From the IMG/VR virus record IMGVR_UViG_3300027804_000038, positions 160,001 to 224,000 of that record: a stretch of 64,000 bases of DNA, one strand, 5' to 3'. Shown here piece after piece: positions 1 through 64,000 of this stretch; position 1 is the first letter of the stretch; each line of letters starts with the position of its first letter. A program made the translations under genes and the position numbers. Source of the DNA: a virus (taxonomy: Duplodnaviria > Caudoviricetes). Under the pieces are notes generated by a model, which worked only from the letters and a program-made list of their open reading frames with translations, was not told the origin of the DNA and searched no databases.

Positions 1-1
1 T

Positions 2-934
2 TGGGATTTATTAAATCGCTCAGATACGATTGATTCGTACGAAACGACAGTATTAGAAGAAGTAATTGGATTACCTATTAATTATGAGTTAGATAGGTTC
101 TCAAGAGATTTAAATGGTGGAAAAACGCAACAAATATATACTTTTTATTTTAAAAAACCAAATACTGATGTGTGGGAAAATAGTTTCACATACAGTGAAA
201 GGTTTACATTAAATGAAGTTAGAAAAAAAGTTAATTCATTTAAGAATTCTTTTTTTAAGTTGGACTTATATGATACCATGGACCCTAAGAAACAAAAAAT
301 TTATTTATCAATAATTATTAGGCCAACTAATGGTAATGTTATAAGTAGAGATTGTATTGAGTATTTGTTCAATCCAAAATTTGATGGGGAATTAAGATAT
401 AAGGATTGTTGTGATGTTTCAAATATTATTAATGTAACTAGCGAAAATCCTGTACCAATATGTAGCTTAGCGGGTACATCTGCTTATTTTATAACTAACA
501 CCGCTGGTTATCCTGTAAATTTCGCAAATAGTAATCCTGGGGTGTATACATCTACCGCATCTCAGTCATGTGACTGTAACGACCCTAATTCTAGTTTTGA
601 GGCGGATGATTCTATAGTACCGATATTCACGTTAGACCACGTTGGTAACCAAGAAGGGTATTATATATATTGGTTTCAAGACAAAGATTTAATAGATGTT
701 GATTACTTGTATATGACATCTAAATTTTTTGATGCGAAAGACGGTACATATACAAAATTTACAACAAAATCACAAAATAATTTTTCTGACCCATATCAGA
801 TACCTAATGAATATTTTTATTACAGAGTTAAATTTGATTATGGAGATAAAGTATATAGAATTTTAGATGCAATAAATGATATTGACTTATCAAACGTAAG
901 TTGGTTCGAATATGAAAACCCTCCTTTAGTATAA
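2..934 (+). CDS. Hypothetical protein in the virion gene block, 5'-truncated by the window edge
   Basis: The frame of track ORF 170..934 is open back to position 2 (WDLLNRSDTIDSYETTVLEEVIGLP...), so the GTG at 170 is not the true start. It is tightly packed with downstream structural genes. Confidence 0.75.
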   Translation, partial: WDLLNRSDTIDSYETTVLEEVIGLPINYELDRFSRDLNGGKTQQIYTFYFKKPNTDVWENSFTYSERFTLNEVRKKVNSFKNSFFKLDLYDTMDPKKQKIYLSIIIRPTNGNVISRDCIEYLFNPKFDGELRYKDCCDVSNIINVTSENPVPICSLAGTSAYFITNTAGYPVNFANSNPGVYTSTASQSCDCNDPNSSFEADDSIVPIFTLDHVGNQEGYYIYWFQDKDLIDVDYLYMTSKFFDAKDGTYTKFTTKSQNNFSDPYQIPNEYFYYRVKFDYGDKVYRILDAINDIDLSNVSWFEYENPPLV

Positions 935-935
935 T

Positions 936-2024
936 ATGGAAATTTTTAAAATTAAAATATCGCCAGAAGTTTTAAAGTATGATATTGAAACTATCACAAG
1001 TAGTGGATTTACATTTGGATATTACCCAAGTCTACCTAATATTTTATCTGGAGGTACTAATGGTCAGTCATTATTAACAGATTTGTCAATTCCTATATTA
1101 CTTAAAAGTGATTATAATGATATTGGATATTATTCTGTGTTTGATGGTGATTTATCACAATGTATAGAAGATGTTAATTTTATATTTTCAGGTAATACAC
1201 TATCACCATATCAAATTTGTATATATAATACATCTAATAATCTTGCTAATTACTTACAAGAAACAACTTATTTTGTAAATTGGGGTGACGGTAATATCGA
1301 ACAAGTTACAAATTTTATACCTGAGTCTGTTTGTCATTTATATTCTAATGTTGATACGGATGTTACTTATACTATTTCATTTACAGGAAGTAACAATATT
1401 GGTAACTTCATTATTGAAAAGGATATAAAGATACCATATACTATTGACCCTATAACTAATCCATACGGTACGGTAACATTCCAAGTAAACCAAGGTTCGT
1501 GGTCGACAATCCCAACATCACAAAATTATATTTTTACTGGTGATAGTGAAACAAGTGTAAATTCACAAATTAGCTCAAACTATGTTAGTACTCCTTTTGT
1601 TGTGTCTGGTTTCACCCAATCAAGATTAAACGAATTAGAAACCTACGGAGCGTCACCATATATAAATGATTTAATAATTCAAATTGAAGATGGAGGTACG
1701 GGTTATGTAATGTCACAAAGTCCAGAATATACTTCATATACAATAAATGATTTAGTATACTTTGACTATTCAGGAGGTACTACTGCATTTATTTGTTATT
1801 CGTCAGGTATTACAACAGATATGATTGTTTCTTCGGCGATGACAAAATTTGAGTATTTAATGAACATAATTGACCAACCAGAAATACAAACAAATGTATT
1901 TATTGAAAGAGGTAAAAACTCAGGATTAGAAAATTTTAGGAGAATTGGTGAAGTAAGAGGTATGGAACAATTAGTAACATATGGATACAAATTTTTTAAT
2001 GTTGTGAATTACAATGAAATATAA
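936..2024 (+). CDS. Putative virion structural protein with a PKD-like segment
   Basis: 362 aa, S/T/G/N-rich; YFVNWGDGNIEQ...HLYSN resembles the PKD WxFGDG...HxY signature; 1-nt gap to the previous gene. Confidence 0.55.
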   Translation: MEIFKIKISPEVLKYDIETITSSGFTFGYYPSLPNILSGGTNGQSLLTDLSIPILLKSDYNDIGYYSVFDGDLSQCIEDVNFIFSGNTLSPYQICIYNTSNNLANYLQETTYFVNWGDGNIEQVTNFIPESVCHLYSNVDTDVTYTISFTGSNNIGNFIIEKDIKIPYTIDPITNPYGTVTFQVNQGSWSTIPTSQNYIFTGDSETSVNSQISSNYVSTPFVVSGFTQSRLNELETYGASPYINDLIIQIEDGGTGYVMSQSPEYTSYTINDLVYFDYSGGTTAFICYSSGITTDMIVSSAMTKFEYLMNIIDQPEIQTNVFIERGKNSGLENFRRIGEVRGMEQLVTYGYKFFNVVNYNEI

Positions 2025-2043
2025 ACTTTAAATTTTTTTTAAA

Positions 2044-2949
2044 TTGGCTACAGGAAATTACGGAATAGTTAGACCATCAGACGTTAGTCCTGAGGATGTT
2101 GAGATTATTCTACACTATACACCCTCAAGAGATGATACTACAAATTTTACGTTAACAAAATTAGATTCTCTTCAATACTTAACACCATACTACAACAACA
2201 GTAGTACTGGCGGTAATAATAATGAACTACTTGGAGGACTGTATAATCTTAGATTACCTGCAGATGAATTTAATGCTTTAGGAATTTATACTTTATATTT
2301 TAGACCTTCACAAATAAGAACAAAAATAAATGATTGCGGTGTTCTATCGTCTTCACCGAATGTTAAAGGTATAATTATAAATCTACAAGACGTACCTACT
2401 GAATATAGAAATAAATTTGTCAATCAAGGACTTGTTGGATTTAGAGTGGAGTATTTAAATTCTGATGGAACTAAAATACCTAATTTTTTTAGAATAGTGA
2501 CTTCTTGTTTTTATTGTGAACCAGTTACCCAAAATTTAACAAATACTATACAAAAAGCGGTAAGGTATCGATACACAGATGGTACTAGTGATTTACTATT
2601 TTGTACATTGTCACCATCGGCATCACCAACAGTAAAACCAAATGCGACTCCATATATTGGGGTACCAAATCAAAATATTGTTTTTACAAATACTTTTTTT
2701 AACCCAACAGTGGTTGAAGTTGAGATTGTCGAACATGACTCCTCAACTATTGCAATTGCATTATATGGTAATCAAACGAAATCAATTGATGATGGAATTT
2801 ATACTATATACGATAGCGATAATAATATATATAAACAATATAATCTTTATGAAATCCGAGACCAATTCAACGAACTTCTTTATGAAGTTAGACAAGACAG
2901 AGGGGATGATATTGATAACACTAAGAACTTTGAAAATATAATTTCATAA
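2044..2949 (+). CDS. Hypothetical virion protein (TTG start)
   Basis: 301 aa ORF whose stop overlaps the next ATG (TAATG); located in the structural block. Confidence 0.6.
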   Translation: MATGNYGIVRPSDVSPEDVEIILHYTPSRDDTTNFTLTKLDSLQYLTPYYNNSSTGGNNNELLGGLYNLRLPADEFNALGIYTLYFRPSQIRTKINDCGVLSSSPNVKGIIINLQDVPTEYRNKFVNQGLVGFRVEYLNSDGTKIPNFFRIVTSCFYCEPVTQNLTNTIQKAVRYRYTDGTSDLLFCTLSPSASPTVKPNATPYIGVPNQNIVFTNTFFNPTVVEVEIVEHDSSTIAIALYGNQTKSIDDGIYTIYDSDNNIYKQYNLYEIRDQFNELLYEVRQDRGDDIDNTKNFENIIS

Positions 2950-5891
2950 TGGCTAAATACGCTTGTCCACCACAAAAACCTAGCGGTGCTGGTTCTTTCT
3001 CAGACAACCTTGTTGGTTTACAAATCGTACAAGGTGGAGGACTTACGCAAGGTAATTTCCAATTTACAACAAGTGTAGTTGAAAAAGTTAATAGGACATT
3101 TGATATTGGTGTATTTTCAGAACCAATATCACTTTCTGATTTAGATATAACTTCAATTGACCAAGCCCAACAAATTTATAATGCTAATTTTAAAGTATAC
3201 CCAAATTTTGACGAAACAAATATTTTAAACTTTGTCGCATACGGGCCATTAACTAATAGATTTTCAGCCGCGGTAACTAATATAGTTAATTTTTACCCTG
3301 CGGCTTTAGAGGTTGATAAAATGAGGTTAAATTTAACAACAGGGTCAACCGCTTTTAATATAACCTATGATAGTTTAGAAAATCTCACAAGTTTAGATAT
3401 TTCTGTTGCATCTATTAAGAATCCTTTTTCTATAGATTTTACTACAAATGCAACTCAAAATATAAATAACTTAGAATTTGAAGTTTCAAAGTATAGAAAT
3501 TTAACTAGTGAATTTGTTAATTATATTTTACAGGTAAATAATAATTCATACGAATTATTTGATATTACACCTACAACATCAATAAGTGCTGGTACACTAT
3601 CAATAATAGTTGTTGGTGACCCATTTAGTGGACAATCAGTATCCTACGATTCTTTAGTTATAAGACCAAATGATACAATAGTTAATGAGGTTTTTAATTT
3701 AGAATTAGATGAGGTAGAAGAATTACTTTTAAACCGATATATTACACCAAGATATACCGCGAAATTCCAAGTACCTACCGAAGGTGATGATGGAACAATA
3801 TTCATTAAATTTCAAAGCGTAACATGGAATTTAGACGGACAATGGAATATTGATATAAGAACTTCCGCCTTTCAAGATTATATTGAAACTTTAAATTTAA
3901 TAGGGGAAGATTTTGATACATTTAGGACCGATTTAGTTTCAAGATTTTATACGACAGACGCATTTAAAGAGTTTGATACTAGCGACAATAAAGTTGCAAA
4001 AGTATTGAAAATTTATGGACGTAGTTTTGACGAGACTAAAAAATATATCGATGCCATAACTCACATGACATCAATAAATTATAATGTTGGTAATGATGTA
4101 CCGTCAAAATTACTGGTTAACATTGCTCAAACATTAGGATGGTCAACAAATATATCCCCAATACAGAACAGTGGATTTATTACTTCTTTATATGGACAAA
4201 CACAAAATGAGTTTCCAGGATATTCGGACAGTAAAACATTAGAAGAATTACAATATCAGTATTATAGAAATTTAATAATGAATTCAGGTTATCTTTTTAG
4301 GTCTAAAGGAACTAGAAAGTCTATAGAATTTTTATTAAATTTTATAGGGGCACCAGAGGCACTAATTGAGTTTAATGAAAATGTTTATTTAGCGGATGGT
4401 CCTATATCTATTGAACAATTTGATGAATTATATATAACGATTACTGGAGGGACCTACGCCCCAACATTACCACAGTTAGATTCAAATAACACATATAGAT
4501 TTAATGGAGTAACCTATTCGGCATTTACTTCTTCAACATCAATAATTGATATATCAACAACCATCAATGATTTCCCAATAGACGATAATGGATATCCATC
4601 GTCACCACAAGATACTGATAATATGTTTTTCCAAAAAGGAGAAGGGTGGTTTGAATCAACACCACAACATAGAAGTCCTGAAATAGTTGACAACACTAAT
4701 AGTGTTTTTACTGGACAAAACTTCAATGTTCAAACATCATTAGAACCTTTTACATATGGTGAAAAATATTTAGATATTTATAGAAATTTTCCATATTTAG
4801 GTATTGGATTTGAAATTCTTAAAACAAATGACAATAAAAAATCTTGGTCAAATTCTGATAGTGAATTTAGAAAATCTTTAAATGCTGGGTATAATTCATT
4901 ATACGAAGTTAGTGATGATAAACTTGTTATAAACGTTAAGAATATCGATTTATTTTTAAATCCTGCACAAGCATTGGCTTATGATGTGTGGTACCTATCA
5001 AATACAAAAAGTTACCCAATACCAAGTACAGGACTATCATCACCATATCCACAAACAGGAGGTACTGATTGGACATTTATCAATCCTAAACCACAAAATA
5101 AAACTTTCTATGAGTTTTATAGAACATTTTGGAGTAATATGATAAATGTTAGAAATAGACAATTTTCTTCAGATGGAAAAACTAGCGGATACCCAACACT
5201 ACAGTCTATTTTTTGGAAATATCTAACAATGTACCAAGACGTTGGAATTGAAAATAATAACTTCAATTATCAAAATATGATAAACTACATTGAAGGAATA
5301 GGTGATTATTGGATAAGACTTGTCGAACAATTTATTCCCGCAACTACTATATGGAATACAGGAACTAAATTAGAGAATTCAATTTTCCACAGACAAAAAT
5401 TTATTTACAGACCACAAAGAGGTTGTTTTACAATAGAAGAAGAAATCTCAGGACCACAGGTCGGAGGAGGATATAATAACAATGATTGTAGTGAAACTCA
5501 ATTCATTGTTGACATGGAATATGATTTAAACAACATCCAAACTCAGTACAATTTATCTAAACTTGCTTTAGATTGTGACCCTAGCACAACAACTATAGTT
5601 AGTATGCAATATGGTTTTGATATTGTGATTACAAATTATGACGGAACTTCAAATACTTTATCTTATATTGACCCAGTTGTATTTTTAGCGGGTTCATTAG
5701 ATATTACTGAGACTCAGTGGTATGATTTTATTGCTCAAGGAATGTCGTATATTTTCTTAGAACTCGCTCAATTAGGTATTGGATATACTAAAAATGGTTA
5801 TAATTTAATATTTACATCTGAAAATTGTGAAGTAATAGATAGTATTGAATTAGAATTAAAATTCATAAATGTTCAATTAACATGTATCTAA
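2949..5891 (+). CDS. Putative baseplate wedge / tail protein with a P2 gpI-like motif
   Basis: 980 aa; VPSKLLVNIAQTLGW...YRNLIMNSGYLFRSKGTRKSIEFLLNFIG matches the LAxxLG...R.LI......KGT..(G/S)IE..L pattern of Tail_P2_I-type wedge proteins (recognised by eye). Confidence 0.55.
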   Translation: MAKYACPPQKPSGAGSFSDNLVGLQIVQGGGLTQGNFQFTTSVVEKVNRTFDIGVFSEPISLSDLDITSIDQAQQIYNANFKVYPNFDETNILNFVAYGPLTNRFSAAVTNIVNFYPAALEVDKMRLNLTTGSTAFNITYDSLENLTSLDISVASIKNPFSIDFTTNATQNINNLEFEVSKYRNLTSEFVNYILQVNNNSYELFDITPTTSISAGTLSIIVVGDPFSGQSVSYDSLVIRPNDTIVNEVFNLELDEVEELLLNRYITPRYTAKFQVPTEGDDGTIFIKFQSVTWNLDGQWNIDIRTSAFQDYIETLNLIGEDFDTFRTDLVSRFYTTDAFKEFDTSDNKVAKVLKIYGRSFDETKKYIDAITHMTSINYNVGNDVPSKLLVNIAQTLGWSTNISPIQNSGFITSLYGQTQNEFPGYSDSKTLEELQYQYYRNLIMNSGYLFRSKGTRKSIEFLLNFIGAPEALIEFNENVYLADGPISIEQFDELYITITGGTYAPTLPQLDSNNTYRFNGVTYSAFTSSTSIIDISTTINDFPIDDNGYPSSPQDTDNMFFQKGEGWFESTPQHRSPEIVDNTNSVFTGQNFNVQTSLEPFTYGEKYLDIYRNFPYLGIGFEILKTNDNKKSWSNSDSEFRKSLNAGYNSLYEVSDDKLVINVKNIDLFLNPAQALAYDVWYLSNTKSYPIPSTGLSSPYPQTGGTDWTFINPKPQNKTFYEFYRTFWSNMINVRNRQFSSDGKTSGYPTLQSIFWKYLTMYQDVGIENNNFNYQNMINYIEGIGDYWIRLVEQFIPATTIWNTGTKLENSIFHRQKFIYRPQRGCFTIEEEISGPQVGGGYNNNDCSETQFIVDMEYDLNNIQTQYNLSKLALDCDPSTTTIVSMQYGFDIVITNYDGTSNTLSYIDPVVFLAGSLDITETQWYDFIAQGMSYIFLELAQLGIGYTKNGYNLIFTSENCEVIDSIELELKFINVQLTCI

Positions 5892-5894
5892 TAG

Positions 5895-8078
5895 ATGGGA
5901 TTAATATATTATAACATATCAACAGTAGGTGATTGTTCAAACACATCATCGGGGTCGTTTAGTTTATCAGTTAGTGGGGATTCTCCACCATTTAATATTA
6001 CATGGATATCGCCAATTTCAGGACTAACGTTTTCATCTCAAACAATTACAACAAATCCTTATGTTGTTAATAGTTTGAGTGCTGGAACCTACGCATTTCA
6101 ACTAACAGATTCATCTTTATTAACATCGGCTAGTACTGTAATAGGTTCCGTATCCATAGTCTCATCAACAACTATTAATTTAGGAGTATTTAAGGATACT
6201 ACCTGTGGACAAAATAACGGGATTATTACTGCTAATACCCCAACAAATTTTATATCAAATACAGTTTCTTTATTTAAAGATGGTGAATTATATGAAACAC
6301 AAAGTGGTGGTGGAACTATATTTAGTTTTATAAATTTAGGTCCTGGTATTTATTATTCTAATGTCGAATCTGAAGGTGGATGTGTTGGAACTAGTGATTC
6401 TGTAATTATTCACGGTTCTGAAACTTTAGATTTTGAATTATATGTTATTAATAATCCTGCGTGTTTATTAAACAATGGTAAGATATACGTAACAGGATTA
6501 ACTGGAACACCACCATTTACGTATGAATGGTCAACTAATGTACCATCAGGACAAACATCTTATTTTGTAACAGGGTTAACTAGAAATAATTATAGTGTAA
6601 CTGTAACTGATTATTATGGATGTAGTTTAACTAAGGGTGTTTTTGTTGATAATGCAAGTCCAATTAGTTTAGTTAATTATTCGGTAGTACAACCTACTTG
6701 TTTACAAAGCGACGGCTCAATAACTTTCACAATATCAGGAGGTAGTGCCCCATATTATTATTTATTAAGTAATGGATATGGAGTCGTTAGTTATTCAGAA
6801 CAAATAACATTTTCAGGTTTATCTTCAGGTTTATATGAATTAAATGTAACTGATGTTAGTTTGTGTACATTTAAAACAAATGCTAGATTAAGTACACCTA
6901 ACACTTTTTCAGTTGTTTCTATAACTTCTGAAAATTCAAAATGTGGTTATAAAAATGGTTCAGTTACCGTACAATTAAATGGAGGGGCTCCACCATATTT
7001 AATGTCGTTAATAAATTCTCAGGGTACCGAAATAAACATAAGTTCAACATTAACAAATACAACCTTTAATTCATTAAGTTCTGATACCTATACTTTATTA
7101 ATTAGGGACTCATTTAGTGCTTGTACTTATAGTGGAAGTACTGTTATTACTAACAATCCTTCTTATGATTTTTCAGTTAATTCTACGGGTACTACTTGTG
7201 GTAACAATGACGGGATAATACAAATATCAATAATAAGCGCCAGTACTACTGGTAATTCTTATACTTATTCACTTAGTAATGGAAGTTCATCAGTTGATAC
7301 CACTGCAACAACATATACTTTTACTGGTGTTTCTGCGGGTAATTATGAAATTTCTGTGGTAAATTCCGAACAATGTAAACAATTAGATTATGCGGTAGTA
7401 AGTAATTCGGAACCATATTCCATATTTATGTATCCGTCAACATGCTATAGAGGTACTGATGGTACAATACAAGTTTTAATTGAAGAATCTGACGGTCCAT
7501 TTAATTTAACTTGGAGTGATAATGTTAATGGACAGACTGGTATGTACATTACAGGATTAACTGCTGGAACATACTATTTAACCGTAAGTGGAGAAACAGG
7601 GTGTCAACAATTATTAAGTACTGATATAGTATGTGTACCATCAACCTCAACAACCTACTCATTTACATACGGTAGTGGGGTTAGAGAGTATAGTCCTTCA
7701 TCAAAATTAAGTTTAAAAAATATGCTTTATTCGGGATATTCTTCGTTAGTTACGGATGCTGAATATTGTAAATTAAACAGTGCTGAATTTAGTTTGAAAG
7801 TTACGATTGATTCAACTGACTACACATTCCCATTCTATTATACAACCACTTTCGATAGAATACCTACACTATCTTATTTTTCAGGTATTTTGGAAAATGC
7901 GATATTGAGTATTCCATATATTACAGATTGTACAGTTGATGCTGTTAATGGTTCTATTGAAATTGAATCTGAAGTTGTTGGAGGGGTTGAATACTATAAA
8001 GATGAGACAATAACATTTGATATCTTAATAGATTATGATATTAGTTGTTTGTCGATAAATGATATTGTTTGTCCATAA
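5895..8078 (+). CDS. SprB-repeat, Cys-rich beta-sandwich protein (putative virion adhesin or decoration)
   Basis: Repeated C...G.I.V...GG..PY.Y.(W/L)S...GL..G.Y.V.VTD..GC units, e.g. [56 protein letters not shown]. Confidence 0.7.
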
Positions 8079-9091
8079 TGGGATTAATTACAATAAATGA
8101 TATTTCAGGTATACCACCTTATAATGTAAGTGTATGTGACATTAATGAATTTTCATGTGTATATGTTACAACAATAACACAATATGTACCACCTTCAGTT
8201 GAGTTTAATTTGCCATCAGAATTTATCATGGCTCCAATTGTTTTAATTAAAATAGTTGACTCAACTGGATGTGTATTTACTTCTCAGTATCAATGTTTTA
8301 CATCACCAACCCCGACACCATCTATTACCCCTTCTATTACACCTACAATAAGTATTACACCTACAAACACACCTACAATAAGTATTACACCTACAAACAC
8401 ACCTACAATAAGTATTACACCAACAATAACATCAACCCCCACAATTACACCGTCAGTTACTCCGACATATACCCCAACTCCGTCAGTTACACCTACAAAT
8501 ACACCAACACCATCAATATCTTCACCACCATCTTTTATAAGTGCGATTTTATTTATTGAACCATATTCTGGTTCGACCGATATTGGACAATGGATGTATG
8601 ATAAAGGATTATCATTTTACGGATTTACAAATGGTAGACAACCTGCAACTAATCAAACAGATTTTAATATACAATTTAATAATTATGTTGACTTTTCAGG
8701 TTGGACAAGTGGCTCATTCCCTCAGAAATTTTACTCAGATGTGCCATCGACTTCAGGAGGAGTTGACGATTATGGTAATCCTATTGTTAAATATAACTTT
8801 AAAACCATGTCAATACCTGCAAATACTGTAGAAGACCAATCATGGTATACATGGATAATACCAACTGGACTGACAAATGGATTAATACAAAAAGAAATTG
8901 ATGTAAGTATTGATAACCCAAATGTGTTAACTAGTACTTTAATGGAATCAACAATTTACGCTTATACATTTACATATACAGGAAATACAATTCCAAGAGC
9001 GACATATAGAGTTTATACGTCATTCCCATCATCAAATTTCCAACTAAAAAATTCAACAAATATATATTTTAGAGGAAGTGTAGTTGGGTGA
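8078..9091 (+). CDS. Putative virion protein: N-terminal ~75-aa Cys module, Pro/Thr linker and C-terminal globular domain
   Basis: ATG at 8078 overlaps the upstream stop (TAATG), so it is preferred over the track start 8069. The N-terminus aligns by eye with ORFs 15589..15816 and 23658..23882, followed by a (TPT/SIT)n linker. Confidence 0.65.
8339..8421 (+). repeat. 30-bp coding tandem repeat, about 2.7 copies ([10 protein letters not shown])
   Basis: acctacaataagtattacacctacaaacac occurs at 8341-8370 and 8371-8400, with a partial copy from 8401. Confidence 0.9.
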
Positions 9092-9106
9092 TAATTATAT
9101 AATAGT

Positions 9107-12100
9107 ATGTCAAATTTTCCATATAAAAAATCTATTTCGCCAATACAATTACTCGGAACACAATCAGTTAACCGAGAAGCGACCTATGGTACTCATTTTA
9201 GTACTGATGGTATCGGTGGATACATGGAAGTTTTTAATGTAACTGATTTAATTTTTACGATACCAACAGGACAAACAGGTTCAATTGAATATACTGGTAA
9301 TACAATTCCTGTAAATTTATTGAAAGGAGGTGCTGGACCATTTTCAACTGACGTTTTAACTCTAAACCCTGATAATATATCTTCAGGTAGAAGAAAACTT
9401 GGGATGTTAGTTTATGTTTATGAATATGACCAAGTTTACCAATTTGCAATAGATAACTACGAAACACTTTGGAATAACGCCACTGGGGCAACAAATACCG
9501 TTGTTATTTCTGAATATGGAACAACCGTAAATACCTCAACACCTGAAGGACAACTTTTAGTATCATCATGGACCGCAAATACAATTGATGGGGTAAGTGG
9601 TGTAACAAGAAGTAATGCGGTTTGGAAAAAATATTATGGTACTAATTTGGCGGTTACGGGAGGTTCTTTTAACGGAGTAACTGGAACCTTAACTCTTACT
9701 AATATAACAGGTGGTACACAAAATATTACTGGATTTGGTTCAGGTGGAGGTGGAGGAGCTCCAATTACAGGAGGTACTTTTGATAGTAGTAATTTAGAAT
9801 TAGATTTAACTTCTTCAGCGGGAACAATAACTGTTACAGGTGTAACAGGATTGTATATTTCGGCAGGAACATATAGTAGTGGAAATACAACATTATCATT
9901 ATCAAACTCAACTGGTGGAACAATAACCATCACAGGTTTTAGTCAAACATTTTCAGGAGGGTCAGGAAATTGTATCAACCAATTATATTTGAATGAAATT
10001 TACCCATGCACTTCTGATATAAAAATTCAACCACTGTCAACAGGTAGAGTTTACTTTGGAAATAACAGTGGGGCTTCAGGTTTAACAATTGACTTTAATT
10101 CAGAAACGGCTCAAAAATCTGCAAGATTAGGATTAAACATAAACAATCCTGAATATACATTTGATTTTAAGAGTTTTGATAGAAAATCGGGATTTTTCTT
10201 TAGAGATGACATAGTGGCACCATTTGGTGATTGGAAACAAATTGCAATTTCAGGAGATACTGATAATGTATTAATGTATACTTCTTTTCAGCCTGATGCC
10301 TCAGGAAGTTTAGGGCCACATGGTATTGCAATTGGGTCAAGAGGATATGGTAATTCTAGTACTACAACAAATAACTCTTTAGGAAGAACTGGTGACACAT
10401 TTGTGTTTGCCTTTTCAAATACAAATGGGTTAAATATTATTAATGGACCTGGAACAAATACTGATGATTATATAAGATTTTATGCTGGTCAAACTGTAGG
10501 TAGTAATACTCCTGATGTTCATATACAAGGTAGTGGGTCAACAAGAGGATTTGTAGGGATAGGAACTACTGCAGTAACAAACCCATTACATGTTTATGCA
10601 ACTTCTAATCCATTGAGATTAGAGGGTCTACAATCGTCCGCTAATACAAGATTTTTAGTTGCCAATTCAGACGGTGTTGTAACTTACACAACAACCGCAC
10701 CTAGTGGAGGAGGAGGATTTAGTGCCGTATCTATTAATAATGTGGTACAATTTGACACAAGTGCGTCACAAACTATTAATTTCAGTGGTGTTAATATAAA
10801 CATAACTTCCGCATCTACTAACACATTAGTCTTTAGTGGAGGAGGTGTTACCGTACCTGGCTCAAATAATCAAGTATTAACCTCAAATGGGTCAGGAGGA
10901 ATTGTTGCTGAGTCATTGTTAACTTTTGATGGATTAGCATCATCTCCACCATTAAATGTGAATGGAATAACTATATGGAGAGGGAAAAACAACTCAAGTA
11001 AAAGTATTGGTATTGGGCCCCTAACTTTAAATAACACAACAAGTGGTGTTGCAAATATTGCTATTGGTCCAGGGTCACAAACTAATACAAATACTGGATA
11101 CAATAATATAAGTATAGGTCTTTCATCGTTATCTGCAAACACATCAGGAAATCGAAATATTGCGATAGGTACATACGCAATGAACCTAAATAGTGGTGGA
11201 TATGGTAACGTTGCGATAGGAGATAGGTCTTTATACAAACACTATATAGGGGACTTTAATATAGCTATAGGGGCTAGTTCTCTATATTATAGTGACACTA
11301 ATTCTTCAGGAACTGATTTTAATATTGCTATAGGTAGATGTGCAATGTTTTATAATTCAGGTGGAACTGAAAACATTGCTATAGGTAGAAGAGCTTTGGC
11401 AGGTAACAATCCTAATAAGCAGTTTGGTAATTTTAACATAGCCTTAGGGAGAGGAAGTTTATATCAAAATTATAACGGTGACTATAACATTGCTATAGGT
11501 AGAAGTTCACTATATTCTAATAGTACTGGTTTACACAACGTTGCGATTGGTAGGAATTCTAATGGTGAAAATACAACAGGAAATAATAATATATCTATAG
11601 GGTATAATTCATTATATTATAATACAACAGGGTTAGGAAATGTATCAATCGGAGCTGACAGTTTATACAGTAATGTATATGGTAACCATAATGTTTCTAT
11701 AGGTTATCTTTCAGGTAAAAACAGCGCTGGTAGTAGAAATGTATTCATTGGTAGAGAGTCAGGATTTAATGAAGTTAATTCTGATAGATTACACATTGCT
11801 AATTGCCAGACTAGGATACCACTAATTTTTGGTGAATTTGACACTAACAGATTAGGTATCAATACAACAACTGTAACTAATACTCTTCATGTTTCGGCAA
11901 CTACACATCCTGTTAGATTTGAAGGATTACAATCTTCTGCAAATACAAGATATTTGGTGGCGAATTCTGATGGAGTAGTAACGTATGTTACAGGTACAAC
12001 AGGTTCATTCTCAGGAGATTATTTACCTTTAAGTGGGGGAACAGTTACTGGAGGAACTTCTTTTACTGCGGGACTGACTGCAAATACTATTTCAGCAACA

Positions 12101-12571
12101 ACGTATTTAAATTTACCAATCGACCCTGATACGTATGTTACAGGTTTTACTTTAAATTCTAATACGGTAACCCTATCTCAAAATAGAAATGACCAATATT
12201 CAGCGTTTACAATAAATTTATCTGCATATACAGGAAATACAGGACTAAGTTATTATACGGCAACAACAATAGGTGATGGTGTTATAGATACTATTGATAC
12301 TACAATTGGATATAGACAAGTTAGTTATGATTATACTTTAACAAGTAATAATGGCTCAATAAGAAGTGGAACTTTTACTGCGAATTGGAATACAGGTTTA
12401 ACAATTATTAATTATTATGATGCTGGACCATCCGAAATTATGGAGTCAACTGATGTTATTGATAATCTTTCAGCAATTATAAATGGTACTGATATAGATA
12501 TAACCTTATCAGTCACACCTAATACTGAAACATGGGTGTTTAAATCACTTAAAAAACTTATGCCTGTATGA
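9107..12571 (+). CDS. Long tail-fibre-like protein with 17-residue NIAIG beta-roll repeats
   Basis: 1154 aa, G/S/T-rich; many N(I/V)(A/S)IG...G repeats with a period of about 17 aa, reminiscent of trimeric autotransporter head repeats; internal duplicated segment LEGLQSSANTR(F/Y)LVANSDGVVTY. Confidence 0.7.
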   Translation: MSNFPYKKSISPIQLLGTQSVNREATYGTHFSTDGIGGYMEVFNVTDLIFTIPTGQTGSIEYTGNTIPVNLLKGGAGPFSTDVLTLNPDNISSGRRKLGMLVYVYEYDQVYQFAIDNYETLWNNATGATNTVVISEYGTTVNTSTPEGQLLVSSWTANTIDGVSGVTRSNAVWKKYYGTNLAVTGGSFNGVTGTLTLTNITGGTQNITGFGSGGGGGAPITGGTFDSSNLELDLTSSAGTITVTGVTGLYISAGTYSSGNTTLSLSNSTGGTITITGFSQTFSGGSGNCINQLYLNEIYPCTSDIKIQPLSTGRVYFGNNSGASGLTIDFNSETAQKSARLGLNINNPEYTFDFKSFDRKSGFFFRDDIVAPFGDWKQIAISGDTDNVLMYTSFQPDASGSLGPHGIAIGSRGYGNSSTTTNNSLGRTGDTFVFAFSNTNGLNIINGPGTNTDDYIRFYAGQTVGSNTPDVHIQGSGSTRGFVGIGTTAVTNPLHVYATSNPLRLEGLQSSANTRFLVANSDGVVTYTTTAPSGGGGFSAVSINNVVQFDTSASQTINFSGVNINITSASTNTLVFSGGGVTVPGSNNQVLTSNGSGGIVAESLLTFDGLASSPPLNVNGITIWRGKNNSSKSIGIGPLTLNNTTSGVANIAIGPGSQTNTNTGYNNISIGLSSLSANTSGNRNIAIGTYAMNLNSGGYGNVAIGDRSLYKHYIGDFNIAIGASSLYYSDTNSSGTDFNIAIGRCAMFYNSGGTENIAIGRRALAGNNPNKQFGNFNIALGRGSLYQNYNGDYNIAIGRSSLYSNSTGLHNVAIGRNSNGENTTGNNNISIGYNSLYYNTTGLGNVSIGADSLYSNVYGNHNVSIGYLSGKNSAGSRNVFIGRESGFNEVNSDRLHIANCQTRIPLIFGEFDTNRLGINTTTVTNTLHVSATTHPVRFEGLQSSANTRYLVANSDGVVTYVTGTTGSFSGDYLPLSGGTVTGGTSFTAGLTANTISATTYLNLPIDPDTYVTGFTLNSNTVTLSQNRNDQYSAFTINLSAYTGNTGLSYYTATTIGDGVIDTIDTTIGYRQVSYDYTLTSNNGSIRSGTFTANWNTGLTIINYYDAGPSEIMESTDVIDNLSAIINGTDIDITLSVTPNTETWVFKSLKKLMPV

Positions 12572-13971
12572 GTAATACTTTAGAAGTAAGAGGTAGTTTA
12601 AATAGTAATAATTTAATTTACTCTAATAGTGTTAGTGCAAATACTATTAGTGCTTCTACTTTTTTTGGTAATTTAAATGCATCATATGTTGGAAACAATG
12701 ATGTTAACAACACAGAGTTTGGATATGTTAGTGGGGTTACATCTAATATACAAGAACAATTAAATAGTATACCTGATGCGTCCCTCCCACTATTAACTTA
12801 TAGTTCAAGTACTCTTTTAACCAATGATAGAGTAATTACCGCTGGTGAAAATATTATTTTACAAGATGACGGTAACAATCTATCAATGTCGATGGATATT
12901 GGGGTTTTAGATGTTAATGAGATTACAGTAACACCATTAAGTGCTCAAACCGACTACAACCCAACAGGATGGAATTCAACTTATCCTAACAAATCTACAG
13001 TAATTACATTAACACCAAGTGCCGCAACAATCATCTCAGGATTTGAAGGGGGTGAAGAAGGTAGAGTTTTAATAGTTAGAAACTTAGGTAGATTTTTAGT
13101 TATATTAGAACATTTAAGTAGTAAAAATTCATCTAGTTCAAATAGAATGTCGTTCGCAAGAAATGGAGGATGTTTTTTAGTACCATGGAAAACTGTGACA
13201 TTAATTTATAATTCAACAACCTCGTTATGGGAAGAAAGTACCGAAACTGAAGGACCCTATAATGATTTTTCAATTTTTACTGACTTTGCCAATGCTCCAT
13301 TATCACTCCAAATTGTTGGAGGAGGTGGGTTTTCTCCATTTGGAGGGTTTGCGTTTTATAATAAAGGTGGAACCACACAAATAATACAAACTGGAGATAC
13401 AGATAGTTTTGGTGCGGTTTTTTTTGGAGGAGCGACTAATGTATCACAATATTTTTCTTGGGGCCAAGGAAGAAATGTAGGTAGTGCTAATCAATTAAAT
13501 GCAACAAGACTTAAATTATTAAACATCCCAACCGCCACATCTGACTATAAATTTTTAACTGGTACTGATGGTAATTATATTTCGGGTAGTTTTGAGGGGG
13601 TTTCACAGGGAGCTAAATGGAAAGTTGATAGAACAGTTTCGCCAACAAATTGGGTAATACAATACGCAACAGGACAAACCTCAAATGTGGTTTTTACAAC
13701 AAATGTCCCATTAATTACGTCCGCATATACTATAGTTGGTCACTACCAACAGGCTACTTCCGTCGCTGGTAATAACAGAAACGCTTGCTTTTTTTATTCA
13801 TATGATGATAAAGATTACAGTATTGAAAGACAAATTTTGACTGGATTTATTATAGGTAGTTTAAATAATATTATGAATGTATCTATGACTGGAGGTGCCC
13901 AAGCGGCAACAAATTTAAGAGGTGTAATTATTGATTGGGTTGGATTAACTTTTTATAATGATAATGTATAA
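12568..13971 (+). CDS. Putative tail fibre / receptor-binding protein, paralogue A
   Basis: 467 aa; N-terminal half is paralogous to the next gene (YVGNNDVNNTEFGY; NPTGWNSTYPNK); ATGA overlap with the upstream fibre gene. Confidence 0.6.
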   Translation: MSNTLEVRGSLNSNNLIYSNSVSANTISASTFFGNLNASYVGNNDVNNTEFGYVSGVTSNIQEQLNSIPDASLPLLTYSSSTLLTNDRVITAGENIILQDDGNNLSMSMDIGVLDVNEITVTPLSAQTDYNPTGWNSTYPNKSTVITLTPSAATIISGFEGGEEGRVLIVRNLGRFLVILEHLSSKNSSSSNRMSFARNGGCFLVPWKTVTLIYNSTTSLWEESTETEGPYNDFSIFTDFANAPLSLQIVGGGGFSPFGGFAFYNKGGTTQIIQTGDTDSFGAVFFGGATNVSQYFSWGQGRNVGSANQLNATRLKLLNIPTATSDYKFLTGTDGNYISGSFEGVSQGAKWKVDRTVSPTNWVIQYATGQTSNVVFTTNVPLITSAYTIVGHYQQATSVAGNNRNACFFYSYDDKDYSIERQILTGFIIGSLNNIMNVSMTGGAQAATNLRGVIIDWVGLTFYNDNV

Positions 13972-15368
13972 TGAGTAATATGTATAATATATATGGAGAC
14001 TTAAACGTTAAGTCAGCAACAACATCATATAGTGTATCCGCATTTACTATTAGTGCAAATACGTTTTATGGGGACTTAGACGCTACATATGTTGGTAACA
14101 ATGACGTTAATAACACTGAATTTGGGTATCTATCGGGATTAACAGGATATGTACAAACACAATTAAATTCTAAACTATTAGGTAACGTACCAATATTATC
14201 ACTGTCCGCAGGAACAATATTAACAAATGAAAGAGTTTTCACTGTTGGTGAAAATTTAATTTCAGTTGATGGAGGTGCCAATTCGACATACACAGTGTCA
14301 GGTCATATTGCATCACTAAAGGTTGGAGTTGTGGAAGATACAATATCGGCCAACCAAAATAACTACTCACCAACTGGATGGAATGGAACTTATCCTAATA
14401 AAGCCACTCAGATTTTAATTACACCTACACAAGTTGTTAAAATTTCAGGACTAAGTGGAGGTACTTCAGGGAGAATTGCAACAATTACTAATATCGGTAA
14501 TTATTTAATTATTTTAGAGAATGAAAGTACTAATAGTAGTTCTGGTAATAGATTTTCATTTTCAATACCATTTGGATATTTTTTACCACCCAAAAAATCA
14601 ATAAATTTAATATATAGTACCGCAACAACTTATTGGCATCAAACAAATCATTCCGCAACTTTAGGTTTAGATGTATTTGAAAGATTTTATGCATTCGACT
14701 CAACAGGAGCGGTTAGACAAGCTAATAACACCGCATTCTACTACGCCCAAGCAACTGGTACTAGTTGTACTTTTGGATTCGGAGGATATGGAGGAGCTTA
14801 TATTCGTAGAGGGACGGTCGCAACAAATAGGGCTAGAGTTGGAGTTGTTGGAAATAATTTATTTGAGACAGTGAACGGTAGCTGGATTTTAACTGTGGGT
14901 AGATGGGGATTCCCAACCGTAGGAACAACTGTAGGCCCCCCAACAACAACAAATAAATACGCAACAATAGTTGGTACACAAAACAATGATTTAAGTACTG
15001 CATATGTTACAGGACAATTAAATGGAGGTTGTTATTGGGAAGTCGATATAGATATTAATTCTTCGTTCGCCTCAATGGTTATGCAAGTTACGGGTAATTC
15101 ATTACAAAGAGCAACGTCAACTTTACCATTATCATCATTATCCGCCGCGAACGCTACAGTAACAACTGGAGTATATAGTTTAAATTATAGTAGTGCAACA
15201 TTTTTTTGGTCAACCAATGGAAATACTTTTACAATAGAACCCCCAATAAGTTATACTGGCGGTACTATTATGGGTTATCCAGGTATTGCTTTATTTGGTC
15301 AAGCGGGTACCTCAAATGCGGTTGGAATTGCAATTTTTAATTTAGGTAATAGTTTTGGTTCATTATAA
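13971..15368 (+). CDS. Putative tail fibre / receptor-binding protein, paralogue B
   Basis: 465 aa; shares YVGNNDVNNTEFGY and SPTGWNGTYPNK with paralogue A; divergent beta-rich C-terminus. Confidence 0.6.
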   Translation: MSNMYNIYGDLNVKSATTSYSVSAFTISANTFYGDLDATYVGNNDVNNTEFGYLSGLTGYVQTQLNSKLLGNVPILSLSAGTILTNERVFTVGENLISVDGGANSTYTVSGHIASLKVGVVEDTISANQNNYSPTGWNGTYPNKATQILITPTQVVKISGLSGGTSGRIATITNIGNYLIILENESTNSSSGNRFSFSIPFGYFLPPKKSINLIYSTATTYWHQTNHSATLGLDVFERFYAFDSTGAVRQANNTAFYYAQATGTSCTFGFGGYGGAYIRRGTVATNRARVGVVGNNLFETVNGSWILTVGRWGFPTVGTTVGPPTTTNKYATIVGTQNNDLSTAYVTGQLNGGCYWEVDIDINSSFASMVMQVTGNSLQRATSTLPLSSLSAANATVTTGVYSLNYSSATFFWSTNGNTFTIEPPISYTGGTIMGYPGIALFGQAGTSNAVGIAIFNLGNSFGSL

Positions 15369-15382
15369 AAATATTTAAAAAT

Positions 15383-15607
15383 ATGGAAGAATTAAATTTT
15401 AAATGCGAATGTTATAAATTTGAAAATTTATCAAATGAAATAGTTATAGTTGAAATCATTGATTGTGATGGTAATTATAAAAATTTAGAAATAGAACCAA
15501 ATAATTCTATATACATTAAAATTTCAGGTGGATTATCGTATAACGGACCTGAAATTTTAAAAATAAACGGTCCATTAGATGACACGGAATGCCAGCAAAT
15601 TACATAA
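15383..15607 (+). CDS. Small hypothetical protein
   Basis: 74 aa ORF with 4 Cys, in the operon. Confidence 0.55.
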   Translation: MEELNFKCECYKFENLSNEIVIVEIIDCDGNYKNLEIEPNNSIYIKISGGLSYNGPEILKINGPLDDTECQQIT

Positions 15608-15816
15608 CAATTAATAGTATAAACGGATTACCACCATACCAAATTTATTTATGTGATGTTGGGTTTTATAGTTGTGAGTATATTACAACTATAGATGACC
15701 CTATAACTTATCCTGTTGAAATAAATTTACCTTTGAAATTTTCAGGTACCTCAAGAGTCGCAATTAAAATGGTCGATAGAAATGGGTGCGAAAATTTTAA
15801 TGTCTTTATTTGTTAA
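15589..15816 (+). CDS. Small Cys-module protein (75 aa), member of a three-copy family
   Basis: ITINSINGLPPYQIYLCDVGFYSCEY...KMVDRNGC aligns with the 8078 N-terminus and with 23658..23882. Confidence 0.7.
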   Translation: MPANYITINSINGLPPYQIYLCDVGFYSCEYITTIDDPITYPVEINLPLKFSGTSRVAIKMVDRNGCENFNVFIC

Positions 15817-15856
15817 GTAAACTACAAAAAAAACTAAATCTTATTATTTATATGTA

Positions 15857-18022
15857 ATGGCACTAGGTTTTCAAGACTGTTGTAATACATCTAATTATTT
15901 TTATTTAAACGGAATACCTGCTACGGTATCCGAGTTTGAAGTTTATTATATTGAAACAACTCAGGGAGAAAATTTCTGTGCAACATATGTTAATGTACCA
16001 ACATTAAATTACCAACCACCTACTTATGACTTACTTGTGATGACACAACAAACTGATTGTGAAACATGTACAGATAGTTATAGTTGCCCATCTGAGGAAA
16101 CAATATTTTTAAATCAGTTTGGTGCAGGGTCTGTGGCAACAGGAACTGATTGTTATATTAAAACAATTTTTCCTATGTATGTTGAGTGTTCCTCAAGCAA
16201 CCCAACCGCACTCAATTTATATGACGGACAGGTTTCTATTTATGTAACTGGCGGAACAACACCTTATGTATTTTATAGTGGTAACACAAATCAAGTTATT
16301 GGTCCAAATACATTACCAATATCAAATGTGTTTTCAGTATTTCCTAATGCAACTCAAGGAACATATAGTATAAGAGTTGTTGATAAATATGGTGATTTTA
16401 CACAGACAATTGATTGTACTTTAGATGCCGCACCAGCAATATTAAGTGCGTATTGTGCATCAATTTCAGTATCTGCGTTTGGGGCTAACAATGGACAATT
16501 AAATGTACAAGCTTTTGGAGGAGTACCTCCATACACATACATATACACAGGTACAAGTACTAATTTACCTGTTACAGGATTAACTGCAGGTACTTATTCT
16601 TTAACTATAAATGATTCAGGTGAAGGAGAAGATTTACAAACATTCACTATAGATTGTGAAGTGGGTACTCCTGATAGAATTGATTATCCTGATAATTTAT
16701 GTTTAGAAATTAATGTTTGCGGAACAAACTTTAATTTAAGTTTCACGGCTAATGGAGAATACAACTATGTTACACAATATACCCTTACAAATCCATCAGT
16801 AATTGCTATAACAGGAATGACATTATACAATGGACCACAAGGATGGGTAACAAGTATTGAAACACTAACAGGTACCCCACAATTTGTAACTTATTGTGGT
16901 CTTGATTTTACAACTCCACAAGTGTTCTTTAAATCTACAACACCAAATGATGTACAACCAATAGGTGTTTGGGATGGATATGGTATATTCTTTAATAATA
17001 CCGCTAACGTAGTTCCTGGAGAATGTACTAACCAATCAAGCGGGGGAGGAACCCCAATAGTATTACCTACGGTATCAACAATTAATATTACAAATGCGAC
17101 ATGTACAAATAATGTTGGTAATGTTACTTTATTGGCTAATGGTGGTTCTGGTGCTCCATATACATACTATTTGAATAATTCTCTACAGAGTGGACCGACA
17201 ATTTCTAATTTATTACCAGGAAACTATTCGGCTTATGTTATAGATGTTAATGGAAACCAAAGTCAGACTATAACATTCACAATAACACAGCAACAACCAT
17301 CGGTTATCTCTATGAATTTAAATACTGCTATTGATAGTGCTAATGTTATTACTGATGGACCGTACACTGTAAATGGTGCGGGTGGACCGTACACTAATTG
17401 TTATTATACATATCGACCTATGACTGTTACTGCGACAATTACAGGTATCCCTGCAGGACAAACAGTTACAGGATATTTTGTGATTAAAACAAAGATTCAG
17501 GGAGCGTTTACTGATGGATTTACTCAAACGGTATGGCAAGGAGGAGGTTCATCTAACATGACCATTACAGGGTATAGAATAAACGGTTCGTCTCAATTTA
17601 TTCCATCTTCAACCTTAATTAGTGATGATACATTAATTAGACCAAATGGAATAAACCCATCTTTCTTATTAACACAAGAAAGCCAAACATGTGTATCAAA
17701 ACAAACAAGGAAAACTATAAAATCAAACACTCTTAATAGTATTACTTTAAATAATAGTAGTGTTATTGAGTTTGATTTATTAATGGAGTCACAATTTAGA
17801 CCCGAAGGTAACCAACCTTCTCACGGAGTAGACTCAAATATAAATGGATGTACCCCAGGTTCCGCAGTTCAATTTGAAATTGAGTTCATTAAAACATCTC
17901 CAAACATAAACTGTTATAATTTTGTATTTAACAATAATTTGACACCATATATTAGAAGTTCAAAACAAAAAGGACCACAAACATATTTGGGGCCAATAAG
18001 TACTTCATTAATTATAAGCTAA
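15857..18022 (+). CDS. SprB-repeat protein with an N-terminal CC/CxxC module
   Basis: DGQVSIYVTGGTTPYVFY, NGQLNVQAFGGVPPYTY and GNVTLLANGGSGAPYTY repeats. The N-terminus FQDCC...YYI...C...CETC..SYSC resembles the N-terminus of 20912..23656. Confidence 0.65.
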   Translation: MALGFQDCCNTSNYFYLNGIPATVSEFEVYYIETTQGENFCATYVNVPTLNYQPPTYDLLVMTQQTDCETCTDSYSCPSEETIFLNQFGAGSVATGTDCYIKTIFPMYVECSSSNPTALNLYDGQVSIYVTGGTTPYVFYSGNTNQVIGPNTLPISNVFSVFPNATQGTYSIRVVDKYGDFTQTIDCTLDAAPAILSAYCASISVSAFGANNGQLNVQAFGGVPPYTYIYTGTSTNLPVTGLTAGTYSLTINDSGEGEDLQTFTIDCEVGTPDRIDYPDNLCLEINVCGTNFNLSFTANGEYNYVTQYTLTNPSVIAITGMTLYNGPQGWVTSIETLTGTPQFVTYCGLDFTTPQVFFKSTTPNDVQPIGVWDGYGIFFNNTANVVPGECTNQSSGGGTPIVLPTVSTINITNATCTNNVGNVTLLANGGSGAPYTYYLNNSLQSGPTISNLLPGNYSAYVIDVNGNQSQTITFTITQQQPSVISMNLNTAIDSANVITDGPYTVNGAGGPYTNCYYTYRPMTVTATITGIPAGQTVTGYFVIKTKIQGAFTDGFTQTVWQGGGSSNMTITGYRINGSSQFIPSSTLISDDTLIRPNGINPSFLLTQESQTCVSKQTRKTIKSNTLNSITLNNSSVIEFDLLMESQFRPEGNQPSHGVDSNINGCTPGSAVQFEIEFIKTSPNINCYNFVFNNNLTPYIRSSKQKGPQTYLGPISTSLIIS

Positions 18023-18038
18023 AGATATTTACTAAATA

Positions 18039-20231
18039 ATGGGATATATAATAAAAGATAATCAGGGTTTAGTTGTTACAAGATTAACTGATGTAGGAAG
18101 AAGAAAAATTTCACAAGGGTCTTTTAACATAAGCTATTTCCAAATAGGGGATAGTGAAGTTAATTACACATCTATACCAAATTATAATCAAAATGATTCT
18201 ATGGTGTTAGAACCACCATATAACGCCCACAATAATACAGGAGTACCACAATCTACTAAAAACGATATCAAATATCCTTTTTATTTACAAGGTACATCAG
18301 GAATAACTTATGGAATACCATACCAAGCTTCAAATATTGATGAGGTATATAATACATCTGCGCCTTCAGGATTTTTCTCTGCAAACACTTCTTGTTACCC
18401 TCCACTAAAAAGTTCTGCTTATACCTATAATTCAGAGTATCAGGCGGATATATTAACTGGAGGTTTTAATGGTGGCACGTCAATAGTAACAGTATTTAGT
18501 AATCCTTGTTCAGATTCATCAACAGGCACTATTTCTGCAGGTACTTATGTTACAATTTTTATGGATGGTGATTCTGGTGACCAATGTGGATGTTTCCAAT
18601 CTTGTTTTCCAATATTAACATATCAAGTATTATCATGGAATTCAGGTACATTACAAGTTGCTTTAGATAGAGAACTACCTGATTTGGTGTCGTTGGGATA
18701 TTCAGGGTTTGTTAGATTATTTTTCTATCCTAGTGGAATGACAGGGTACGACTTGTCAACACCGATGAATTATTGGAGTAATAGTGTAATTAATTATGAA
18801 TCAATATGTACACCTGAGGATGGTATAGTTAAGATATGGAACATGAATATTCCTTGGTCTGAAAGTCCAGCGGGTATTAATCCTATACAGAACTATACTT
18901 ACGATTATTTTAATTCAAAAGATTATATTGGGACTAAAGAATATTACGGTTATATGTCATCTTCAGGACAAACCGATACCTCTGCGGTTACTTATTATAA
19001 TTCATATGGTGAACAAATTATTGTGTCACCTGAAGAACAAAAAACGATTGCTATTGTTCATTATACTAATAATACAATTATTAATTTTTATGGTGAAAAA
19101 TTCGCAACCGAAGCTTATGATTCATCTAACCCTGGACAAACAGGTCAGGCAAGAAATTTTAAAATAACAATGCCATGGTTAAATTGGCATAAAAATACAG
19201 AGTGTTGCTCAGGAACCACATTTTATATTGACCCACCAGGATTTGATGGGTTTGATTTATTGACTCCTTATTATATAAAGTCGTCAAAAAATACGGATAT
19301 GAATAATCCTGGTATAAGATATTATCATTTATACGATACCAACGAAGCATATAATGATGGACCTCCAAACAGAGTAGGTAAAGTTTTCCCTGACGATAAA
19401 ATTATAATATTTGATGATGAAGAAATTGTTGCTGCAATGTCGTATGTCTCAAATAGAAATTTCACATTACCTGCGCCTAGATTAGGGCTTATAACACCTG
19501 GAGTTTGTGACGGTAGTTCCGATGGATTATTAGACAATGACTCAGAATGTGTTTGGATTACTTATGGATTTGAAGGTGATTGGCAAGGTATGCATTGTAA
19601 CTACTACCAAAAAATAGTAGGACCTACTTCTGGATGCTCAACTGATGAGAAAAATGTTACAGTTTCATTCGGAGGAGATTTCCAATGTATGACCACTGGA
19701 AATACATATGGATGGGGAGGAAATGGATTTTTCATATTGGCTCAAAAAACAAGTAGTTCACAAAATAGACCATCTTCAACAGGATGGATTAAAATAGACT
19801 ATACTACTCACCTTGATAATAATGGTTATGTAGATTCTAATGGATACATAATACCTGAAGGATTAACGGCATTAACATTTACAGTAAGTCAAACAGACTA
19901 TAATAATGGTACTTCATATTTGTTAGACTCACAAATTAGTTTACCTGCAATAGGACAACCTGATTTGTTAAATTTTGGAGATGAATATTTCTTTTACGGT
20001 ACGATAGAAACTGACATTGAGGCAACAATATATGAAATGAGATATTTGATTAATTTACCAAATAATCAATTTGTAAATAGCTCAAATCCAAGTTGGAGTA
20101 ATACATATACACCATACATGTCTGAAATAGGTTTATATGACACTGATAAAAATTTATTAGTTTTAGCTAAATTACAATCACCACAAGCAAGACAAGGTAT
20201 ACAACAAGTTGTCATTAAATTAGATTTTTAA
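18039..20231 (+). CDS. Putative baseplate / tail-fibre attachment protein (DUF3751-like ends)
   Basis: N-terminal RLTDVGRRKISQGSFNISYFQIGDSE and C-terminal MSEIGLYDTDKNLLVLAKL resemble the two ends of the tail-collar fibre DUF3751 domain, separated by a long insert. Confidence 0.45.
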   Translation: MGYIIKDNQGLVVTRLTDVGRRKISQGSFNISYFQIGDSEVNYTSIPNYNQNDSMVLEPPYNAHNNTGVPQSTKNDIKYPFYLQGTSGITYGIPYQASNIDEVYNTSAPSGFFSANTSCYPPLKSSAYTYNSEYQADILTGGFNGGTSIVTVFSNPCSDSSTGTISAGTYVTIFMDGDSGDQCGCFQSCFPILTYQVLSWNSGTLQVALDRELPDLVSLGYSGFVRLFFYPSGMTGYDLSTPMNYWSNSVINYESICTPEDGIVKIWNMNIPWSESPAGINPIQNYTYDYFNSKDYIGTKEYYGYMSSSGQTDTSAVTYYNSYGEQIIVSPEEQKTIAIVHYTNNTIINFYGEKFATEAYDSSNPGQTGQARNFKITMPWLNWHKNTECCSGTTFYIDPPGFDGFDLLTPYYIKSSKNTDMNNPGIRYYHLYDTNEAYNDGPPNRVGKVFPDDKIIIFDDEEIVAAMSYVSNRNFTLPAPRLGLITPGVCDGSSDGLLDNDSECVWITYGFEGDWQGMHCNYYQKIVGPTSGCSTDEKNVTVSFGGDFQCMTTGNTYGWGGNGFFILAQKTSSSQNRPSSTGWIKIDYTTHLDNNGYVDSNGYIIPEGLTALTFTVSQTDYNNGTSYLLDSQISLPAIGQPDLLNFGDEYFFYGTIETDIEATIYEMRYLINLPNNQFVNSSNPSWSNTYTPYMSEIGLYDTDKNLLVLAKLQSPQARQGIQQVVIKLDF

Positions 20232-20259
20232 TTTACAAAACTTATTACTTTATTAAGAT
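20232..20259 (+). promoter_or_regulatory. Sigma70-like promoter upstream of the resolvase gene
   Basis: TTTACA (20232-37), N16, TAAGAT (20254-59); ATG at 20270. Confidence 0.4.
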
Positions 20260-20269
20260 TAATTTACTT

Positions 20270-20860
20270 ATGGCAAAAAGCATTAAAAATTCGCCCAAAA
20301 TTTTGGGATTAGACGTGTCAACAAAGACAATAGGATGGGCACTTTTTGATATGTCCTCAAAAGACTTATTGGAATTAACTCACATATCCCCAAGACCAAA
20401 GCCAGTTCCTGAAAATAAAATGGAGGAGTTACTAATGAAATCTGGAATATTCAGAAAAAAATTGGAGGAATATAAAGGTCTTGGAATAATTAAATGTGTT
20501 ATTGAGGAACCATTATTAAACTCTAATAACGCTTACACTATTGGAACTCTTTTAAGGTATAATACTCTTATTAGTAAAGAAGTTTATGATGTGTTAGGTG
20601 TTGTACCTGAATATGTATCAACATACGAATCAAGAAAAAGAGCGTTTCCTGAATTAGTTCAAAAAAATGAAAAAGGTAAATTTGTTTTGTTCGGAGGATA
20701 TCCTAAAGACTGTGATAAGAAACAAATAGTTTGGGAACTTGTTGCGAAAAGAGAACCACAAATTCAATGGTTGTTCACTAGAAATAATACACTAAAAAAA
20801 GAAAATTTTGATATGTCAGATTCTTACACAGTTGTATTGAGTTATCTGAATAGTATATAA
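20270..20860 (+). CDS. ruvC: RuvC-like Holliday junction resolvase
   Basis: RNase H-fold acidic motifs ILGLDVSTKTIGWA, VIEEP and DMSDSY. Confidence 0.75.
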   Translation: MAKSIKNSPKILGLDVSTKTIGWALFDMSSKDLLELTHISPRPKPVPENKMEELLMKSGIFRKKLEEYKGLGIIKCVIEEPLLNSNNAYTIGTLLRYNTLISKEVYDVLGVVPEYVSTYESRKRAFPELVQKNEKGKFVLFGGYPKDCDKKQIVWELVAKREPQIQWLFTRNNTLKKENFDMSDSYTVVLSYLNSI

Positions 20861-20888
20861 ATTATAATTTGATTTATTTTTTTTACTC

Positions 20889-20913
20889 AGGGGGTGATTT
20901 TCACCCTTTTTTT
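20889..20913 (+). terminator. Rho-independent terminator between convergent genes
   Basis: AGGGGGTGA-TTT-TCACCCTTT stem followed by a T run; lies between the resolvase (+) and the 914-aa gene (-). Confidence 0.75.
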
Positions 20914-23656
20914 ATTCCTGACACGGTAGTAATCTAACAATACCGTTAGCCTTTAATGACGAGTAAGTTGAGAAATTACCAACAGCAATTACTCTATTTT
21001 GATTGTCAGAAATTAAACCTTGTGAATTTGAATTAAATCCACTTGTTGTTAAGAATTGGTTAACTAATAATCCGTCTTGAGTTATTTTAAATATTCCGTT
21101 AGTTGTTGTTCCATTATAATTTGATAATGCGAATGGTACAATAAATACTAAATTACCATCTGCGGTTTCAGTACTATCATACGCATATGCTGTAACTGAA
21201 AGACCAGTTCCTGCATTAGTATTAAATGTTGAATTTAAGGTTCCTGTTAAAGATAATTTAATGATACCTCTTGCAACTGAAGAACCATTATATGTTGTAA
21301 ACGTACCTGTTATAAATAAATTATTATTTGATTCTAAAATAGAACGAGTCGTACCATTAAACCCTGTACCATATACAAAGGTACCATCAATTGCTCCATT
21401 ACTCGTTAATTTAACTATCCTATTTGCAGAAACACCATTATATGTTGTAAAGCTACCTGTAACAACAATACTATCATCTGATAGTACTACTAAATTATTT
21501 GGTATTAAATTGAATCCTGAACCTAAAGGATTAAACGTAGAATCAAAACTACCATCAGTATTTAATCTACAAATTTTACCAACCGAGTTACCGTCAAATT
21601 GAGTTAAATATCCTATACAAATCAATTTACCGTCTGATTGTTTTTTAATTGATATTATAACACCATTTGGACCAGTTCCGTAGTTAAATGTGGTATCTAA
21701 ACTACCGTCAGTATTTAATCTACAAAAATTAGGAACAGATACTCCACTATAATAATCAAAATAACCTGAACAAACTAACTTACCATTAGATTGCTCCGTG
21801 AAGCCTAAAGGTCTCATCAATAAAAATGTTGCTCCACTAAAACCAACTTCAGTATTGAATGTTTTATCGTATACACCGTCTTTACTAATTCTAATTAAAC
21901 CATTTCCTATTGAATTAGAGTATCCTGAAAATGCTCCAAAAACATAATAATTATTATAAATACTTGATTCATAAACACCTAATGTTGATTGTGACCCTGA
22001 AGGTAAAAATCCTTCACCTGAAACAAAACTAAAATCAATACCAACCATTTGACATGAACTTGTAGATGGGGTTAATGTTATTGTCGGAGTTATAGTCGGA
22101 GTAACAGTTGGAGTTGGTGTTGGAGTTTGAGATGCAACTGGCACACAGAACCTACATTCAAACAAATTACCACTATCTATTGATTGTAATATTGATGTTG
22201 CGGGACTGAAAACATCACTATCATATGTAACACAAGTTGATTTACCATTTATAGTTGCTAAAAATGTGGAACCAGTATTATAAGGTAGTGGTTCAGATAT
22301 AATATATTTAAACCCATTAGAACAGTCAGTTAATTGTTTATTAAAGTTACTTGAGAAAATAGACTCAAATGTTCTAAATTCAACAGTATCAACAATCGAA
22401 CAATTTTTAGACGCATTTGTTGGAGTAGGAGTAGGGGTTGAAGTTAAGAATGGGAAGTAAAATGTTGAACCTGACACATCTACTGATTTACCATAACAAA
22501 CTTGAGTAGATGTTGGTGTTGGAGTTATTGTTGATGTTGGAGTTAATGTTGGGGTAGGTGTTGGAGTAGTTCCTGAAGTAACACTACAATCAAAAGATGC
22601 ATTAAAATTAAAAGTTAAACATTCATCAGTAGTTGTTGGTGTCGGTGTAGGACAGAAAGGACCAAAAATAGAACTATCTAAGTCAGGACATAATGAGCTC
22701 GAATTTGTTGGTCCAAATAAAAAGCATTCGCCACCCACACAATCAGATAGACACCATCTAGTGTCTCCTGTATTATAATATATAAAATATGGTAAAATTC
22801 CTGAAGGATTGTGAAATACGTCATAACCATCATAACCACCATAGTTATAATATGTCCCATCATATTTAGTAGTACTACTAAAATTTGTAAACAGACAGAA
22901 ACTATTATATGTACATCCAGTCCATGGTGTTGACGTAGGACTTGGTGTTATTGTTGGTGTAATACTTGGTGTAGGTGTAGGTGTACAGTCAGGTGATGGT
23001 AGTGAAGTTTTAGTTATTGTTGGAGTTGGAGTATTTGTTGGAGTTATACTAGGGGTTGCGGTTATTGTTGGTGTGTTAGTTGGAGTTATAGTATTTGTTG
23101 GGGTTATACTTGGTGTTGGAGTATTTGTCCTTGTTGGTGTATTTGTTGGTGTTAAACTAGGTGTTGAGGTTATAGTTGCGGTTATACTTGGAGTCGGAGT
23201 TATAGTTGCAGTTATACTTGGAGTCGGAGTTATAGTTGAGGTATTTGTTGGAGTTTGTGTTTGGGTTGTTGTTGGAGTCGGAGTTTGGGTTGAAGTAATT
23301 GTTGGGGTTTGAGTTGTAGTTGGTGTTGAAGTAATTGTTGGAGTTGGACTCTTTGTAGGTGTAGGTGTTGGAGCTGGAGTTGCCGAAGGAGTTTGAGTAG
23401 GACCTGGCACGCAAGGATAAACTGCGGTACAAGAAGCACAAGATGCATATGAGGTAGTGTCCGCACTATATAAATTGTATACAGTTACTCCTGATGTAAA
23501 ACCAGTTGCAATTGTTTGAGAACAACCTGTGTACTTATCTGTTACTAAATAGTATGTTAAACCTGTTGTAAAAGTATTAGGCGGTGACACCGTTTGAATT
23601 TGAAACGTGTCTCCGTAACAACATCCTGAAAATCTATACCAAATTATCGAGCTCAA
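20912..23656 (-). CDS. 914-aa protein: Cys-rich N-module, long Pro/Thr linkers and C-terminal delta-60 (DUF5122-like) beta-propeller
   Basis: The reverse complement of 23656 downward reads TTG AGC TCG ATA ATT TGG (MSSIIW) and the ORF ends ...PCQE-TAA at 20912, so it is on the minus strand despite the track label. Repeats include [10 protein letters not shown]...[17 protein letters not shown] and [10 protein letters not shown]...[13 protein letters not shown]. Confidence 0.75.
23169..23238 (-). repeat. 30-bp coding tandem repeat within a long Pro/Thr low-complexity tract (about 22960-23400)
   Basis: gttatagttgc(g/a)gttatacttggagtcgga twice plus a partial copy; encodes [10 protein letters not shown] units. 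Confidence 0.85.
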
Positions 23657-23657
23657 A

Positions 23658-23882
23658 TTAAGTTACTGTAAAACAATTAGTTATTTCACACCCATCGTTA
23701 TCAACTATCCTTACACAATATCCTTTTAAATCTTGAATAGGGTATGGTACGTTGAAACTATAAGGTAATTCTGCTGACGTAATAACACCCATATAATAAC
23801 AAGGTGTCCCACCTGTTAAACATAAATATAACTCATATGGAGTTGAACCTGTAATATTACTAACTGTTACTGAAGTCGGCAT
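23658..23882 (-). CDS. Small Cys-module protein (74 aa), third copy
   Basis: [26 protein letters not shown]...RIVDNDGC aligns with 15589..15816; TATTTATA motif 3 nt upstream of the ATG. Confidence 0.7.
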
Positions 23883-23954
23883 ACCTATAAATATAAAAGT
23901 CTTGAAAAGTTTGTGAAGTTTGATTTAATTAAGTTTTTTATTATATTTTAGTTT

Positions 23955-24851
23955 ATGGAAGAAAATGAAGTATTAGTTGACATGTTAAGGGAACTATTCG
24001 GAAAGGATAAAAATTACTATGCTTCAAAAGGACAAATTTCGTTTAATTGTCCATATTGTGATGAGGGTAAGAACAAAGGAAATTTAGAAATTAATATTAA
24101 CGAACACGTATATAAATGTTGGGCGTGCTCTGATTATAATGGTACCCACGGTGTTTTAGGTAAATTAATAGATATTTTTGGTACAAAAAAACAAAGAAAA
24201 ATATACGATGTATTCAAGCCTGAAGAATACAAAGTTAGAGAAAAACATAAACCAAAGATTAAATTACCTAAAGAATTTATTTCATTTAAAAACGTAAACC
24301 CATTACATATACCACACAAAGAGGCTGTTAATTATTTGAAAAAACGTGGAATAACTGATGAGATAATAGAAAAATATAATATAGGATTTGCAACTGAAGG
24401 TGAATATGCTGGAAGAATAATAGTACCATCTTATGATAAAGAAGATGAATTAAATTATTTTGTTTCTAGAGCTTGGTTTAAAACTAAAAATAAGTATAAG
24501 AATCCTGAATACCCTAAAGAAACTATAATATTTAATGAAAAATTAATAGATTGGACTAAACCAATTTATTTATGTGAAGGTGTGTTCGATGGATTCTTCA
24601 CCCCAAATCCAGTGATTTTACTTGGTAAAATATTGTCTGATTTGCTTTTTGAGACAATATATACTAATGCTCAATCTGACGTTATAATTTGTTTAGATGC
24701 GGACGCTTGGAAAGATGCTCAAAGCCTTTATAACAAATTAAATGGAGGTAAACTAAGGGGTAAAATTAAAATATTAAAGTTACCAAAAAATACAGATGTT
24801 GCCGAACTTATGGGTAAAATTGATGATTTTTATTATCAAATGAATTATTAA
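23955..24851 (+). CDS. DNA primase (zinc-binding domain plus TOPRIM)
   Basis: CPYC...CWAC zinc motif, YLKKRGI, TOPRIM LCEGVFD and CLDADA. Confidence 0.85.
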   Translation: MEENEVLVDMLRELFGKDKNYYASKGQISFNCPYCDEGKNKGNLEININEHVYKCWACSDYNGTHGVLGKLIDIFGTKKQRKIYDVFKPEEYKVREKHKPKIKLPKEFISFKNVNPLHIPHKEAVNYLKKRGITDEIIEKYNIGFATEGEYAGRIIVPSYDKEDELNYFVSRAWFKTKNKYKNPEYPKETIIFNEKLIDWTKPIYLCEGVFDGFFTPNPVILLGKILSDLLFETIYTNAQSDVIICLDADAWKDAQSLYNKLNGGKLRGKIKILKLPKNTDVAELMGKIDDFYYQMNY

Positions 24852-25159
24852 TGGATTTACAAAAATTAAAACTCTCAAGTATACGTAGAACTCAAAAAAT
24901 ATCAGAATCTAAAAAAAACAAGATTAAATTAAGTATTCTGAAAAAAGGGTTTGATTATAATAAAGGATATATTACCGTAGATAGAAAAAATATAATTATT
25001 AATGGTAATCATAGACACCAGTCTTTAATTGAGATTTACGGAAAAGAACATGAGATATTTGTAAAAAAAACAAAATTAAGTAGAAAAACATATTATCTAA
25101 TAGTATGCTCAATAATAATAATAGTTTTTTACTTTTTATTTAATATATTAAAAAAATAA
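24851..25159 (+). CDS. ParB/Srx-like domain with a C-terminal transmembrane helix
   Basis: YITVDRKNIIINGNHRHQSL resembles the ParB/Srx I.V...I.DGxHRxxA motif; hydrophobic C-terminus YYLIVCSIIIIVFYFLFNIL. Confidence 0.5.
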   Translation: MDLQKLKLSSIRRTQKISESKKNKIKLSILKKGFDYNKGYITVDRKNIIINGNHRHQSLIEIYGKEHEIFVKKTKLSRKTYYLIVCSIIIIVFYFLFNILKK

Positions 25160-25160
25160 T

Positions 25161-26015
25161 ATGGAACTAAAACAAATTGCATTAGAAATAAGAGAAATTA
25201 TATCTAATAAACAAAAAGAACTTGAATTATCTTTTATTGAAGATACTCATACATATTTTATGAAAGATACTGATGGGGTTGTTAAAAACTCATTTCCATC
25301 AGTGTCAAAAGTACTTAAAAAATTCTATCCCGAATTCCCAACTGATGAGGCTGCTGAAAAAAAATCAAAAGGTGACCCTGTAGTAAAACAACAATTAATT
25401 GAAGAATGGGCAGCGGCTGGAGACTACTCAACAAATATGGGAAGTAGAGTCCATTATTTTTTAGAAAAAAAAGTCGTTGAAAATAATGGAAGTTATAAAG
25501 AAGTTAGACAACCAATTTTTGATTGTGATTTTACACAAATTTTAAAAGGTGACAGTATGATTAGTGCTGGTAACAAGTATCTAAAATTAATGGAAGATAG
25601 AAATGTGGTATTATTAGATACTGAAATGGTATTAGGTCATCCTATTTTAGGTTATACAGGACAACCCGATAAAGTTTGGTTAGTTGTAAATAAAAAGGGG
25701 GATGAATTCGGGATATTAATAACCGACTGGAAAACAAATAAACCTAAAAACTTTTTGTCAAACAGTTTTACAAAACCAATGTTCAAACCTTTTGAAAACT
25801 ATCCAAATACTGCATTAGGACACTATTATGTACAATTACCATTATATGGTAAATTACTAATTGAAATGTTAAAAGGTTCTAAATATGAAAATATTAGACT
25901 ATATGGATGTATTGTTGTTTTGTTAAGAGAAGATTCTGAATTTGAAGAATTTAGAGTCCCACAAAATGTTATTGATATAGTACTTGATATGGATATTAAA
26001 GAATACCTTACTTGA
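25161..26015 (+). CDS. PD-(D/E)XK family exonuclease
   Basis: MGSRVH, TEM, GQPDKV, ITDWKT and YYVQLPLY motifs typical of phage RecB/lambda-exonuclease-like nucleases. Confidence 0.75.
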   Translation: MELKQIALEIREIISNKQKELELSFIEDTHTYFMKDTDGVVKNSFPSVSKVLKKFYPEFPTDEAAEKKSKGDPVVKQQLIEEWAAAGDYSTNMGSRVHYFLEKKVVENNGSYKEVRQPIFDCDFTQILKGDSMISAGNKYLKLMEDRNVVLLDTEMVLGHPILGYTGQPDKVWLVVNKKGDEFGILITDWKTNKPKNFLSNSFTKPMFKPFENYPNTALGHYYVQLPLYGKLLIEMLKGSKYENIRLYGCIVVLLREDSEFEEFRVPQNVIDIVLDMDIKEYLT

Positions 26016-26040
26016 AATAACTAAAATAATTAACTATAAT
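26012..26040 (+). promoter_or_regulatory. Sigma70-like promoter
   Basis: TTGAAA (26012-17), N17, TATAAT (26035-40); ATG at 26046. Confidence 0.5.
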
Positions 26041-26045
26041 TGAAT

Positions 26046-26264
26046 ATGCAAACACTAATTTTTGACACAAAAAATAAAAAAACTACACTACATGCTGGAC
26101 ATGTTGTAAACACTGATGCACTATTTTCTTATAATGACACACCTACAGTTCAGGTTAGAGATGGATTTTATGAAGTTATGTATAAACCATCTGATGTCGA
26201 TAAAGCAATACCTGTATTAAGAGTTCCTATTTCAAATACAAACATGATTATTAAAAATTTATAA
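26046..26264 (+). CDS. Hypothetical protein
   Basis: ATG at 26046 is preferred over the track TTG at 26040, which overlaps the -10 box; 72 aa. Confidence 0.6.
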   Translation: MQTLIFDTKNKKTTLHAGHVVNTDALFSYNDTPTVQVRDGFYEVMYKPSDVDKAIPVLRVPISNTNMIIKNL

Positions 26265-26265
26265 T

Positions 26266-26499
26266 ATGGATTTACAAAAACCAAAGATTGATTTAAGAAA
26301 GATGGATTTTGTCAATTGTGACAAATGCGGTAGCAAAGAATTTAAAGAGATTACATACCTCAAAAAAGTACCAAAAATATTAACAGGTTCCGTAGATGAT
26401 ACCATTGTACCATTCCCAACGTATGCTTGTTTATCTTGCGGGCATGTAAATAAAGAGTTGAACCCTTTTGATATTGATTCTCCACAATTAGAACTATGA
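26266..26499 (+). CDS. Small zinc-ribbon protein
   Basis: CDKC...CLSC pair in 77 aa. Confidence 0.6.
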   Translation: MDLQKPKIDLRKMDFVNCDKCGSKEFKEITYLKKVPKILTGSVDDTIVPFPTYACLSCGHVNKELNPFDIDSPQLEL

Positions 26500-27275
26500 T
26501 AAATAAAATTGTTCACTTTAGTGACCTTCACGTAAGGTTATATAAGGACCACGCCCTTTACAAAGGTATTTTGGAAGATGCTTTTAGACAATGGAAAGAT
26601 ATTGCTCCTGATAGAATTGTATTCACTGGCGACTTGGTTCATAGTAAGAACCAAATGACACCTGAACTTGTTGAGTTTATCGCTTGGGTATTGACCGAGT
26701 GTTCAAAGATTGCCAAAACAATTTTAATCCCTGGCAACCACGACTTCCTTGAAAACAATATGGAACGATTGGATGCCCTAACACCTGTGGTTGACTCACT
26801 TAAAAATGAAATGGTTGTTTACTACAAGAATAGAGGAGTATACCCCGACCAAAATATTGATTGGTGCGTGTATTCACTTATGGACCATAACATTCCACCT
26901 ACAATTGAAAAATCTGATAGAGTTAAGATTGGGTTGTTTCACGGACCAGTACAAGGACTTACAACCAACTTAGGTTTTAAGTTTGAGGATGGATTTGAAA
27001 CCTCAAAGTTTGACGGATGTGATTTGGTATTCTGTGGCGATATTCATAAGAGACAAATCTTTGATATACCTGGTGGAAAGAAGGCGTATATGATTGGCTC
27101 GACTATTTGCCAAAATTATGGAGAAACTGTTACAAAACATGGATATGGGATTTATAATGTTGAGAAAGACGAATATACTGTTGTTGATTTACATAACCCA
27201 AAACCATTCGTGGCCTTTAGAATAAACTCATACGAAGATATTGAAAATGGAACAGAAAAATTCGTTAACTATTGA
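26496..27275 (+). CDS. sbcD: Mre11/SbcD-like metallophosphoesterase (recombination nuclease)
   Basis: All five calcineurin-like motifs are present: HFSDLH, FTGDLVH, PGNHD, LFHG, GDIH. An SbcC-like ATPase lies nearby. Confidence 0.85.
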   Translation: MINKIVHFSDLHVRLYKDHALYKGILEDAFRQWKDIAPDRIVFTGDLVHSKNQMTPELVEFIAWVLTECSKIAKTILIPGNHDFLENNMERLDALTPVVDSLKNEMVVYYKNRGVYPDQNIDWCVYSLMDHNIPPTIEKSDRVKIGLFHGPVQGLTTNLGFKFEDGFETSKFDGCDLVFCGDIHKRQIFDIPGGKKAYMIGSTICQNYGETVTKHGYGIYNVEKDEYTVVDLHNPKPFVAFRINSYEDIENGTEKFVNY

Positions 27276-27741
27276 TTTATCAAAACAAGATATTGAAGAC
27301 TTTAATTCATTTTGTAAACTAAATGAAATAACAGATTCAGAAGGGTTTGCTAAATTATGTTTTCGTAAAGGATATTATGTTGAGAAATATGGGTTACTAA
27401 ACCAAGGTAATTTGCCAGACATTATTGAACGAGAACTTGAAAAAGAAGTCATCAAAGAGGTTATTGTTGAGAAGGAAGTAATTGTTGAAAAACCAATAAT
27501 TGATAACCAAAAAGTTGAAGAATTACAAAATGAGATTTATATTTTAAAGGGTAAGTTAGAGAACCAAAAAGAAGTTGAGTGTGGCAAACTCCAAGACACA
27601 CTAATGGAATTAAATAGACAACTTGGAGATAAAAACGAAACAATAAAAGAATTAAGAAATAAGGTTAACGACCTTGAGAATCTAACAAAAACTTCTTATG
27701 CTTTTTATCTAAAAAATTCAAATTTAAAAGACAGATTATGA
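27247..27741 (+). CDS. Hypothetical coiled-coil protein
   Basis: E/K-rich with a heptad-like C-terminus; in-frame ATG at 27247. Confidence 0.6.
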   Translation: MEQKNSLTIDLSKQDIEDFNSFCKLNEITDSEGFAKLCFRKGYYVEKYGLLNQGNLPDIIERELEKEVIKEVIVEKEVIVEKPIIDNQKVEELQNEIYILKGKLENQKEVECGKLQDTLMELNRQLGDKNETIKELRNKVNDLENLTKTSYAFYLKNSNLKDRL

Positions 27742-28094
27742 TTACAATATTATTAGCTTGGTTTATTATGAGTTATGGACTCATGAACATTATGGTTTAT
27801 GGTTCAATTTTCAAAGGATTTAGAAAATTCTTTTCAGACTGGGGTGAATCCAAGTACGCTCCATTTAGCGGTGTAGGGGAATTTATTTCAGGTATTTTAT
27901 CTTGTCCTATGTGTTTTAGTACTTGGGGAGGATTTTTCTTAGGGTTCTTTATCTACTCACCATCACATGAACTATTACAAACACACGAATATATTTCATG
28001 GTTCTTTGATGGTATCTTATCTTCAGGGGCAGTTTGGGCAATAAACGCAATAATAGAATGGTTTGAACAAAATAGACCAAATAACAACAATTAA
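27738..28094 (+). CDS. Membrane protein, DUF1360-like
   Basis: Three hydrophobic segments and an SCPMCFSTW motif. Confidence 0.5.
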   Translation: MITILLAWFIMSYGLMNIMVYGSIFKGFRKFFSDWGESKYAPFSGVGEFISGILSCPMCFSTWGGFFLGFFIYSPSHELLQTHEYISWFFDGILSSGAVWAINAIIEWFEQNRPNNNN

Positions 28095-28105
28095 AAATAT
28101 AAATT

Positions 28106-28282
28106 ATGCCAAAATCAAGACAAAGAAAAAACCACAAAAAGAAAGTACAAGCACGTAAGCTTAGAATTAAAGGTATCCAAAATAAGTACCAAAACTTATT
28201 TAACAAAGAAATGTCCAAATATCTTGAAAGTCTTAGCGGAGAAACGGCTCAAAATGAGACAGAGACCACAACAAGTATTTAA
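28106..28282 (+). CDS. Small basic protein (58 aa), not in the ORF track
   Basis: MPKSRQRKNHKKKVQARKLRIKGIQ...TTSI-stop fills the gap before sbcC, and implies the sbcC start is the ATG at 28320. Confidence 0.65.
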   Translation: MPKSRQRKNHKKKVQARKLRIKGIQNKYQNLFNKEMSKYLESLSGETAQNETETTTSI

Positions 28283-28319
28283 TTTATTTTCAACCCCCGT
28301 AGATTATACACCTATTAAA

Positions 28320-30647
28320 ATGATAAAAGATTTAGATTTTTCAAAATTAGAAAATCCATACATACAAGTAGTTTGGGAAGACTTTCCTGAAAATTTTACA
28401 CAAGAAAAATTAAAAAGTGTAAAACACTATTTTCAGAAAAAGTATCAGACTACTAGTGTTAATGTTATTACTAAACTTAAAAAATCTGAAGATGTTGAGG
28501 ATAATATTGATGTTTCATTAAATATAATGGACAAAAACTACCAACATGAACTTATTAAAAGTTTATTGGAAAGTAAAAATCAAGGAACTCAATATGATGA
28601 AATTATCAAAATAGATAATGTTGTTGAGAACAAAATGTTGTCAGAACAAGAAGAGACTACAGCATTTAAAAAATGGTATATAAGAAACATAGAGTTTTCT
28701 AATTTCTTATCGTATGGGGATAATCAAAAACTTGATTTTGAAAAAATAAATGGTATTACTGTTGTTGAATCAGCCCCACCTAACTTTGGAGGTAAAACAG
28801 TATTATCCGTTGATTTACTTCTGTTTTTATTCTTTAACACAACTACTAAAACAAATAAAGCTGAAGAAATCTTTAATAGATTTTCAAATAGTAATAAAGT
28901 TACTGTTAAAGGTGAAATTATAATTGACGGTGAAGATTATATTATTGTTCGTGAACTTGAAAGAAAACTATCTAAATCTGGAGAATGGAATGTTAAAACA
29001 GAGTTAGATTTTTTTAAGAGATATTCAGATGGTTCCTTAGTTAAGTTCACAGGAGAACAAAGAAGAGAAACCGAGAACTTTATAAAGGCCTCAATCGGAA
29101 GTTACGATGACTTTCTAATGACAATCCTAACCACTGGTACTAACTTAGAAGATTTGCTTGAAGCAAAACCGACCGCTAGAGGACAAGTACTATCAAGATT
29201 TTTAGGTTTAGATTTTTTAAAAAAGAAGGAAGAAATAGGAAAACAGGTATATTCTGATTTTTCTAAATCTATGATTTCAAACATCTACAATACTGAAAGT
29301 TTAAAAACTCAAAATGATGAACTTAATGTTTCGATAACTAATTTAAAGGATGTAATTGAACAATGTGAAATCAAAATAGTAGATGTAAAAGGAAGACTAC
29401 AAAAAGGACAGGAATATCGTGACAATTTGTTATCACAAAAAGTTACAGTAGAAAAAGAATTAACTCTTTTGAATCCCGACCAAACCAAGAAAGAAATTGA
29501 GGGATTTGAATCTCAAATTAAACAAAATATCTCTCTACGTGACGGTGTTAAAATTGTTGAACCTTCAGAGTTCTATAAAGAAAACGAACACGATAAAGTT
29601 AAAGAAGAATACCAAACGGCCTATAGAGAAAAGGTTGAGATTGACACTAACATCAATGGTATTAACAAACTAAAGAGTTCGGTTAGTGGTGGAATCAAGT
29701 GCGAACATTGTGGAATTGAACTAATGAATGCATCTATTACACAATCCAGAATTGCTGAACTTGATGGATTTGCCCTTCGTAAAACCGAGATTGAGAAGTT
29801 AATGCAGGAATTATCAGACAAAGAACAAGGTTTTGTTAAGTTGAAAAAAGACTTTGATGAGTATGAAAGAAACAAACTTGTGTATGAAAAATACCAAGCA
29901 ACGATTGAAAACCTACAAACAAAGAAAGAAACTTTGGAAGGAAAACTAGGTAGATATGTGGAGATGCAAGACGTAATTAAAACTAATGAACAGATTGAAT
30001 CTCAAATAATAAAGGCTAATTTAAGATTGGATGAATTAAAAAGAGAAGAAAGTGAAATAAATAAAACAATCTCAAATTCTGAATTTCAAATTAAACAAAA
30101 CCAAGAAAAAATTGAAGGTAATCTAAAAACAATTCAAAAAATATTAGAAGAACAAGAGAAAGAAACTAAATACAAGTTATATTTGGAATTGTTTGGTAAA
30201 AACGGAATTGCTAAAAGAATCATGAAAAATATGATGCCTTTGATTAATTCTGAGTTACAAAGATTATTACAAGATTCATGTTACTTTAGACTTGAGATTC
30301 GTATTAGTGAGAAGAATGAAGTTGAGTTTTGGATGATTGATAATAATACTCAAATTGAAAAATTAATGGTTTCAGGGTCAGGATATGAGAAAACTATTGC
30401 TTCGTTAGCTCTAAGAGCGGTATTGTCAAAAGTATGTTCATTACCAAAACCTAACGTGGTTGTTTTTGACGAAGTTTTTGGTAAAATATCTAACGATAAT
30501 TTGGAACTTGTTTATGAGTTCTTTATAAAAATAAAAGAATATTTTGAAAATATTTTTGTTATCACCCACAATCCCATGATTAGCCAATGGGCCGACAACA
30601 CAGTAAAAGTTAAAAAAGTTGATAACATCAGTAAAATAGTTAATTGA
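28320..30647 (+). CDS. sbcC: Rad50/SbcC-like (T4 gp46-like) SMC ATPase with an N-terminal extension
   Basis: IRNIEFSNFLSYG, Walker A variant PPNFGGKT, coiled coils, zinc hook CEHCG, signature variant SGSGYE, Walker B VVFDE, H-loop ITHN. Confidence 0.85.
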   Translation: MIKDLDFSKLENPYIQVVWEDFPENFTQEKLKSVKHYFQKKYQTTSVNVITKLKKSEDVEDNIDVSLNIMDKNYQHELIKSLLESKNQGTQYDEIIKIDNVVENKMLSEQEETTAFKKWYIRNIEFSNFLSYGDNQKLDFEKINGITVVESAPPNFGGKTVLSVDLLLFLFFNTTTKTNKAEEIFNRFSNSNKVTVKGEIIIDGEDYIIVRELERKLSKSGEWNVKTELDFFKRYSDGSLVKFTGEQRRETENFIKASIGSYDDFLMTILTTGTNLEDLLEAKPTARGQVLSRFLGLDFLKKKEEIGKQVYSDFSKSMISNIYNTESLKTQNDELNVSITNLKDVIEQCEIKIVDVKGRLQKGQEYRDNLLSQKVTVEKELTLLNPDQTKKEIEGFESQIKQNISLRDGVKIVEPSEFYKENEHDKVKEEYQTAYREKVEIDTNINGINKLKSSVSGGIKCEHCGIELMNASITQSRIAELDGFALRKTEIEKLMQELSDKEQGFVKLKKDFDEYERNKLVYEKYQATIENLQTKKETLEGKLGRYVEMQDVIKTNEQIESQIIKANLRLDELKREESEINKTISNSEFQIKQNQEKIEGNLKTIQKILEEQEKETKYKLYLELFGKNGIAKRIMKNMMPLINSELQRLLQDSCYFRLEIRISEKNEVEFWMIDNNTQIEKLMVSGSGYEKTIASLALRAVLSKVCSLPKPNVVVFDEVFGKISNDNLELVYEFFIKIKEYFENIFVITHNPMISQWADNTVKVKKVDNISKIVN

Positions 30648-30688
30648 TGTTATCAATTCCTAAGTATCTTTTATTTTTAAAAATATTT

Positions 30689-30720
30689 TTTGGATTTTAG
30701 TTGAAATTAATGTAGTTTTG
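30689..30720 (+). promoter_or_regulatory. Bacteroidota sigmaA-type promoter upstream of the sigma-factor operon
   Basis: TTTG (30689-92), N20, TAGTTTTG (30713-20) fits the TTTG/TAnnTTTG consensus; ATG at 30734. Confidence 0.6.
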
Positions 30721-30733
30721 TAAAAAATTAAAT

Positions 30734-31276
30734 ATGAGTTATTTCTTATTTGTTTACGGTGATTATCAGGAGCATCTATTTGTAATAAAGAATATTGCAA
30801 AAATGTTAAATAAAGTTTCATCTGATGATGTAAAATATCAGTATGGTGATGCAGGTGCAATATTTCACTTCAAATCTATATACAGTGTTGAAGAATTGAA
30901 AAATTCAATAACTCCATCACTTAAAGAATTATCCGCAATGTTTTTCTTATTTAAAAACACTGATAATATAACATATAATTTCCAAGACAAAGAAATTGAA
31001 AATCATCTAATGAATTTTTCTGACAATGTGTCAGAAAATGACAATAAGTCAGATGAATTTAAAACGTATAGTTATGATGTCCCATTGGACTATTTAGAAG
31101 AATTTTCACAAATTCTTAACGAATATATGTCAAATTCCACTTATACCGATACTACAACTGAAATTAAAACCGAAAAGAAATTATCTTTGGACGAATTATT
31201 GGATAAGATTAATGAAAATGGAATTAATAGTTTAACTGAAATCGAAAAAAAACAATTATATGAGTATTCTAAGTGA
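30734..31276 (+). CDS. Hypothetical protein with a DUF6576-like C-terminus
   Basis: LSLDELLDKINENGINSLTEIEKKQL resembles the LDKI...G..SLT..EK..L tail seen on Bacteroidota rhomboids. Confidence 0.55.
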   Translation: MSYFLFVYGDYQEHLFVIKNIAKMLNKVSSDDVKYQYGDAGAIFHFKSIYSVEELKNSITPSLKELSAMFFLFKNTDNITYNFQDKEIENHLMNFSDNVSENDNKSDEFKTYSYDVPLDYLEEFSQILNEYMSNSTYTDTTTEIKTEKKLSLDELLDKINENGINSLTEIEKKQLYEYSK

Positions 31277-32078
31277 AGAAAAAAATGACAAAAATGTATC
31301 ACCAATCAATCAAGAAGAGATTCAGTATTATCTGAAAGAACTTAGAAAGATTAAAGTAATGACTCCTGAAAGGGAGAGAGAGCTGTCTGCGAAAATACAA
31401 AGTGAAAGCATCACAGATAAACAAAGACAAGAGATAAACCAAGAATTATTGAGAGGTAATTTAAGATTTGTTATCACAATTGCGAAACAGTACCAAAATC
31501 AAGGGATTGATTTATCTGATTTAATTGCCGAAGGAAATATCGGATTAATGAGGGCGATAAATAATTTTGATTGGACAAAAAATCTAAGATTTATTTCTTA
31601 TGCGGTTTGGTGGATTAGACAGTCAATACTACAATGTTTAAACGAGAACTCAAGGACTATTCGAATACCTGTGAATGTTGTTCAAGATTTACATAAAGAG
31701 AAAAAAAGAGTAGAGAAAACAGGTGACCAAATGGACTCAAGATTCATTAACCTACCGTCAGTAATTAATTTAGAAAGTCAAATTAATGAAGATGGAGACA
31801 CCTTGATTGACTTAATTGAGAATAAAGATTCATTAATGCCTGACCATTCGTTTAATAATGATAAACAAGTTAAAGAAGGTTTATTGAATTTATTAGATGT
31901 TTTAGATGACAGAGAAAAACAAATCATTATGGATTATTATGGACTGTCAGGGACCCCAAGAACCTTAGAAGATATTGGACAAGATTTTAATTTAACAAAA
32001 GAAAGAGTTAGACAAATTAAGGAAAGAGGACTTAGGAAAATGAGAAACGAATGTTCTATGTTATTCGATTATCTTTAA
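31260..32078 (+). CDS. Phage-encoded RNA polymerase sigma-70 family factor (RpoD-like)
   Basis: Region 1.2 YLKELRK; region 2 NLRFVITIAKQY...DLIAEGNIGL...FISYAVWWIRQSI; region 4 TLEDIGQDFNLTKERVRQI. Confidence 0.92.
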   Translation: MSILSEEKNDKNVSPINQEEIQYYLKELRKIKVMTPERERELSAKIQSESITDKQRQEINQELLRGNLRFVITIAKQYQNQGIDLSDLIAEGNIGLMRAINNFDWTKNLRFISYAVWWIRQSILQCLNENSRTIRIPVNVVQDLHKEKKRVEKTGDQMDSRFINLPSVINLESQINEDGDTLIDLIENKDSLMPDHSFNNDKQVKEGLLNLLDVLDDREKQIIMDYYGLSGTPRTLEDIGQDFNLTKERVRQIKERGLRKMRNECSMLFDYL

Positions 32079-32124
32079 TTTACTATTTATTAGATTATAA
32101 TATTATTTTTTAAACAAAAAATAT

Positions 32125-32403
32125 ATGGAAAAAATACAAAAATATTTACCCTACGCAACAATAGTTTTTATATTTTTAATTCTATTGAAAAGTTGCGGAA
32201 CGTCATCAAAAGTACAGATGATTGAAAAAGAAAATAAAGTACTTCGATATAAAGTAGACTCTTTAACTAGTATAACTTTGACGGAAGACAAACTGAAGAA
32301 AATAATGGAATCTACGGTACTTTGGAGAACTTTAGAAATTGAAGAACTTTCTGATAAGAACAATATGCCAATAAACCATTATAAAAGTGAATCTCAGAAA
32401 TGA
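32125..32403 (+). CDS. Putative lipoprotein or membrane-anchored protein (spanin-like candidate)
   Basis: Hydrophobic N-terminus ending LLKS-C, then a short coiled coil; first gene of a trio ending in an amidase-like gene. Confidence 0.4.
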   Translation: MEKIQKYLPYATIVFIFLILLKSCGTSSKVQMIEKENKVLRYKVDSLTSITLTEDKLKKIMESTVLWRTLEIEELSDKNNMPINHYKSESQK

Positions 32404-33338
32404 GAAAATTATTTAAGTGGGTTAAAGATAACCCGAATAGGACCATGTTTTTGGTCCCTATTCTTTTGGTGGCGGGTATATCCATATCACACGTAGTCTC
32501 TTGGTACGACATTGCCAACCCAATCAGTTGGGCCATTTATTTGTCAATAGCCATTGAGGTTGCGGCTATGACTGCACTTGTTGCTGCAACAAATAGAATT
32601 AAGGGTGGGGTATGGTTCATGTTTATTTTGGTAACTATTATTCAGATGATTGGTAATATATTCTTTTCATTTAAAGAAATAGATGCTAATGGTGACCTTT
32701 TTAAGTCTTGGGTTGAACTTACTGGCCCACTTTGGGAAATGTTAGGTTCAGACCCTGGAGATGTTATATCACAAAAAAGGTGGTTAGCATTTTTGGAAGG
32801 AGGACTTCTACCAATCATATCTTTAACATCATTACACTTCTTTACAAAATACGATAGAAACACTCCAAATGGAAACGAAGAAGTTAAAGAAGTACCAATG
32901 ATTACTAAACCTGATGAAAACATAACTGAAGAAGAATATAGTAAGATTATTGATGAGTTTGTTAAAAGACAAAAAGAAGAATCTGAAAAAATTAAGTACA
33001 CCCCAAAGGAAGAAGATTTAGAAAAATTAGATGAATTTTTAAATAATGTGGGTTATGACGGACCAAAAAAAACTGAGACTGATGAATCAGTTAAATTCAC
33101 ACCTAGTTATGAGGAGTTAAAAAAAATAGAAGATATTTTATTAAATCAATCAAAAAATATCCCACAAGAAGAAGAAATTTTTACTGATAATATTGAAGAC
33201 ATTGAAAAAGTTAAAAGAGCTTTGATTGATTATAATAAAGAGGATATTAATGTTAATGATGACGAAAATGAATACGTTGAATTATCAAATCCCGAACCAA
33301 TAAATAAAGTATTGAATTATTCAAAAAGAGATGAGTGA
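32400..33338 (+). CDS. Multi-pass membrane protein with an acidic C-terminal tail (holin candidate)
   Basis: About four hydrophobic helices in the first 150 aa; overlaps both neighbours. Confidence 0.45.
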   Translation: MRKLFKWVKDNPNRTMFLVPILLVAGISISHVVSWYDIANPISWAIYLSIAIEVAAMTALVAATNRIKGGVWFMFILVTIIQMIGNIFFSFKEIDANGDLFKSWVELTGPLWEMLGSDPGDVISQKRWLAFLEGGLLPIISLTSLHFFTKYDRNTPNGNEEVKEVPMITKPDENITEEEYSKIIDEFVKRQKEESEKIKYTPKEEDLEKLDEFLNNVGYDGPKKTETDESVKFTPSYEELKKIEDILLNQSKNIPQEEEIFTDNIEDIEKVKRALIDYNKEDINVNDDENEYVELSNPEPINKVLNYSKRDE

Positions 33339-33927
33339 TGTTATTAAATTTGGAAAATTTAAAAATTTTGAAAAAAATAAAAATAAAAAACAAATAATTC
33401 TTTGTAATTCTTTTAGAAGTTCTGAGAAATATTTAAATTCTTTAAAGTACAGAAATAATGGGGACTATAAAAAAGTCCCCAATTATTTTATTGATATATC
33501 TGGAAAAATAATAAGTCTGTTACCAGATGACTCCGTATCTAATTTCTTTAACGATTATGAAGTTAATAGAAATTCAATAATAATATGTCTTGAAAATAAT
33601 GGATGGTTGAATAAAACACCGTTTAATTTGGGATATATTAATTGGATTGGTGATATTTATAATGGTAAAGTGTTTGAAAGAAAGTGGAGAGATAAGATTT
33701 ATTGGCAAACATATACCGAAGAACAGGTTAATTCCTTAGTTGATATATGTAAAAAAGTAACAAAAAAATTTTCAATCTCAAGAAGGTTCATTGGACACAA
33801 TACAAAAGTTGATGGAGTTAAGATATTTAATGGTATAGTATGTCGAAGTAATTATGATAATCGATATACTGATGTTAATCCATCATTTGACTTTGAAGAA
33901 TTTAAAAAAAGAATTGAAAATGAATGA
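33331..33927 (+). CDS. N-acetylmuramoyl-L-alanine amidase-like protein (Amidase_2 fold)
   Basis: PNYFIDISGKI, NRNSIIICLEN, YTEEQVNSL, IGHN, TDVNP; the first Zn-ligand His appears to be replaced (IILCNS). Confidence 0.65.
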   Translation: MSDVIKFGKFKNFEKNKNKKQIILCNSFRSSEKYLNSLKYRNNGDYKKVPNYFIDISGKIISLLPDDSVSNFFNDYEVNRNSIIICLENNGWLNKTPFNLGYINWIGDIYNGKVFERKWRDKIYWQTYTEEQVNSLVDICKKVTKKFSISRRFIGHNTKVDGVKIFNGIVCRSNYDNRYTDVNPSFDFEEFKKRIENE

Positions 33928-34510
33928 AATTGATTTAATAAAAAAACAAATTAGAACTCTTAGAGACATCTATAGTGAAACTAACCCAATTGTTTCAGAG
34001 CACGTAAAAGAAATTAAAGACAAATATTTAATTACCGAAGACGACTCACCAAGGGACATTAATAGATATAATGTACCTAAGTCTACTGAACAAGAAATTG
34101 AAAATGATGAAGGTAAACCAGATGACGTTAGTCAAGGGTATAGAATAAGTGGAGGGGTATTAGTAATTCATGGAGATTCTAGTAAAGAAACCGAGCTAAC
34201 AACTGACGATAAAACTGCTTTCCAAGAAACTATGGATGAGTTTGTTTCTGAAGTTTCAGACTTAGTAAATTTTGGACAACTAAATGTTTATAAAAACAAT
34301 GTTGATTGGTCAGGATTGATAATTGATTTTGATGTTGAATTTTATTTTACAATTGGTGAAAGTAATGGAATATACATGTCAGGTGAAATGATGAAAATTG
34401 ACGAAAATTATTTACAGATGGTTGAGAAATTACAAAAATATTACGAAAAATTTAAATCAAAATGGGCTAAAATATTAGCCGTACGTAAAAAAACCTCACA
34501 AACTAAGTAA
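33920..34510 (+). CDS. Hypothetical protein
   Basis: ATG at 33920 (MNEIDL) overlaps the amidase stop; the track start 33854 is likely too early. Confidence 0.65.
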   Translation: MNEIDLIKKQIRTLRDIYSETNPIVSEHVKEIKDKYLITEDDSPRDINRYNVPKSTEQEIENDEGKPDDVSQGYRISGGVLVIHGDSSKETELTTDDKTAFQETMDEFVSEVSDLVNFGQLNVYKNNVDWSGLIIDFDVEFYFTIGESNGIYMSGEMMKIDENYLQMVEKLQKYYEKFKSKWAKILAVRKKTSQTK

Positions 34511-34511
34511 A

Positions 34512-34757
34512 ATGGCACTAACAGCAACAGACAAGAAAGAAATTGAAAAAATTGTAAGACAAGAAATTAAACAATTTTTGAATGCTAATACAACTAAACA
34601 ATATGAAGATAAATTAATTGATTTAGTCGCTAAAGAAGTTAAGAAAGGTAAAATTGAGGGTGAGGTTAAAGACATTGTTATTAAAATATTTAGAGAATTC
34701 TATCAATTCATGTGGACACAAAGAAGTTACTGGGAACCACGATTAAAAAATGCTTAA
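34512..34757 (+). CDS. Hypothetical protein
   Basis: 81 aa ORF in the operon. Confidence 0.65.
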   Translation: MALTATDKKEIEKIVRQEIKQFLNANTTKQYEDKLIDLVAKEVKKGKIEGEVKDIVIKIFREFYQFMWTQRSYWEPRLKNA

Positions 34758-34762
34758 ATAAT

Positions 34763-35605
34763 ATGGATTTAAAAACTCAACTTTTAAAAAAAATACAACA
34801 AGAATACAGTAAAGATTCTAGAACGACTGGCACTGATAGTGCTATTGAGATTGCGGATTATAAAAGTCAACTTAAAGAAAAATGGTCCGAAAAGTATAAG
34901 AACTCAATAAACTGTAAAAACCCAAAGGGGTTTAGTCAAAGAGCTCACTGCCAAGGAAAAAAGAAAAAAAGTGAAAACAAAGAAGCGATGGGGGCATCAT
35001 CTGCAGGTGCCTATTCAGGACCCTTATTTACTAAAATGAATGAAGAAAAATTAAAAGGTGGTTTAGCCGACAATAAAACTTTAAAAGATATTGCAATAAA
35101 ACATGCTTACGACGACTCAAAGGACTCAACATCTAATGAGAAGATTATGAGTATGTATAAAAAATTAAAGTTACAATTTAAAGAAGGTATTAAAGTAGAG
35201 ATGGAACATACTAAAGATAAAGAAAAGGCTAAAGAGATTGCTATGGACCATTTGTTTGAAGACCCTAATTACTATGATAAGTTAAAAAAAGTTGAGGCTA
35301 AAGAAGCAACAACTTCAGCATCGTCAGGACAATATTCAGGACCTGCGTTCGGGGCCAAATCAATGAGTCCTAAAGATTGGAGAGGAAGAGCTAAAACAAC
35401 ATATCCTGGAGGTTCATTTGTACAAGTAAAAAAGAAATGTAAGAATTTTCCATATTGTAATCAGGGAGATATTAACGCACTAAACCTGAGTAAAAGTAAA
35501 AAAGTTAAAAGAAGTGCTAAAAAACTTTCTGAAAAATATAATATTAGTGAGGAATTGATAATTGAGTTTTTTACTAAAGAAATAATGAAAAAGATAAAAA
35601 AATAA
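34763..35605 (+). CDS. Mosaic protein containing a DUF5661-like module
   Basis: GIKVEMEHTKDKEKAKEIAMDHLFEDPNYYDKL (DUF5661-like), KWSEKYKNSINCKNPKGFSQRAHC, and a duplicated A..S..G.YSGP motif. Confidence 0.6.
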   Translation: MDLKTQLLKKIQQEYSKDSRTTGTDSAIEIADYKSQLKEKWSEKYKNSINCKNPKGFSQRAHCQGKKKKSENKEAMGASSAGAYSGPLFTKMNEEKLKGGLADNKTLKDIAIKHAYDDSKDSTSNEKIMSMYKKLKLQFKEGIKVEMEHTKDKEKAKEIAMDHLFEDPNYYDKLKKVEAKEATTSASSGQYSGPAFGAKSMSPKDWRGRAKTTYPGGSFVQVKKKCKNFPYCNQGDINALNLSKSKKVKRSAKKLSEKYNISEELIIEFFTKEIMKKIKK

Positions 35606-35628
35606 CTATTTATATAAAAAAATTAAAA

Positions 35629-36819
35629 ATGAGAAAAATTAATAATTTAGTAAATAAAATTTTATCTGAGTCTTTAACTAAAAAGGCTAGTGAAATTACT
35701 GAGAAAATAAAAAATAAGTTAAAATATAATGAGTTTGACTATGTTGCCGAAACTGAAATGAATGAAAAGTGGAAAGGTGATGTTGAGGTTGAAAAAACTG
35801 GAGAATATTCTGACATGAGTATTTCTGAAATTAACTCAGAAATTAAAAAATTAAAATCTAAAACTGAAAAGTATAAAGAAGAAGGTAAAAAAGTCCCAAC
35901 CTCAATGAAAGAAAAAATGAGTGAACTTTATTTTGCTAAAAGAGCTAAACAAGGATGGAAAGGAAAGGGTAAAGCGGTTGTTGATGAGGAAGAAATGGAA
36001 GAAGGAAATGCTTTTACAGGAGCACTTGCAAAGGCAAAAGAAATGGGAAAAGATACTTTTGAAGTTGGAGGTAAAGAGTTTAAAGTACAAAAAGAATCAA
36101 TTGTCTACCAAGTGGAAATTGATGGTGAATTAATTAATTTATCTGAAAATGAAATGGTGGATATGATTGAGGATATTGTTTTAGAAGAAAAAATTAAGTC
36201 TAATATAAGAGGTACTGGTAAAGCTAAGGGAACTGTTGAGTACGATAGAGTACATAAAAAAGACGAGGATATTAATGAAAAAGCAATAAATGATGTTGCT
36301 AAAAAAATGGAGGAATACGTTAAACCTGGGTCTAAATCCAAATTTGACATGAATCCTAAAACTTTCCCAAAAGGTAATGGTGAATTAGGAGAAATGTCTA
36401 AAAAGGCATACCAAGCCTCAGATGCCGTTGAAGAGTATATCACCAATTTTGCATATGCTCCAGGTATGGAAAATTTGAAAACAGATGAAATTGATTACAA
36501 TGACGAGTGGGTTACAAAAAATATTGAAGGTTCTGAACTAACAGGTAATTCTCCAAAATACGCAAATGCTGTCGATACTGGATTTGGTAAAAAGATAAAC
36601 AAAAAGAGAAAAGAAAATTGGTATCAAAAAGAGTTAGACCAAAGTTATAATAGAGTTACCCAACCAGTAGACAACGCTGGAGATTCAAAAAAAGACGGTA
36701 AGTTAAAAAATATGTTTAAAAAATTGAAAGAATCTGAAAATGAAGAAACTGAAAATATCTTAAACGAAGAAATGGTTAAAATGAAACATCTTTTAACTTA
36801 CAATAAAAAAACACAATAA
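35629..36819 (+). CDS. K/E-rich late protein, possible internal head or core protein
   Basis: TATTTATA at 35607-14; leader MRKINNLVNKILSE; many xxE-bounded segments. Confidence 0.5.
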   Translation: MRKINNLVNKILSESLTKKASEITEKIKNKLKYNEFDYVAETEMNEKWKGDVEVEKTGEYSDMSISEINSEIKKLKSKTEKYKEEGKKVPTSMKEKMSELYFAKRAKQGWKGKGKAVVDEEEMEEGNAFTGALAKAKEMGKDTFEVGGKEFKVQKESIVYQVEIDGELINLSENEMVDMIEDIVLEEKIKSNIRGTGKAKGTVEYDRVHKKDEDINEKAINDVAKKMEEYVKPGSKSKFDMNPKTFPKGNGELGEMSKKAYQASDAVEEYITNFAYAPGMENLKTDEIDYNDEWVTKNIEGSELTGNSPKYANAVDTGFGKKINKKRKENWYQKELDQSYNRVTQPVDNAGDSKKDGKLKNMFKKLKESENEETENILNEEMVKMKHLLTYNKKTQ

Positions 36820-36867
36820 TTTACATATTAATTTTTATAGTTATAATTCTCCATATGAATAATACAT

Positions 36868-37344
36868 ATGGAGAATTTTTTTACATACATATCTAAACCT
36901 GTTGATAAGGAAGATGTTCAAATTTGGATTGAACGAAATAATATATGTTATGTTAAGTTCGAATTATTTCATGATTTTGTTAATTCTTTAATACATTTAA
37001 TTTATACAACATATCTTGGAAATAATGTTGATAAAAGCACCAACATATATTTTAGTGATGAGGACAATCTTAAACATTTTATTTGGTGTTGGCAAAAAGT
37101 AATAAGTAATTTTAAAAAAGAAGAAATTTATTTTGAAGAGGACGGAGAGCATCTCGAATTCTTCAAAGGGTTTATTGTCGACACATTCTATAAACAAAAA
37201 ATAAATGAGGTAAAGTATTCCTTAGACAGATTCTTCAACGAAATATTTAATCTTGACTCAATGTATACAATGTCTGATTTGGACTTATTAAAAACAGTAT
37301 ATAAAAGTTTAGATAAAAATTTAATGAATAATAATTTACATTGA
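36868..37344 (+). CDS. Hypothetical protein
   Basis: 158 aa; TTTACA-N16-TATAAT (36820-47) upstream. Confidence 0.65.
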   Translation: MENFFTYISKPVDKEDVQIWIERNNICYVKFELFHDFVNSLIHLIYTTYLGNNVDKSTNIYFSDEDNLKHFIWCWQKVISNFKKEEIYFEEDGEHLEFFKGFIVDTFYKQKINEVKYSLDRFFNEIFNLDSMYTMSDLDLLKTVYKSLDKNLMNNNLH

Positions 37345-37397
37345 TTAAAATAGAAATTATTTTTAATATTATAATAAACAATTTTTTTTAAACACAA

Positions 37398-37574
37398 ATG
37401 GAAACAATTGAAAAAATTAAAGAACTTACAGAAACAATTTCAGTTGACGCTGGTAAGTTTTATAAGGGTAACAAAAGTGCAGGTACAAGAGCTCGTAAGA
37501 CTGCTCAAGAATTGAAATCTTTGTTACAGACACTTAGAGTTGAAATTTTGAACGAATCTAAGAAAGATGCTTAA
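37398..37574 (+). CDS. Histone H1-like Hc1-family nucleoid protein (58 aa), not in the ORF track
   Basis: METIEKIKELTETISVDAGKFYKGNKSAGTRARKTAQELKSLLQTLRVEILNESKKDA; KGNKSAGTRARK matches the Bacteroidota Hc1-like KGNKAAGTRARK motif; TTGATT-N17-TAATAT upstream (37341-69). Confidence 0.8.
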   Translation: METIEKIKELTETISVDAGKFYKGNKSAGTRARKTAQELKSLLQTLRVEILNESKKDA

Positions 37575-37749
37575 TATAACAACTATATTTATTTTCTTAT
37601 TCGTTCTAAACATCTTTAATGTGTTGAACGTTTTTTTAAGATTTATAAGAGCTTTATTAAAACCTGAAAGATTTAGTATGGGAAAAATAGAGCTCTTATT
37701 TTTCTGGATATCATTATCATACATTATAACATTTATACTACAAAATTAA
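37567..37749 (+). CDS. Small two-helix membrane protein
   Basis: 60 aa with two hydrophobic stretches; overlaps both neighbours. Confidence 0.55.
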   Translation: MLNITTIFIFLFVLNIFNVLNVFLRFIRALLKPERFSMGKIELLFFWISLSYIITFILQN

Positions 37750-38189
37750 TGGGTTTATATAAAGAACTTTCACCAATTTCTAACTATCTTCATCAAATAA
37801 GAAAAATGGAAGATTATTTAGTCTTTGATATGCATTTTCCAAATACATGGAAGATATTAAAAAAATTTATTACTGAGGATAGATTTGTAAATCATGGACA
37901 AATTGAAACTGATAAAATGATGTTATCATTTGTTTCTGAAATTACAGATGAAAATTTAACATTAGTACATAGTAATATTTTAGGTATTATTAATTACAAT
38001 TTGGAAAGAGAAATGAAAGATAGGTTACTACAATCTAAGATAGATGAACTAAGAACAATTTTTGAAAAACAAACCTTAGATAATTTAAAGTCTCTTAAAT
38101 TTGATATAAAACCAACTTTAGAAATTAATTTAAATACAAATGGAAAATCAAAAAATGATGAATTGGTTAGAGAAAGCCAAGAAGAATGA
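37749..38189 (+). CDS. Hypothetical protein
   Basis: 146 aa ORF in the operon. Confidence 0.65.
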   Translation: MGLYKELSPISNYLHQIRKMEDYLVFDMHFPNTWKILKKFITEDRFVNHGQIETDKMMLSFVSEITDENLTLVHSNILGIINYNLEREMKDRLLQSKIDELRTIFEKQTLDNLKSLKFDIKPTLEINLNTNGKSKNDELVRESQEE

Positions 38190-38319
38190 TAGTATTGAAT
38201 TAGAAGCTGAAAAGAAAAAAATTGTACAACAAATTAAAGGATTAAGTAAGGAAGACGTAATCCCAAGACAAGTCAAATTAACATTATGGCAGAGAATAAA
38301 AAAAGCACTGAATTTCTAA
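38140..38319 (+). CDS. Small hypothetical protein (59 aa), not in the ORF track
   Basis: MENQKMMNWLEKAKKND...LTLWQRIKKALNF-stop bridges the gap between 38189 and 38286. Confidence 0.55.
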   Translation: MENQKMMNWLEKAKKNDSIELEAEKKKIVQQIKGLSKEDVIPRQVKLTLWQRIKKALNF

Positions 38320-38510
38320 GTAAATTAGCATTATTAACCGACGCAGCACAAGATTTGTGTAATGGTAAGGTTAGTATTATCTTTGAGTTGAATTTAGAAG
38401 ATTTCAGAAATATGTATTTAAAATTTGAAGATAAAGTGGACACAGAAAAAAAACAATTTAAAGTAGATATATCAGGTACCGATTTTATTTTTATTTTAGA
38501 TGAGTCGTAG
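38286..38510 (+). CDS. Hypothetical protein
   Basis: 74 aa ORF. Confidence 0.55.
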   Translation: MAENKKSTEFLSKLALLTDAAQDLCNGKVSIIFELNLEDFRNMYLKFEDKVDTEKKQFKVDISGTDFIFILDES

Positions 38511-39126
38511 TATTTCTATATAAGAAATCTTTATTATACCCATAATTTTCTAAAATCTGATACAGATATTTTTTTTGAGGACTTGAAAAATCTTTAACTA
38601 TTATAAAATTTTTCTTATCTGAATATTTTGGTAGTAAATCTAAAAGTCTATCACAGTCGTATTCATTTTTCAACGAGAAAAGAGTGTACACATCATCAAA
38701 TTGTATAACAAACTTATTATTAAGTTTTGATATCATATATATTTTATTTTCATTTAAGTAAGATTTTAATAAATCATCAAAAGATATCCTCTTATTTTTT
38801 TTTACGTCAAAAATCTTTTCTTCTTTATTATATATTGAAATCTTATTAAGATATAAGTTAGAATCTAATTTAGGGTTTATAATAATATTTCTACCAATTT
38901 CATCAGTATAATGTATTTGGTCTTGTTTCCAGTTACTAGATACTAAACCTATTTTATACTGACATTTAATTCCATTTTCATATTGGATGTTAAATTTTAC
39001 GTTTTCAGATTCTTTTATTTTTTTATTAAAAAATTCATTTGCATTATTTTCAGTTATGAAAGTTTTAAGAACCTTTCTTTTTTTATTATTTTTGAATATT
39101 ATTACATAGAAATTTGATTCTTTCAT
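38491..39126 (-). CDS. Hypothetical protein
   Basis: 211 aa K/N-rich ORF, divergent from dnaJ. Confidence 0.6.
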   Translation of the reverse strand: MKESNFYVIIFKNNKKRKVLKTFITENNANEFFNKKIKESENVKFNIQYENGIKCQYKIGLVSSNWKQDQIHYTDEIGRNIIINPKLDSNLYLNKISIYNKEEKIFDVKKNKRISFDDLLKSYLNENKIYMISKLNNKFVIQFDDVYTLFSLKNEYDCDRLLDLLPKYSDKKNFIIVKDFSSPQKKYLYQILENYGYNKDFLYRNTTTHLK

Positions 39127-39164
39127 AATTTTAATTTTAATAAAATTTTTAAAAAGATATAGAG

Positions 39165-40088
39165 TTGGAAAACTATTATGATATTTTAGGAGTCGCGGAA
39201 ACCGCTACACAAGATGAAATTAAAAAGGCTTACAGACAAAAGTCAAAAGAACATCATCCTGATAAGGGAGGTAACGAGGAAACTTTTAAAAAGATAAATG
39301 AGGCGTATACTACTTTGGGTGACGATAATAAAAAAGTCCAGTATGATAACCAAAGAAAGAACCCATTTGGTAATAATCCTTTCGGTGATATATTTGGAGA
39401 TTTTTTTGGAGGTTTTGGAGGACAACAAGTTAAAAGGGCTCCTGATAAGATTATAAATGTACAAGTAGGTGCCGTAGATTCTTATTTAGGTAAAGAAATA
39501 AATATATTTTTTAACAGGAAAAATAATTGTCAACCTTGTAATGGACAAGGAGGAACTAGAAATACTTGTAAAAAATGTAATGGTAGCGGATTTATTACAC
39601 AAAGAGTTGGTAATGCGTTTTTCTCTAACATTATACAAACTCATTGTAATGAGTGTAATGGTAAAGGTTATAGTCTAACTAATGTTTGTCAATCATGTTT
39701 AGGAGAGGGAAGAATCGACGAAACAAAATCAGTCTCAGTTAATCTCCCAAAAGGAATATCTGACGGGCAGTTAATAAAGGCTGGGGGAATGGGTGATTAC
39801 TCTAACGGTATGTTTGGTGATGTTATATTTAAAATTAATATTATACCACAAGCGGGATTTGAAAAATCAGGTTCCGACTTAGTTTATAATAAATTTATGT
39901 CATTAGATGATTTTACTAAAGAAAAAATCCAAATTCCACATCCATCAGGTGATTTAAATTTAACATTACCTGACGACATAGACACAAGTAAACCACTTAA
40001 AGTAAAAGGTAAGGGTTACCAAAATGAAAATGGTGATTTATATGTTAGAATGTATGTTAGACATAGAAAAAATAAGTTAGATTATTGA
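39165..40088 (+). CDS. dnaJ: DnaJ (Hsp40) co-chaperone
   Basis: J-domain YYDILGV...HHPDK, short G/F region, four CxxCxGxG repeats and a C-terminal domain (GD(V/L)); TTG start. Confidence 0.92.
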   Translation: MENYYDILGVAETATQDEIKKAYRQKSKEHHPDKGGNEETFKKINEAYTTLGDDNKKVQYDNQRKNPFGNNPFGDIFGDFFGGFGGQQVKRAPDKIINVQVGAVDSYLGKEINIFFNRKNNCQPCNGQGGTRNTCKKCNGSGFITQRVGNAFFSNIIQTHCNECNGKGYSLTNVCQSCLGEGRIDETKSVSVNLPKGISDGQLIKAGGMGDYSNGMFGDVIFKINIIPQAGFEKSGSDLVYNKFMSLDDFTKEKIQIPHPSGDLNLTLPDDIDTSKPLKVKGKGYQNENGDLYVRMYVRHRKNKLDY

Positions 40089-40955
40089 ACTAACTAACTT
40101 ATCAACATCAAACATTTCGGAAATTGACATATAAGGACACTCGTGGTTTATTCCCTCAAATGAGTAGTCAAATAAATATGAATCTATCAATTTTACTGTG
40201 TCTGAAGGTAAATTAGCAACAATGTTATTGTGTAAATCGTAACCAAAATTTTTGGGTGAAGTACCAATCCAAATTACGTTAGACTTTAGACCAAGAGCTG
40301 ACGATGCATGTTGTAAACATGAATCAATTAGGATTCTTTTATCTGACACTAAAAGAATTGAGAATAAATCATTAGATGATAACTCATCATTAACAACCTC
40401 AACACCACTGAGTTGTCTAGAAGATGGTTTACAAATTTGAATTATATGGTGAGTCCTTTCAAATTTTTTAACCAAAGACTGAGATACGTCAAAAGGAATA
40501 TCTCTAGTCCATGAATATGGTTGTTTTGAATTAAAGGCACCTCCATTAGTTTGTATAACTAAAATAGGTTTTTCTCTGTACCATTTATTAGATGACCTTT
40601 TTTGTGGTAAATTTAAGTTAAGTACTGGAGTTTGATTTTTATAATCAATACCTAACAAATCAGCCCAATTTTCAATTAGATGGGATTTTTTATGAATATG
40701 ATTTGATTGATAATATGGTTCATGTCTGAAAATTATGGTGTCCTTATCTTTTATATAATCATCATAAAAATATTGAGTGTTACCTAATTTATAAACTCTA
40801 TATATCGAATCATTATTTAAAAATACTTCAGGATATGATGCAACGACTACTATTTTTCTATCTGAATATTTTTCTTTAAGTGAAGATAGTAATGAAGTTG
40901 CCGCAATATTTTTTCCTAAACCACCCTGTATGTGCCAAACTATATATTTTTCCAT
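40077..40955 (-). CDS. GT9-like (heptosyltransferase fold) glycosyltransferase
   Basis: IQGGLGKNIAATSLLSSLKEKY at the N-terminus and ILIDSCLQHASSALG near the C-terminus, resembling the GT9 GLGD and DSG..H.A.ALG motifs. Confidence 0.7.
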   Translation of the reverse strand: MEKYIVWHIQGGLGKNIAATSLLSSLKEKYSDRKIVVVASYPEVFLNNDSIYRVYKLGNTQYFYDDYIKDKDTIIFRHEPYYQSNHIHKKSHLIENWADLLGIDYKNQTPVLNLNLPQKRSSNKWYREKPILVIQTNGGAFNSKQPYSWTRDIPFDVSQSLVKKFERTHHIIQICKPSSRQLSGVEVVNDELSSNDLFSILLVSDKRILIDSCLQHASSALGLKSNVIWIGTSPKNFGYDLHNNIVANLPSDTVKLIDSYLFDYSFEGINHECPYMSISEMFDVDKLVSSII

Positions 40956-41398
40956 TATTTTTTTGTCCCAATTCTTATAAATTTATACCAAACACGCTCA
41001 TGAATAAAGTAAACTATAGGTTTAAATAACAATTCACCAATACCAATTAGAGATGATAGTTCTAATGAAATACCTAAAGAAAAAGCTGAACCAACTGTTA
41101 TTAAAGTACCTAATATACGATAAGAAATTGTTTTTAAAATGTGTCTTGTAAGTACCGATTCTTCTTTAATTGTAGTTATATAGGCTACAGTATTTTTTAA
41201 TTCACATACTCCTTTACAGCTAATATGCCACTTAAATTCATTTAATTCGGGAACCCAATCCTTAGTTGTATAAGTATGACCATCAACAATTATATCGGAA
41301 ACTAAAATTTCATTACCGTTTTCAATTAGTCTCCATCTCTCACATTCATTTGTTGAGTTAGTATTGTATCTTATTTGAAAAGTTTTTATATTCTTCAT
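40955..41398 (-). CDS. Two-domain protein with a C-terminal DUF2061-like membrane domain
   Basis: RHILKTISYRILGTLIT...KPIVYFIHERVWYK matches the DUF2061 pattern. Confidence 0.7.
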   Translation of the reverse strand: MKNIKTFQIRYNTNSTNECERWRLIENGNEILVSDIIVDGHTYTTKDWVPELNEFKWHISCKGVCELKNTVAYITTIKEESVLTRHILKTISYRILGTLITVGSAFSLGISLELSSLIGIGELLFKPIVYFIHERVWYKFIRIGTKK

Positions 41399-41793
41399 AA
41401 TTTACCTTCAAGCCTCATTTGTTCCCTTATTTTAGTTGCAGAAATGTCGTGTATTTCTTGTGGAGGGATTCTTTCAATAATATCATATCCAACACCTCTA
41501 CCAAATTCTATTGAACATATATCAGGTATAACCATCACTTTAACCCTATCACTCAATTCTGAATAGTGTAACTCAATATTACTTTTAACTTCTTGTGCGG
41601 TAAATGGATTTTTTTCATCTGGCTCAATATCTCTAATACAAATTAGAACATTCTTACCTTCATCCATAGCTTGTTTAAATAGCTCCTGGTGTCCTTTATG
41701 TAGAGGTTGCCACCTACCAACAAACATTGCAAATTGACCATCTTTTGATTTTAAAGAGGATTGAACGTGAAGTTTTTTATCCCAATTACTCAT
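41395..41793 (-). CDS. HxGH-superfamily nucleotidyltransferase (cytidyltransferase/NadM-like)
   Basis: FVGRWQPLHKGH and ISATKIR motifs; 4-nt overlaps with cysC and the DUF2061 gene. Confidence 0.8.
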   Translation of the reverse strand: MSNWDKKLHVQSSLKSKDGQFAMFVGRWQPLHKGHQELFKQAMDEGKNVLICIRDIEPDEKNPFTAQEVKSNIELHYSELSDRVKVMVIPDICSIEFGRGVGYDIIERIPPQEIHDISATKIREQMRLEGKL

Positions 41794-42218
41794 TTTCTAT
41801 TAAAAGGTATTAAATTAAGACATTCGTCTATAGTTTTATTTGTTGTATCGATATTAATAAAGTCTTCAGTTGGTTGTTCATATTCCTTAACAAAATTATG
41901 TTCTCTACCCCTGATTTCACTTGTGTGAACATATATTTCACAAACTTCATTAGTTTCCTTTAATGAGTTTCTCATTTTTTTATAAGGAGCAACAACAGAA
42001 ATAACAACAGTAAATCCCTTGTGGTCTAAAAATCTAGCTAAATCTAATACAGATTGGATATTTTTAATTCTACCTTCTGAAGAATAATCAAAGTTTTGAA
42101 ATAGTTCTCTCAAACCATCTCCATCAACATTAATACAATTATCTGAACACTTCTCAATTAAAGCGTTTGCTAATGTTGTTTTTCCTGCACCAGGTTGACC
42201 TGTAAACCAATAAATCAT
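41790..42218 (-). CDS. cysC: Adenylyl-sulfate (APS) kinase, compact form
   Basis: IYWFTGQPGAGKTTLA P-loop, DGDGLR, GRIKNI, VISVVAPY, EIYV and YEQP. Confidence 0.8.
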   Translation of the reverse strand: MIYWFTGQPGAGKTTLANALIEKCSDNCINVDGDGLRELFQNFDYSSEGRIKNIQSVLDLARFLDHKGFTVVISVVAPYKKMRNSLKETNEVCEIYVHTSEIRGREHNFVKEYEQPTEDFINIDTTNKTIDECLNLIPFNRK

Positions 42219-42478
42219 TGTGATATGTAGTTTTTACCCGATTGAATTGAATCGTTAATATCCTGTAGTTGGTTTTGAGTTAATCCTGACATAAACCAAT
42301 CTTTATTTTTCATCAATTCTAAATGTTTATAGTTTCTTTCTACAGTATTTTTTTTTGTGTCAATATCGTCATTAATAAGTTTAGACCCATCGATTATACC
42401 ATTTATTAGGTTCACTGAGTCAAATGCTGAATTAATTGACCTTGCAACATTTGGAACTCTTTCTTTTTCGTTATCCAT
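42215..42478 (-). CDS. Hypothetical helical protein, possible fibre-associated chaperone
   Basis: 87 aa; the DSVNLIN...RNYKHLELM..KDW pattern recalls small ORFs found beside phage fibre genes (recollection, not a search). Confidence 0.45.
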   Translation of the reverse strand: MDNEKERVPNVARSINSAFDSVNLINGIIDGSKLINDDIDTKKNTVERNYKHLELMKNKDWFMSGLTQNQLQDINDSIQSGKNYISQ

Positions 42479-42484
42479 ATTATT

Positions 42485-43300
42485 TTATTTATAGTTAAAT
42501 TTATTAAAAAACCAATTATAATGATTATATAATCTATTACAATTTTCAATACCTAATATCTCATTATAATCTTCTTTTTGAGGAGAAAGAGTATTTTTAA
42601 TGGTATGGTCACCAAAAATACCATGGATTACATCATTTTCATGAGTTAATTGTTCTATTCTCTCAAAATCATGTTGATATGGAGGTATTTCTAAATAATT
42701 ATAAATTCGTTTTAGTTCTAATTCAGGATTTGAAGTTAAATCTTCAAATCGGATAAATAAAATATCTTTATCGTATCCTTGGTGAATTGATTCATATAAC
42801 CATTCTAAAGATGGACCAATTGGCGGAGATATCGAAAAGTGGTCAATTCTTGAATTAGTTGTCATATTTTTCAGCTCAGAAACATTTACTAAAAGAGGGT
42901 CCTTATGTGAGTTCTTTCTATAGTTTTTTTCCATTGAAGAAAAAATAGACCTAAGGTCTCTAACCATACAGATAATTTTTGGAGTACCGTAAAACCATTT
43001 TAAGAAATGGTAGTTACCAATCCAAGCTCTACTCTTATCAATAACATAAGGTCTTTCAGTAATACCATCAAAAAAACCATTTAAACCTTTTTCACAAAAA
43101 CTTCTTAATCCCTCTTTCATTTCATCAGGATTTTGAGCTTTAAATGCGTCTCCTGTTGAATATATTGTTCTGGCTTGTAAAATTAATTCTATAACACCTG
43201 ATGTTGGTGTAGAATATATGTCAGGATTTTGCATTAATATATTTTGAATTAATGTCGAGCCCGCTCTAGGTAAAGAGGCATTAAAAAATATTTTCTTCAT
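42485..43300 (-). CDS. PAPS-dependent sulfotransferase (Sulfotransfer_3-like)
   Basis: 5'-PSB loop SLPRAGSTL, 3'-PB motif RDLRSIFSS, and IRFEDL. Confidence 0.85.
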   Translation of the reverse strand: MKKIFFNASLPRAGSTLIQNILMQNPDIYSTPTSGVIELILQARTIYSTGDAFKAQNPDEMKEGLRSFCEKGLNGFFDGITERPYVIDKSRAWIGNYHFLKWFYGTPKIICMVRDLRSIFSSMEKNYRKNSHKDPLLVNVSELKNMTTNSRIDHFSISPPIGPSLEWLYESIHQGYDKDILFIRFEDLTSNPELELKRIYNYLEIPPYQHDFERIEQLTHENDVIHGIFGDHTIKNTLSPQKEDYNEILGIENCNRLYNHYNWFFNKFNYK

Positions 43301-43337
43301 GGGTTAATTTTAACCTATAAAGTTATAAATGTCAAAG

Positions 43338-44855
43338 TTAAGCTAATAAAACTTTATATGAATTACCATTAATTATAATTTCCCAAGTTCTATAAGATTT
43401 ACAAGATTCATAAGTTATTGTTCCTGCGGGAAATGACGAGCTTCCAACCACTAATTGGTTATTTGCGGTTGCAAATGCGTTATGACCAATAATAATTGAC
43501 GAGCGATAATTATAAGAGTTTGTATTACAACCTATAGCAATATTGTTCGAACCTGTAGTATTATAATATAATGATTTATAACCTATTGAAATATTATTGG
43601 CTCCTGATGTATTATAATATAATGACTTATAACCAATCGAAATTAGATAACTAGCTCTTGTACTATTTACGGTTGACCTAAATCCTACTGAAACATTTTT
43701 ACTTCCATTATTATTTGAATACAATGAACTTCTACCTATTGCAATATTAAAACTTCCACAGTCATTTAAATACATTGAACCTCTACCCATTGCTATGTTA
43801 TACGACCCTCTATTTCCATAACTAGTACTACCAGCCAAAGCTCTCCTACCAATTGCAATATTACCTGAACCATTCCTGTTACATAATAATGCGCATCTTC
43901 CTATTGAAATATTAAAATCGTTATACTGACTTAAATTGTAGTACATAGATGATTGACCTATTGCGATATTGAAGTCTGATTTATTTAAATTTAGTCTTAA
44001 AGAATCGTAACCTATTGCAATGTTTGAATCACCATCACAACTAGTTCTCATGGAGTTTGTACCTATTGATATATTTTTAGTACCATTGATATTAGAGCGT
44101 TGAGAATTAACACCTAATGATATGTTATTATCCGCTTTATTATCAATTAGAGTACTAGCCCCTAACGAAATATTATTACTACCACTAGCTGAGTAATATT
44201 GAGAATCATTACCCAAAGAAATGTTATTAACTCCCCCACTTCTTCTTTTTTGACTATTCCTACCTATTGCGATATTATCACAAAAATTTGCAGAAATACA
44301 ACAACCCTCTAAAGAAGAAGTTCCTATTCCTATATTATTAGAACCAGTAGATAAATTTTTTAAAGTACTTTTACCTATAGAGACATTATTATCTAGTAAA
44401 GATACAGGTAATTTAAATGCAACATTACCTATCGAAATATTACTAGAGTCATTTCCATTGCCCCTACCAATACAAACACTATTAACATCCAAAGTCGGAG
44501 ACGACACTGTACCATCAAAAGTCAATAAAGATTCTGCAACTGTTCCACCAGACCCATTAGATGTTAATACCTGATTGTTTGAACCTGAAATACTAAACGA
44601 AGGTGTTCCACTAAAGGTAAGTTTATCACTTCCATCTATAATAGTAATATTAACACCACTAAAACTTTTCAGAGCAATGTTTCCACCTGTAACACCAGAT
44701 ATATCTGAGACACCGTTACCAACAGTGTAAGCACTTGTTATGTAACTCGTAAGTGCGGAATATACCTCCCAATATATACCATTCCATTCCCACGTTTTAT
44801 TATCGTAAGTATATTGTTGATTTGGTGACGGACTATTTGGAAAATTAATTGGCAT
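43338..44855 (-). CDS. Tail-fibre-like protein with 17-residue NISIG/NIAIG repeats
   Basis: N-terminus MPINFPNSPSPNQQYTYDNKTWEWNG typical of fibre modules; the repeat block is paralogous to 9107..12571. Confidence 0.7.
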   Translation of the reverse strand: MPINFPNSPSPNQQYTYDNKTWEWNGIYWEVYSALTSYITSAYTVGNGVSDISGVTGGNIALKSFSGVNITIIDGSDKLTFSGTPSFSISGSNNQVLTSNGSGGTVAESLLTFDGTVSSPTLDVNSVCIGRGNGNDSSNISIGNVAFKLPVSLLDNNVSIGKSTLKNLSTGSNNIGIGTSSLEGCCISANFCDNIAIGRNSQKRRSGGVNNISLGNDSQYYSASGSNNISLGASTLIDNKADNNISLGVNSQRSNINGTKNISIGTNSMRTSCDGDSNIAIGYDSLRLNLNKSDFNIAIGQSSMYYNLSQYNDFNISIGRCALLCNRNGSGNIAIGRRALAGSTSYGNRGSYNIAMGRGSMYLNDCGSFNIAIGRSSLYSNNNGSKNVSVGFRSTVNSTRASYLISIGYKSLYYNTSGANNISIGYKSLYYNTTGSNNIAIGCNTNSYNYRSSIIIGHNAFATANNQLVVGSSSFPAGTITYESCKSYRTWEIIINGNSYKVLLA

Positions 44856-44864
44856 ATCTTTTCG

Positions 44865-46079
44865 TTATAAATAATATAATATTTCAGCAGTTCCTAAGAA
44901 AGTTGCATTAGCCCCCAATGGGGTAATACAAACCCACATTTCATCTAAAGTACCATTCACATTAGAACCTACTCTTATTTGGTTATCATCCACTTTTATT
45001 GTTGTTAATGCTGATGTTCCAGCCTCCCCAATTAATGAAGACATAATGTGTCCACTACTTGTTATTGTGGTAGCCCCAACACCTAATGAATATTGGAATG
45101 GTGAGTTAGGAATATCAGTCCAAGTTGGTGTCGCTGACAAGGTTGGGTTAAACTCAATGGTCATTAAATAGTTATCATTTGATGTATTTAATAAACTTAA
45201 ACTACTATATTGTGATGTAACAGATTTATAGGATTGTTTTAATCTATACCCAATATATGGATATTTTGTACCTGAAGTCGATAAGGTTGCAGTTGATGAA
45301 TGTATAACCCCAACGGTACTATATAAACCATTTAATGCACCTTCAGTAGAAACTTGACTACATATCATATCAAAACTACCCGAACCCGACCCAACTTGTC
45401 TTATCTCATATCTTATAGGTTGGTTTGGTGAACTCATATAAACTAAACTTTCATTATTAGAACAATTATGTTCAGTAAAATAAAATGTTTGTCCAGATAA
45501 AGCAAGTCCAAATCTCAACCTACCAACTCCTAACCATTGGTAATCAACAGTCATTAACTGAGTGTTTGACCATATAAGATTTGTTGGGTCAAATTCATTT
45601 GTTTCCCAAGTTGTTGTTGACGCACTAAATATTGTTGTACCTGACCTCCAAATTTGAAAACTTATCGTATTTGATGTTCCGTTACTTTCCAAGAAGAACC
45701 CGTCAAAAACTGAATTATAAGTTGATGCGGTTGTTGTAGTAAAACATCCCACTCTTTTTATTACATTTGTTTCTAACTGAAAATTTGAAAAACTTCCCTC
45801 AAATAACTGACTCTTACCAGGTTGGTATATTGGGTGTGTTTTTGTTTGTCTAATTACCAAATCATTATTTGAAGATGTTGACATTCTAACTCTCGCATAC
45901 TCCTTATTAAAAACTGATGTCGCAGTTCCTGCGGTTACTTCATTAACTTGTAATGGGTTTTTGTCGTAAACATGCTTAATGTCCAATAGATTTTGTACCG
46001 CAGCAGTCCTCAATCTACCAAAAGCGTCAAGATTTGGACTATCAGAATATTTTACCGCATTATTATATATAAAACTCAT
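44865..46079 (-). CDS. Putative virion structural protein (beta-rich)
   Basis: DAFGRLRTA...RQTKTHPIYQPGKSQ...DYQWLGVGRLRFG; ATG at 46079 overlaps the upstream stop, whereas the track uses TTG 46091. Confidence 0.55.
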   Translation of the reverse strand: MSFIYNNAVKYSDSPNLDAFGRLRTAAVQNLLDIKHVYDKNPLQVNEVTAGTATSVFNKEYARVRMSTSSNNDLVIRQTKTHPIYQPGKSQLFEGSFSNFQLETNVIKRVGCFTTTTASTYNSVFDGFFLESNGTSNTISFQIWRSGTTIFSASTTTWETNEFDPTNLIWSNTQLMTVDYQWLGVGRLRFGLALSGQTFYFTEHNCSNNESLVYMSSPNQPIRYEIRQVGSGSGSFDMICSQVSTEGALNGLYSTVGVIHSSTATLSTSGTKYPYIGYRLKQSYKSVTSQYSSLSLLNTSNDNYLMTIEFNPTLSATPTWTDIPNSPFQYSLGVGATTITSSGHIMSSLIGEAGTSALTTIKVDDNQIRVGSNVNGTLDEMWVCITPLGANATFLGTAEILYYL

Positions 46080-46768
46080 ATTAAATACCAATTTCCGCCC
46101 CTAACCATACAGGTTAAAGACATATAGTTTATGTTCATATCAACGTAATTATTGTTGTCAATTGTTCCTGATGAAGGTGTTAATCTTATTCTATAAGTAC
46201 CACAAATCCCTGCTTCATCTTTTATTATTAAATAATAACCCTCTTTACCTACTACCGATGGTAATACCAAATCAACATTACTATTACCACTTATACCCCA
46301 ATATGTTTTATCCCAAGTTAAAGATTGTCCTGTAGTAATTCCTGTTGTTGTATAATATCCCGCATCAGGTGATAAAGGACCTGGTACCGAGAACGGCTGA
46401 ACCCATTGTTGTGAATCACCATCATCAATCCAAACCAATTCAACACCTGTATTTGTATTGAACCACCTATCCCCACTTATAATAATTCCTGTAGGTGTTG
46501 ATGCAGATATATAATATTGTAGACCTCCACTCGAAGACCCTGAAACAGGACCCCAATAAGCATAACCTGTACCATCGGTTAATAAAGCATATCCATTTTG
46601 TTCAGTTCCATTAGAATAGGTAAAACCGCTATAAACTGTTAAACCTGAAGAAAAAATTGGATTAACAGGAATTGAACCACCTATACGATAAACAACACCT
46701 GTTGAAAGGTCAGATTGAAGTACGTAATTATAACTATCCTTAATTAATTGGTCTTTAATATCGGCCAT
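46076..46768 (-). CDS. Short tail-fibre-like protein
   Basis: GDRWFNTNTGVELVWIDDGDSQQWVQ fibre module; first gene after the palindromic TATTTAT element. Confidence 0.5.
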   Translation of the reverse strand: MADIKDQLIKDSYNYVLQSDLSTGVVYRIGGSIPVNPIFSSGLTVYSGFTYSNGTEQNGYALLTDGTGYAYWGPVSGSSSGGLQYYISASTPTGIIISGDRWFNTNTGVELVWIDDGDSQQWVQPFSVPGPLSPDAGYYTTTGITTGQSLTWDKTYWGISGNSNVDLVLPSVVGKEGYYLIIKDEAGICGTYRIRLTPSSGTIDNNNYVDMNINYMSLTCMVRGGNWYLI

Positions 46769-46792
46769 GCTTTAATTTTACAATTTTTTGGT

Positions 46793-46804
46793 TATTTATA
46801 AATA
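46793..46804. promoter_or_regulatory. Palindromic double TATTTATA element between divergent genes
   Basis: TATTTATAAATA is a perfect palindrome carrying the motif on both strands; ATGs at 46768 (-) and 46807 (+). Confidence 0.55.
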
Positions 46805-46806
46805 GT

Positions 46807-47136
46807 ATGGCTACCATTTGTTACGCTTGGGATGAGACACCCTTTGCATGGATTGATACCCCTTTCACTTGGGTGGAAGGATGCGTCATTGAAAAAATAG
46901 TCGGAGGAGGAGGGTCCATATCGTCCTATCAAATAAGAAAAAGACTAGATGCGTTACCTGAAGACGAAAAAGAAATTTTAATAAATTTGTTTGTTAGATT
47001 AAATGTTGATGAAATAGAATTTGAAAAACGTGTTAATAGAACTAAAAATACAAAAGTTAAAATAAAATTAAAAGATGTTGAAATTTCTCTAAAAGAACAA
47101 AGAATGATTAATGTAAATGTGAAAATAATAGATTAA
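46807..47136 (+). CDS. Hypothetical protein
   Basis: 109 aa with a W-D/I-x-T-P-F-x-W repeat at the N-terminus. Confidence 0.6.
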   Translation: MATICYAWDETPFAWIDTPFTWVEGCVIEKIVGGGGSISSYQIRKRLDALPEDEKEILINLFVRLNVDEIEFEKRVNRTKNTKVKIKLKDVEISLKEQRMINVNVKIID

Positions 47137-47155
47137 TAGATATTTATAATTGATT

Positions 47156-47641
47156 ATGGGATATAAATTATACACTGATAAGTCAAATAAATTCAATTGT
47201 AATATTGAAGTTGAGGGTACTTCATTATCTAAATCACAAGTTAGATTAGTTATAGAATCTGAAGATTTAATTTATATGTTTAAAGGAAGTATTCAGAGTA
47301 ATGGTGAATGTGAAGTTATTGTACCTAAAACAAAATCATTTTTAAATGAAGGTTCTAAGGGTAACATGAGATTAGAAGTTATTGCTGATGATGTTTATTT
47401 TGAACCTTGGTCTTCTGATTTCTCAGTGGTTACAAATAAGAAAGTAACAGTTCAAATTGCTGAACAAGAAGAAGAAAAACCTAGAATGAAAGTTCAGGTT
47501 GTCGAACAAAAAGAGGAACCAAAAAAAGAAACTATAAAAGAATCGCCTAAACCTAAAGAAGAGGTTAAGAAGAGACGTATTATAGTTAATCAAAATGTGT
47601 TTACAAAAGATGAGATAATTAAAAAATTAATGGGAAAATAA
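47156..47641 (+). CDS. Hypothetical protein (beta-rich N-domain, K/E-rich tail)
   Basis: TATTTATA at 47141-48; ATG at 47156. Confidence 0.6.
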   Translation: MGYKLYTDKSNKFNCNIEVEGTSLSKSQVRLVIESEDLIYMFKGSIQSNGECEVIVPKTKSFLNEGSKGNMRLEVIADDVYFEPWSSDFSVVTNKKVTVQIAEQEEEKPRMKVQVVEQKEEPKKETIKESPKPKEEVKKRRIIVNQNVFTKDEIIKKLMGK

Positions 47642-47782
47642 ACCAATAATTTTCATAATCACATCAATTATTCCGTACACACCAAAACCAAAAAATATTA
47701 CAGAAACTATCACATAAGGTAGTACTGATTTTTTAGCGTTTTCACATTTACTACATTTCTTTTTTTCTTGTTTGTTTTCCAT
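47627..47782 (-). CDS. Small CxxC membrane protein (51 aa), not in the ORF track
   Basis: MENKQEKKKCSKCENAKKSVLPYVIVSVIFFGFGVYGIIDVIMKIIGLFSH-stop. Confidence 0.55.
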   Translation of the reverse strand: MENKQEKKKCSKCENAKKSVLPYVIVSVIFFGFGVYGIIDVIMKIIGLFSH

Positions 47783-47842
47783 ATAAAAAAATTACTAAAT
47801 AAATTATTAGGTGTAAAGTTTAATAGAATAATATTTATAATT

Positions 47843-48244
47843 ATGAAATTAATATATTCTTTAAGTTCTTTAATAACTGAAAAAAAAATTGGTGAACTAC
47901 AAGATACTGTATATATAAATTATGTATTACAACATACACCAAGTAGTAAACACGGAATTTTCAGAAAAAAAAGACACGAGAAAGAAGACGGAGGAGAAAG
48001 AATTACCGATTATCATATATTAGAGTTATGTAAAAAGGCAAAAACTAACATAACCCAATATATTGTTATGGGTGAAATAATTGACGGAGTTAGATTTATA
48101 GTATCATCTAAAGAATTTCCTTTTTTAAATATTGTAATTAACCCACAAGAAAACTCACCATTTGATTGGACATTAACAGTTGTTACTGTAATGAACAAAG
48201 AAGATTTTAATATTGGTAGAAATCAATTACAAATTTTCATATAA
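47843..48244 (+). CDS. Hypothetical late protein
   Basis: TATTTATA at 47832-39; ATG at 47843 (MKLIYSLSSLITE), which the track extends to a TTG at 47768. Confidence 0.6.
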   Translation: MKLIYSLSSLITEKKIGELQDTVYINYVLQHTPSSKHGIFRKKRHEKEDGGERITDYHILELCKKAKTNITQYIVMGEIIDGVRFIVSSKEFPFLNIVINPQENSPFDWTLTVVTVMNKEDFNIGRNQLQIFI

Positions 48245-48280
48245 AGAAAAACCCCCGATGTATTCTGACAACGAGGGTTT
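48243..48280 (-). terminator. Terminator hairpin, stronger on the minus strand and probably bidirectional
   Basis: AAACCCCCG (48249-57) and CGAGGGTTT (48272-80): the C-A mismatch on + becomes a G-U pair on -, and the A run gives a U tract on -. Confidence 0.7.
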
Positions 48281-48390
48281 AATCTTTTTCACTTAATTAA
48301 GTTGAGGCTTCCGCCCCTGAACATCATCGTGGTTCAGTTCCGCCGAGTTCTTGTAAGGGAATATCTCGGTTCAACCCTTCATATAATTTC
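48246..48390 (-). ncRNA. Candidate structured small RNA (four-way junction)
   Basis: Closing stem GGGTTGA/TCAACTT with inner stems CCGAG/CTCGG, CTGAAC/GTTCAG and GGC-GGAA-GCC; GC-rich island; TATATTTG (-7 box) on - at 48403-48396; terminator downstream. Confidence 0.5.
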
Positions 48391-48461
48391 GATTACAAAT
48401 ATATATCAAAATATTTAAATAAAAAAACTTTTTTTAAAAAAAAGTACAGTATCTTTGCTAA

Positions 48462-48599
48462 ATGAAACAGGAAACATTACCACTTAACATACGACATGTT
48501 GCTCAAATAGTAAGACGTAACATGATTACAAAAACAGTACCATCAGGTAAAGTTTACTCACGTAAGAAATCTAAGAAGGTTGACATCTACCAAGATTAG
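48462..48599 (+). CDS. Small basic protein (45 aa), not in the ORF track
   Basis: MKQETLPLNIRHVAQIVRRNMITKTVPSGKVYSRKKSKKVDIYQD-stop; TATCTTTG (-7 box) at 48450-57. Confidence 0.55.
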   Translation: MKQETLPLNIRHVAQIVRRNMITKTVPSGKVYSRKKSKKVDIYQD

Positions 48600-48622
48600 G
48601 ATTATTTTTTTATAAAAAAAGT

Positions 48623-49462
48623 ATGCTCTCATATATAGGCGGTAAAAGTAAAATTGGTAAATGGATAGTACCGTATTACCCAAAAGACATGGAAACATAT
48701 GTAGAGACATTCGGAGGAATGTTTTGGTGTTTCTTTAATATGGATTTAAAACAATATCCAAATCTTAAAAGAGTTGTTTATAACGACTTTAATCCTTTAA
48801 ATTATAATTTATTTATGTGTCTTCAGAACCCTGGCGTTCTACTGTCTGCGGTTAATAGAATTCCTTGCCAACAACAAGGAGTTGAGGAGACACCTCCAAT
48901 CTACCGAGAACAGTTTAACACATTCCAAAAAGAAATATTTGGGGATGGGTTTACTATAAACTATCCTGATTATGATGTCGCCGCAAAATACGCATATGTC
49001 TTAACACAAGTATTCAGCGGGTCCAAACCTGAAACTAGTTCCTTTATTGATTTGAAGGGTAAGTATAAATCAAAATACCTTACATTTAGAGACAAATTAT
49101 CTAAACCTGAATGGGTAGAACATTTTAACAGAATATCTCATTTTAGAATTGGGGATTTTGAAGATGTGATTAAAGAATTTGATAGCCCAACAACTTATTT
49201 TTATCTTGACCCACCGTATTGGAAAACTGAAAATTATTATTCTAATCACGATTTTGACAGAGATGACCACGAAAGACTTGCAAATTGTTTAAAAAATATT
49301 GAAGGAAAGTTTTCGTTATCTTATTATGATTTTGTACTTTTACACGAGTGGTTTCCCGAAGATAAATATAGATGGGAGAAAAAAGAATTTGCTAAAGCCG
49401 CGGCAGCAAAAAAAGGTAAATCACAAAATATGGGAGAAGAACTATTAATAATGAATTATTGA
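48623..49462 (+). CDS. DNA adenine methyltransferase, D12/Dam-like family
   Basis: YIGGKSK, YVETFGGM, VYNDFN and catalytic FYLDPPY; TTGACA-N17-TATTTT upstream (48580-608). Confidence 0.85.
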   Translation: MLSYIGGKSKIGKWIVPYYPKDMETYVETFGGMFWCFFNMDLKQYPNLKRVVYNDFNPLNYNLFMCLQNPGVLLSAVNRIPCQQQGVEETPPIYREQFNTFQKEIFGDGFTINYPDYDVAAKYAYVLTQVFSGSKPETSSFIDLKGKYKSKYLTFRDKLSKPEWVEHFNRISHFRIGDFEDVIKEFDSPTTYFYLDPPYWKTENYYSNHDFDRDDHERLANCLKNIEGKFSLSYYDFVLLHEWFPEDKYRWEKKEFAKAAAAKKGKSQNMGEELLIMNY

Positions 49463-49490
49463 TATATTTATATAAAAAAATATTTTTAAA

Positions 49491-50843
49491 ATGAAATTTA
49501 CCACCTTATTAAAATCAGTAATTCTTGAGAATTCAAGATTTAAAATATTGTACGATAATTTAGTCCCTAAAAAAGAAGAAAAAGGTAAAAAATCTGACCC
49601 AAAGAAACTACCTTTTGATATTCTTAAAAAGATAATTGCTGCTGACCCAGATTCAAAATTTCCACAAGGATTTGATTTTGACACCGCAACTCCTGAAGAT
49701 ATGGAGAAAGGTAAAGTTGGTAAATATACTAATTGGTTAATTAAAAACTTTATGAAACCATCTGCAAGTTCTATAGATGCTGACCCTTCAGATGAGAGAG
49801 CTTATGGAATTGCGGTTAAAAACTATAAAGATTTATTTTTAGAAGACTTATATAAAACTACTAATGACCTTAAAAAGTTTGAGAGATTTAAAAACCAATT
49901 ATCTGCGGATAAAAGAGATATTATGAAGTTATCACCAAGTGAACTATTTGACTTGGTAAAAGACTTTTCATTGGAAAAAACTAAGGCTACAAAATCTGAA
50001 AAAGAGACTGCTAAAAAGACTTATGAACATCCAGGTGGTAAAGTTGCCTTTAGAGGCCCTAATTGGACTGTAATTAAAATTGAAGGTACTGGTGAACTAC
50101 AAAAAGATGCTGCTTGTTTTTATGGAGGTTCTCATGAATATGATAAAGGTGAATCTAGATGGTGTACATCTTCACCTGGTATGTCCTATTGGAAAAATTA
50201 TTTGAGTAGAGGCCCATTATATGTAATATTACCTAATGAATCTTCTGATGTGGGTAAAGTATCTGGATTACCAGTTGAAAGATACCAATTCCAATTCCCT
50301 GATGCTCAATTTATGGACAGACATGACCGACAAATTGATTTAGTTGGAATGTTAAATGGTAAACTATCTGAAGTTAAGGAGTATTTTAAACCTGAATTCG
50401 CAAAGGGACTTATGAAGTCTAATGAGAATAAGGCGGTAATCACCTATCCTGATAGTGCATCAGGTAAATTTGTTGCATTATACGGATTCGAGGAATTATT
50501 CAACTCATTCCCTGAAAGTTTAGAAAGTTTAGTAATTGAAAATAAATCCAGAGATAACGTTGCTTTAGATGTACCATCTAGTATTGGTAAATTTAAAAAT
50601 TTAACAACATTAATGTTACAAAATATTGTAAGAACATTACCTGAAGAAATTGGACAACTTACAAAATTAGACTTTTTATCACTACCTGATAATAAAGAAT
50701 TAAAAGAATTACCTAATAGTATCGTTAATTTAGATAATATGACTTTTATAAATCTTAGAGGTAGTAACCCTGATATCAAAATACCTGAAGGAATCACTGA
50801 AAAATATGAAGATTTAGGTGGCGGATTTTGGTATACTGCGTAA
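49491..50843 (+). CDS. Protein with C-terminal leucine-rich repeats
   Basis: SIGKFKNLTTLML...LPEEIGQLTKLDFLSLPDNKELKELPNSIVNLDNMTFINLRGSN; central WCTS motif; TATTTATA at 49465-72. Confidence 0.75.
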   Translation: MKFTTLLKSVILENSRFKILYDNLVPKKEEKGKKSDPKKLPFDILKKIIAADPDSKFPQGFDFDTATPEDMEKGKVGKYTNWLIKNFMKPSASSIDADPSDERAYGIAVKNYKDLFLEDLYKTTNDLKKFERFKNQLSADKRDIMKLSPSELFDLVKDFSLEKTKATKSEKETAKKTYEHPGGKVAFRGPNWTVIKIEGTGELQKDAACFYGGSHEYDKGESRWCTSSPGMSYWKNYLSRGPLYVILPNESSDVGKVSGLPVERYQFQFPDAQFMDRHDRQIDLVGMLNGKLSEVKEYFKPEFAKGLMKSNENKAVITYPDSASGKFVALYGFEELFNSFPESLESLVIENKSRDNVALDVPSSIGKFKNLTTLMLQNIVRTLPEEIGQLTKLDFLSLPDNKELKELPNSIVNLDNMTFINLRGSNPDIKIPEGITEKYEDLGGGFWYTA

Positions 50844-50877
50844 TTTTTCATAAATTAGCAACTTAAATTAAGGTGCT

Positions 50878-51177
50878 ATGAAAACAAATGTTGACTGTGA
50901 AATTTATCTATCAAACTTCATAGGATTCTTTGATAAGAATCCAAATGACTTGATTGCACTTATTGGGCAACATATGGACAAAAGTAAATTTTATGAGAAA
51001 GTTAGAACACAGGTATATTCAAATCATGAAAATGGTGATGAAATCACTTTAACACAAAAACAAATAATTGATATTTTGGTTAGTTTACATAATCAAAATA
51101 AAATTAAAAATTATGATTTGAATAAAGTCAAAATTCCTTTTCTTGAAACAAAGTACGGTAAGTTATTTTTAAATTAG
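50878..51177 (+). CDS. Hypothetical protein
   Basis: 99 aa ORF. Confidence 0.6.
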   Translation: MKTNVDCEIYLSNFIGFFDKNPNDLIALIGQHMDKSKFYEKVRTQVYSNHENGDEITLTQKQIIDILVSLHNQNKIKNYDLNKVKIPFLETKYGKLFLN

Positions 51178-51200
51178 TTTAATTTTATTATATTTTTTTT

Positions 51201-52817
51201 ATGATTAATTTGTTAAAAATTAAAAATGAAAGAGTATTCATTACTGAATATCATGATTATTGTGACGTAAAACCTGAGGATAATTCACTGTTTGGATACA
51301 ATATGGTAACTGGTGTAAAAAATGAATGGAAATTCAAAGGAAATTATACTTGTACCGAAGAAAAAATAAAAGACTATGGTAATTTATTATGTTCAGTGAA
51401 TATAATCAGACATACATTATGTTTAGATGAGAATGATGATATCGTCTCTATAAGAGCTTATTTTTTCACTAAAAATAGAAGGGTCGGAAGTAGGTTTTTT
51501 AAAACTAATACAAATATGAAGTTTTTAACCTACAATAAAAAAACAAAAAATTTTTATAATGGTAGTATGTTTAACTATCATTTAAAAAGAAAAAGGACAT
51601 CATCTATTAAATGTAATTTCTTTTTTGATAATTTTTTTAATCATGTCTACTATAGTTTTGCTAGAGTAAACCAAAATACGCCCCAACCAATATTAGAGTT
51701 TGATAAGTCCAAAGTTGATGAGATATTTCAAACTTTCCTGAGTAAAGTCGGTATTGAAAATGAGTTTAATAATAAAACATTTATTAATGATTTATTTGGT
51801 AAATTATTAGATGATAAAGGAATTAAAAAACCAAATAATTTCTATGCATTTAAATACTGTATACCTAGACCGACTAAAAAAATATATAAGAACAACAAAA
51901 ATAAAATGGTTGAATCTTATATGGATATGTACGGGATTCATGGGGATAAAATGAAAAAAATTCTACATAATCTAAAAGAAATTAATTTAAAATTAATTAA
52001 ACAAATAATTGATATTTTTGGGCATACTTATTTATCACAGAAATCAGAGATTGATTTAATTTTATTTTATGAAAATATTATTAAGAATAATATATTTTTA
52101 GATAAAAATTTTATAGACCTCCTTTCAAAGAAAGAAAAAGAAAACTTTTTTAAATGTGTTTTAATAATTGACAATAACGTAGGTATTAATCAATGGTCAT
52201 TTAATGACCACATGGTTTTTTATAAAAAAATACTAAAATACGAAAAAATAAAATGGAAATCTTTTGACCTAAATTCATTTAAGTCGGAACATATTGAGTA
52301 TAGCGAAAAGAGTGAGTTTTATTCTAAAGGATATTATGTGAGAAATTATGATAATAAATTCAAAGATTATATCCAAGAAGAAATTGTTATAAATAACCAA
52401 ACATATTGGCCAATTCTTCTTGAAGAGTATGAACAATATACAGAGGAAAGTTCACATCAATCAAACTGTGTTAAAACTTATAATTCAAGAGTTGATTCTG
52501 TAATAGTTTCTCTAAGAAACGAAAGTAATGATAGGTTAACAATACAAATGATACCTAAAAAAAATAATAACGGTAAAATTTTTTGGAAAAACGCTCAAAC
52601 TAGAGCAAAATTCAATGAAATGTATACGGAAGATTGGATATTACCAATCACAATATTAGAAGAAAGATTTTCGACATCAAAATTTGAATTACCTGAATTT
52701 TTTTATGTTAATTATTTAGGTAAAAATAAAGTAAATGTTACATTTAATGAAGTAATAGAAGAAACCTATGACAGTGGTCACATTAAACCAAATCAGTTTG
52801 ATTTATTAAATTTTTAA
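51201..52817 (+). CDS. PcfJ-like domain protein
   Basis: C-terminal EESSHQSNCVKTY...IVSLR...TIQM...QTRAKFN resembles the PcfJ E...(M/Q).(H/N)CV..Y...Q.RG..N pattern. Confidence 0.6.
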   Translation: MINLLKIKNERVFITEYHDYCDVKPEDNSLFGYNMVTGVKNEWKFKGNYTCTEEKIKDYGNLLCSVNIIRHTLCLDENDDIVSIRAYFFTKNRRVGSRFFKTNTNMKFLTYNKKTKNFYNGSMFNYHLKRKRTSSIKCNFFFDNFFNHVYYSFARVNQNTPQPILEFDKSKVDEIFQTFLSKVGIENEFNNKTFINDLFGKLLDDKGIKKPNNFYAFKYCIPRPTKKIYKNNKNKMVESYMDMYGIHGDKMKKILHNLKEINLKLIKQIIDIFGHTYLSQKSEIDLILFYENIIKNNIFLDKNFIDLLSKKEKENFFKCVLIIDNNVGINQWSFNDHMVFYKKILKYEKIKWKSFDLNSFKSEHIEYSEKSEFYSKGYYVRNYDNKFKDYIQEEIVINNQTYWPILLEEYEQYTEESSHQSNCVKTYNSRVDSVIVSLRNESNDRLTIQMIPKKNNNGKIFWKNAQTRAKFNEMYTEDWILPITILEERFSTSKFELPEFFYVNYLGKNKVNVTFNEVIEETYDSGHIKPNQFDLLNF

Positions 52818-52818
52818 A

Positions 52819-53142
52819 ATGGATATAAAAGAAAAATATTTTACTAAAGAAAAAGATTTTTTTGATAAATTTGGATTATTATCTGTAATCAATTACGAAG
52901 ACTCACATAAACTAACCCCAAAGGAACTATCAAGTAAAAAAAATACAGAATCTGTTTTAATAATATCTACGTATCAAAACGATAAAGAGTTTATTACTGA
53001 CTATATTTGTTCAGTACAAAAAAAATTTTATATTTATTTGTCATCTACTATTATGGAAAGTAGTTATAAATTAAGAATATATTATTCACCAAATGATATT
53101 GCTGAAATAAAAATGTTAATACAAAATTTAAAAAATGATTGA
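52819..53142 (+). CDS. Hypothetical protein
   Basis: 107 aa ORF in the operon. Confidence 0.55.
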   Translation: MDIKEKYFTKEKDFFDKFGLLSVINYEDSHKLTPKELSSKKNTESVLIISTYQNDKEFITDYICSVQKKFYIYLSSTIMESSYKLRIYYSPNDIAEIKMLIQNLKND

Positions 53143-53437
53143 AGTATCACCTGAAGAATTAAAAGAAAAAATTCAAAATAAAGAGACCATGATGGTTGAT
53201 TTTTACGCAACTTGGTGTATTCCATGTGGCAGACTTATTGAAGAACTTAATGACATTGACACAGAGGTTCCAGTATATAAGATAAACGTTGAGGATGACG
53301 TTGAGTTTTCAAAATCCTTAGGGATTAGGTCTGTACCCACCGTAAAAATATTCAAAGAGGGTCAACCAATATCAACAATGGTTGGATTTAAACCAAAAAG
53401 TGAGATAAAAAATATTTTATCTGAAAGTTTATCATGA
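53135..53437 (+). CDS. Thioredoxin
   Basis: VDFYATWCIPC, KINVED and GIRSVPT...FKEG. Confidence 0.85.
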   Translation: MIEVSPEELKEKIQNKETMMVDFYATWCIPCGRLIEELNDIDTEVPVYKINVEDDVEFSKSLGIRSVPTVKIFKEGQPISTMVGFKPKSEIKNILSESLS

Positions 53438-53703
53438 ATAAGTTAGTGGTATATACAATGAAAGGTTGTCCTCATTGTGATGACTTTAAAAAAATGTTAA
53501 AAAATGAAAAAATAAAATTTACGAATAGAGATGTTGAAAAACATTCTGATGAGTATGAGTTATTTGTTAGTGTAACTAATGATTTTGTTCCAGCATTTAT
53601 GATTATTAATATGGAGGAACCAAATAAATCTGAATTATTTGCACCTGATTTACATTTTAATGATTTAGAAGAAGGTTTGAAAATTATTAAAGAAAAATTA
53701 TAA
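53434..53703 (+). CDS. Glutaredoxin/thioredoxin-like protein
   Basis: VYTMKGCPHC and cis-Pro motif FVPAF. Confidence 0.8.
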   Translation: MNKLVVYTMKGCPHCDDFKKMLKNEKIKFTNRDVEKHSDEYELFVSVTNDFVPAFMIINMEEPNKSELFAPDLHFNDLEEGLKIIKEKL

Positions 53704-54231
53704 ATGAGAGAATTAACATTTAGAAAAAAAGGGGTGGTCCACACCCCTTTGGTTTATTGGGAAATTGATAAAAATAATAAAATAGCGATATATCAGGGAG
53801 GTAGAGGTGCTCGTCCTGATTTGGACTTCATTGTTAAACATAAACAAGAAGGTAAAAAATTAAGAACACCGTCACATACTCATTGGATTGTAGATTTAAT
53901 TGCTAAAGCTCAATACGATAAAGGTAGAGTTAAATCCTATGTTGAGGATATGATACAAATGTATGACGAGTGTGAACCATTTAAGGACGAAGAAGAGAGA
54001 AACAATTACAAGTTACAATGCCCTACCAAGTATTGGATGAAACACATTATGCTTGAAGATAAAGGATATTATCCGATACAAGTATTGACAGCCTTTATTG
54101 AATTATTTTCTAAATGTGAAAAACAAACACCTGGAGCATTTATGTTTAGAAACCTACTAACATTAGTTAAGGATTATTGTGAAGGTAAGAAAGATTTTTA
54201 TCAGGTCGTAGGGTACTCTAAAAGAGTTTAA
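53704..54231 (+). CDS. Hypothetical protein
   Basis: 175 aa ORF convergent with the next gene. Confidence 0.65.
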   Translation: MRELTFRKKGVVHTPLVYWEIDKNNKIAIYQGGRGARPDLDFIVKHKQEGKKLRTPSHTHWIVDLIAKAQYDKGRVKSYVEDMIQMYDECEPFKDEEERNNYKLQCPTKYWMKHIMLEDKGYYPIQVLTAFIELFSKCEKQTPGAFMFRNLLTLVKDYCEGKKDFYQVVGYSKRV

Positions 54232-54935
54232 ATTACCTGAAAAAAACTGTTTTCTTTAATTTTTAACCATGGTCTATAATTTTGGTCTATTAAATAATAT
54301 TTCATGAAATCATGAGATTTAATAATCTCGTTAATTTCTAATACATCCATTTCAAAATTATCCATAATGATTGATTTAAGTTTTGATGATGGATATATTG
54401 AATCGGAAATAATGTTAATAATATTAATCGTACCGTTATTGTGCTCCTCGATTTCGAATTCAATAAAATTATAATTAAAATGGTTTTGTATATTGTATGC
54501 AATCATTTCCAAGTATAGGTATAAATTTTTTAAATAATATTTTGAATACCCAAACGGAAATTTAGAATTGACGGATGATTCGTAAGATATATAATTAGAT
54601 TTATTTACATACTGAAAATCTTTATTAAATCTAATTTTAATTTTTTTTTCTTTAAGTTTACTTTTATCAAAATAAGAAATTAAGTCTAAAGTGTTAATAT
54701 TCTCAATATTCATAAAATTAAATTCAGACTTATACTTAGAAATAAACTGATTAACTAATTCTTGAGATGTTAATACGTTTGGAGATTCGGTAATACCCTT
54801 TAAAATAATTAAAGATTCAAAATCAGATACTCCTATAACTGTATTGAATTTCCCATTTTCACTTATTTTCTCACATAAAAATTCAGAAAAAAGATTACAA
54901 AATCCCTGTCTACTATCAATTAAAAAACTATTCAT
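54228..54935 (-). CDS. Hypothetical protein with weak MetK (SAM synthetase)-like features
   Basis: ATG at 54935 after a TATTTATA motif (plus-strand 54964-71); CNLFSEFL...IILKGIT...PFGYS loosely parallels MetK CDQISDAI...VAGEIT...MFGYA. Confidence 0.35.
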   Translation of the reverse strand: MNSFLIDSRQGFCNLFSEFLCEKISENGKFNTVIGVSDFESLIILKGITESPNVLTSQELVNQFISKYKSEFNFMNIENINTLDLISYFDKSKLKEKKIKIRFNKDFQYVNKSNYISYESSVNSKFPFGYSKYYLKNLYLYLEMIAYNIQNHFNYNFIEFEIEEHNNGTINIINIISDSIYPSSKLKSIIMDNFEMDVLEINEIIKSHDFMKYYLIDQNYRPWLKIKENSFFQVI

Positions 54936-54976
54936 ATACAAATTTAAAAACAAAAAAAAACAGTATAAATAGTAAT

Positions 54977-56380
54977 TTAAAAATAATCTCCTATTGAATA
55001 ATTAATACAATTATCGACCTGACTTGAGTTAGGGTAATCGTCTAATCTTGGTACTCTTAATGATTCACGAGCTCCATCATCTATTAAATCTTTTAGTAAT
55101 CTACCGTAACTACCAAAATACTCAATTGTATCACAATGAATTCCATCACAATCCTTGTTTTCAGTTAACCATTCCGAAACAACTTCATATACACATTTTG
55201 TGGCTTTGTATCTTGTTCCGTAAAATGTTTTAGATACTTGTTTACCTTCTTTATCCCAAACTTGTTTTTTGTATGAATACTCATCTCGTTTGTTGTCATC
55301 AATTACAAAACCAACTAGTTCAGACATTAAACTATCATACCATTCATCAGTTAATGTTCCTTCATAACAACCGTGATAGATATCATATAAATCACTTCGT
55401 ATATCATCTAATTCCTTATTAATTAGGTACTCAATAGTATCATCATCACCAAGTATACGAGAGATGACCTCATCAGTTAATTCAACATCATCACGACCTT
55501 GTTCCTGAGCAATTTCTTCAAGTAATTCAGTATCGGTACCGATTGTTTTCATATCTTTAAGTTCAGATGTAATTCTTTCATTAACCAATTTTTTATTTTC
55601 ATTAGTTAACTCATCATATACGTCTCTATAAACATCATCAGTCACATCCCAAAAACTCACATCATACTCACCATTTAAAATACTCTCAATTGAATCACTA
55701 CTAATTTCATTACGATATGACGTATTGAAAAACCCTGAAAGTTCACCTGAAGATGTGTCAAAATAATAATCACTTCCTATTTTTATAATATCTGAAAGAT
55801 ATTCATCAACTATTCTCCAAACAAAAGAACTATCATTTTCATAAAACGCATAAAATAATCGATTTTGGTAATCTTCATATATTGGATTAAATGGGTCTAT
55901 CCTATTTAATAAACCTTTTTTACTTAAAATTTCGAAATAATTTTCGATACCACCAAAAAACTTATCAAAAAATTCAATACCTTCATCATCCTCTAATTTC
56001 TTTATAATTTTTAAAAATTTTTCATCTTTTTCTGACAAGTTTTCTTCATTTTGTTCTTTTATATTTTTCTTTTTTAAAAATTTGAGTAATGGTTTTTCAT
56101 CTGTAACGTCTGCTCGACTAGATAATTTTGAAAATTCATCACTCTTTTTCTTATAGTCCCAGTGGTCAGGTAAATCTTCAGAATCAATGACTTTATCATA
56201 AACAACATCATCACTTAATGGAACCAAGTCCAATTCTGGATGAGCAATATATATACCTTTATTACCCCAATCCCAAACTCTTGTTGGTTTATTTAATAAC
56301 TTTCTAAAATGTTTATTAGAAAAAAAGTTATCTTGGTTATAACCTCTAATAATTATGTAATCACCTGTCTGTAAAGTCAT
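54977..56380 (-). CDS. Acidic hypothetical protein (467 aa)
   Basis: D/E-rich ORF; TATTTAT 4 nt upstream of the ATG. Confidence 0.65.
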   Translation of the reverse strand: MTLQTGDYIIIRGYNQDNFFSNKHFRKLLNKPTRVWDWGNKGIYIAHPELDLVPLSDDVVYDKVIDSEDLPDHWDYKKKSDEFSKLSSRADVTDEKPLLKFLKKKNIKEQNEENLSEKDEKFLKIIKKLEDDEGIEFFDKFFGGIENYFEILSKKGLLNRIDPFNPIYEDYQNRLFYAFYENDSSFVWRIVDEYLSDIIKIGSDYYFDTSSGELSGFFNTSYRNEISSDSIESILNGEYDVSFWDVTDDVYRDVYDELTNENKKLVNERITSELKDMKTIGTDTELLEEIAQEQGRDDVELTDEVISRILGDDDTIEYLINKELDDIRSDLYDIYHGCYEGTLTDEWYDSLMSELVGFVIDDNKRDEYSYKKQVWDKEGKQVSKTFYGTRYKATKCVYEVVSEWLTENKDCDGIHCDTIEYFGSYGRLLKDLIDDGARESLRVPRLDDYPNSSQVDNCINYSIGDYF

Positions 56381-56392
56381 ATTAATAAATAT

Positions 56393-56419
56393 AAAAAAAG
56401 GGGAAAATAACTTCCCCTT
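56393..56419 (-). terminator. Rho-independent terminator
   Basis: Perfect 8-bp stem AAGGGGAA/TTCCCCTT with a U tract on the minus strand. Confidence 0.8.
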
Positions 56420-56451
56420 GTAATCTAGATTAATTTTTTGGTTTTATTGGA

Positions 56452-56490
56452 TTATTTTCCACATCCGCAACCACCACCACCGTTTTTCAT
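56452..56490 (-). CDS. Candidate 12-aa micropeptide MKNGGGGCGCGK
   Basis: ATG to TAA, with its own TATTTATA motif (plus-strand 56520-27) upstream and a terminator downstream. Confidence 0.45.
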   Translation of the reverse strand: MKNGGGGCGCGK

Positions 56491-56530
56491 AGCGCTATTT
56501 TTTTTAATGGTTTATTACTTATAAATATTT

Positions 56531-56656
56531 TTATTTTTTGTTTTTGTTGTAGTATTTCTCAATAACCTTTTTAACAGAGTCTTGTGAAGATGTATTCTTT
56601 TGAGGTAAAGGTTGTTGATTTGACTGATTTTGCTTATTTTTACATGAACACCCCAT
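56531..56656 (-). CDS. 41-aa protein with an N-terminal CxC motif
   Basis: MGCSCKNKQNQSNQQPLPQKNTSSQDSVKKVIEKYYNKNKK-stop; TATTTATA (plus-strand 56684-91) upstream. Confidence 0.6.
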   Translation of the reverse strand: MGCSCKNKQNQSNQQPLPQKNTSSQDSVKKVIEKYYNKNKK

Positions 56657-56753
56657 AATATTAGAATATTAATTTTTATTATATATAAATATTTCACTAA
56701 GATATTAAAAGGAAATAGTAAGTGGATTTATATATTTATAAATAAAAACAATA

Positions 56754-58094
56754 ATGAATTATCATTTAAAGAAAATTTTAAAATCTATTATAAGTGAACA
56801 GGATGAAAATGAATACATTTTTATCCAACCACAAGAACTTATTGATATGTTAAAATTCGTATCCTATGACGTTAATGCTTTAAGTAAGTTAAAAAAATAC
56901 AGAAACAAAAATATAGTAGTTCAAGGAAACTTGAATCTAAGCGGATTACCAATTAAGTCATTGAGTCCAATTAAAAAAATAGAGGGAAGACTTGATATTT
57001 CAAATACAAAAGTATCTAGTATAGATGGTATTGAAGTTACAGGGTATGTGACAGATTATGGGACACCAATTGAGTCTAAACGAAAGGCTAAAATTAGAGC
57101 GGAGAAAATTTCAGGAGCTAACGCAAGAAGAGAAGACAATGAATGGGATTTAGAAGTTTACAATGACGAAGAAAGTTTATATGCAAATGTTTTGTTTGAT
57201 TATCTAGAATCGGATATTGATGAAATTGTTAGACCTAAAAATTATTCTGAATTATTGAGTAATTTACAGACTAAAAGAAGTAATTTAGAATATGACCAAG
57301 AACAATTAGAAGATGTTAATAGTAGTGAATACAACGAGATACAAGAAAAAATTGATGAAATAGACACTGAAATTGAAGAATTGGAAGATAGTGTAGATGT
57401 GTATTTTTTAATACCCAGTAAATACACGCATTACGGGTTAACAGTATTTGAAGTATTAATACCATCAAAAGAAGGAGAAGAATATACTGTTGGTACTGAA
57501 AGAGATATGGACAATGCTATTAGGGATTATCAAGAAGAATATTTTAATGAACATGGTGTTAATGGTTACCGAAGAGACTTTTGGTTAAATTATATCGATT
57601 TAGATAGGATTTATGATGATGCATTAGAAGTTTATGAGAGTGATGTTAGAGACAATCCTGATTCATATTTGAGTGATAGTGATAAAGAATTGAGTCAAGA
57701 ACAATTAGATGAGATTAAAAAATTGGAAGAGGAAAAAGATGAACTTGAATCACAACTTCATGACTTGGAACCTGGGGATGATGAGTATGATAATATTGGA
57801 GATAGAATTAATGAAATAGATATTGAAATAGGTGAAATTGAAGATTCTCCAGATGGCGAATATAATGATAGTGCGATAGAAGAGAAGGCCGAAGAACTTG
57901 CAAGTTATTACAGAGATAATCCCGAAGAATTTGCTGGAAACATGGGATATGATTTGTCAGAATACATTGACAAAGAAGAATTAATAGAGGCTTCAATTTC
58001 TGAGGATGGGTATGGTAACATGAATCATTATGATAATGATTATGATAGTTTTGAATTTAATGGTGAAACTTATTATATAATGAGAATAACATGA
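56754..58094 (+). CDS. Highly acidic protein with a short LRR-like N-terminal repeat and coiled coils
   Basis: VQGNLNLSGLPIKSL..IKKIEGRLDISNTKVSSI; D/E-rich helical hairpins; TATTTATAAATA at 56733-44; leader MNYHLKKILKSIISE. Confidence 0.6.
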   Translation: MNYHLKKILKSIISEQDENEYIFIQPQELIDMLKFVSYDVNALSKLKKYRNKNIVVQGNLNLSGLPIKSLSPIKKIEGRLDISNTKVSSIDGIEVTGYVTDYGTPIESKRKAKIRAEKISGANARREDNEWDLEVYNDEESLYANVLFDYLESDIDEIVRPKNYSELLSNLQTKRSNLEYDQEQLEDVNSSEYNEIQEKIDEIDTEIEELEDSVDVYFLIPSKYTHYGLTVFEVLIPSKEGEEYTVGTERDMDNAIRDYQEEYFNEHGVNGYRRDFWLNYIDLDRIYDDALEVYESDVRDNPDSYLSDSDKELSQEQLDEIKKLEEEKDELESQLHDLEPGDDEYDNIGDRINEIDIEIGEIEDSPDGEYNDSAIEEKAEELASYYRDNPEEFAGNMGYDLSEYIDKEELIEASISEDGYGNMNHYDNDYDSFEFNGETYYIMRIT

Positions 58095-58849
58095 TTAAAG
58101 ATATTGTTAAAAATAAAAAAACAAATTTTAAAATGGATACAGATTGGATATTCACAGAGCCAATCGATTTAGAACATAAACAATATATGTTACTAGATTT
58201 CTTAAAATATTGTGATAAAAAAATTGATAAATTTGAACTTTACCCAATGTATACTGAATTATCAGTTCACCTTGCAAATTTACAATCAATTTCTAGTGAT
58301 TTTAAAATGATTTATTTTGAAAGAAAATTGGAAAACGTTGACGACGAAGTTTTATTATCTGATTTAAAATTTAGACCTATACAAATAACAAATGAGGAAG
58401 ATTTAATTGAATATGATAAGATTTTAAAATATTCAGGGCAAAAAATATTAGACTATTTTAATATAGTTAAAGCTTTGTGGACTTTGATATACGATACAGT
58501 ATCAATTAAAATAATTAAAAACGATAGAAACATTTCAGAACTTACTGGATATTTTTTTTATGAAAAAGAAGGTACTAAAAAAATTTGGAAATATATTATA
58601 GATAAGAAGGATAATCTTACAATTGATAATAAAGTTTACACTAGAGAATTGATTAATTTTAATAACAATGATTGTGTAGAATCGATAATATATAATTCTG
58701 AAAACGTTAAGAAATTACCAATTTTTGAATTAAAGGCAACTAATGAATTTCCGATGGAAAGTACATTGTTACCTATTTTCAAAAGGAAAGTTTTGAATTA
58801 TACTATACAAAAGGGCATCATAAAAAATCTGAGGAATGGGATTCAATAA
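58091..58849 (+). CDS. Hypothetical protein
   Basis: 252 aa; ATGA overlap with the upstream gene. Confidence 0.65.
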   Translation: MIKDIVKNKKTNFKMDTDWIFTEPIDLEHKQYMLLDFLKYCDKKIDKFELYPMYTELSVHLANLQSISSDFKMIYFERKLENVDDEVLLSDLKFRPIQITNEEDLIEYDKILKYSGQKILDYFNIVKALWTLIYDTVSIKIIKNDRNISELTGYFFYEKEGTKKIWKYIIDKKDNLTIDNKVYTRELINFNNNDCVESIIYNSENVKKLPIFELKATNEFPMESTLLPIFKRKVLNYTIQKGIIKNLRNGIQ

Positions 58850-59009
58850 AAAAATAGTTGGAGAACAAGAAATTATTTTTTTAACAGATAATCCTAGTGT
58901 TATTGAATTTTATTTAAAATGTGATGTTATTTTTTTTTCTAATGAAAAAGTACAAATAAAATTTAATAAAATAAAAGATGATTACATTAAGAGAACAAGT
59001 TTTAAATAA
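58836..59009 (+). CDS. Small hypothetical protein (57 aa), not in the ORF track
   Basis: MGFNKKIVGEQEIIFLTD...KRTSFK-stop fills the 58849-58978 gap. Confidence 0.5.
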   Translation: MGFNKKIVGEQEIIFLTDNPSVIEFYLKCDVIFFSNEKVQIKFNKIKDDYIKRTSFK

Positions 59010-59181
59010 GTTAAGAACTGAAATTCACGTATCATTTATAAGTGAAGTTATTTTAAAATTACCTATGGATAAAACAATTGAACTTATGGAAGATTTAGTT
59101 TCCGATGGTTTTATTGATAATTTGGGAAATGGTTACTACATTTTAAAAAAAAATAAAAATGGAAAAATTCAAAACATTTGA
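58978..59181 (+). CDS. Small hypothetical protein, possibly winged-helix
   Basis: 67 aa ending LVSDGFIDNLGNGYYIL. Confidence 0.5.
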   Translation: MITLREQVLNKLRTEIHVSFISEVILKLPMDKTIELMEDLVSDGFIDNLGNGYYILKKNKNGKIQNI

Positions 59182-59566
59182 ACCCTTAAAGTCTAATAGA
59201 TGGATAATCTCATTTAACGATGAGGTAAAAGTACCTCCATACCAGTTCAGTAAGTATAAACTTAAAAACGAAGGAGAAAATCTTATATTAACAACATCAA
59301 TGTATAACACTGTTGTTTATTCTTTTAATCCTGCTGACCTATATAAAATAACCGATGTTAAGATTGAATATTTAGACCCAATCGGTGAAGTGGTTAATGG
59401 GTTGTTGTTACCTGTTAAAGGTTCAAATCTTGAGATTAAATGTTCATATAAAGATGATAATCTTATGTTTACAAAATTAAGATTTGTTATCGATACTAGC
59501 AAGATGACACCAATCTATAAAAATACAATTGAAACAAATTATGATGGAACAGAAGGAAATGGTTAA
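59159..59566 (+). CDS. Divergent tail-tube-like protein
   Basis: FEPLKSNRWIISF and KIEYLDPIGEVV recall the EPK..NRF and L..LDP.G.VV motifs of T4 gp19-like tube proteins. Confidence 0.4.
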   Translation: MEKFKTFEPLKSNRWIISFNDEVKVPPYQFSKYKLKNEGENLILTTSMYNTVVYSFNPADLYKITDVKIEYLDPIGEVVNGLLLPVKGSNLEIKCSYKDDNLMFTKLRFVIDTSKMTPIYKNTIETNYDGTEGNG

Positions 59567-59780
59567 TAACCCAGAACATTATGGGGGTGCGGAAAATGTT
59601 TATGAAGTTGTTAAAGTTTGTGAGGCGTGGGGGTTAGATAAGGATGCGTACCTTTTTAATGTTGTTAAGTATATTGGAAGGGCGGGTAAAAAAGAATCAG
59701 ACAAAGAATTACAGGATTTGAAGAAAGCCGCTTGGTACCTTAATAGAAGAATCGAAAACATAGAAAAATTATTAAAATGA
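59529..59780 (+). CDS. DUF3310-like protein
   Basis: VNNPEHY...FNVVKYIGRAGKK...QDLKKAAWYL. Confidence 0.8.
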   Translation: MKQIMMEQKEMVNNPEHYGGAENVYEVVKVCEAWGLDKDAYLFNVVKYIGRAGKKESDKELQDLKKAAWYLNRRIENIEKLLK

Positions 59781-59944
59781 TAACATTTATTGTTAGTTAT
59801 GTTTTATCATCATTAATTTTATTCTCTTTAATTTTATTAGGTGAATACTATTCAAACAAAAAACCAAATAGTAAATTTAATATTTGGTGGAACAAACACA
59901 TAATTACGAAAATATCTAAAGAAGAGGAAGATTATTATGATTGA
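59777..59944 (+). CDS. Small membrane protein (55 aa), not in the ORF track
   Basis: MITFIVSYVLSSLILFSLILLGEYY...; overlaps both neighbours. Confidence 0.55.
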   Translation: MITFIVSYVLSSLILFSLILLGEYYSNKKPNSKFNIWWNKHIITKISKEEEDYYD

Positions 59945-60806
59945 AAATTACGTAAATAGAGTAATCAACGGGGATTGTATTGAGGTTATGGGTAACATGC
60001 CAGAATCATCAGTTGATTTGATTGTTACATCACCTCCATACGGAGTAAACATTAATTATGATGTTCATGATGATGATATGGAAATAAATGAGTATTTGGA
60101 TTTTACTCGTAAATGGATGACTAATGCTTATAAAATCTTGAAAGACGATGGACGAATTGCTTTAAACATACCATATGAAATAAACAGACAAGAAAAAGGT
60201 GGTAGAATTTTTTTGGTATCTGAAGTATATCAGGTTATGAAGGAAATTGGGTTTAAGTTCTTTGGTGTTGTTGATTTAGAAGAAGATAGTCCTCACAGAA
60301 GTAAAACAACTGCTTGGGGTAGTTGGATGAGCCCGTCTAGCCCTTACATATATAATCCTAAAGAATGTGTAATACTTGCATACAAGAAAAACCACATTAA
60401 AAAAGTTAAAGGAGTGCCACAATGGAATGGAGTTCCAACTAAAATTGAACAAGAAGATGGAACATTCAAGACAAAGGTAGTTTATCAGGAAAAAGACAAA
60501 AAAGAATTTATGGAACTTGTGTTCGGACAGTGGAAATACTTAAACGACTCAAGACCAATGACAAAAGCAACATTTTCAATGGATATCCCAACTAAGGCTA
60601 TTAAGATATTGTCATACAAGAATGATATTATATTAGACCCATTTAATGGGAGTGGGACCAGCTGCGTAGCTGCTGAAACACTTGACCGAAGATGGATTGG
60701 AATTGAGTTATCACCAAACTACACTGAAATTTCAAGGCAAAGAATACAAGCATTTGTTGACCAAAAAAAACAACAAAAAATTGAATTTGAAACTGGAGGT
60801 AATTAA
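59937..60806 (+). CDS. DNA methyltransferase, N4/N6 (beta class)
   Basis: GDCIEVM, catalytic IVTSPPY preceding the SAM-binding ILDPFNGSGT, and WIGIEL. Confidence 0.88.
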   Translation: MIENYVNRVINGDCIEVMGNMPESSVDLIVTSPPYGVNINYDVHDDDMEINEYLDFTRKWMTNAYKILKDDGRIALNIPYEINRQEKGGRIFLVSEVYQVMKEIGFKFFGVVDLEEDSPHRSKTTAWGSWMSPSSPYIYNPKECVILAYKKNHIKKVKGVPQWNGVPTKIEQEDGTFKTKVVYQEKDKKEFMELVFGQWKYLNDSRPMTKATFSMDIPTKAIKILSYKNDIILDPFNGSGTSCVAAETLDRRWIGIELSPNYTEISRQRIQAFVDQKKQQKIEFETGGN

Positions 60807-60821
60807 CCTCCATTTTTTTTT
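60794..60821 (+). terminator. Rho-independent terminator
   Basis: TGGAGGT-AATTA-ACCTCCA followed by a T run; overlaps the methyltransferase stop. Confidence 0.8.
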
Positions 60822-60851
60822 AATATGATGGTATTTATTAAATAAAAGTTT

Positions 60852-61226
60852 ATGATGGATAATTCAGAAATAATTAAAAAATTAGTAGAATCACAAATAC
60901 AACTAAAATTCTTACACTGGCAAACAAAATCTTATGCTAAACACAAAGCTTATGGTGAGTTATATGAAAGTTTAGGAGAATTAATTGATGATTTTGTTGA
61001 GGCTTGTATGGGTAAACACGGAAGACCATCATACGAAGGTGGATATACCATACAGGGACAAGACATTTCTGAAATATCTGTTCAAAATTTTATCGACGGA
61101 GTTTGTATTTTCTTAATACAATTAACTGAAGTATTTGACCCACAAGAGGATTCAGACCTTTTAAATTTGAGAGATGAAATGTTACATGGGTTCAATAAAT
61201 TAAAGTATCTCCTAACATTAGAATGA
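60852..61226 (+). CDS. Ferritin/Dps-like four-helix protein (DUF5856-like)
   Basis: LHWQTKSYAKHKAYGELY...IDDFVE; TATTTAT at 60832-38. Confidence 0.7.
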   Translation: MMDNSEIIKKLVESQIQLKFLHWQTKSYAKHKAYGELYESLGELIDDFVEACMGKHGRPSYEGGYTIQGQDISEISVQNFIDGVCIFLIQLTEVFDPQEDSDLLNLRDEMLHGFNKLKYLLTLE

Positions 61227-62626
61227 GAAAAATTATATCTGAATCAGGTATTAGAAATATAAGAGAGCTTTCTAACAGATATAAGAAGGCTAAAATTTAT
61301 TTTCACCAAGACCTAGATGGTGTCACTACCGCAATAGCCATGAGGGACTATTTAAAGTCAAACGGAATTGACGTGGTTGACGTGGAAGTTATTCAATATG
61401 GAGATAAGGAGTTCGCGGTTAAAAAAACTGATGCTAGAGGTGAAGTTATGCCAGTTTTAGTTGATTTTGCACATGGTAAACCAATGTTTATTATTCACAC
61501 TGACCATCATGATAGACAAGCTGGTGCGGAAGAAACTGGCTCAAAATCATTTAGACAAGCAAGGTCAAACGTTGAAACCTTGTCTCAAATAATACCCAAA
61601 AGTGACTTATTTCCACCTGAAGATGTTGCCACAATATCTATGGTTGATAGTGCTGATTATGCTAAAAGAAATATTACACCTGAGATTGTAATGAATTATA
61701 TCTTTAAATTTGATAAAGATAAATCTGCGGCTGATAATAGAATGATGTTAGGATTGGTTACTAATAAATTACTTTTGGCATTTAAAAACAAAAAAGGATT
61801 TTTAGAAGAATTAGTTATGGAGTGTGAACCTTCATTAATTTCATTATTTAGAAAAATTAAAGAAATAATGAATTTAAAAGGATTTCCTTCAGAAGATGTT
61901 TTAGAAAAAAACAAAGAAATTTATGTTTCTTCCATGAAAACACATCCTCAGGTTTCTGGTAATATCATTGTTCAGTATGGAGGTGGTAATATGATGAAAC
62001 CTGGTTCGTATGATAGATATACACCATTTAGAAATAATCCTGAAGCTGATTTCTTGGTAATCGCTTGGCCTCTTGGTTTGTTACAAGCCTCTTGTAATCC
62101 ATTTAAAAAAGAAAGAGAACTTAAAGGTGTTAACCTTGGTGAAATAGCTCAAGAAGTTTTATCTAAATGGGAATCACAATTAAAAGAAAAACAAATACCT
62201 TTGTCAACTATAAAGTGGGTTTCTGAGACTGCAACTAATGAAGAATCTGTTGGGTTCACATTCAAGGATTTTGCGGCAATTTATGGTGAAAAATATGTGA
62301 AAGATAAAGACGGTATTAAAAGTTTGATGGATATTAAATCTTTAATGGAAAAAAAATCATCAGATTTAACTGAAGATGAATGGACTGTTCTTGACCAATA
62401 CACGGTTCCTGTTTGGGATGTTATTCAGGCTAATTCTGGAGGACACAAATGTATTACCAATATTTCAGGACTTAATTACATTGGTAGGAGTAAAAGACCA
62501 CCAAAGGGTGGATATAGGTATGATGCGGAAAAAGAGGATTCTCCGTATATTAAATTTTTAAAAATGTTACAAAGAGACTTTGTTAAAAACCTTCAAGAAA
62601 AGATTGAATTATCAAAGAATCAGTAA
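61223..62626 (+). CDS. DHH-family phosphoesterase
   Basis: YFHQDLDG, VLVDF, TDHHD and a C-terminal SGGHK (DHHA1-like). Confidence 0.7.
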   Translation: MRKIISESGIRNIRELSNRYKKAKIYFHQDLDGVTTAIAMRDYLKSNGIDVVDVEVIQYGDKEFAVKKTDARGEVMPVLVDFAHGKPMFIIHTDHHDRQAGAEETGSKSFRQARSNVETLSQIIPKSDLFPPEDVATISMVDSADYAKRNITPEIVMNYIFKFDKDKSAADNRMMLGLVTNKLLLAFKNKKGFLEELVMECEPSLISLFRKIKEIMNLKGFPSEDVLEKNKEIYVSSMKTHPQVSGNIIVQYGGGNMMKPGSYDRYTPFRNNPEADFLVIAWPLGLLQASCNPFKKERELKGVNLGEIAQEVLSKWESQLKEKQIPLSTIKWVSETATNEESVGFTFKDFAAIYGEKYVKDKDGIKSLMDIKSLMEKKSSDLTEDEWTVLDQYTVPVWDVIQANSGGHKCITNISGLNYIGRSKRPPKGGYRYDAEKEDSPYIKFLKMLQRDFVKNLQEKIELSKNQ

Positions 62627-63149
62627 CAACCCAATTTTTAGTATACTCTATATTATTAACACAAAATTTGGCATAATTATTAATTTTAGGTGAACCTGTA
62701 TTATAAGCTCCACACGCTTTAGCCCAACTTTTGTATTTATCGTAATTTTTTGATAATATTTTCATTGACACCATTACATTAAGTTCTAAATCATACATTA
62801 AGTCTTTTCTAGTAACTTTACTACCAGCATAATAAGATGCGTATTTAGGGATAATCTGCATGGCTCCAACAGCCCCTGCTTTAGAAGATAAATAAGGATT
62901 ATATAATGTGTCTGATGGACCTTTATATCTGGTTTCTTTGAATGCAACATTATAAGCGATGTATTTTGGAACACAGAATGAATCAGAGTAAGTCTCAATT
63001 AGATAATATAATCTATATGATGGTTTAGAATTTGGATTTGCTCCAATTTCATAAAGTACATCTTTATCTATTTTTATAGGATATGGTATAATAAATGAAG
63101 ATGAAATAATAAATGATAGTAAAAGTAATAAAATTTTAATTTTGTTCAT
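62583..63149 (-). CDS. Lytic transglycosylase (SLT domain) with an N-terminal signal/anchor
   Basis: Catalytic KETRY, SKAGAVGAMQI, LELNV and AYNTG. Confidence 0.8.
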   Translation of the reverse strand: MNKIKILLLLLSFIISSSFIIPYPIKIDKDVLYEIGANPNSKPSYRLYYLIETYSDSFCVPKYIAYNVAFKETRYKGPSDTLYNPYLSSKAGAVGAMQIIPKYASYYAGSKVTRKDLMYDLELNVMVSMKILSKNYDKYKSWAKACGAYNTGSPKINNYAKFCVNNIEYTKNWVVTDSLIIQSFLEGF

Positions 63150-63167
63150 AATACTAAAATTAAAAAA

Positions 63168-63527
63168 TTATTTTGAAAGGTCAAATATAAAACTACATTT
63201 GTCTCCCATTTTAATACCTTCATTCTGACAACGACCACCCTCAATCTCTAATACATATTTACCGTATCCATTATAATTCTTACAAATTGGTGATTCACAC
63301 GGCTCGCAGTTATAATGTATTTCAGTTACTGTTAAATCACTATCAATAAAGATAATATCTAAAGGTATGATACAGTTCTTCATCCAAAAACTATGATACC
63401 CATTACCCATAAAGAATAACATACCATCAAATCCAATAAATTCTTTACCCATCATTCCTTCAGAAATTTCTTTGGGTGAATTACATACCTTAACTTTTAT
63501 ATTTTCATTTTTTATTCTTACAAACAT
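63168..63527 (-). CDS. DUF192 family protein
   Basis: GMM...DGMLFF...FWMKNCIIPLDIIFID...YVLEI; TATTTAT upstream (plus-strand 63536-42). Confidence 0.85.
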   Translation of the reverse strand: MFVRIKNENIKVKVCNSPKEISEGMMGKEFIGFDGMLFFMGNGYHSFWMKNCIIPLDIIFIDSDLTVTEIHYNCEPCESPICKNYNGYGKYVLEIEGGRCQNEGIKMGDKCSFIFDLSK

Positions 63528-63571
63528 AGTTAATGATAAATATTTTTTTTTTAAAAAAAATCAAATATTTA

Positions 63572-63919
63572 TTTGATACTACCAATTTCTTGCCGTAAGT
63601 TTGTAAAAGATTTGACACTTATAGGTGATGAAAGATACTCGGTAGTTAAATCAAAAAGTTCTTGTTTTATTTAGAAGATTGAAAATACTTCACGGGTGGC
63701 TCCCTTAATAGTTAAGGCTGACCTTAAACATCCACTCTAAAGTATACAGGGGGCGAAAGTGAAAAAAAATATTAATTTATTTGACAGATTGAAAAAAATG
63801 TCGTAAGTTTGTAAAAGATTTGAGATTAAGGTTCACAAAGTGGTAAAACGATGAAAGTTTCCAAATCTCAAAAAAGTTCACAAATAACTTGACAAATAGA
63901 AATAAATGTCGTAAATTTG
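63572..63919 (+). promoter_or_regulatory. Three tandem Bacteroidota sigmaA-type promoters
   Basis: TTTG 63572-75, N20, TAAGTTTG 63596-603; TTTG 63780-83, N20, TAAGTTTG 63804-11; TTG 63889-91, N20, TAAATTTG 63912-19. Each is followed by TAAAA. Confidence 0.75.
63689..63763 (+). ncRNA. Candidate pseudoknotted RNA element
   Basis: TTCAC/GTGAA, GGGTGG/CCACTC, TTAAGG-CTGA-CCTTAA, and a crossing pair CTCCCT/AGGGGG, in a GC-enriched non-coding stretch. Confidence 0.3.
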
Positions 63920-64000
63920 TAAAACAATTCGGAAATGTCCGAAACGTTCTTTGAAAAAATAGATTATCCATTCTCTGAGTAAGTCGTATTCCCGCCTTCG

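Follow-up and report, generated by a model that had tools for sequence, protein, structure and literature searches.

Introduction

[quoted passage not shown] In T4, the CTS of IPI, IPII and IPIII and the N-terminal propeptides of Alt, gp24 and gp68 are cut by the prohead protease gp21 (PMC9026906, PMC3012670, PMC5694885). The protease itself carries LIE-9 (PMC9026906), and the cleavage sites of Alt are ITE-6 and LTE-619 (PMC5694885). All three of the T4 proteins Ip1-3 inhibit GmrSD type IV restriction (PMC12373910), and the ip loci of T-even phages are polymorphic and were found through their shared leader, according to Repoila et al. 1994 as cited in that paper (PMC12373910). The giant heads of phiKZ-like phages contain about 50 proteins, and their proteases, SPN3US gp245 and phiKZ gp175, recognize the cleavage motif A/S/G-x-E (PMC5694885, PMC10052503).

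Here we analyze a 64-kb stretch of DNA, referred to as the window, which lies inside a virus record of 293,850 bp. The record represents an uncultured, T4-like jumbo phage of lake origin (~294 kb), the host group of whose clade is Bacteroidota, a group that lacks Shine-Dalgarno sites. A preliminary description of the window had proposed that five genes, named below by their start positions, share an N-terminal leader ending (I/L)xE and encode proteins packaged into the head and injected; the five N-termini that it quoted, at 35629, 47843, 49491, 56754 and 61223, are exact translations. From the analysis below, we think it reasonably likely that these N-termini act as T4-type propeptides for capsid targeting, enlarged and diversified in this phage.

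The resemblance to T4 extends from the tags to the head genes. As with the T4 CTS, a short N-terminal tag ending (L/I)-x-E sits on otherwise unrelated, fast-evolving proteins, its hydrophobic residues being spaced like T4 residues 4, 7 and 8 before Glu10 (roles in PMC9026906), and the commonest short tag ends L-I-T-E, similar to Alt (ITE-6). Also as in T4, the gene for a gp21-family protease shares a module with those for an acidic scaffold and a gp23-type capsid protein, and expression appears to be late. However, the tags have no sequence homology to the CTS, and because only the hydrophobic spacing before Glu is shared, we say that they would "work like" the CTS and do not call them homologs. 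Unlike T4, which has under 10 tagged genes, this phage has about 40 per genome and uses several tag families, namely a 7-residue, a 13-17-residue and a 23-30-residue composite form; its predicted cargo includes lysozymes, an M23 peptidase, PPK2 and LRR-like proteins, its host belongs to the Bacteroidota, and it is known from sequence alone. Like the T-even ip loci, the tagged genes are diverse accessory genes recognized only by their N-terminal signal and clustered in variable regions, yet an anti-restriction function has been demonstrated for T4 Ip1-3, whereas the genes here are known as sequences only. phiKZ-like phages likewise have N-terminal propeptides, there cut after Glu and thought to act in targeting, but their protease is of the S80 type, P3 is small, the propeptides often exceed 100 residues, and a short portable tag common to many proteins is absent. 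Encapsulin cargo-loading peptides also send unrelated cargo inside an HK97-fold shell through a short terminal peptide, but they are usually C-terminal and uncleaved, and encapsulins have neither a protease nor a DNA-filled capsid. In the literature, we found no description of so expanded a tag repertoire outside the T-even phages.

Results

Two tag patterns were counted across the 400 called genes. Type A consists of Met, 1-6 residues and hydrophobic-hydrophobic-T/S-Glu; type B, searched for in the first 30 residues, consists of two hydrophobic, two polar and two further hydrophobic residues, any residue, and Glu. Type A is observed in 22 genes versus 2.2 expected and type B in 16 versus 0.5, giving 38 tagged genes, mostly at 1-45 kb and 280-294 kb of the genome; the called tail and baseplate genes carry no tags. 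Elsewhere in the proteins, type B occurs only 4 times among 77,212 positions, while the loci of relatives yield 26 versus 1.2 expected. The hydrophobic-hydrophobic-[ST]-E ending occurs 31 times in the first 20 residues, 5.1 times the internal rate, whereas neither its Asp-ending version (about 0.76-0.77x) nor its reverse (1.4x) is enriched. In T4, exchanging the Glu for Asp is known to block processing. Enrichment reaches 5.1x for Glu at P1 and 9.8x for Thr at P2, with I, L or M at P3, and the tag Glu falls most often at residue 7 and at residues 13-22, the composite form extending out to 22-30. (L/I)-T-E, the commonest tag, resembles the T4 Alt sites. The loose (I/L)xE rule alone, on which the five genes had been grouped, is enriched merely 1.5-1.9x, so about half of its matches are chance; the genome-wide scan exposed a far stronger pattern than the preliminary description had supposed, involving ~40 genes, mostly outside the window, and longer leaders.

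Identical leader residues share a codon in 141 cases versus 127 expected; synonymous codons are near neutral, and selection therefore acts on the peptide. Type B leaders have a hydrophobic moment of 0.73 versus a background of 0.29, a contrast that is partly circular because the type B pattern itself defines an amphipathic helix. On T4 as a benchmark, the type B pattern finds nothing, and a relaxed pattern recovers ipII, ipIII, gp24, gp68 and alt; known head proteins make up about 5-6 of its 20 matches, denV and 61.1 being false positives, so a motif match in a single gene is by itself weak evidence.

The TATTTAT motif, enriched 15x upstream of genes, also stands ahead of the operons for terminase, protease, scaffold and virion structural proteins. 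It lies within 45 nt of 26 of the 38 tagged genes versus 70 of the 362 others (odds ratio 9.0, p 1e-9). Behind the early-type TAnnTTTG, a host-type motif, tags are not enriched (2 of 38 tagged genes). Judged from these promoter motifs, the tagged genes would be late genes expressed with the head genes, and the tags follow the late motif; the motifs give no sign of equal frequency in early genes, which the preliminary description had named as grounds for refuting its proposal.

The tags behave as portable modules, on orthologous as well as unrelated proteins, which bears out and extends the earlier remark that unrelated proteins begin alike. A near-invariant 23-residue leader tops at least 436 unrelated metagenomic proteins, and in three families the orthologs bear a short or a long version of the tag before a fixed mature start; indel hot spots in orthologous families fall just after the Glu. 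As a natural control, the phage has both a compact lysozyme that lacks a leader (152 aa) and a tagged, extended paralog (298 aa), and the tagged cargo further includes an M23 peptidase, PPK2 and LRR-like proteins. A tblastn search with the long leader (25 residues) gave no match among 50,697 cultured phage records, and a nucleotide search with positions 35000-50000 of the window gave zero matches to cultured phages. The nearest cultured relative by capsid protein is the Flavobacterium phage immuto (about 41% identity); since the leader profile has no match in immuto, there is no ready laboratory model.

A gp21-like protease, which the preliminary description had suggested looking for elsewhere in the genome, is indeed present: the T4 gp21 homolog (Peptidase_S77, PF03420) scores 88 bits in Pfam and lies at genome positions 66961-67680. 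Its gene is followed by that of a 484-aa acidic scaffold-like protein and then by that of a gp23-type capsid protein (PF07068, 207 bits in Pfam). The scaffold candidate has no Pfam match; it was recognized solely from its location, its acidity and a conserved C-terminus that is helical. Among 80 relatives, the capsid propeptide is conserved through ...LINE and variable directly afterwards (A/S...), at a site near the T4 gp23 cut position as projected by partial alignment to T4 mature gp23. The predicted maturation site of the capsid protein, L-I-N-E, has the same form as the tag ends, which follow the (I/L)-x-E rule of the T4 protease. The protease retains GIL(I/V)E close to its own N-terminus, comparable to LIE-9 of T4 gp21.

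Table 1. Features of the window discussed in the text, in window coordinates.
Feature	Position	Strand	Remarks
Sigma factor, start MSILSEE	31260..32078	+	phrog_351, E 1.2e-53
TATTTAT motif	35607..35613	+	22 nt before ATG of 35629
Type B leader MRKINNLVNKILSE	35629..35670	+	core LVNKILSE; predicted cut after Glu14
Tagged cargo candidate, 396 aa	35629..36819	+	predicted mature part pI 5.6
TATTTAT motif	47832..47838	+	11 nt before ATG of 47843
133-aa protein with MKLIYSLSSLITE	47843..48244	+	LITE core only; weaker leader candidate
TATTTAT motif	49465..49471	+	26 nt before ATG of 49491
450-aa protein, type B leader MKFTTLLKSVILE	49491..50843	+	core LLKSVILE; C-terminal LRR-like region
TATTTAT motif	56733..56739	+	21 nt before ATG of 56754
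446-aa acidic protein, type B leader MNYHLKKILKSIISE	56754..58094	+	core ILKSIISE; predicted mature pI 4.1
TATTTAT motif	60832-60838	+	20 nt upstream of 60852-61226
Dps-like gene, first gene of the operon that includes 61223	60852..61226	+	phrog_858, E 2.6e-19
467-aa DHH-like protein, start MRKIISE	61223..62626	+	ambiguous type A match

Among the five genes first singled out in the window, 35629, 49491 and 56754 bear solid type B leaders and 47843 a plausible one, but 61223 is ambiguous (Table 1). Their reported position behind TATTTAT holds directly for four, but for 61223 only by way of the operon headed by 60852, whose stop it overlaps; it has no TATTTAT of its own. The LRR and DHH labels given to 49491 and 61223 correspond to Pfam matches that exist but fall below the curated cut-offs.

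The 35629 family comprises 385 representatives in a library of 1.84 billion proteins and is conserved in its C-terminal part (residues 167-396); 107 of 148 representatives start with a like leader. The AF2 model (mean pLDDT 69.7, pTM 0.27) places a helix at residues 2-33, followed by a disordered linker at 34-54. The protein has no Pfam match, a Foldseek search of the PDB returned nothing at E <= 0.001, and Atlas look-ups led solely to virus clusters without names. In this family, conservation continues beyond the Glu (E-x-L-E-E-K-A...) along a helix reaching ~20 residues further, so the whole 30-residue helix may serve as something other than a cleaved tag. For 49491, both LRR_14 (32.4 bits, cut-off 40) and LRR_13 (22.6 bits, cut-off 30.1) match below threshold, a repeat-like LxxLxL is visible in columns 350-430 of the ortholog alignment, and the leader is retained in 6 orthologs at 60-65% identity. 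Near-identical contigs from one freshwater RNA library cover parts of 47348-52489, including 49491; such contigs cannot reveal transcript starts and may stem from DNA carry-over, and 47843-48244 is among the uncovered parts. The 56754 product has 210 relatives in a protein database search and none in viral contigs by a pattern-based search; its orthologs carry a short or long leader ahead of a conserved start, which reads YYKISPE.Y in most and YIFIQPQEL in this phage. As far as BLASTP detects, 49491, 51201 and 56754 are mutually unrelated. Gene 47843 has no match in Pfam or PHROG, and its ATG sits within a longer TTG-initiated frame (47768); it was picked as the start because of the promoter motif 11 nt ahead.

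The DHH match of 61223 (residues 25-105) scores 19.3 bits against a cut-off of 28.1, a PDB sequence search gave no match, and some close homologs bear a precomputed PF01368 label. The gene is part of the clade-wide core (67-81% identity, 4139 homologs). Glu7 is invariant among the homologs, likewise G9, R11, I13 and L16, and since conservation spans the first 30 residues as a single block, MRKIISE is inseparable from the fold. Two look-alikes in the window were rejected as tags: IIKKLVES of 60852 probably forms a helix within the Dps fold (phrog_858), and MSILSEE of 31260 is a regex false positive in a sigma factor gene that lacks the late motif.

Discussion

Because the helical tags end in the cutting site of the head protease, the products of ~40 late genes, among them three or four of the five window genes, probably enter the capsid and are cut back in the way that T4 treats its internal proteins. 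We infer a course in which docking, cleavage, retention and injection would follow one another: tagged proteins would be synthesized late, alongside the head proteins; the amphipathic N-terminal helix would dock the cargo on the prohead scaffold core; the gp21-family protease would cut after the Glu; and the mature protein would be retained in the head and enter the cell with the DNA. Within the window, our confidence in this explanation is good for 35629, 49491 and 56754 and moderate for 47843, whereas its application to 61223 is doubtful. Several observations speak against it: ~40 different cargo proteins are far above the handful of T4; some cargo, such as PPK2 and the DHH-like protein of the clade core, has no obvious rationale for injection; conservation in the 35629 family continues beyond the Glu; single motif matches proved weak on T4; the tags share no more than spacing with the CTS; and the long leader is absent from the cultured phage records, including immuto.

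The tags could instead be real portable address or interaction helices whose destination or purpose is not the capsid interior, for example another part of the virion, a late replication or assembly compartment, oligomerization, or an enzyme-silencing prodomain that restrains the lysozymes and the M23 peptidase, in which case the head protease might not remove them. Portability, late timing and peptide-level selection suit any late-acting tag, several cargo proteins are cell-wall hydrolases that could need restraint until lysis, and the conserved helix of the 35629 family runs about 20 residues past the Glu. We nevertheless regard this alternative as rather unlikely, since the tags specifically require Glu over Asp at the third residue after a hydrophobic pair, as do the gp21 rule and the predicted site of the capsid protein, indel hot spots fall immediately after the Glu, the leaderless lysozyme could serve as endolysin, and the called tail and baseplate genes are free of tags.

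That the five window genes are alike largely by coincidence, K/I/L-rich helices ended by Glu being common at 30% G+C, would fit their lack of a common function, the modest enrichment of the loose rule, the evidently native helices of 31260 and 60852, and the placement of MRKIISE in a block conserved as a whole. Yet three of the five match the eight-residue type B pattern with its strong N-terminal bias, four stand directly behind the late motif, and among the orthologs of 56754 and 35629, leaders belonging to this system are retained or exchanged; the type B counts and the leaders in orthologs largely refute coincidence for 35629, 49491 and 56754, and overall we consider it very improbable. 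Slighter still is the chance that the conserved start is a nucleic-acid signal, either a translation start region or a recombination cassette with the late promoter. The host group has no Shine-Dalgarno sites, the motif lies only 11-26 nt from the ATG, and conserved promoter-plus-leader cassettes could aid gene shuffling; however, identical residues share codons about as often as chance predicts, selectivity acts at the level of residues (Glu versus Asp, Thr at P2) and not bases, and leader variants differ in length yet retain the peptide pattern.

Returning to T4-like capsid targeting, the system would be a variant of it with an expanded tag repertoire. More tentatively, as a possibility that we would not yet favor, virions of the clade may pack several dozen tagged proteins through a modular two-part peptide code, composed of an optional LTESDL-type module and an obligatory amphipathic module ending in Glu, with cell-wall hydrolases, a polyphosphate kinase, LRR-like proteins and many uncharacterized small proteins as cargo; if so, sequence alone could reveal which proteins thousands of environmental phages inject. 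Injected proteins are prime anti-defense candidates because they act before any phage gene is expressed. Should the tags act as they do in T4, the proteins injected by a large, uncultured group of freshwater phages would follow from a simple rule applied to sequence. Such a list would span hundreds of unrelated, functionally uncharacterized families, and the tags themselves, being short and portable, would serve to bring foreign proteins into large capsids.

N-terminal tags ending in Glu extend over the whole genome

All five N-termini quoted in the preliminary description, which had proposed that leaders ending in (I/L)xE on genes behind TATTTAT mark capsid-loaded, injected cargo, translate exactly as written, and genome-wide profiling shows that the leader pattern extends over the whole record, beyond these five genes. 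Among 400 genes called over the record with a simple longest-ORF script, a hydrophobic-hydrophobic-[S/T]-Glu ending occurs within the first 20 residues in 31 cases, 5.1x its internal frequency and with a sharp peak at Glu7; in the same gene set, neither the Asp-ended version (0.77x) nor the pattern read backwards (1.4x) is enriched. A per-position scan found Glu enriched at P1 (the tag's last residue), Thr (9.8x), Leu, Lys and Ser at P2, Ile, Leu and Met at P3, and Ser, Glu, Gln and Asn directly after the Glu; Phe is also raised at P1, which we attribute to putative signal-peptide-like hydrophobic starts. Type A tags (Met, 1–6 residues, then hydrophobic-hydrophobic-T/S-Glu) are present in 22 genes against 2.2 expected, and type B tags (two hydrophobic, two polar and two hydrophobic residues, any residue and Glu, searched in the first 30 residues) in 16 genes against 0.5 expected, with only 4 copies among 77,212 internal positions. 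Near the capsid genes of relatives, type B was found 26 times against 1.2 expected (573 flanking genes). Both parts are combined in a composite leader of 22–28 residues, MKK-V-V-R-LTESDL-x-R-IVKRVI-x-E, carried by eight proteins. The originally proposed loose (I/L)xE rule is enriched too, but only 1.5–1.9x, so that roughly half of its matches are due to chance. Type A tags form their largest single block in seven paralogues outside the window.

Coordinates of features discussed in the text
Feature	Coordinates	Evidence or remarks
Prohead protease, Peptidase_S77 (T4 gp21)	genome 66961-67680	Pfam, 88 bits
484-aa protein, scaffold-like	genome 68007-69461	very acidic middle, conserved helical C-terminus
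gp23-type major capsid protein	genome 69498-71327	Pfam, 207 bits
Very basic 215-aa protein	genome 71666-72313 (outside window)	mature pI 9.9; starts MSKKKLNSINDIVE-S; directly after capsid gene; late motif upstream
Tagged protein two genes from capsid gene	genome 73672-74199	leader versions differ among orthologues
Seven paralogues	genome 1186-3547, 285715-286032, 292395-292715	~100 aa; start MKYLITESQ(I/L)D..(I/V)FKYLD
Sigma factor	window 31260-32078	phrog_351, E 1e-53
TATTTAT examples	window 35607-35613, 47832-47838, 56733-56739	
Gene 49491	window 49491-50843	invariant central block shared with six orthologues, HPG...FRG..WTV.KIEG...LQKDAACFYGG...GESRWCTS...GPLYV.LPNES, ahead of LRR-like tail; central domain not assigned to any family
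Neighbour of gene 49491	window 51201-52817	PcfJ-like match
Dps-like (phrog_858) and DHH-like genes	window 60852-62626	overlapping two-gene late operon
T4 gene 61.1	NC_000866 18966-19130	hypothetical 54-aa protein; starts MKTFKEFIKE, much like ipII/ipIII targeting sequence; adjoins primase gene

Tagged genes are associated with a putative late promoter motif

TATTTAT(A) is the top enriched upstream 8-mer (15x) and lies within 60 nt of the start in 103 of the 400 genes. Over the whole record, its distance to the ATG shows two sharp peaks, 11–13 and 20–23 nt, which implies that 5' leaders are very short or almost lacking and that promoter and start may be arranged in two geometries. Because the genes for terminase, protease and scaffold follow it, as do operons matching PHROG 'virion structural' and tail-spike, we read it as a late promoter. 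It is found ≤45 nt upstream in 26 of 38 genes with a type A or type B tag versus 70 of the 362 others (odds ratio 9.0, p = 1e-9), and the Bacteroidota-type TAnnTTTG motif, presumably early, precedes 2/38 and 49/362, respectively. Equal tag frequency in early genes would have counted against the original proposal; the tags instead favour the late motif. The sigma factor in the window, itself preceded by neither motif, is a candidate reader of TATTTAT, and sigma-70-type genes also occur among the tagged small genes of relatives. Contigs that match parts of window positions 47001-57000 identically or nearly so occur in a freshwater metatranscriptome library from 2017, indicating that the sample contained a very close relative.

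Tags resemble the cleavage sites of T4 head proteins

The window spans bases 160001-224000 of an IMG/VR record (293,850 bp, rated complete, G+C ~30%). The record encodes a T4-type large terminase, and the gp21-like protease that the earlier proposal called for is present elsewhere in the genome as a Peptidase_S77 homologue. Among cultured phages, the closest capsid proteins are those of Flavobacterium phage immuto, Microcystis phage Mel-JY01 and Rhodothermus phage RM378, at only 31–45% identity, and capsid proteins 72–86% identical occur on at least 597 viral contigs; the source is a distant T4-like jumbo phage. Across 80 relatives, the first 60 residues of the capsid protein are near-invariant up to ...QLYENQAS(H/F/Y)LINE, followed by a variable A/S-rich stretch, and mature T4 gp23, partially aligned with it, puts the T4 cut near the LINE position. 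The protease N-terminus retains GIL(I/V)E, and T4 gp21 carries LIE-9 (PMC9026906). Among published T4 cut sites, those of Alt at ITE-6 and LTE-619 (PMC5694885) have the same (L/I)-T-E as the dominant tag of the present phage. In the T4 capsid targeting sequence (CTS), residues 4 and 7 control targeting and residues 8 and 10 processing, and Asp at position 10 stops cutting; MKTYQEFIAE is encoded twice in the T4 record, at ipII and ipIII. When type B tags and the CTS are aligned by their Glu, the conserved hydrophobic residues of the tags coincide with CTS positions 4, 7 and 8, which is a likeness of design, not homology.

As a benchmark, we applied these scripts to the 265 ORFs of the T4 record, searching the first 22 residues for a relaxed pattern of one hydrophobic residue, two of any kind, two hydrophobic, one of any kind and Glu; this yielded 20 matches against 6.6 expected. 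These include ipII, ipIII, gp24, gp68, alt and the alt.-1 duplicate, and also denV and 61.1, neither a known head protein, while IPI, gp67 and the long propeptides were missed among the 265 ORFs. The approach thus finds true CTS proteins, yet is unreliable gene by gene. In the present phage, the relaxed pattern gives 52 matches against 14.3 expected.

Leaders are conserved as peptides and exchanged between proteins

In the eight long leaders, columns of identical residues share a codon in 141 of 254 cases, and genome codon usage predicts 127, arguing that conservation acts at the peptide level and ruling out recent copying or an RNA element as its cause. A query of 40 N-terminal residues from one small tagged protein retrieved 436 proteins at E ≤ 0.1, which have an almost invariant 23-residue leader in common and then diverge completely; beyond the leader, some contain LysM, some are membrane-anchored and some are rich in Cys. 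More telling are tags that differ between orthologues. In the tagged family encoded two genes from the capsid gene, the mature start RYMFFSNLEQM, conserved in 18 relatives, is preceded by either a 13–17-residue type B or a 24–30-residue composite leader, with the Glu invariant and an indel hot spot directly behind it. In one metagenomic protein, P0005 (218 aa), the complete long leader stands at residue 1 and recurs at residue ~132; the protein looks like a fusion of two tagged genes or a polyprotein that would be cut internally.

Among the tagged cargo, Pfam identifies a PPK2 polyphosphate kinase (244 bits) and a T4-type lysozyme domain, which follow extensions of 120 and 150 residues, respectively, together with an M23 peptidase and one protein that weakly matches a tail lysozyme. 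A paralogue of the tagged T4-type lysozyme, compact at 152 aa and lacking tag and extension, is the likely endolysin; a virion-borne tagged copy would predict such a split. The remaining tagged genes are mostly small (median length 146 aa) and uncharacterised, and cluster at 1–45 kb and 280–294 kb of the record. The 215-aa basic protein may, like T4 IPII/IPIII, be an internal protein that binds DNA.

The five flagged genes differ in strength

Gene 56754 is the best case: its 446-aa product (mature pI 4.1) has a type B tag, and the late motif precedes the gene; within its family (210 homologues, 34–65% identity), orthologues have swapped short and long leaders before a conserved start, YYKISPE.Y in most members. 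Gene 35629 (396 aa, late motif, type B) is a solid member of the tag set, with a leader conserved over a large family (385 representatives at 50% clustering): such a leader starts 107 of 148 members inspected, and N-terminal halves otherwise differ in length by hundreds of residues. Its structure model shows a helix at residues 2–33 and then a disordered linker; as conservation runs past the Glu, the helix may do more than address. Pfam, Atlas look-ups and fold search gave no function for it. Gene 49491 (450 aa, late motif, type B) is likewise a solid pattern member, its leader retained in six orthologues, in which the entire N-terminal region is as conserved as the leader. Gene 47843 (133 aa), with a LITE core only and the late motif 11 nt before its start, is a plausible member. 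Gene 61223 (467 aa), downstream of the Dps-like gene and without its own promoter, is a clade core gene (67–81% identity, >4000 homologues), about as conserved as the capsid protein; its MxK(L/I)(I/L)xE is conserved jointly with the following 25 residues, leaving tag membership ambiguous and rather doubtful. For both 49491 (LRR) and 61223 (DHH), the Pfam match behind the identity given earlier falls below the threshold.

Interpretation

Capsid-targeting leaders are known from T-even phages; we found no publication that describes them from this phage group or in such numbers. Further tests contributed here are the swapping of tags among orthologues, the untagged lysozyme paralogue as a control, the benchmark on T4 and the comparison of codon use. 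The main rival reading, a late-acting tag with another destination, seems to us unlikely. Collectively, the tag observation is real and larger than first reported, and the tags probably constitute a system analogous to capsid targeting and propeptides in T4, expanded and diversified, whose cargo would be packaged, cleaved and injected and might act against host defences.

Follow-up and report, generated by a model that had tools for sequence, protein, structure and literature searches.

A putative PAPS-supply and sulfate-transfer cassette in the tail-fibre locus of a freshwater jumbo phage

A minus-strand gene string of a freshwater jumbo phage (whole genome 294 kb) joins tail-fibre genes to a cassette that, as judged from its sequences, very likely makes PAPS and transfers sulfate. 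The best overall explanation, which we consider reasonably probable, is a fibre locus with a two-layer cassette comprising PAPS supply and two transferases. The identities of the genes, the conservation of the set, the gene fusions and the phyletic complementarity were observed directly. The window, a 64,000-nt stretch of the phage genome, contains the whole string.

The fibre locus and its gene string

All nine minus-strand ORFs of the run were found in positions 40077–46768, and the last five genes overlap by 4, 4, 4 and 1 nt, as the original prediction (1–4 nt) had it; its observation as a whole was confirmed, and its interpretation is partly supported. From the 230-aa fibre gene to the GT9-like gene, the intergenic gaps are −16, 9, 37, 6, −4, −4, −4 and −1 nt. 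The first gene (46076..46768) encodes a fibre N-terminal or adaptor protein of 230 aa with a weak PHROG tail-fibre match; over the first 79 aa, it shares 78% identity with the N-terminus of a 1127-aa fibre in two relatives (L002/L003). It is followed by a 408-aa virion structural protein (44865..46091; phrog_1645, E 1e-49), which is kept in the close relative L028, and by a 505-aa tail fibre or spike, fib505 (43338..44855; phrog_4636 tail spike, E 7e-39), whose translation contains visible NIAIG/NISIG repeats. The fibre and structural identities proposed earlier are borne out by these matches.

Transcription of the nine genes as a single operon is putative, and a promoter-like site lies just before the sulfotransferase gene. 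The 37-nt spacer at this point (43301..43337, minus strand) contains a sigma70-like match, TTGACA-17-TAAAAT, which agrees at 11 of 12 positions, is the best in 39–48 kb and should be read as a consensus match only. The status of TATTTATA as a late motif was not upheld, since its 21 occurrences in the window are no enrichment over the 20 expected by chance.

Candidate enzymes of PAPS supply

The 142-aa P-loop kinase (41790..42218, minus strand) matches the APS kinase family PF01583 (67.2 bits, E 2e-18) at profile positions 4–110 of 152 only, and its best solved match is the APS kinase 7yq0 (1.5e-17, residues 2–99). The predicted APS kinase identity is supported by both matches, but the APS-kinase lid is absent and every NCBIfam cut-off is missed. 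Canonical APS kinases occupy the same slot in three other loci (L009–L011) and in the fusion protein P0273.

The adjacent HIGH-family nucleotidyltransferase (NT, 132 aa; 41395..41793, minus strand) belongs to PF01467 (33.1 bits) and stays below the Sat model PF01747 (17.3 bits vs a cut-off of 24.3). Its family profile retrieved NMNATs from the PDB at 3.7e-12 and no Sat. The nearest folds of its AlphaFold model (pLDDT 92.6) are NMNAT and PPAT (Z 9.3–9.6), with ATP sulfurylase lower (Z 7.6), and by sequence the enzyme derives from NadM-type NMN adenylyltransferases. By sequence it is not a Sat, but the role of sulfate adenylyltransferase originally assigned to this HxGH enzyme is strongly supported by gene fusions and by complementarity with Sat and CysD. 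Proteins that combine NT with a full-length APS kinase exist in both domain orders (P0273, 230.7 bits; P0259/P0267/P0277, 139–172 bits), and P0378 joins NT to a DHH/DHHA1 phosphoesterase. The kinase adjoins NT in 77 of 80 phage loci and in 41 of 79 cellular loci. Among the 41 cellular genomes that have the pair, 37 lack both Sat and CysD (Sat is present in one, CysD in three). This absence carries less weight than it seems to, since many genomes with NT are incomplete MAGs or SAGs. Both genes are missing from seven NT-bearing Chitinophagaceae genomes of 2.7–4.1 Mb. As a control, 100 random genomes were taken from the family to which G001 belongs: 35 of them carry an APS kinase, each of these has either CysD (26) or Sat (9), and NT occurs in none. 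Given the pairing and fusions with the kinase and the missing Sat and CysD, NT very probably replaces ATP sulfurylase, as a previously unrecognised mini form of this enzyme.

HldE and HldC make ADP-heptose in a pathway with the order kinase-phosphatase-NT. By analogy, the phage kinase and NT could supply the GT9-like enzyme with an activated sugar or other phospho-compound, while the sulfotransferase uses host PAPS. The PF01467 family includes HldC, TagD and CCT, NT has a weak PHROG match to a heptose-1-phosphate adenylyltransferase family, in some phages a HAD phosphatase separates the kinase from NT, which resembles the order of the ADP-heptose pathway, and NT, DUF2061 and the glycosyltransferase are translationally coupled here. 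We regard this role as improbable: the near-consensus canonical APS kinases fused to or paired with NT (up to 230 bits) are very unlikely sugar kinases, genomes with NT keep an APS kinase but lack Sat and CysD, the GT9-like gene is missing from half of the kinase-NT loci, and HldC ranks only 25th among the folds (Z 6.3).

Read as PAPS-supply enzymes, the pair resembles the bifunctional PAPS synthases (human PAPSS1/2, the Sat-CysC fusions of the Aquifex aeolicus type, and CysN/CysC). There too, a HIGH-superfamily adenylyltransferase converts sulfate to APS and a P-loop 3'-kinase converts APS to PAPS. The two activities commonly occur as fusions with either one first, and both arrangements are seen in the phage family as well. 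The differences are that members of the NT family have only 112–190 aa and no PUA-like domain, do not pass the Sat Pfam model and descend from NadM-type NMNATs, that the phage kinase has no lid, and that the set regularly includes a third partner, a DUF2061 membrane protein.

This partner (147 aa; 40955..41398, minus strand) passes PF09834 with 50.7 bits vs a cut-off of 23.1, in agreement with its original identification. It consists of a soluble N-domain of about 80 aa and the two-helix membrane domain DUF2061, which are encoded by separate genes in other phages, and it has more than 600 homologues at 65–85% identity. On a Chitinophagaceae chromosome, a DUF2061::APS kinase fusion adjoins NT and a Sulfotransfer_3 gene. 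The rhizobial NodP/NodQ/NodH system, which sulfates a glycoconjugate, the Nod factor, likewise encodes a dedicated PAPS supply beside a specific sulfotransferase. The Mesorhizobium nod locus also shares with the phage cassette a DUF2061 gene, found together with nodH, nodP and nodQ (bioRxiv 10.1101/2022.04.26.489235). Unlike the phage genes, NodPQ is of the CysDN/CysC type, the acceptor is a lipo-chitooligosaccharide, and the system is bacterial, not viral.

Conservation and gene neighbourhoods

Conservation of the gene set across phages, proposed earlier as a check, was found in hundreds of contigs, in shuffled order. Phage contigs of 339–411 kb and of 157–208 kb carry the same five or six genes in at least four arrangements. 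Among 80 IMG/VR phage loci collected through NT, DUF2061 is present in 65, the sulfotransferase in 49 and the GT9-like gene in 40. The stable PAPS-supply core consists of the kinase, NT and DUF2061, and the sulfotransferase and the GT9-like gene are accessory genes that accompany those for giant or NIAIG-repeat fibres.

The proposed linkage to fibre genes holds for both transferases, but the PAPS core also occurs away from them: in about a third of the loci it lacks the sulfotransferase, the glycosyltransferase and fibre neighbours. An abutting ORF was counted as a fibre-like neighbour if it was fib505-like or had 600 aa or more; such a neighbour is present on 41 of 83 sides of cassettes with the sulfotransferase and on 7 of 49 sides of cassettes without it, an approximately 3.5-fold difference. 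In L028, the fibre type is swapped and the sulfotransferase and glycosyltransferase are lost, while the kinase, NT and DUF2061 are kept. Homologues of fib505 occur in 16 of the 80 NT-sampled loci, all with the sulfotransferase, and lie beside it or one to two genes upstream. Fibres of this type were also found without the sulfotransferase in L231 and L232, which have no sulfation genes.

As originally noted for the locus, reductase genes are absent: the whole 294-kb phage has no match of the PAPS_reduct, Sat, CysD, CysH or CysQ type. The claim that this is a sulfation module rather than sulfur assimilation is supported, because the sulfotransferase sits with an APS-kinase-like kinase and a reductase is absent. 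Viral cysC is routinely classed under assimilatory sulfate reduction, as by Chen et al. 2020 (bioRxiv 10.1101/2020.02.13.942896), and the cassette could be a conventional auxiliary metabolic gene set that raises sulfur assimilation in the host, from PAPS to cysteine, placed near fibres by accident in a variable region. Consistent with this, many phages have the kinase-NT pair without the sulfotransferase, some of them amid DNA-metabolism genes. About 27 of the 80 loci have the pair and no detected sulfotransferase, and phages Salvo and DLP_6 have a kinase::NT fusion and no PF13469 match. In cells, NT adjoins CysH (a Nitrospiraceae genome) and MetH (a marine Bacteroidetes genome). Nevertheless, such a function seems hardly probable for a phage with no PAPS or APS reductase and with a sulfotransferase in the same gene string; where present, this gene lies directly upstream of the kinase, and the higher fibre adjacency of its cassettes also argues against assimilation.

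Some kinase-NT pairs adjoin genes for a DNA methylase, MazG, topoisomerase or ligase, which could suggest that the cassette modifies phage DNA or nucleotides by sulfation or glycosylation of a base. To our knowledge, no sulfated DNA base is known. Glycosylation of DNA by phage GT-B enzymes is established (reviewed in PMC12619734), but the cassette of the window phage lies among structural genes, its sulfotransferase is TPST-like and its glycosyltransferase resembles GT9 enzymes rather than the T4 glucosyltransferase, and we consider DNA modification very improbable.

The two transferases and their possible acceptor

The sulfotransferase identity was verified: the 271-aa protein (42485..43300, minus strand) passes PF13469 with 64.2 bits vs a cut-off of 27 and scores 40 bits with PF00685. 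Its gene is single-copy in the phage genome, and its PRAGST and VRDLRSIFSS motifs are conserved. Among solved structures, the family profile ranks TPST1 (7.7e-17, positions 3–213) and TPST2 (1e-11) ahead of all other sulfotransferases. Like the protein-tyrosine sulfotransferases (animal TPST1/2 and also Xanthomonas RaxST, whose substrate is RaxX), the phage enzyme has conserved 5'-PSB and 3'-PB motifs for PAPS binding. It differs in being phage-encoded and cytoplasmic, a tyrosine target is putative only, and in the HMMER alignment the TPST catalytic Glu is not aligned to an acidic residue.

The GT9-like identity also stands. The last gene of the string (292 aa; 40077..40955, minus strand), single-copy as well, encodes a GT-B glycosyltransferase that itself has no Pfam match and does not pass PF01075, and its model is predicted to fold as a GT9 enzyme. 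A Foldseek search of the PDB with the AlphaFold model placed 3tov first (E 4.6e-11), followed by WaaC, WaaF and TibC; the top matches are nearly all GT9 enzymes, at 11–14% identity. Its ESM Atlas neighbours carry PF01075, and the ortholog L019:6861-7739 passes this model (23.4 bits vs a cut-off of 22). A homologue adjoins a fib505-like fibre in L232. The adhesin heptosyltransferases TibC/AAH and the LPS heptosyltransferases WaaC/WaaF share the GT-B fold predicted for the phage enzyme. TibC glycosylates a repeat-rich beta-helical adhesin, a direct analogy to the repeat-rich phage fibre.

We infer the enzyme activities, the role of the DUF2061 protein and the acceptor as follows. In the first layer, NT would adenylylate sulfate (ATP + sulfate to APS) and the lid-less kinase would phosphorylate APS to PAPS, while the DUF2061 protein may tie this supply to the inner membrane as an anchor or a sulfate entry route. 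In the second layer, the TPST-like PF13469 sulfotransferase would consume PAPS, and the GT9-fold enzyme would add a sugar from a probably ADP-activated donor. Both are presumed cytoplasmic; neither sequence has an N-terminal signal or membrane segment. The most likely acceptor of both would be the neighbouring NIAIG-repeat fibre, modified prior to virion assembly, with sulfate placed on tyrosine directly or on the sugar installed by the GT9-like enzyme. A fibre or virion acceptor is proposed tentatively; if true, the receptor-binding organelle would be negatively charged and modified.

The sulfated glycan on fibres or Pro/Thr stalks that was originally proposed is one option only. Protein-tyrosine sulfotransferases are the nearest relatives of the sulfotransferase family, so direct tyrosine sulfation seems at least as likely. 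Animal TPSTs typically prefer tyrosines in an acidic context; in the fibre translation, the repeat tyrosines are not in such a context, which counts against the best explanation.

GT9 is the family of LPS-core heptosyltransferases. With WaaC and WaaF among the top folds, the same PAPS and sulfotransferase kit could instead act at the inner membrane face on the host envelope (LPS core, lipid-linked O-antigen or capsule precursors), and the redecorated surface would block superinfection or keep progeny off debris. DUF2061 puts the pathway at the membrane, related phage islands are rich in glycan enzymes (GT2, GT4, GT25, FkbM-type methyltransferases, DegT aminotransferase, epimerase), and a Marinimicrobia kinase-NT pair is accompanied by Sulfotransfer_5 and a Wzx-type flippase gene. 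We consider a host acceptor unlikely, as the sulfotransferase and glycosyltransferase co-vary with fibre type and have giant fibre-like genes as neighbours much more frequently than the core alone does, the nearest relatives of the sulfotransferase are protein-tyrosine and not carbohydrate sulfotransferases, and the place behind structural genes suggests late expression, a poor timing for exclusion.

Modification of the phage's own fibre would have parallels in virus-encoded virion glycosylation. Examples are the glycans on the capsids and tails of mycobacteriophages (Freeman et al. 2023, cited in PMC12619734) and on chlorovirus capsids. In such systems, phage-encoded transferases modify structural proteins of the phage itself in the cytoplasm, and neither sulfation nor PAPS synthesis is reported for them; virion modification in the present phage is a proposal. 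Our literature search found no paper on a linked phage sulfation module or on an ATP-sulfurylase role of the small NT, in line with the earlier statement that no such phage system has been characterised. Homologous genes are already deposited with automatic annotation (cyanophages S-SKS1, S-SRM01 and S-SCSM1; PHROGs 27463 and 10255), but each is labelled on its own, as a 'sulfotransferase', a 'kinase' or an assimilation gene.

The 87-aa protein encoded between the sulfotransferase and the kinase (42215..42478, minus strand) is probably fibre-associated and not part of the sulfation chemistry. Its gene is present in 17 of the 80 loci, often straight after a fibre gene, and also follows the fib505-like fibres of L231 and L232.

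Organization and distribution of the gene cassette

The region 40077-46768 contains nine successive minus-strand genes, as the ORF listing confirms, separated by gaps of -16, 9, 37, 6, -4, -4, -4 and -1 nt. The first three encode a 230-aa structural protein whose N-terminus is 78% identical to the start of a 1127-aa fibre in the nearest relatives, a 408-aa virion structural protein (phrog_1645, 1e-49), and a 505-aa fibre (fib505, 43338-44855) with tail-spike PHROG matches and many NIAIG/NISIG repeats. They are followed by genes for a sulfotransferase (271 aa, 42485-43300), an 87-aa protein (42215-42478), an APS-kinase-like protein (142 aa, 41790-42218), an HxGH nucleotidyltransferase (NT; 132 aa, 41395-41793), a DUF2061 protein (147 aa, 40955-41398) and a GT9-like glycosyltransferase (GT292; 292 aa, 40077-40955). 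As predicted, the last five genes overlap by 1-4 nt, and they are thus translationally coupled. The palindromic 8-mer TATTTATA, initially taken for a late motif heading the run, did not hold up: it is not enriched, with 21 occurrences in the window versus 20 expected by chance. The strongest sigma70-like match of the region lies within the 37-nt spacer directly ahead of the sulfotransferase gene (43301-43337), so that a single transcript from the fibres to the glycosyltransferase is putative. No RNA runs containing the stretch 40077-46768 were found. Convergent with the cassette end is a full-length plus-strand gene for a DnaJ-type co-chaperone with a J domain and Cys-rich zinc-finger repeats (39165-40088), which overlaps the 3' end of the glycosyltransferase gene by 12 nt.

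The window covers bases 160001-224000 of an IMG/VR virus record of 293,850 bp that is complete by CheckV estimate; the G+C content is approximately 29-30%. The original prediction that reductase genes are missing here can be extended to the whole phage genome, in which no PAPS_reduct (CysD/CysH), Sat or CysQ-type genes were found. Metagenomes of freshwater, lakes and estuaries, from 12 studies in all, contain the stretch 40077-46768 near word-for-word; a blastn search of the region in distant mode gave no match among deposited phages.

The module is abundant; about 7,500 members of the protein collection are homologous to the NT, which is also present in at least 561 IMG/VR stretches. A search with the sulfotransferase revealed three relatives in IMG/VR whose gene order is identical, and the same genes are arranged in other orders in phage contigs of 339-411 kb and 157-208 kb. 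These variants include kinase-NT-DUF2061 convergent with sulfotransferase-GT, the order GT-sulfotransferase-kinase-NT-DUF2061, and a cassette that ends a long island of GT2, GT4, GT9, GT25 and GT34-like genes and methyltransferases. Among 80 IMG/VR loci fetched via the NT alignment (out of at least 561 stretches) and scored with HMMs of the window proteins, the kinase is found beside the NT in 77, the DUF2061 protein in 65, the sulfotransferase in 49, the GT9-like transferase in 40, and all parts in 26. Approximately 27 of the 80 loci have the kinase and the NT, with or without DUF2061, and neither sulfotransferase nor glycosyltransferase. By these counts, kinase-NT-DUF2061 is the stable core and the two transferases are frequent accessories. 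The expected conservation of the gene set across phage genomes is therefore seen in these loci, with shuffled order and facultative transferases.

The loci with only the kinase and the NT would also fit plain sulfur assimilation, as would cultured Xylella and Stenotrophomonas phages that carry a fusion of the two and no PF13469 gene; however, this explanation seems rather improbable, being at odds with a reductase-less phage in which a sulfotransferase is coupled to the pathway. The fusion genes, gp32 of Xylella phage Salvo and AAY80_227 of Stenotrophomonas phage DLP_6 (phrog_10255, annotated as 'kinase'), are located among DNA-metabolism genes. No PF13469 sulfotransferase was found anywhere in either genome, and in Salvo a 'cysteine dioxygenase' gene lies 4 kb upstream of the fusion.

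Candidate pathway of PAPS synthesis

The kinase matches PF01583 with 67.2 bits (cut-off 21.1), and its motifs GQPGAGKTT, DGDGLR and SVVAPY align to the APS kinase 7yq0. The match spans only positions 4-110 of 152 in the profile, approximately the first two thirds of the domain, and the lid (RDxKGLYxKAxxGxIxxFTG) is not covered. The TIGR00455 score of 75.9 bits is below the NCBIfam equivalog cut-off of 138.7, and none of 77 phage kinases has a KGLY-type motif. In three loci (L009-L011) the slot of the lid-less kinase is taken by a canonical APS kinase of 193 aa that has all the motifs, and the protein fusion P0273 has a canonical APS kinase in this slot as well.

In some phage lineages, a HAD-type phosphatase of 113-123 aa (Hydrolase_3/HAD_PNKP matches) is inserted between the kinase and the NT (L059:9623-9991; also L041, L063, L064, L066, L073, L032 and L038). 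It could remove pAp or be part of another route. Based on HAD_PNKP and PHROG polynucleotide-kinase matches, kinase, HAD protein and NT were considered as a polynucleotide kinase-phosphatase repair set; this candidate was rejected, since canonical APS kinases are interchangeable in the slot.

The NT belongs to the HxGH nucleotidyltransferases (PF01467). Its score against the Sat profile PF01747 is 17.3 bits, below the cut-off of 24.3, and is limited to the HxGH stretch; the PUA-like N-domain of Sat is missing, and Sat is not among the PDB matches of the NT family profile. The high-confidence AlphaFold model (pLDDT 92.6) is nearest to NMNAT and PPAT (Z 9.3-9.6), and Sat is aligned over 113 residues with Z 7.6. 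The motif GRWQPLHKGH fits the GRxQPxHxGH signature of NadM/archaeal NMNATs, and the profile matches 1f9a with 3.7e-12 at positions 14-83 (fold Z 9.6). The matches to these NMNATs end at position 83 of 132, the PRK01153 score of 38.4 bits is below the cut-off of 127, and the second half of the protein contains an invariant, family-specific GRxVGY loop. Assignment as a true NMNAT was rejected because the match covers the first 83 positions only and the gene context is that of sulfate activation. By sequence and fold the NT is not a member of the Sat family; our proposal is that it would work like one.

A fusion search over 1.84 billion representative proteins revealed the NT fused, in both orders, to full-length near-consensus APS kinases (P0273 with an APS_kinase score of 230.7 bits; P0259, P0267 and P0277 with 139-172 bits). 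Fusions with lid-less kinases were also found. In the 432-aa metagenomic protein P0378 the NT is fused to a DHH/DHHA1 phosphoesterase, which we take to be of the NrnA family with pAp phosphatase activity; this hints at recycling of the sulfotransferase by-product. Two other metagenomic proteins (P0299, P0282) have, ahead of the NT in the same ORF, a Cys-rich N-terminal region resembling an HNH or homing endonuclease, which may stem from the insertion of a homing endonuclease or from a fusion introduced by gene calling.

Cellular members were collected by searching cellular genomes with a degenerate DNA pattern for PDI-x5-GRGVGY. Among the first 80 loci examined, 79 contain true NT members, and in 41 of the 79 the kinase is adjacent or fused. 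The carriers include Thermodesulfobacteriota, Dadabacteria, Marinimicrobia, Bacteroidota, CPR bacteria, Woesearchaeota and others. Neighbouring genes include cysH beside the NT in a Nitrospiraceae genome, metH beside kinase-NT in a marine Bacteroidetes genome, and genes for a Sulfotransfer_5 protein and a Wzx-type flippase with kinase-NT in a Marinimicrobia genome. In a group of Thermodesulfobacteriota and Dadabacteria chromosomes (L113-L169), a 152-aa family member stands alone, with no adjoining kinase. In one of them (L162:3899-4357) its neighbours encode a Leu/Phe-tRNA protein transferase, a GATase and a methyltransferase, and other loci of the group have ORFs of the same sizes; neither Sat nor CysD was found in the sampled genomes of this group.

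The known ATP sulfurylases Sat and CysD are each present in three of 50 NT-bearing genomes. Both are missing in 37 of the 41 genomes with the kinase beside the NT. Many of the NT-bearing genomes are incomplete, and the genomes are related to one another. Seven Chitinophagaceae genomes of 2.7-4.1 Mb with the NT and a DUF2061::kinase fusion likewise have neither. In the control sample of 100 genomes, drawn from the family of genome G001, APS kinase is found in 35; of these, 26 have CysD and exactly the remaining nine have Sat, and the NT is present in none. Since an APS kinase would be pointless unless APS is supplied, the NT is the obvious candidate for this supply. This phyletic pattern is the strongest support for the NT as a predicted functional analogue of ATP sulfurylase. 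Activation of a sugar by the kinase and the NT, suggested by the HAD-type insert and by the relatives of the NT family, seems improbable, as both the canonical APS kinases and this complementarity contradict it.

The pathway part of the interpretation is thus well supported by comparative genomics, with the enzymatic steps predicted. PAPS, the activated sulfate donor, would be made by the NT acting as a miniature NMNAT-derived ATP sulfurylase and then by the lid-less APS kinase. If so, NT proteins of 112-190 aa would represent a new, non-homologous ATP sulfurylase, a third and unrecognised class, with which Chitinophagaceae, Marinimicrobia, CPR bacteria and DPANN archaea would also activate sulfate. 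Many MAGs of Chitinophagaceae, Marinimicrobia, CPR bacteria and Woesearchaeota encode an APS kinase but no ATP sulfurylase, and the NT would close this gap. The scoring of viral 'cysC' in auxiliary-metabolism surveys would change as well, as such genes are now filed under assimilatory sulfate reduction (bioRxiv 10.1101/2020.02.13.942896).

DUF2061 protein and the two transferases

The DUF2061 domain (PF09834; 50.7 bits, cut-off 23.1) occupies residues 87-137, the C-terminal end of the 147-aa protein, which shares 65-85% identity with more than 600 full-length homologues. A comparison of its N-terminal domain with PDB gave only noise, and prediction of a complex of this domain with the kinase and the NT scored 0.00 with a poorly folded partner, which speaks neither for nor against an interaction. 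Chitinophagaceae have DUF2061 as the N-terminal part of a fusion with a canonical APS kinase, and the NT comes next (L112:4474-5172; also L120, L126, L142, L145, L151 and L161). In L112, where the flanking genes were scanned, the DUF2061::APS kinase fusion (160.8 + 50.6 bits), the NT and a Sulfotransfer_3 gene are consecutive, and an Asp/Asn beta-hydroxylase-like gene lies upstream. For Mesorhizobium, a preprint (bioRxiv 10.1101/2022.04.26.489235) places a DUF2061 gene in a nod locus that also has nodH, nodP and nodQ; our tblastn search of plasmids with the domain gave no match, so this rhizobial link rests on that one preprint. We speculate that the protein is a membrane partner of sulfate activation that could provide entry of sulfate, which would place DUF2061 in a functional context for the first time.

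The sulfotransferase matches PF13469 (64.2 bits, cut-off 27) and PF00685 (40 bits, cut-off 22). The PAPS-binding 5'-PSB and 3'-PB motifs, PR(A/S)GST and (V/I)RDxRxxxxS, are conserved in 14 of 15 aligned sulfotransferases, the outlier being the distant metagenomic homologue L106. In PDB, the family profile matches the protein-tyrosine sulfotransferases TPST1 (7.7e-17) and TPST2 (1e-11) best, followed by polyketide (2e-10), cytosolic (1e-6 and weaker) and carbohydrate (2e-3) sulfotransferases. The catalytic Glu of TPST is unmatched, as its 'GEE' aligns to 'PTS'.

GT292 does not match PF01075 at E 0.1, and its profile found nothing meaningful among PDB sequences. An ortholog (L019:6861-7739) scores 23.4 with PF01075 (cut-off 22), and structural neighbours of GT292 in the ESM Atlas carry this domain. 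Its AlphaFold model (pLDDT 73) is most similar to GT9 structures, with 3tov first (4.6e-11, TM 0.68), followed by WaaC, WaaF and TibC, an adhesin heptosyltransferase. The model points to a GT-B fold with GT9 as the nearest family; ADP-heptose is a putative donor. Both transferases are single-copy in the phage genome. Neither has a signal or membrane segment, and their catalytic folds start at once; whatever they modify must thus be accessible on the cytoplasmic side.

Linkage to fibre genes and possible acceptors

The cassette borders on a fib505-like ORF, or on one of 600 aa or more, in 36 of the 49 loci with the sulfotransferase (41/83 sides) and in seven of the 31 loci without it (7/49 sides), the background being 11%. 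Among the proteins encoded next to the cassettes are giant Laminin_G_3 proteins and one of 1713 aa that carries an Mtd_N domain. Homologues of fib505 were found only in sulfotransferase-bearing loci within the 80 NT-selected loci. A close syntenic relative (L028:1782-10839) has a different fibre set, made up of a 737-aa protein and three Gly_rich_2 proteins. Of the cassette it retains kinase-NT-DUF2061, and both the sulfotransferase and the GT9-like gene are missing. In a reverse search, distant fib505-like fibres were found without a sulfotransferase, one of them with a GT292 homologue beside it. The predicted linkage to fibre genes thus stands for sulfotransferase-bearing cassettes but not for every fibre of this type: it is real but facultative, as expected of an optional decoration. 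The reverse search also placed the gene of the 87-aa protein right after the fibre gene, which suggests that this protein belongs to the fibre and not to the sulfation chemistry.

From this linkage we infer that the fibre is the best candidate acceptor. We tentatively propose, as a possible reading of the whole cassette, that large aquatic phages sulfate their own tail fibres using PAPS that is wholly phage-made by the NMNAT-derived mini ATP sulfurylase and the lid-less APS kinase, the DUF2061 partner maybe importing sulfate. The sulfate would be transferred to fibre Tyr residues (Tyr-O-sulfation) or to a sugar added by the GT9-type enzyme. Remodelling of the host envelope by sulfation is a somewhat unlikely alternative; it agrees with a GT9-type enzyme, a membrane protein and islands of glycan genes but leaves the co-variation with fibre type unexplained. 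DNA modification by the cassette, for which a few gene neighbourhoods are the sole support, is very improbable.

A full-text literature search found no paper on phage PAPS synthesis coupled to sulfotransferases or on virion sulfation; cyanophage sulfotransferases are annotated and have not been studied. If fibre sulfation is true, this would be the first phage virion sulfation system, and sulfation would stand beside glycosylation as a phage chemistry acting on receptor-binding organelles or on the surface of infected cells. In freshwater and marine systems, phages could then depend on it for their host range, for adsorption and for escaping fibre-directed defences.

Phage-like cassettes with short kinases are also present on MAG-binned contigs assigned to Flavobacteriaceae (L178), Ignavibacteria (L172), Crocinitomicaceae (L131), Taishania (L141) and Flavobacteriales (L183). 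The fetched stretches have a G+C content of 31-38%, and the first two also contain the sulfotransferase, DUF2061 and glycosyltransferase genes. They weakly hint at a host range among Bacteroidota-type bacteria and Ignavibacteria, or may be mis-binned phage contigs. Synechococcus phage S-SRM01 (230774-235158) seems to carry a further glycan-sulfation locus, in which the gene of a homologous sulfotransferase (32% identity) is lined up with those for a beta-1,4-glycosyltransferase and a nucleotide-sugar epimerase.

Follow-up and report, generated by a model that had tools for sequence, protein, structure and literature searches.

Five core genes at the end of a nine-gene run in a 294-kb uncultured phage genome (293,850 bp) form a self-contained, horizontally mobile cassette. 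They encode a sulfotransferase (ST), an APS-kinase-like protein (APSK), an HxGH nucleotidyltransferase (NTase), a DUF2061 protein and a GT9-like protein, and the cassette is likely to be a module for PAPS-dependent sulfation. The chemistry proposed in the initial annotation, from sulfate through APS and PAPS to a sulfated acceptor rather than to assimilation, has good support from comparative genomics, because the gene context of the NTase (fusions, neighbours, Nitrospiraceae loci and Sat-less genomes) points to APS. Whether this is, overall, a mobile sulfation cassette in a late fibre operon that sulfates the phage's own virion glycan is in our view an even call. Literature searches found no described phage equivalent of the cassette, as the initial annotation had stated. 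With thousands of metagenomic homologues the cassette is not rare; homologues total 7459 for the NTase and 2948 for the GT9-like protein.

The run consists of nine co-oriented minus-strand ORFs at 40077-46768 of the window (the whole 64,000-nt stretch of DNA analysed), all present and in the order first described, from fibre to GT9-like gene (Table 1). Pfam and PHROG assignments agree with the labels previously given to the structural, repeat, ST, APSK, NTase and DUF2061 proteins. The junctions, in order from 46768 to 40077, measure -16, +9, +37, +6, -4, -4, -4 and -1 nt; thus intergenic gaps do not exceed 37 nt, and the last five genes are joined by the 1-4 nt overlaps that had been noted. 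No terminator-like site was found between the nine genes, and a weak 5-bp stem within the ST coding sequence is the one terminator candidate on the minus strand.

Table 1. Genes of the minus-strand run and promoter-like elements, in window coordinates.
Feature	Position	Strand	Length	Remarks
Presumed fibre or fibre-associated	46076-46768	-	230 aa	Gene 1 of the run
Virion structural protein	44865-46091	-	408 aa	phrog_1645
Repeat fibre	43338-44855	-	505 aa	phrog_4636 tail spike
Sulfotransferase (ST)	42485-43300	-	271 aa	Sulfotransfer_3
Small ORF	42215-42478	-	87 aa	No family match
APS-kinase-like (APSK)	41790-42218	-	142 aa	PF01583
HxGH nucleotidyltransferase (NTase)	41395-41793	-	132 aa	PF01467, HKGH
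DUF2061 protein	40955-41398	-	147 aa	PF09834
GT9-fold transferase	40077-40955	-	292 aa	AlphaFold model and Foldseek
Palindrome TATTTATAAATA	46793-46804	.		Candidate bidirectional late promoter, by position only
Sigma-70-like TTGACA-17-TAAAAT	43307-43335	-		11/12 match; possible internal promoter

On either strand the palindrome TATTTATAAATA reads TATAAATA, which is the late -10 consensus of the T4 type. The first fibre gene and a plus-strand gene diverge from a 38-nt gap, and the palindrome sits within it, 25 nt before the fibre ATG. Since TATAAATA shows no enrichment across the whole window (21 found vs 20.9 expected), its candidate promoter role is drawn from its position. The cassette is probably co-read with the fibre genes from this TATAAATA-type late promoter. 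A second copy of the palindrome occurs at 56733-56744. The sigma-70-like match occupies the 37-nt gap ahead of the ST gene and is a possible internal promoter that would give a near-leaderless transcript; it is kept in L005 and absent from L007, where the fibre-ST distance is 2 nt. Promoter-like matches in the region are not enriched (58 found vs 53.5 expected).

For the first gene of the run, the ORF was recovered, but the fibre label is the initial annotation's own reading, as the 230-aa product had no match in Pfam, PHROG or NCBIfam. Its composition is Gly/Ser/Thr/Tyr-rich, and its N-terminal 79 aa are 78% identical to the syntenic relatives L005 and L006. The 408-aa protein matched phrog_1645 at 1e-49, and its homologues are labelled 'virion structural protein' in 124 phage records, mostly of T4-like cyanophages. 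The Ser-rich 505-aa fibre matched phrog_4636 at 7e-39 and contains 15 copies of N[IV][SA][IVL]G with a period of ~17 residues; a homologue lies directly upstream of the ST in L005, L006 and L007. The fibre-like proteins are Tyr-rich (5-8%), and two (TP)n mucin-like proteins are encoded elsewhere in the window.

The initial annotation had proposed looking for the gene set, and for its linkage to fibre genes, in other phage genomes. The five core genes do recur, both in relatives and in otherwise unrelated phage contigs, and the order ST, APSK, NTase, (77 aa), DUF2061, GT9-like is preserved across relatives. Identity is ~80-97% in L005/L006, 49-67% in L007 and 36-85% in L010-L015. The cassette is also found in the MAG-binned contigs L026, which carries phage genes, L035 and, rearranged, L028. 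Within 10 kb on either side of it in L026, L028, L035, L012 and L014, nothing else matched the window's genome. Linkage to fibre genes holds in four otherwise unrelated contexts, though not in all: the window with L005/L006; L007, where 2 nt separate the fibre gene from the ST and the cassette is flanked by an S74-chaperone-domain fibre on one side and by T4-type neck and large-terminase genes on the other; L026, where a phrog_12032 short tail fibre lies 110 nt downstream; and L011, where a 1969-aa collagen-like fibre abuts the cassette. In L010-L014 the cassette forms one end of a 10-15-gene glycosyltransferase/methyltransferase cluster (GT2, GT34, GT4, GT9, GT25 and methyltransferase), the GT9 there being a second one.

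The 142-aa kinase matched PF01583 (APS_kinase) at 2.2e-18, and its best PDB matches were all APS kinases; against the TIGR00455 apsK equivalog it scored 75.9 bits, under the 138.7 cut-off. The P-loop, DGD, R37, R50, R83 and R103 are kept in the alignment, and 4 + 14 lid residues are missing; the low score and the 18 missing residues count against an APS-kinase role. We assign it by sequence to a short-lid subfamily of APS-kinase-family P-loop kinases. The 132-aa NTase, of the HIGH type, matched PF01467 (CTP_transf_like) at 7.4e-8 and has HKGH. The APS role given to it in the initial annotation gains support from fusions and gene neighbourhoods, but the protein is an NMNAT-like mini nucleotidyltransferase that cannot be recognised as a member of the ATP-sulfurylase family. 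The score against PF01747 was 17.3 bits, from the HxGH stretch only, vs the 24.3 required, and the NTase family profile retrieved NMNAT and PPAT from the PDB but not ATP sulfurylase.

Gene context carries the assignment of the NTase. Its relatives are fused to bona fide APS kinases in both domain orders, and the kinase domains of these fusions clear the TIGR00455 cut-off (157.9-257 vs 138.7 bits). Of 80 cellular loci, in Marinimicrobia, Bacteroidota, Patescibacteria, Poseidoniales and other groups, 71 have an APS kinase that directly precedes the NTase or is fused with it. In Nitrospiraceae, the NTase follows a sulfite-reductase-like gene and a thioredoxin-dependent APS reductase gene (TIGR02055, 272 bits vs a cut-off of 235) with no APS kinase, and so takes the exact slot of an ATP sulfurylase. 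Five genomes with the kinase-NTase pair had no Sat (PF01747) and no convincing CysD, their PF01507 matches reaching only 20-22 bits in proteins of ~440 aa. The whole 293,850-bp phage genome contains no ATP-sulfurylase match above cut-off and no PAPS_reduct-family gene (cysH/cysD), which extends the reported absence of reductase genes to the full genome.

Two other settings count against the NTase as an ATP sulfurylase, as does its score against PF01747. At L023, a locus of Acidobacteriota, a fusion of NTase and APSK lies beside CysD and CysN, so the NTase would be dispensable for APS there. Kinase-NTase fusions of Xylella, Xanthomonas and Stenotrophomonas phages have genes of DNA metabolism around them, and the annotation shows no sulfotransferase close by. 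Across loci the pair is linked to sulfotransferases of four families: Sulfotransfer_3 here, Sulfotransfer_2 in L025, Sulfotransfer_5 in L049 and L040, and Sulfotransfer_1/3-GT fusions in L023. In L104 its neighbour is an Inositol_P gene of the CysQ-like kind, and an NTase fused to DHHA1 occurs once. We consider it likely that the 132-aa NTase is an APS-forming enzyme, possibly a new class of ATP sulfurylase, and that kinase and NTase are most likely an unusual miniature enzyme pair making PAPS.

The 271-aa ST is firmly placed by family as a PAPS-dependent sulfotransferase (Sulfotransfer_3, 2.7e-17; Sulfotransfer_1, 3.9e-10; phrog_27463, 2e-39), with a 5'-PSB-like LPRAGSTL and a 3'-PB-like VRDLRSIFSS conserved. 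Pfam and PDB sequence searches with the 292-aa protein returned no match, and 11 of 23 homologues weakly matched PF01075 (best 4.3e-5). Foldseek searches with its AlphaFold (AF2) model (pLDDT 84) gave 3tov (3.5e-11), WaaF, WaaC and TibC at the top, with E to 1e-6 and TM ~0.55-0.68, and its atlas neighbours include one cluster with GT9 in 45% of members. The model thus identifies it as GT-B glycosyltransferase-like with a predicted GT9 (heptosyltransferase) fold, which it would share with the protein heptosyltransferase TibC. The 147-aa protein joins a soluble N-terminal domain of ~80 aa to a DUF2061 two-helix membrane domain (PF09834 at 2.4e-13, residues 87-137). Its counterpart is encoded by two separate genes (77 aa and 72 aa) in L010, L014 and L015 and consists of the DUF2061 part only in L012, L013 and L024. 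A DUF2061 gene also lies inside rhizobial (Mesorhizobium) nodH-nodPQ loci, and the protein travels with sulfate-activation genes.

In the pathway that we propose, the NTase would convert ATP and sulfate to APS and PPi, as its context suggests, and the short-lid APSK would use APS and ATP to form PAPS, as expected of its family. With PAPS as donor, the Sulfotransfer_3 enzyme would then sulfate an acceptor. The GT9-fold transferase may add a sugar, possibly from an ADP-sugar, to make or extend the acceptor glycan, and the DUF2061 protein would be a small membrane protein that partners the APSK-NTase pair. Here the cassette would be an appendage of the late tail-fibre operon. Because it is probably read through with the fibre genes from the late promoter, our preferred acceptor would be an O-glycan on the phage's own Ser-rich 17-residue-repeat fibres or (Thr-Pro)n stalk proteins.

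A virion acceptor is a tentative choice, somewhat short of even probability. Camouflage and mimicry of polysaccharides bound by Bacteroidota, the purposes put forward in the initial annotation, are speculative. Late-operon position and repeated fibre-gene adjacency favour virion glycoproteins, and the GT9 fold of TibC and the two (TP)n proteins also count for them. Against this, the cassette is mobile without the fibre genes, the L010-L014 glycosyltransferase clusters are typical of LPS-like glycan synthesis, the cassette includes a membrane protein and may be expressed independently of the fibres from the sigma-70-like promoter, and the closest solved relatives of the ST are protein-tyrosine, not carbohydrate, sulfotransferases. 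The same PAPS chemistry could instead act on a host envelope glycan (LPS core, O-antigen or capsule), a possible but less probable target, and the purpose might be to block superinfection or to keep progeny off lysed-cell debris. The classical reaction of GT9 enzymes is heptosylation of the LPS inner core at the membrane, and WaaC and WaaF are among the top matches of the model. The encoded DUF2061 membrane protein, the L010-L014 clusters with GT25 and a second GT9, and the possible promoter ahead of the ST fit such a target, as do the cellular counterpart L023, where a locus for cell-surface polysaccharide encodes an ABC-2 exporter as well as GT-sulfotransferase fusions, and the Pelagibacter surface-glycan hypervariable region, in which sulfotransferases are common. 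However, the place behind fibre genes in a late operon, the 2-nt junction and the fibre-to-neck/terminase location in L007 argue for the virion; the cassette of this phage showed no flippase, polymerase, ligase or lipid-carrier glycosyltransferase, and a late change to a near-lysis cell has a less obvious benefit. Direct, TPST-like sulfation of fibre side chains (Tyr, or Ser/Thr/hydroxylated residues), with the GT9-like protein acting separately, comes into consideration since, among solved proteins, the ST is structurally nearest to TPSTs, and we judge it improbable. TPST1 was the only significant PDB sequence match of the ST (8e-6), and the best 13 Foldseek matches of its AF2 model (pLDDT 87.5) were TPST1/2 (E 5e-9 to 1e-7). 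The Tyr content of the fibre-like proteins and the collagen-like fibre of L011 also count for it, as does the prediction of Iyer et al. 2010 (PMC2938197) that bacterial sulfotransferase/PAPS-synthetase operons sulfate tail-collar and collagen-like proteins. Yet the TM of ~0.55 is modest and similar to that for heparan-sulfate 3-O-sulfotransferases (~0.50-0.54), identity is 17-20%, and the ST stays closely linked in inheritance to one glycosyltransferase, and to many others in relatives. What we take to be the catalytic Glu of TPST2 also appears to align with an invariant Thr of the phage ST.

Two further readings give the pair another product or another use. That it activates a different substrate while the ST draws on host PAPS is very unlikely, for example in NAD salvage (a NadR-like combination of ribosylnicotinamide kinase and NMNAT) or in an HldE-like route from sugar through sugar-phosphate to an ADP-sugar feeding the GT9-like protein. 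NMNATs are the best family and PDB matches of the NTase (archaeal NMNATs are its nearest solved relatives), phrog_7878 (HldE-like) matches it weakly (9e-4), ADP-heptose is the donor for GT9 enzymes, and HldE has a domain from the NTase's superfamily; the Xylella and Stenotrophomonas phage fusions also have no sulfotransferase annotated near them. But scores against NMNAT equivalogs were all far under the cut-offs (31.8 vs 181), the kinase is of the APS-kinase family and neither RNK nor PfkB, and most loci with the pair have no GT9-like gene; the apsK-scoring fusion partners and the Nitrospiraceae gene order likewise argue for APS. Ordinary sulfur-assimilation auxiliary metabolic genes, boosting host cysteine synthesis in infection, deserve hardly any credence: cysC-type genes have been reported among viral auxiliary genes, but no PAPS/APS reductase is encoded anywhere in the 294 kb, and a sulfotransferase and a glycosyltransferase are always in the cassette.

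The remaining gene, the 87-aa ORF, had no match in Pfam, PHROG or NCBIfam and is absent from L010-L014, L026, L028 and L035. Its place in the cassette varies and is not part of the core, with 69% identity in L005/L006 and an unrelated 202-aa ORF in its place in L007.

Nine head-to-tail open reading frames on the minus strand, running from 46768 to 40077, were recovered exactly as the initial annotation had placed them, and searches of Pfam/PHROG/NCBIfam-type libraries returned the same gene labels, with the 230-, 87- and 292-aa proteins having no family match. The source record is an IMG/VR virus of 293,850 bp, rated complete, with a G+C content of about 0.29; the window covers its bases 160,001-224,000. 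The junctions along the nine-gene run measure -16, +9, +37, +6, -4, -4, -4 and -1 nt, and a terminator scan found no terminator-like site between the genes. Upstream, the 38-nt gap between gene 1 and a divergent plus-strand gene contains the palindrome TATTTATAAATA, which gives the T4 late consensus TATAAATA on both strands and lies 25 nt upstream of gene 1. Because TATAAATA occurs in this AT-rich window about as often as expected (21 copies against 20.9), it is the position of the palindrome that suggests a late-promoter role. T4-type neck and terminase genes are present in the IMG/VR relative L007. A second copy of TATTTATAAATA, again with TATAAATA on both strands, lies elsewhere in the window. 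Scans of the region for sigma-70 promoters and terminators gave matches at background level; the top sigma-70-like match (11/12) falls in the 37-nt gap directly before the sulfotransferase gene and is kept in the close relative L005, and it is missing in L007, where the gap between fibre and sulfotransferase is 2 nt. No match to the 6.7-kb region was found when 50,697 phage records were searched by megablast, and the locus is therefore without a cultured close relative. At its other end, a full-length DnaJ-like chaperone gene, with a J domain and CxxCxGxG zinc-finger repeats, is convergent with the GT9-like gene and overlaps it by 12 nt at its 3' end; this gene is also found in L005 (46% identity).

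Coordinates of the features described (positions in the window unless a locus or genome is named)
Feature	Coordinates	Strand	Match or remark
Gene 1, 230 aa		minus	no family match in any library
Gene 2, virion structural protein		minus	phrog_1645, 1e-49
Gene 3, 505-aa tail-spike-like protein		minus	phrog_4636, 7e-39; 15 N[IV][SA][IVL]G units, period ~17 residues
Gene 4, Sulfotransfer_3 enzyme		minus	2.7e-17
Gene 5, 87-aa orphan ORF		minus	no family match in any library
Gene 6, APS-kinase-family protein		minus	2.2e-18
Gene 7, HxGH cytidylyltransferase-like protein	41395-41793	minus	7.4e-8
Gene 8, DUF2061 protein		minus	2.4e-13
Gene 9, 292-aa protein		minus	no sequence-family match
Palindrome TATTTATAAATA	46793-46804
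Second copy of TATTTATAAATA	56733-56744
DnaJ-like chaperone gene	39165-40088	plus
(Thr-Pro)n-linker protein	8069-9091	plus
(Thr-Pro)n-linker protein, larger	20912-23656	minus
1154-aa fibre	9107-12571	plus
GT2-family genes, phage genome	G000:C1 81543-81866, 94354-94629, 108072-108368, 293188-293646
Nitrospiraceae operon-like stretches	L061:6715-10459; L069:6689-10459		MAGs
Phage APS-kinase-NTase fusion	L024:8001-9261		DUF2061 only
Phage APS-kinase-NTase fusion	L025:8001-9649		Sulfotransfer_2
Phage APS-kinase-NTase fusion	L008:6578-7324		Xylella phage Salvo
Phage APS-kinase-NTase fusion	L009:5593-6324		Stenotrophomonas phage DLP6

The initial annotation had proposed examining the conservation of the gene set across phage genomes, and the cassette indeed recurs both in relatives and on unrelated backbones. 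A search with the sulfotransferase returned three IMG/VR relatives, two of them (L005 and L006) syntenic across 20 kb and one (L007) more distant (sulfotransferase 66%). All three share the order repeat-fibre homologue, sulfotransferase, (variable ORF), kinase, nucleotidyltransferase (NTase), DUF2061 protein and GT9-like protein. On the phage contigs L010-L015 (200-320 kb), the cassette forms one end of an extensive cluster of GT2/GT34/GT4/GT9/GT25 and methyltransferase genes, and the DUF2061 protein is either split into genes for 77 and 72 aa or present as DUF2061 alone. The cassette was also found on the MAG-binned contigs L026, L028 and L035, the first of which carries phage genes. Besides the cassette, nothing within +/-10 kb on L012, L014, L026, L028 and L035 resembles any ORF of the window genome, which indicates that the five core genes travel jointly between unrelated backbones; the 87-aa ORF lies outside this core. 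In a set of 5.8 billion proteins there are 7459 homologues of the NTase and 2948 of the GT9-like protein. We conclude that the feature is real and that it is both conserved and common. Between the window phage and L010-L014 the NTase shares 84-85% identity, against 36-55% for the other cassette proteins, a pattern that points to unusually strong constraint or to recent exchange of that single gene.

The 142-aa kinase scores 67.2 bits against PF01583, above the cut-off of 21.1; it reaches 75.9 bits against TIGR00455 (apsK), whose cut-off is 138.7, and falls below the cut-off of every NCBIfam APS-kinase model. Alignments with bona fide APS kinase domains, including PDB entries, show that the P-loop (GQPGAGKT) and the DGD motif (DGDGLR) are kept, as are the APS-site residues R of EGR, N of KNI, R83 and R103. 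The mobile lid (the KGLYKK...FTG segment) is incomplete, with deletions of 4 and 14 residues, 18 in all, relative to canonical domains, and these deletions are common to the phage subfamily and the fusion proteins P0246 and P0262. Its sequence places the phage kinase in a short-lid subfamily of the APS-kinase family.

The NTase falls within the HIGH-type, cytidylyltransferase-like family (PF01467, 33.1 bits, cut-off 21) and contains the motifs GRWQPLHKGH (HxGH) and, C-terminally, ISATKIR (ISxTxxR). Across 44 relatives R27, H32, H35 and S118 are invariant, and T120 and R123 nearly so. Against the ATP-sulfurylase family PF01747 the protein scores 17.3 bits, below the cut-off of 24.3, over only 24 residues around HxGH. 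It consists of a domain of about 110-130 aa (132 aa in the window protein) without a PUA-like domain, and has no significant PF01747 or CysD match. When a profile of the 44-member family was searched against PDB, NMNAT and PPAT were found and, at E up to 10, ATP sulfurylase was not. The nearest solved relatives are archaeal NMNATs, with an alignment confined to the N-terminal half, and the NTase lies far below the cut-off of every NMNAT model (TIGR01527, 31.8 against 181.2 bits; PRK01153, 38.4 against 127). The sub-cut-off PF01747 score, the length of 132 aa and the PDB profile search rule out a Sat-type ATP sulfurylase by family. Thus the initial label of adenylyltransferase survives as a function, by gene context, and fails as membership of the ATP-sulfurylase family.

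Within the phage genome there is no ATP-sulfurylase match above cut-off and no PAPS_reduct-family gene, hence no Sat, CysD or CysH, and the 132-aa NTase is the sole APS-forming candidate. An exhaustive HMMER search collected 1282 representative relatives of the NTase, many of them longer (fusions). Fusions to kinase domains occur in both orders, and these kinases pass TIGR00455 (157.9-257 bits, cut-off 138.7). One metagenomic protein (P0378, 432 aa) joins the NTase domain to a DHHA1 domain; DHH/DHHA1 phosphoesterases include phosphatases of pAp, the by-product of sulfotransfer. When species-representative genomes were scanned with a 10-member NTase alignment, 80 loci were obtained, spread over Marinimicrobia/Fidelibacterota, Flavobacteriales and other Bacteroidota, Patescibacteria, Poseidoniales, Thaumarchaeota and further groups; at 71 of these the NTase either has an APS kinase directly upstream or is fused to one. 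Four Nitrospiraceae loci (L061, L069, L080 and L082) have the NTase without APS kinase, in the order sulfite-reductase-like hemoprotein (~820 aa), thioredoxin-dependent APS reductase (TIGR02055, 272 bits, cut-off 235), NTase. This arrangement suggests an assimilatory sulfate-reduction operon in which the mini NTase would act as the ATP sulfurylase, its one missing step.

The wider surroundings of the kinase-NTase pair were examined as well. PF01747 was found in none of five genomes carrying the pair, one of which is a single 970-kb chromosome record, and these genomes hold no convincing CysD, since their only PF01507 matches score 20-22 bits and fall in ~440-aa proteins. Genes found beside the pair include Sulfotransfer_5 genes (L049 and L040), a Sulfotransfer_2 gene (phage L025), Sulfotransfer_1/3-glycosyltransferase fusions (L023) and a CysQ-like gene of the inositol-monophosphatase family (L104). 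On the T4-like phage contig L024 the gene after the fusion encodes a DUF2061 protein, and DUF2061 genes are also present in Mesorhizobium nodH-nodPQ loci. A counter-example is provided by the Acidobacteriota MAG locus L023 (GCA_035299465.1), where CysD and CysN stand beside an NTase-APS-kinase fusion. This is a cellular sulfated-polysaccharide locus, with an ABC-2 exporter pair and two giant glycosyltransferase-sulfotransferase fusions (882 and 796 aa). A further caveat is that Xylella, Xanthomonas and Stenotrophomonas phages carry a fused kinase-NTase amid DNA-metabolism genes, without an annotated sulfotransferase.

Taken together, we consider it probable that the NTase family is a non-canonical sulfate adenylyltransferase that, with the kinase, forms a miniature PAPS synthase. 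The NTase would carry out adenylyl transfer to sulfate, and the kinase would follow with 3'-phosphorylation. The chemistry put forward in the initial annotation, from sulfate through APS and PAPS to a sulfated acceptor, is right in outline, and independent genomic contexts lend good support to reading the cassette as a putative PAPS-based sulfation module. Two other roles were set aside: an auxiliary role in sulfur assimilation because the phage genome is without a reductase, and DNA modification because the cassette has no DNA-binding or base-modifying domain and its contexts all point to sulfate activation.

The 271-aa sulfotransferase scores 64.2 bits against PF13469 (cut-off 27) and 40 bits against PF00685 (cut-off 22). 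Its 5'-phosphosulfate and 3'-phosphate motifs, PRxGST and RD.R..xSS, vary little or not at all among 10 homologues, and its structural model (pLDDT 87.5) finds only sulfotransferases as fold matches. Homologues at 23-33% identity occur in the Synechococcus phages S-SKS1, S-SRM01 and S-SCSM1 and in marine single-virus genomes. The annotated records among these phages list no kinase or NTase nearby, and the unannotated marine-virus records L016 and L017 have no match to the window kinase or NTase.

The 292-aa protein and a 23-member profile built on it found nothing significant in sequence searches of Pfam, NCBIfam or PDB. An AlphaFold2 model made with 23 homologues has a GT-B fold (pLDDT 84.1, pTM 0.84), and the top 32 Foldseek matches are GT9 proteins (3tov, 1psw, 2h1h, 4rap/4rb4; E 3.5e-11 to 3e-6), except for two NDH-PSI supercomplex chains (9grx and 7wff). 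The best GT9 structures are Veillonella 3tov (E 3.5e-11), the LPS enzymes WaaF and WaaC and the protein heptosyltransferase TibC, at TM ~0.55-0.68. Weak matches to Pfam GT9 (PF01075) occur in 11 of the 23 homologues (best 4.3e-5), and relatives appear in some JGI records under the name 'ADP-heptose:LPS heptosyltransferase'. The Foldseek matches, the weak Pfam matches of homologues and the JGI names make the initial term GT9-like correct at the level of fold; at that of sequence family it does not hold, the window protein having no PF01075 match. GT9 heptosyltransferases, TibC/AAH included, share the GT-B fold with the cassette protein and differ from it in length (320-390 aa against 292) and in having that Pfam match. 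The protein contains DSCLQH (D211, S212 and H216 invariant), which we take to fit the D(S/T)GxxH nucleotide-sugar motif of GT9, and an N-terminal GGLGK whose invariant Lys presumably sits where the catalytic Asp of WaaC is expected. Its neighbour matches the membrane domain DUF2061 (PF09834) at 50.7 bits (cut-off 23.1), residues 87-137 covering profile positions 1-51 of 52, and an atlas search with the DUF2061 fusion returned DUF2061 clusters only. Four GT2-family genes lie outside the window, so the glycan-building capacity of the phage exceeds the cassette.

What the cassette would sulfate is a separate matter. A glycan of tail fibres or other virion proteins is the acceptor toward which we lean, at a little below an even chance. 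The cassette extends a fibre operon behind a late-type motif, and tail-fibre genes adjoin it in four contexts that are unrelated in other respects (window/L005/L006, L007, L026 and L011). On L007 the cassette has a fibre gene that includes an S74 chaperone domain on one side and T4-type genes for neck and large terminase on the other, and 2 nt separate fibre and sulfotransferase; on L026 a short-tail-fibre homologue lies 110 nt downstream, and on L011 a convergent gene encodes a 1969-aa collagen-like fibre. The GT9 fold includes heptosyltransferases of beta-helical repeat adhesins, among which TibC targets Ser residues, and the fibre adjoining the cassette is Ser-rich (16%) and built of 17-residue repeats, which makes an analogy between the two kinds of substrate attractive. 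Two window proteins with long, mucin-like (Thr-Pro)n linkers also favour a virion acceptor.

The host envelope is a possible acceptor that we regard as rather doubtful. It would suit the mobility of the cassette independently of fibres, its place within LPS-like glycan clusters on L010-L014, the membrane protein among its products, the cellular analogue L023, which is a polysaccharide-export locus, and the possible sigma-70 promoter before the sulfotransferase gene of the window phage. Direct sulfation of protein is improbable in our judgment. Tyrosylprotein sulfotransferases do rank first for the cassette enzyme, both by sequence (8e-6) and by fold (E ~5e-9, TM ~0.55), TPST1/2 being the closest solved structures and sharing its PAPS-binding motifs. 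They differ in being eukaryotic Golgi enzymes of 17-20% identity, and their catalytic Glu is, we presume, absent from the phage protein. Polyketide and heparan-sulfate 3-O-sulfotransferases follow at similar TM, and the fold and sequence matches do not fix the acceptor.

Several known systems resemble the cassette in part. Canonical PAPS synthesis (Sat or CysDN with CysC, or the fused PAPS synthases of animals and fungi) follows the same two-step logic that we propose for the cassette; adenylyltransferase and kinase are fused, in either order, in cassette relatives, and the kinase is of the APS-kinase family. In contrast, the cassette has an NMNAT-like NTase of about 110-130 aa and a kinase that is missing 18 lid residues. 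Rhizobial NodP/NodQ and NodH similarly place a dedicated PAPS supply beside a carbohydrate sulfotransferase acting on a surface or secreted glycoconjugate, and the Mesorhizobium nodH-nodPQ locus also includes a DUF2061 gene. The Nod system differs in being cellular, in using CysD/CysN-CysC homologues and in having a known acceptor, a lipo-chitooligosaccharide; the cassette sulfotransferase gives only a partial, 22-bit match to NoeE. Phage glycan clusters share with the cassette the siting of glycosyltransferase islands near structural or host-interaction genes. Virion glycosylation in mycobacteriophages and the LPS genes of cyanophage P-SSM2 are parallels, and in Synechococcus phage S-SRM01 the sulfotransferase homologue (32% identity) adjoins a glycosyltransferase and a nucleotide-sugar epimerase. 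None of these phage systems is known to have PAPS-synthesis genes of its own or to carry out sulfation. Hypervariable surface-glycan islands of Pelagibacter contain sulfotransferases.

The closest published idea is that of Iyer, Abhiman, de Souza and Aravind (2010; PMC2938197), who predicted computationally that bacterial operons combining a dioxygenase, a sulfotransferase, a PAPS synthetase and tail-collar/collagen-like proteins encode enzymes that modify (sulfate) those proteins. Those operons are bacterial and centred on a hydroxylase, which the cassette does not have, and they hold conventional PAPS synthetases, whereas GT9-like and DUF2061 genes are missing from them. In work on OM43 phages published in 2023, the role of phage sulfotransferases was called unclear (PMC10580990). 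Our literature search, incomplete in coverage, brought up neither a phage PAPS-synthesis cassette nor an NMNAT-like ATP sulfurylase. We would class the cassette as a phage surface-glycan modification island combined with the PAPS pathway, and the mini NTase within it may represent a new class of enzyme catalysing a textbook reaction.

Our broadest reading, which we regard as rather doubtful, is that the NTase is an unrecognised third kind of ATP sulfurylase, and the pair a mini PAPS synthase of streamlined marine lineages captured by large phages for virion-glycan sulfation. The NTase-kinase pair would serve sulfate activation in Marinimicrobia, Flavobacteriales and Poseidoniales and, with APS reductase, in Nitrospiraceae; large phages would have captured it to sulfate a fibre or virion glycan independently of host sulfur metabolism. 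If so, this would be the first sulfated phage particle, and phages would carry a complete, portable sulfation system comprising donor synthesis, transferase and glycosyltransferase. Sulfation would join the short list of decorations that bacterial viruses apply to themselves or their hosts, and as a fixed negative charge sulfate would change adsorption and host range as well as aggregation with marine polysaccharides and resistance to grazing or enzymes. Given the thousands of metagenomic homologues, it would be a common trait of uncultured large phages and not a lone oddity. The same reading implies that ATP sulfurylase has widely undergone non-orthologous replacement in abundant marine lineages that, judging from their genomes, would otherwise seem to have APS kinase or APS reductase without a source of APS, and the scoring of sulfate assimilation and sulfation capacity in metagenomes would change.

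No tRNA was found in the window and no psbA in the genome as clues to the host. Among cellular bins, the NTase has its best matches on Bacteroidota MAG contigs, the top one (L026) being that with phage genes; a Bacteroidota host, as the initial annotation assumed, is possible.

The linkers of the (Thr-Pro)n proteins reach 80% P/T/S per 30-residue window, and the larger protein ends in repeats like beta-propeller 'delta-60'-type units; by composition, both proteins are candidate substrates for O-glycosylation (and sulfation). The window also encodes a second, larger fibre of 1154 aa with 13 NIAIG-type repeats, which is a homologue both of the 505-aa fibre and of the fibres that precede the cassette in L005 and L007.
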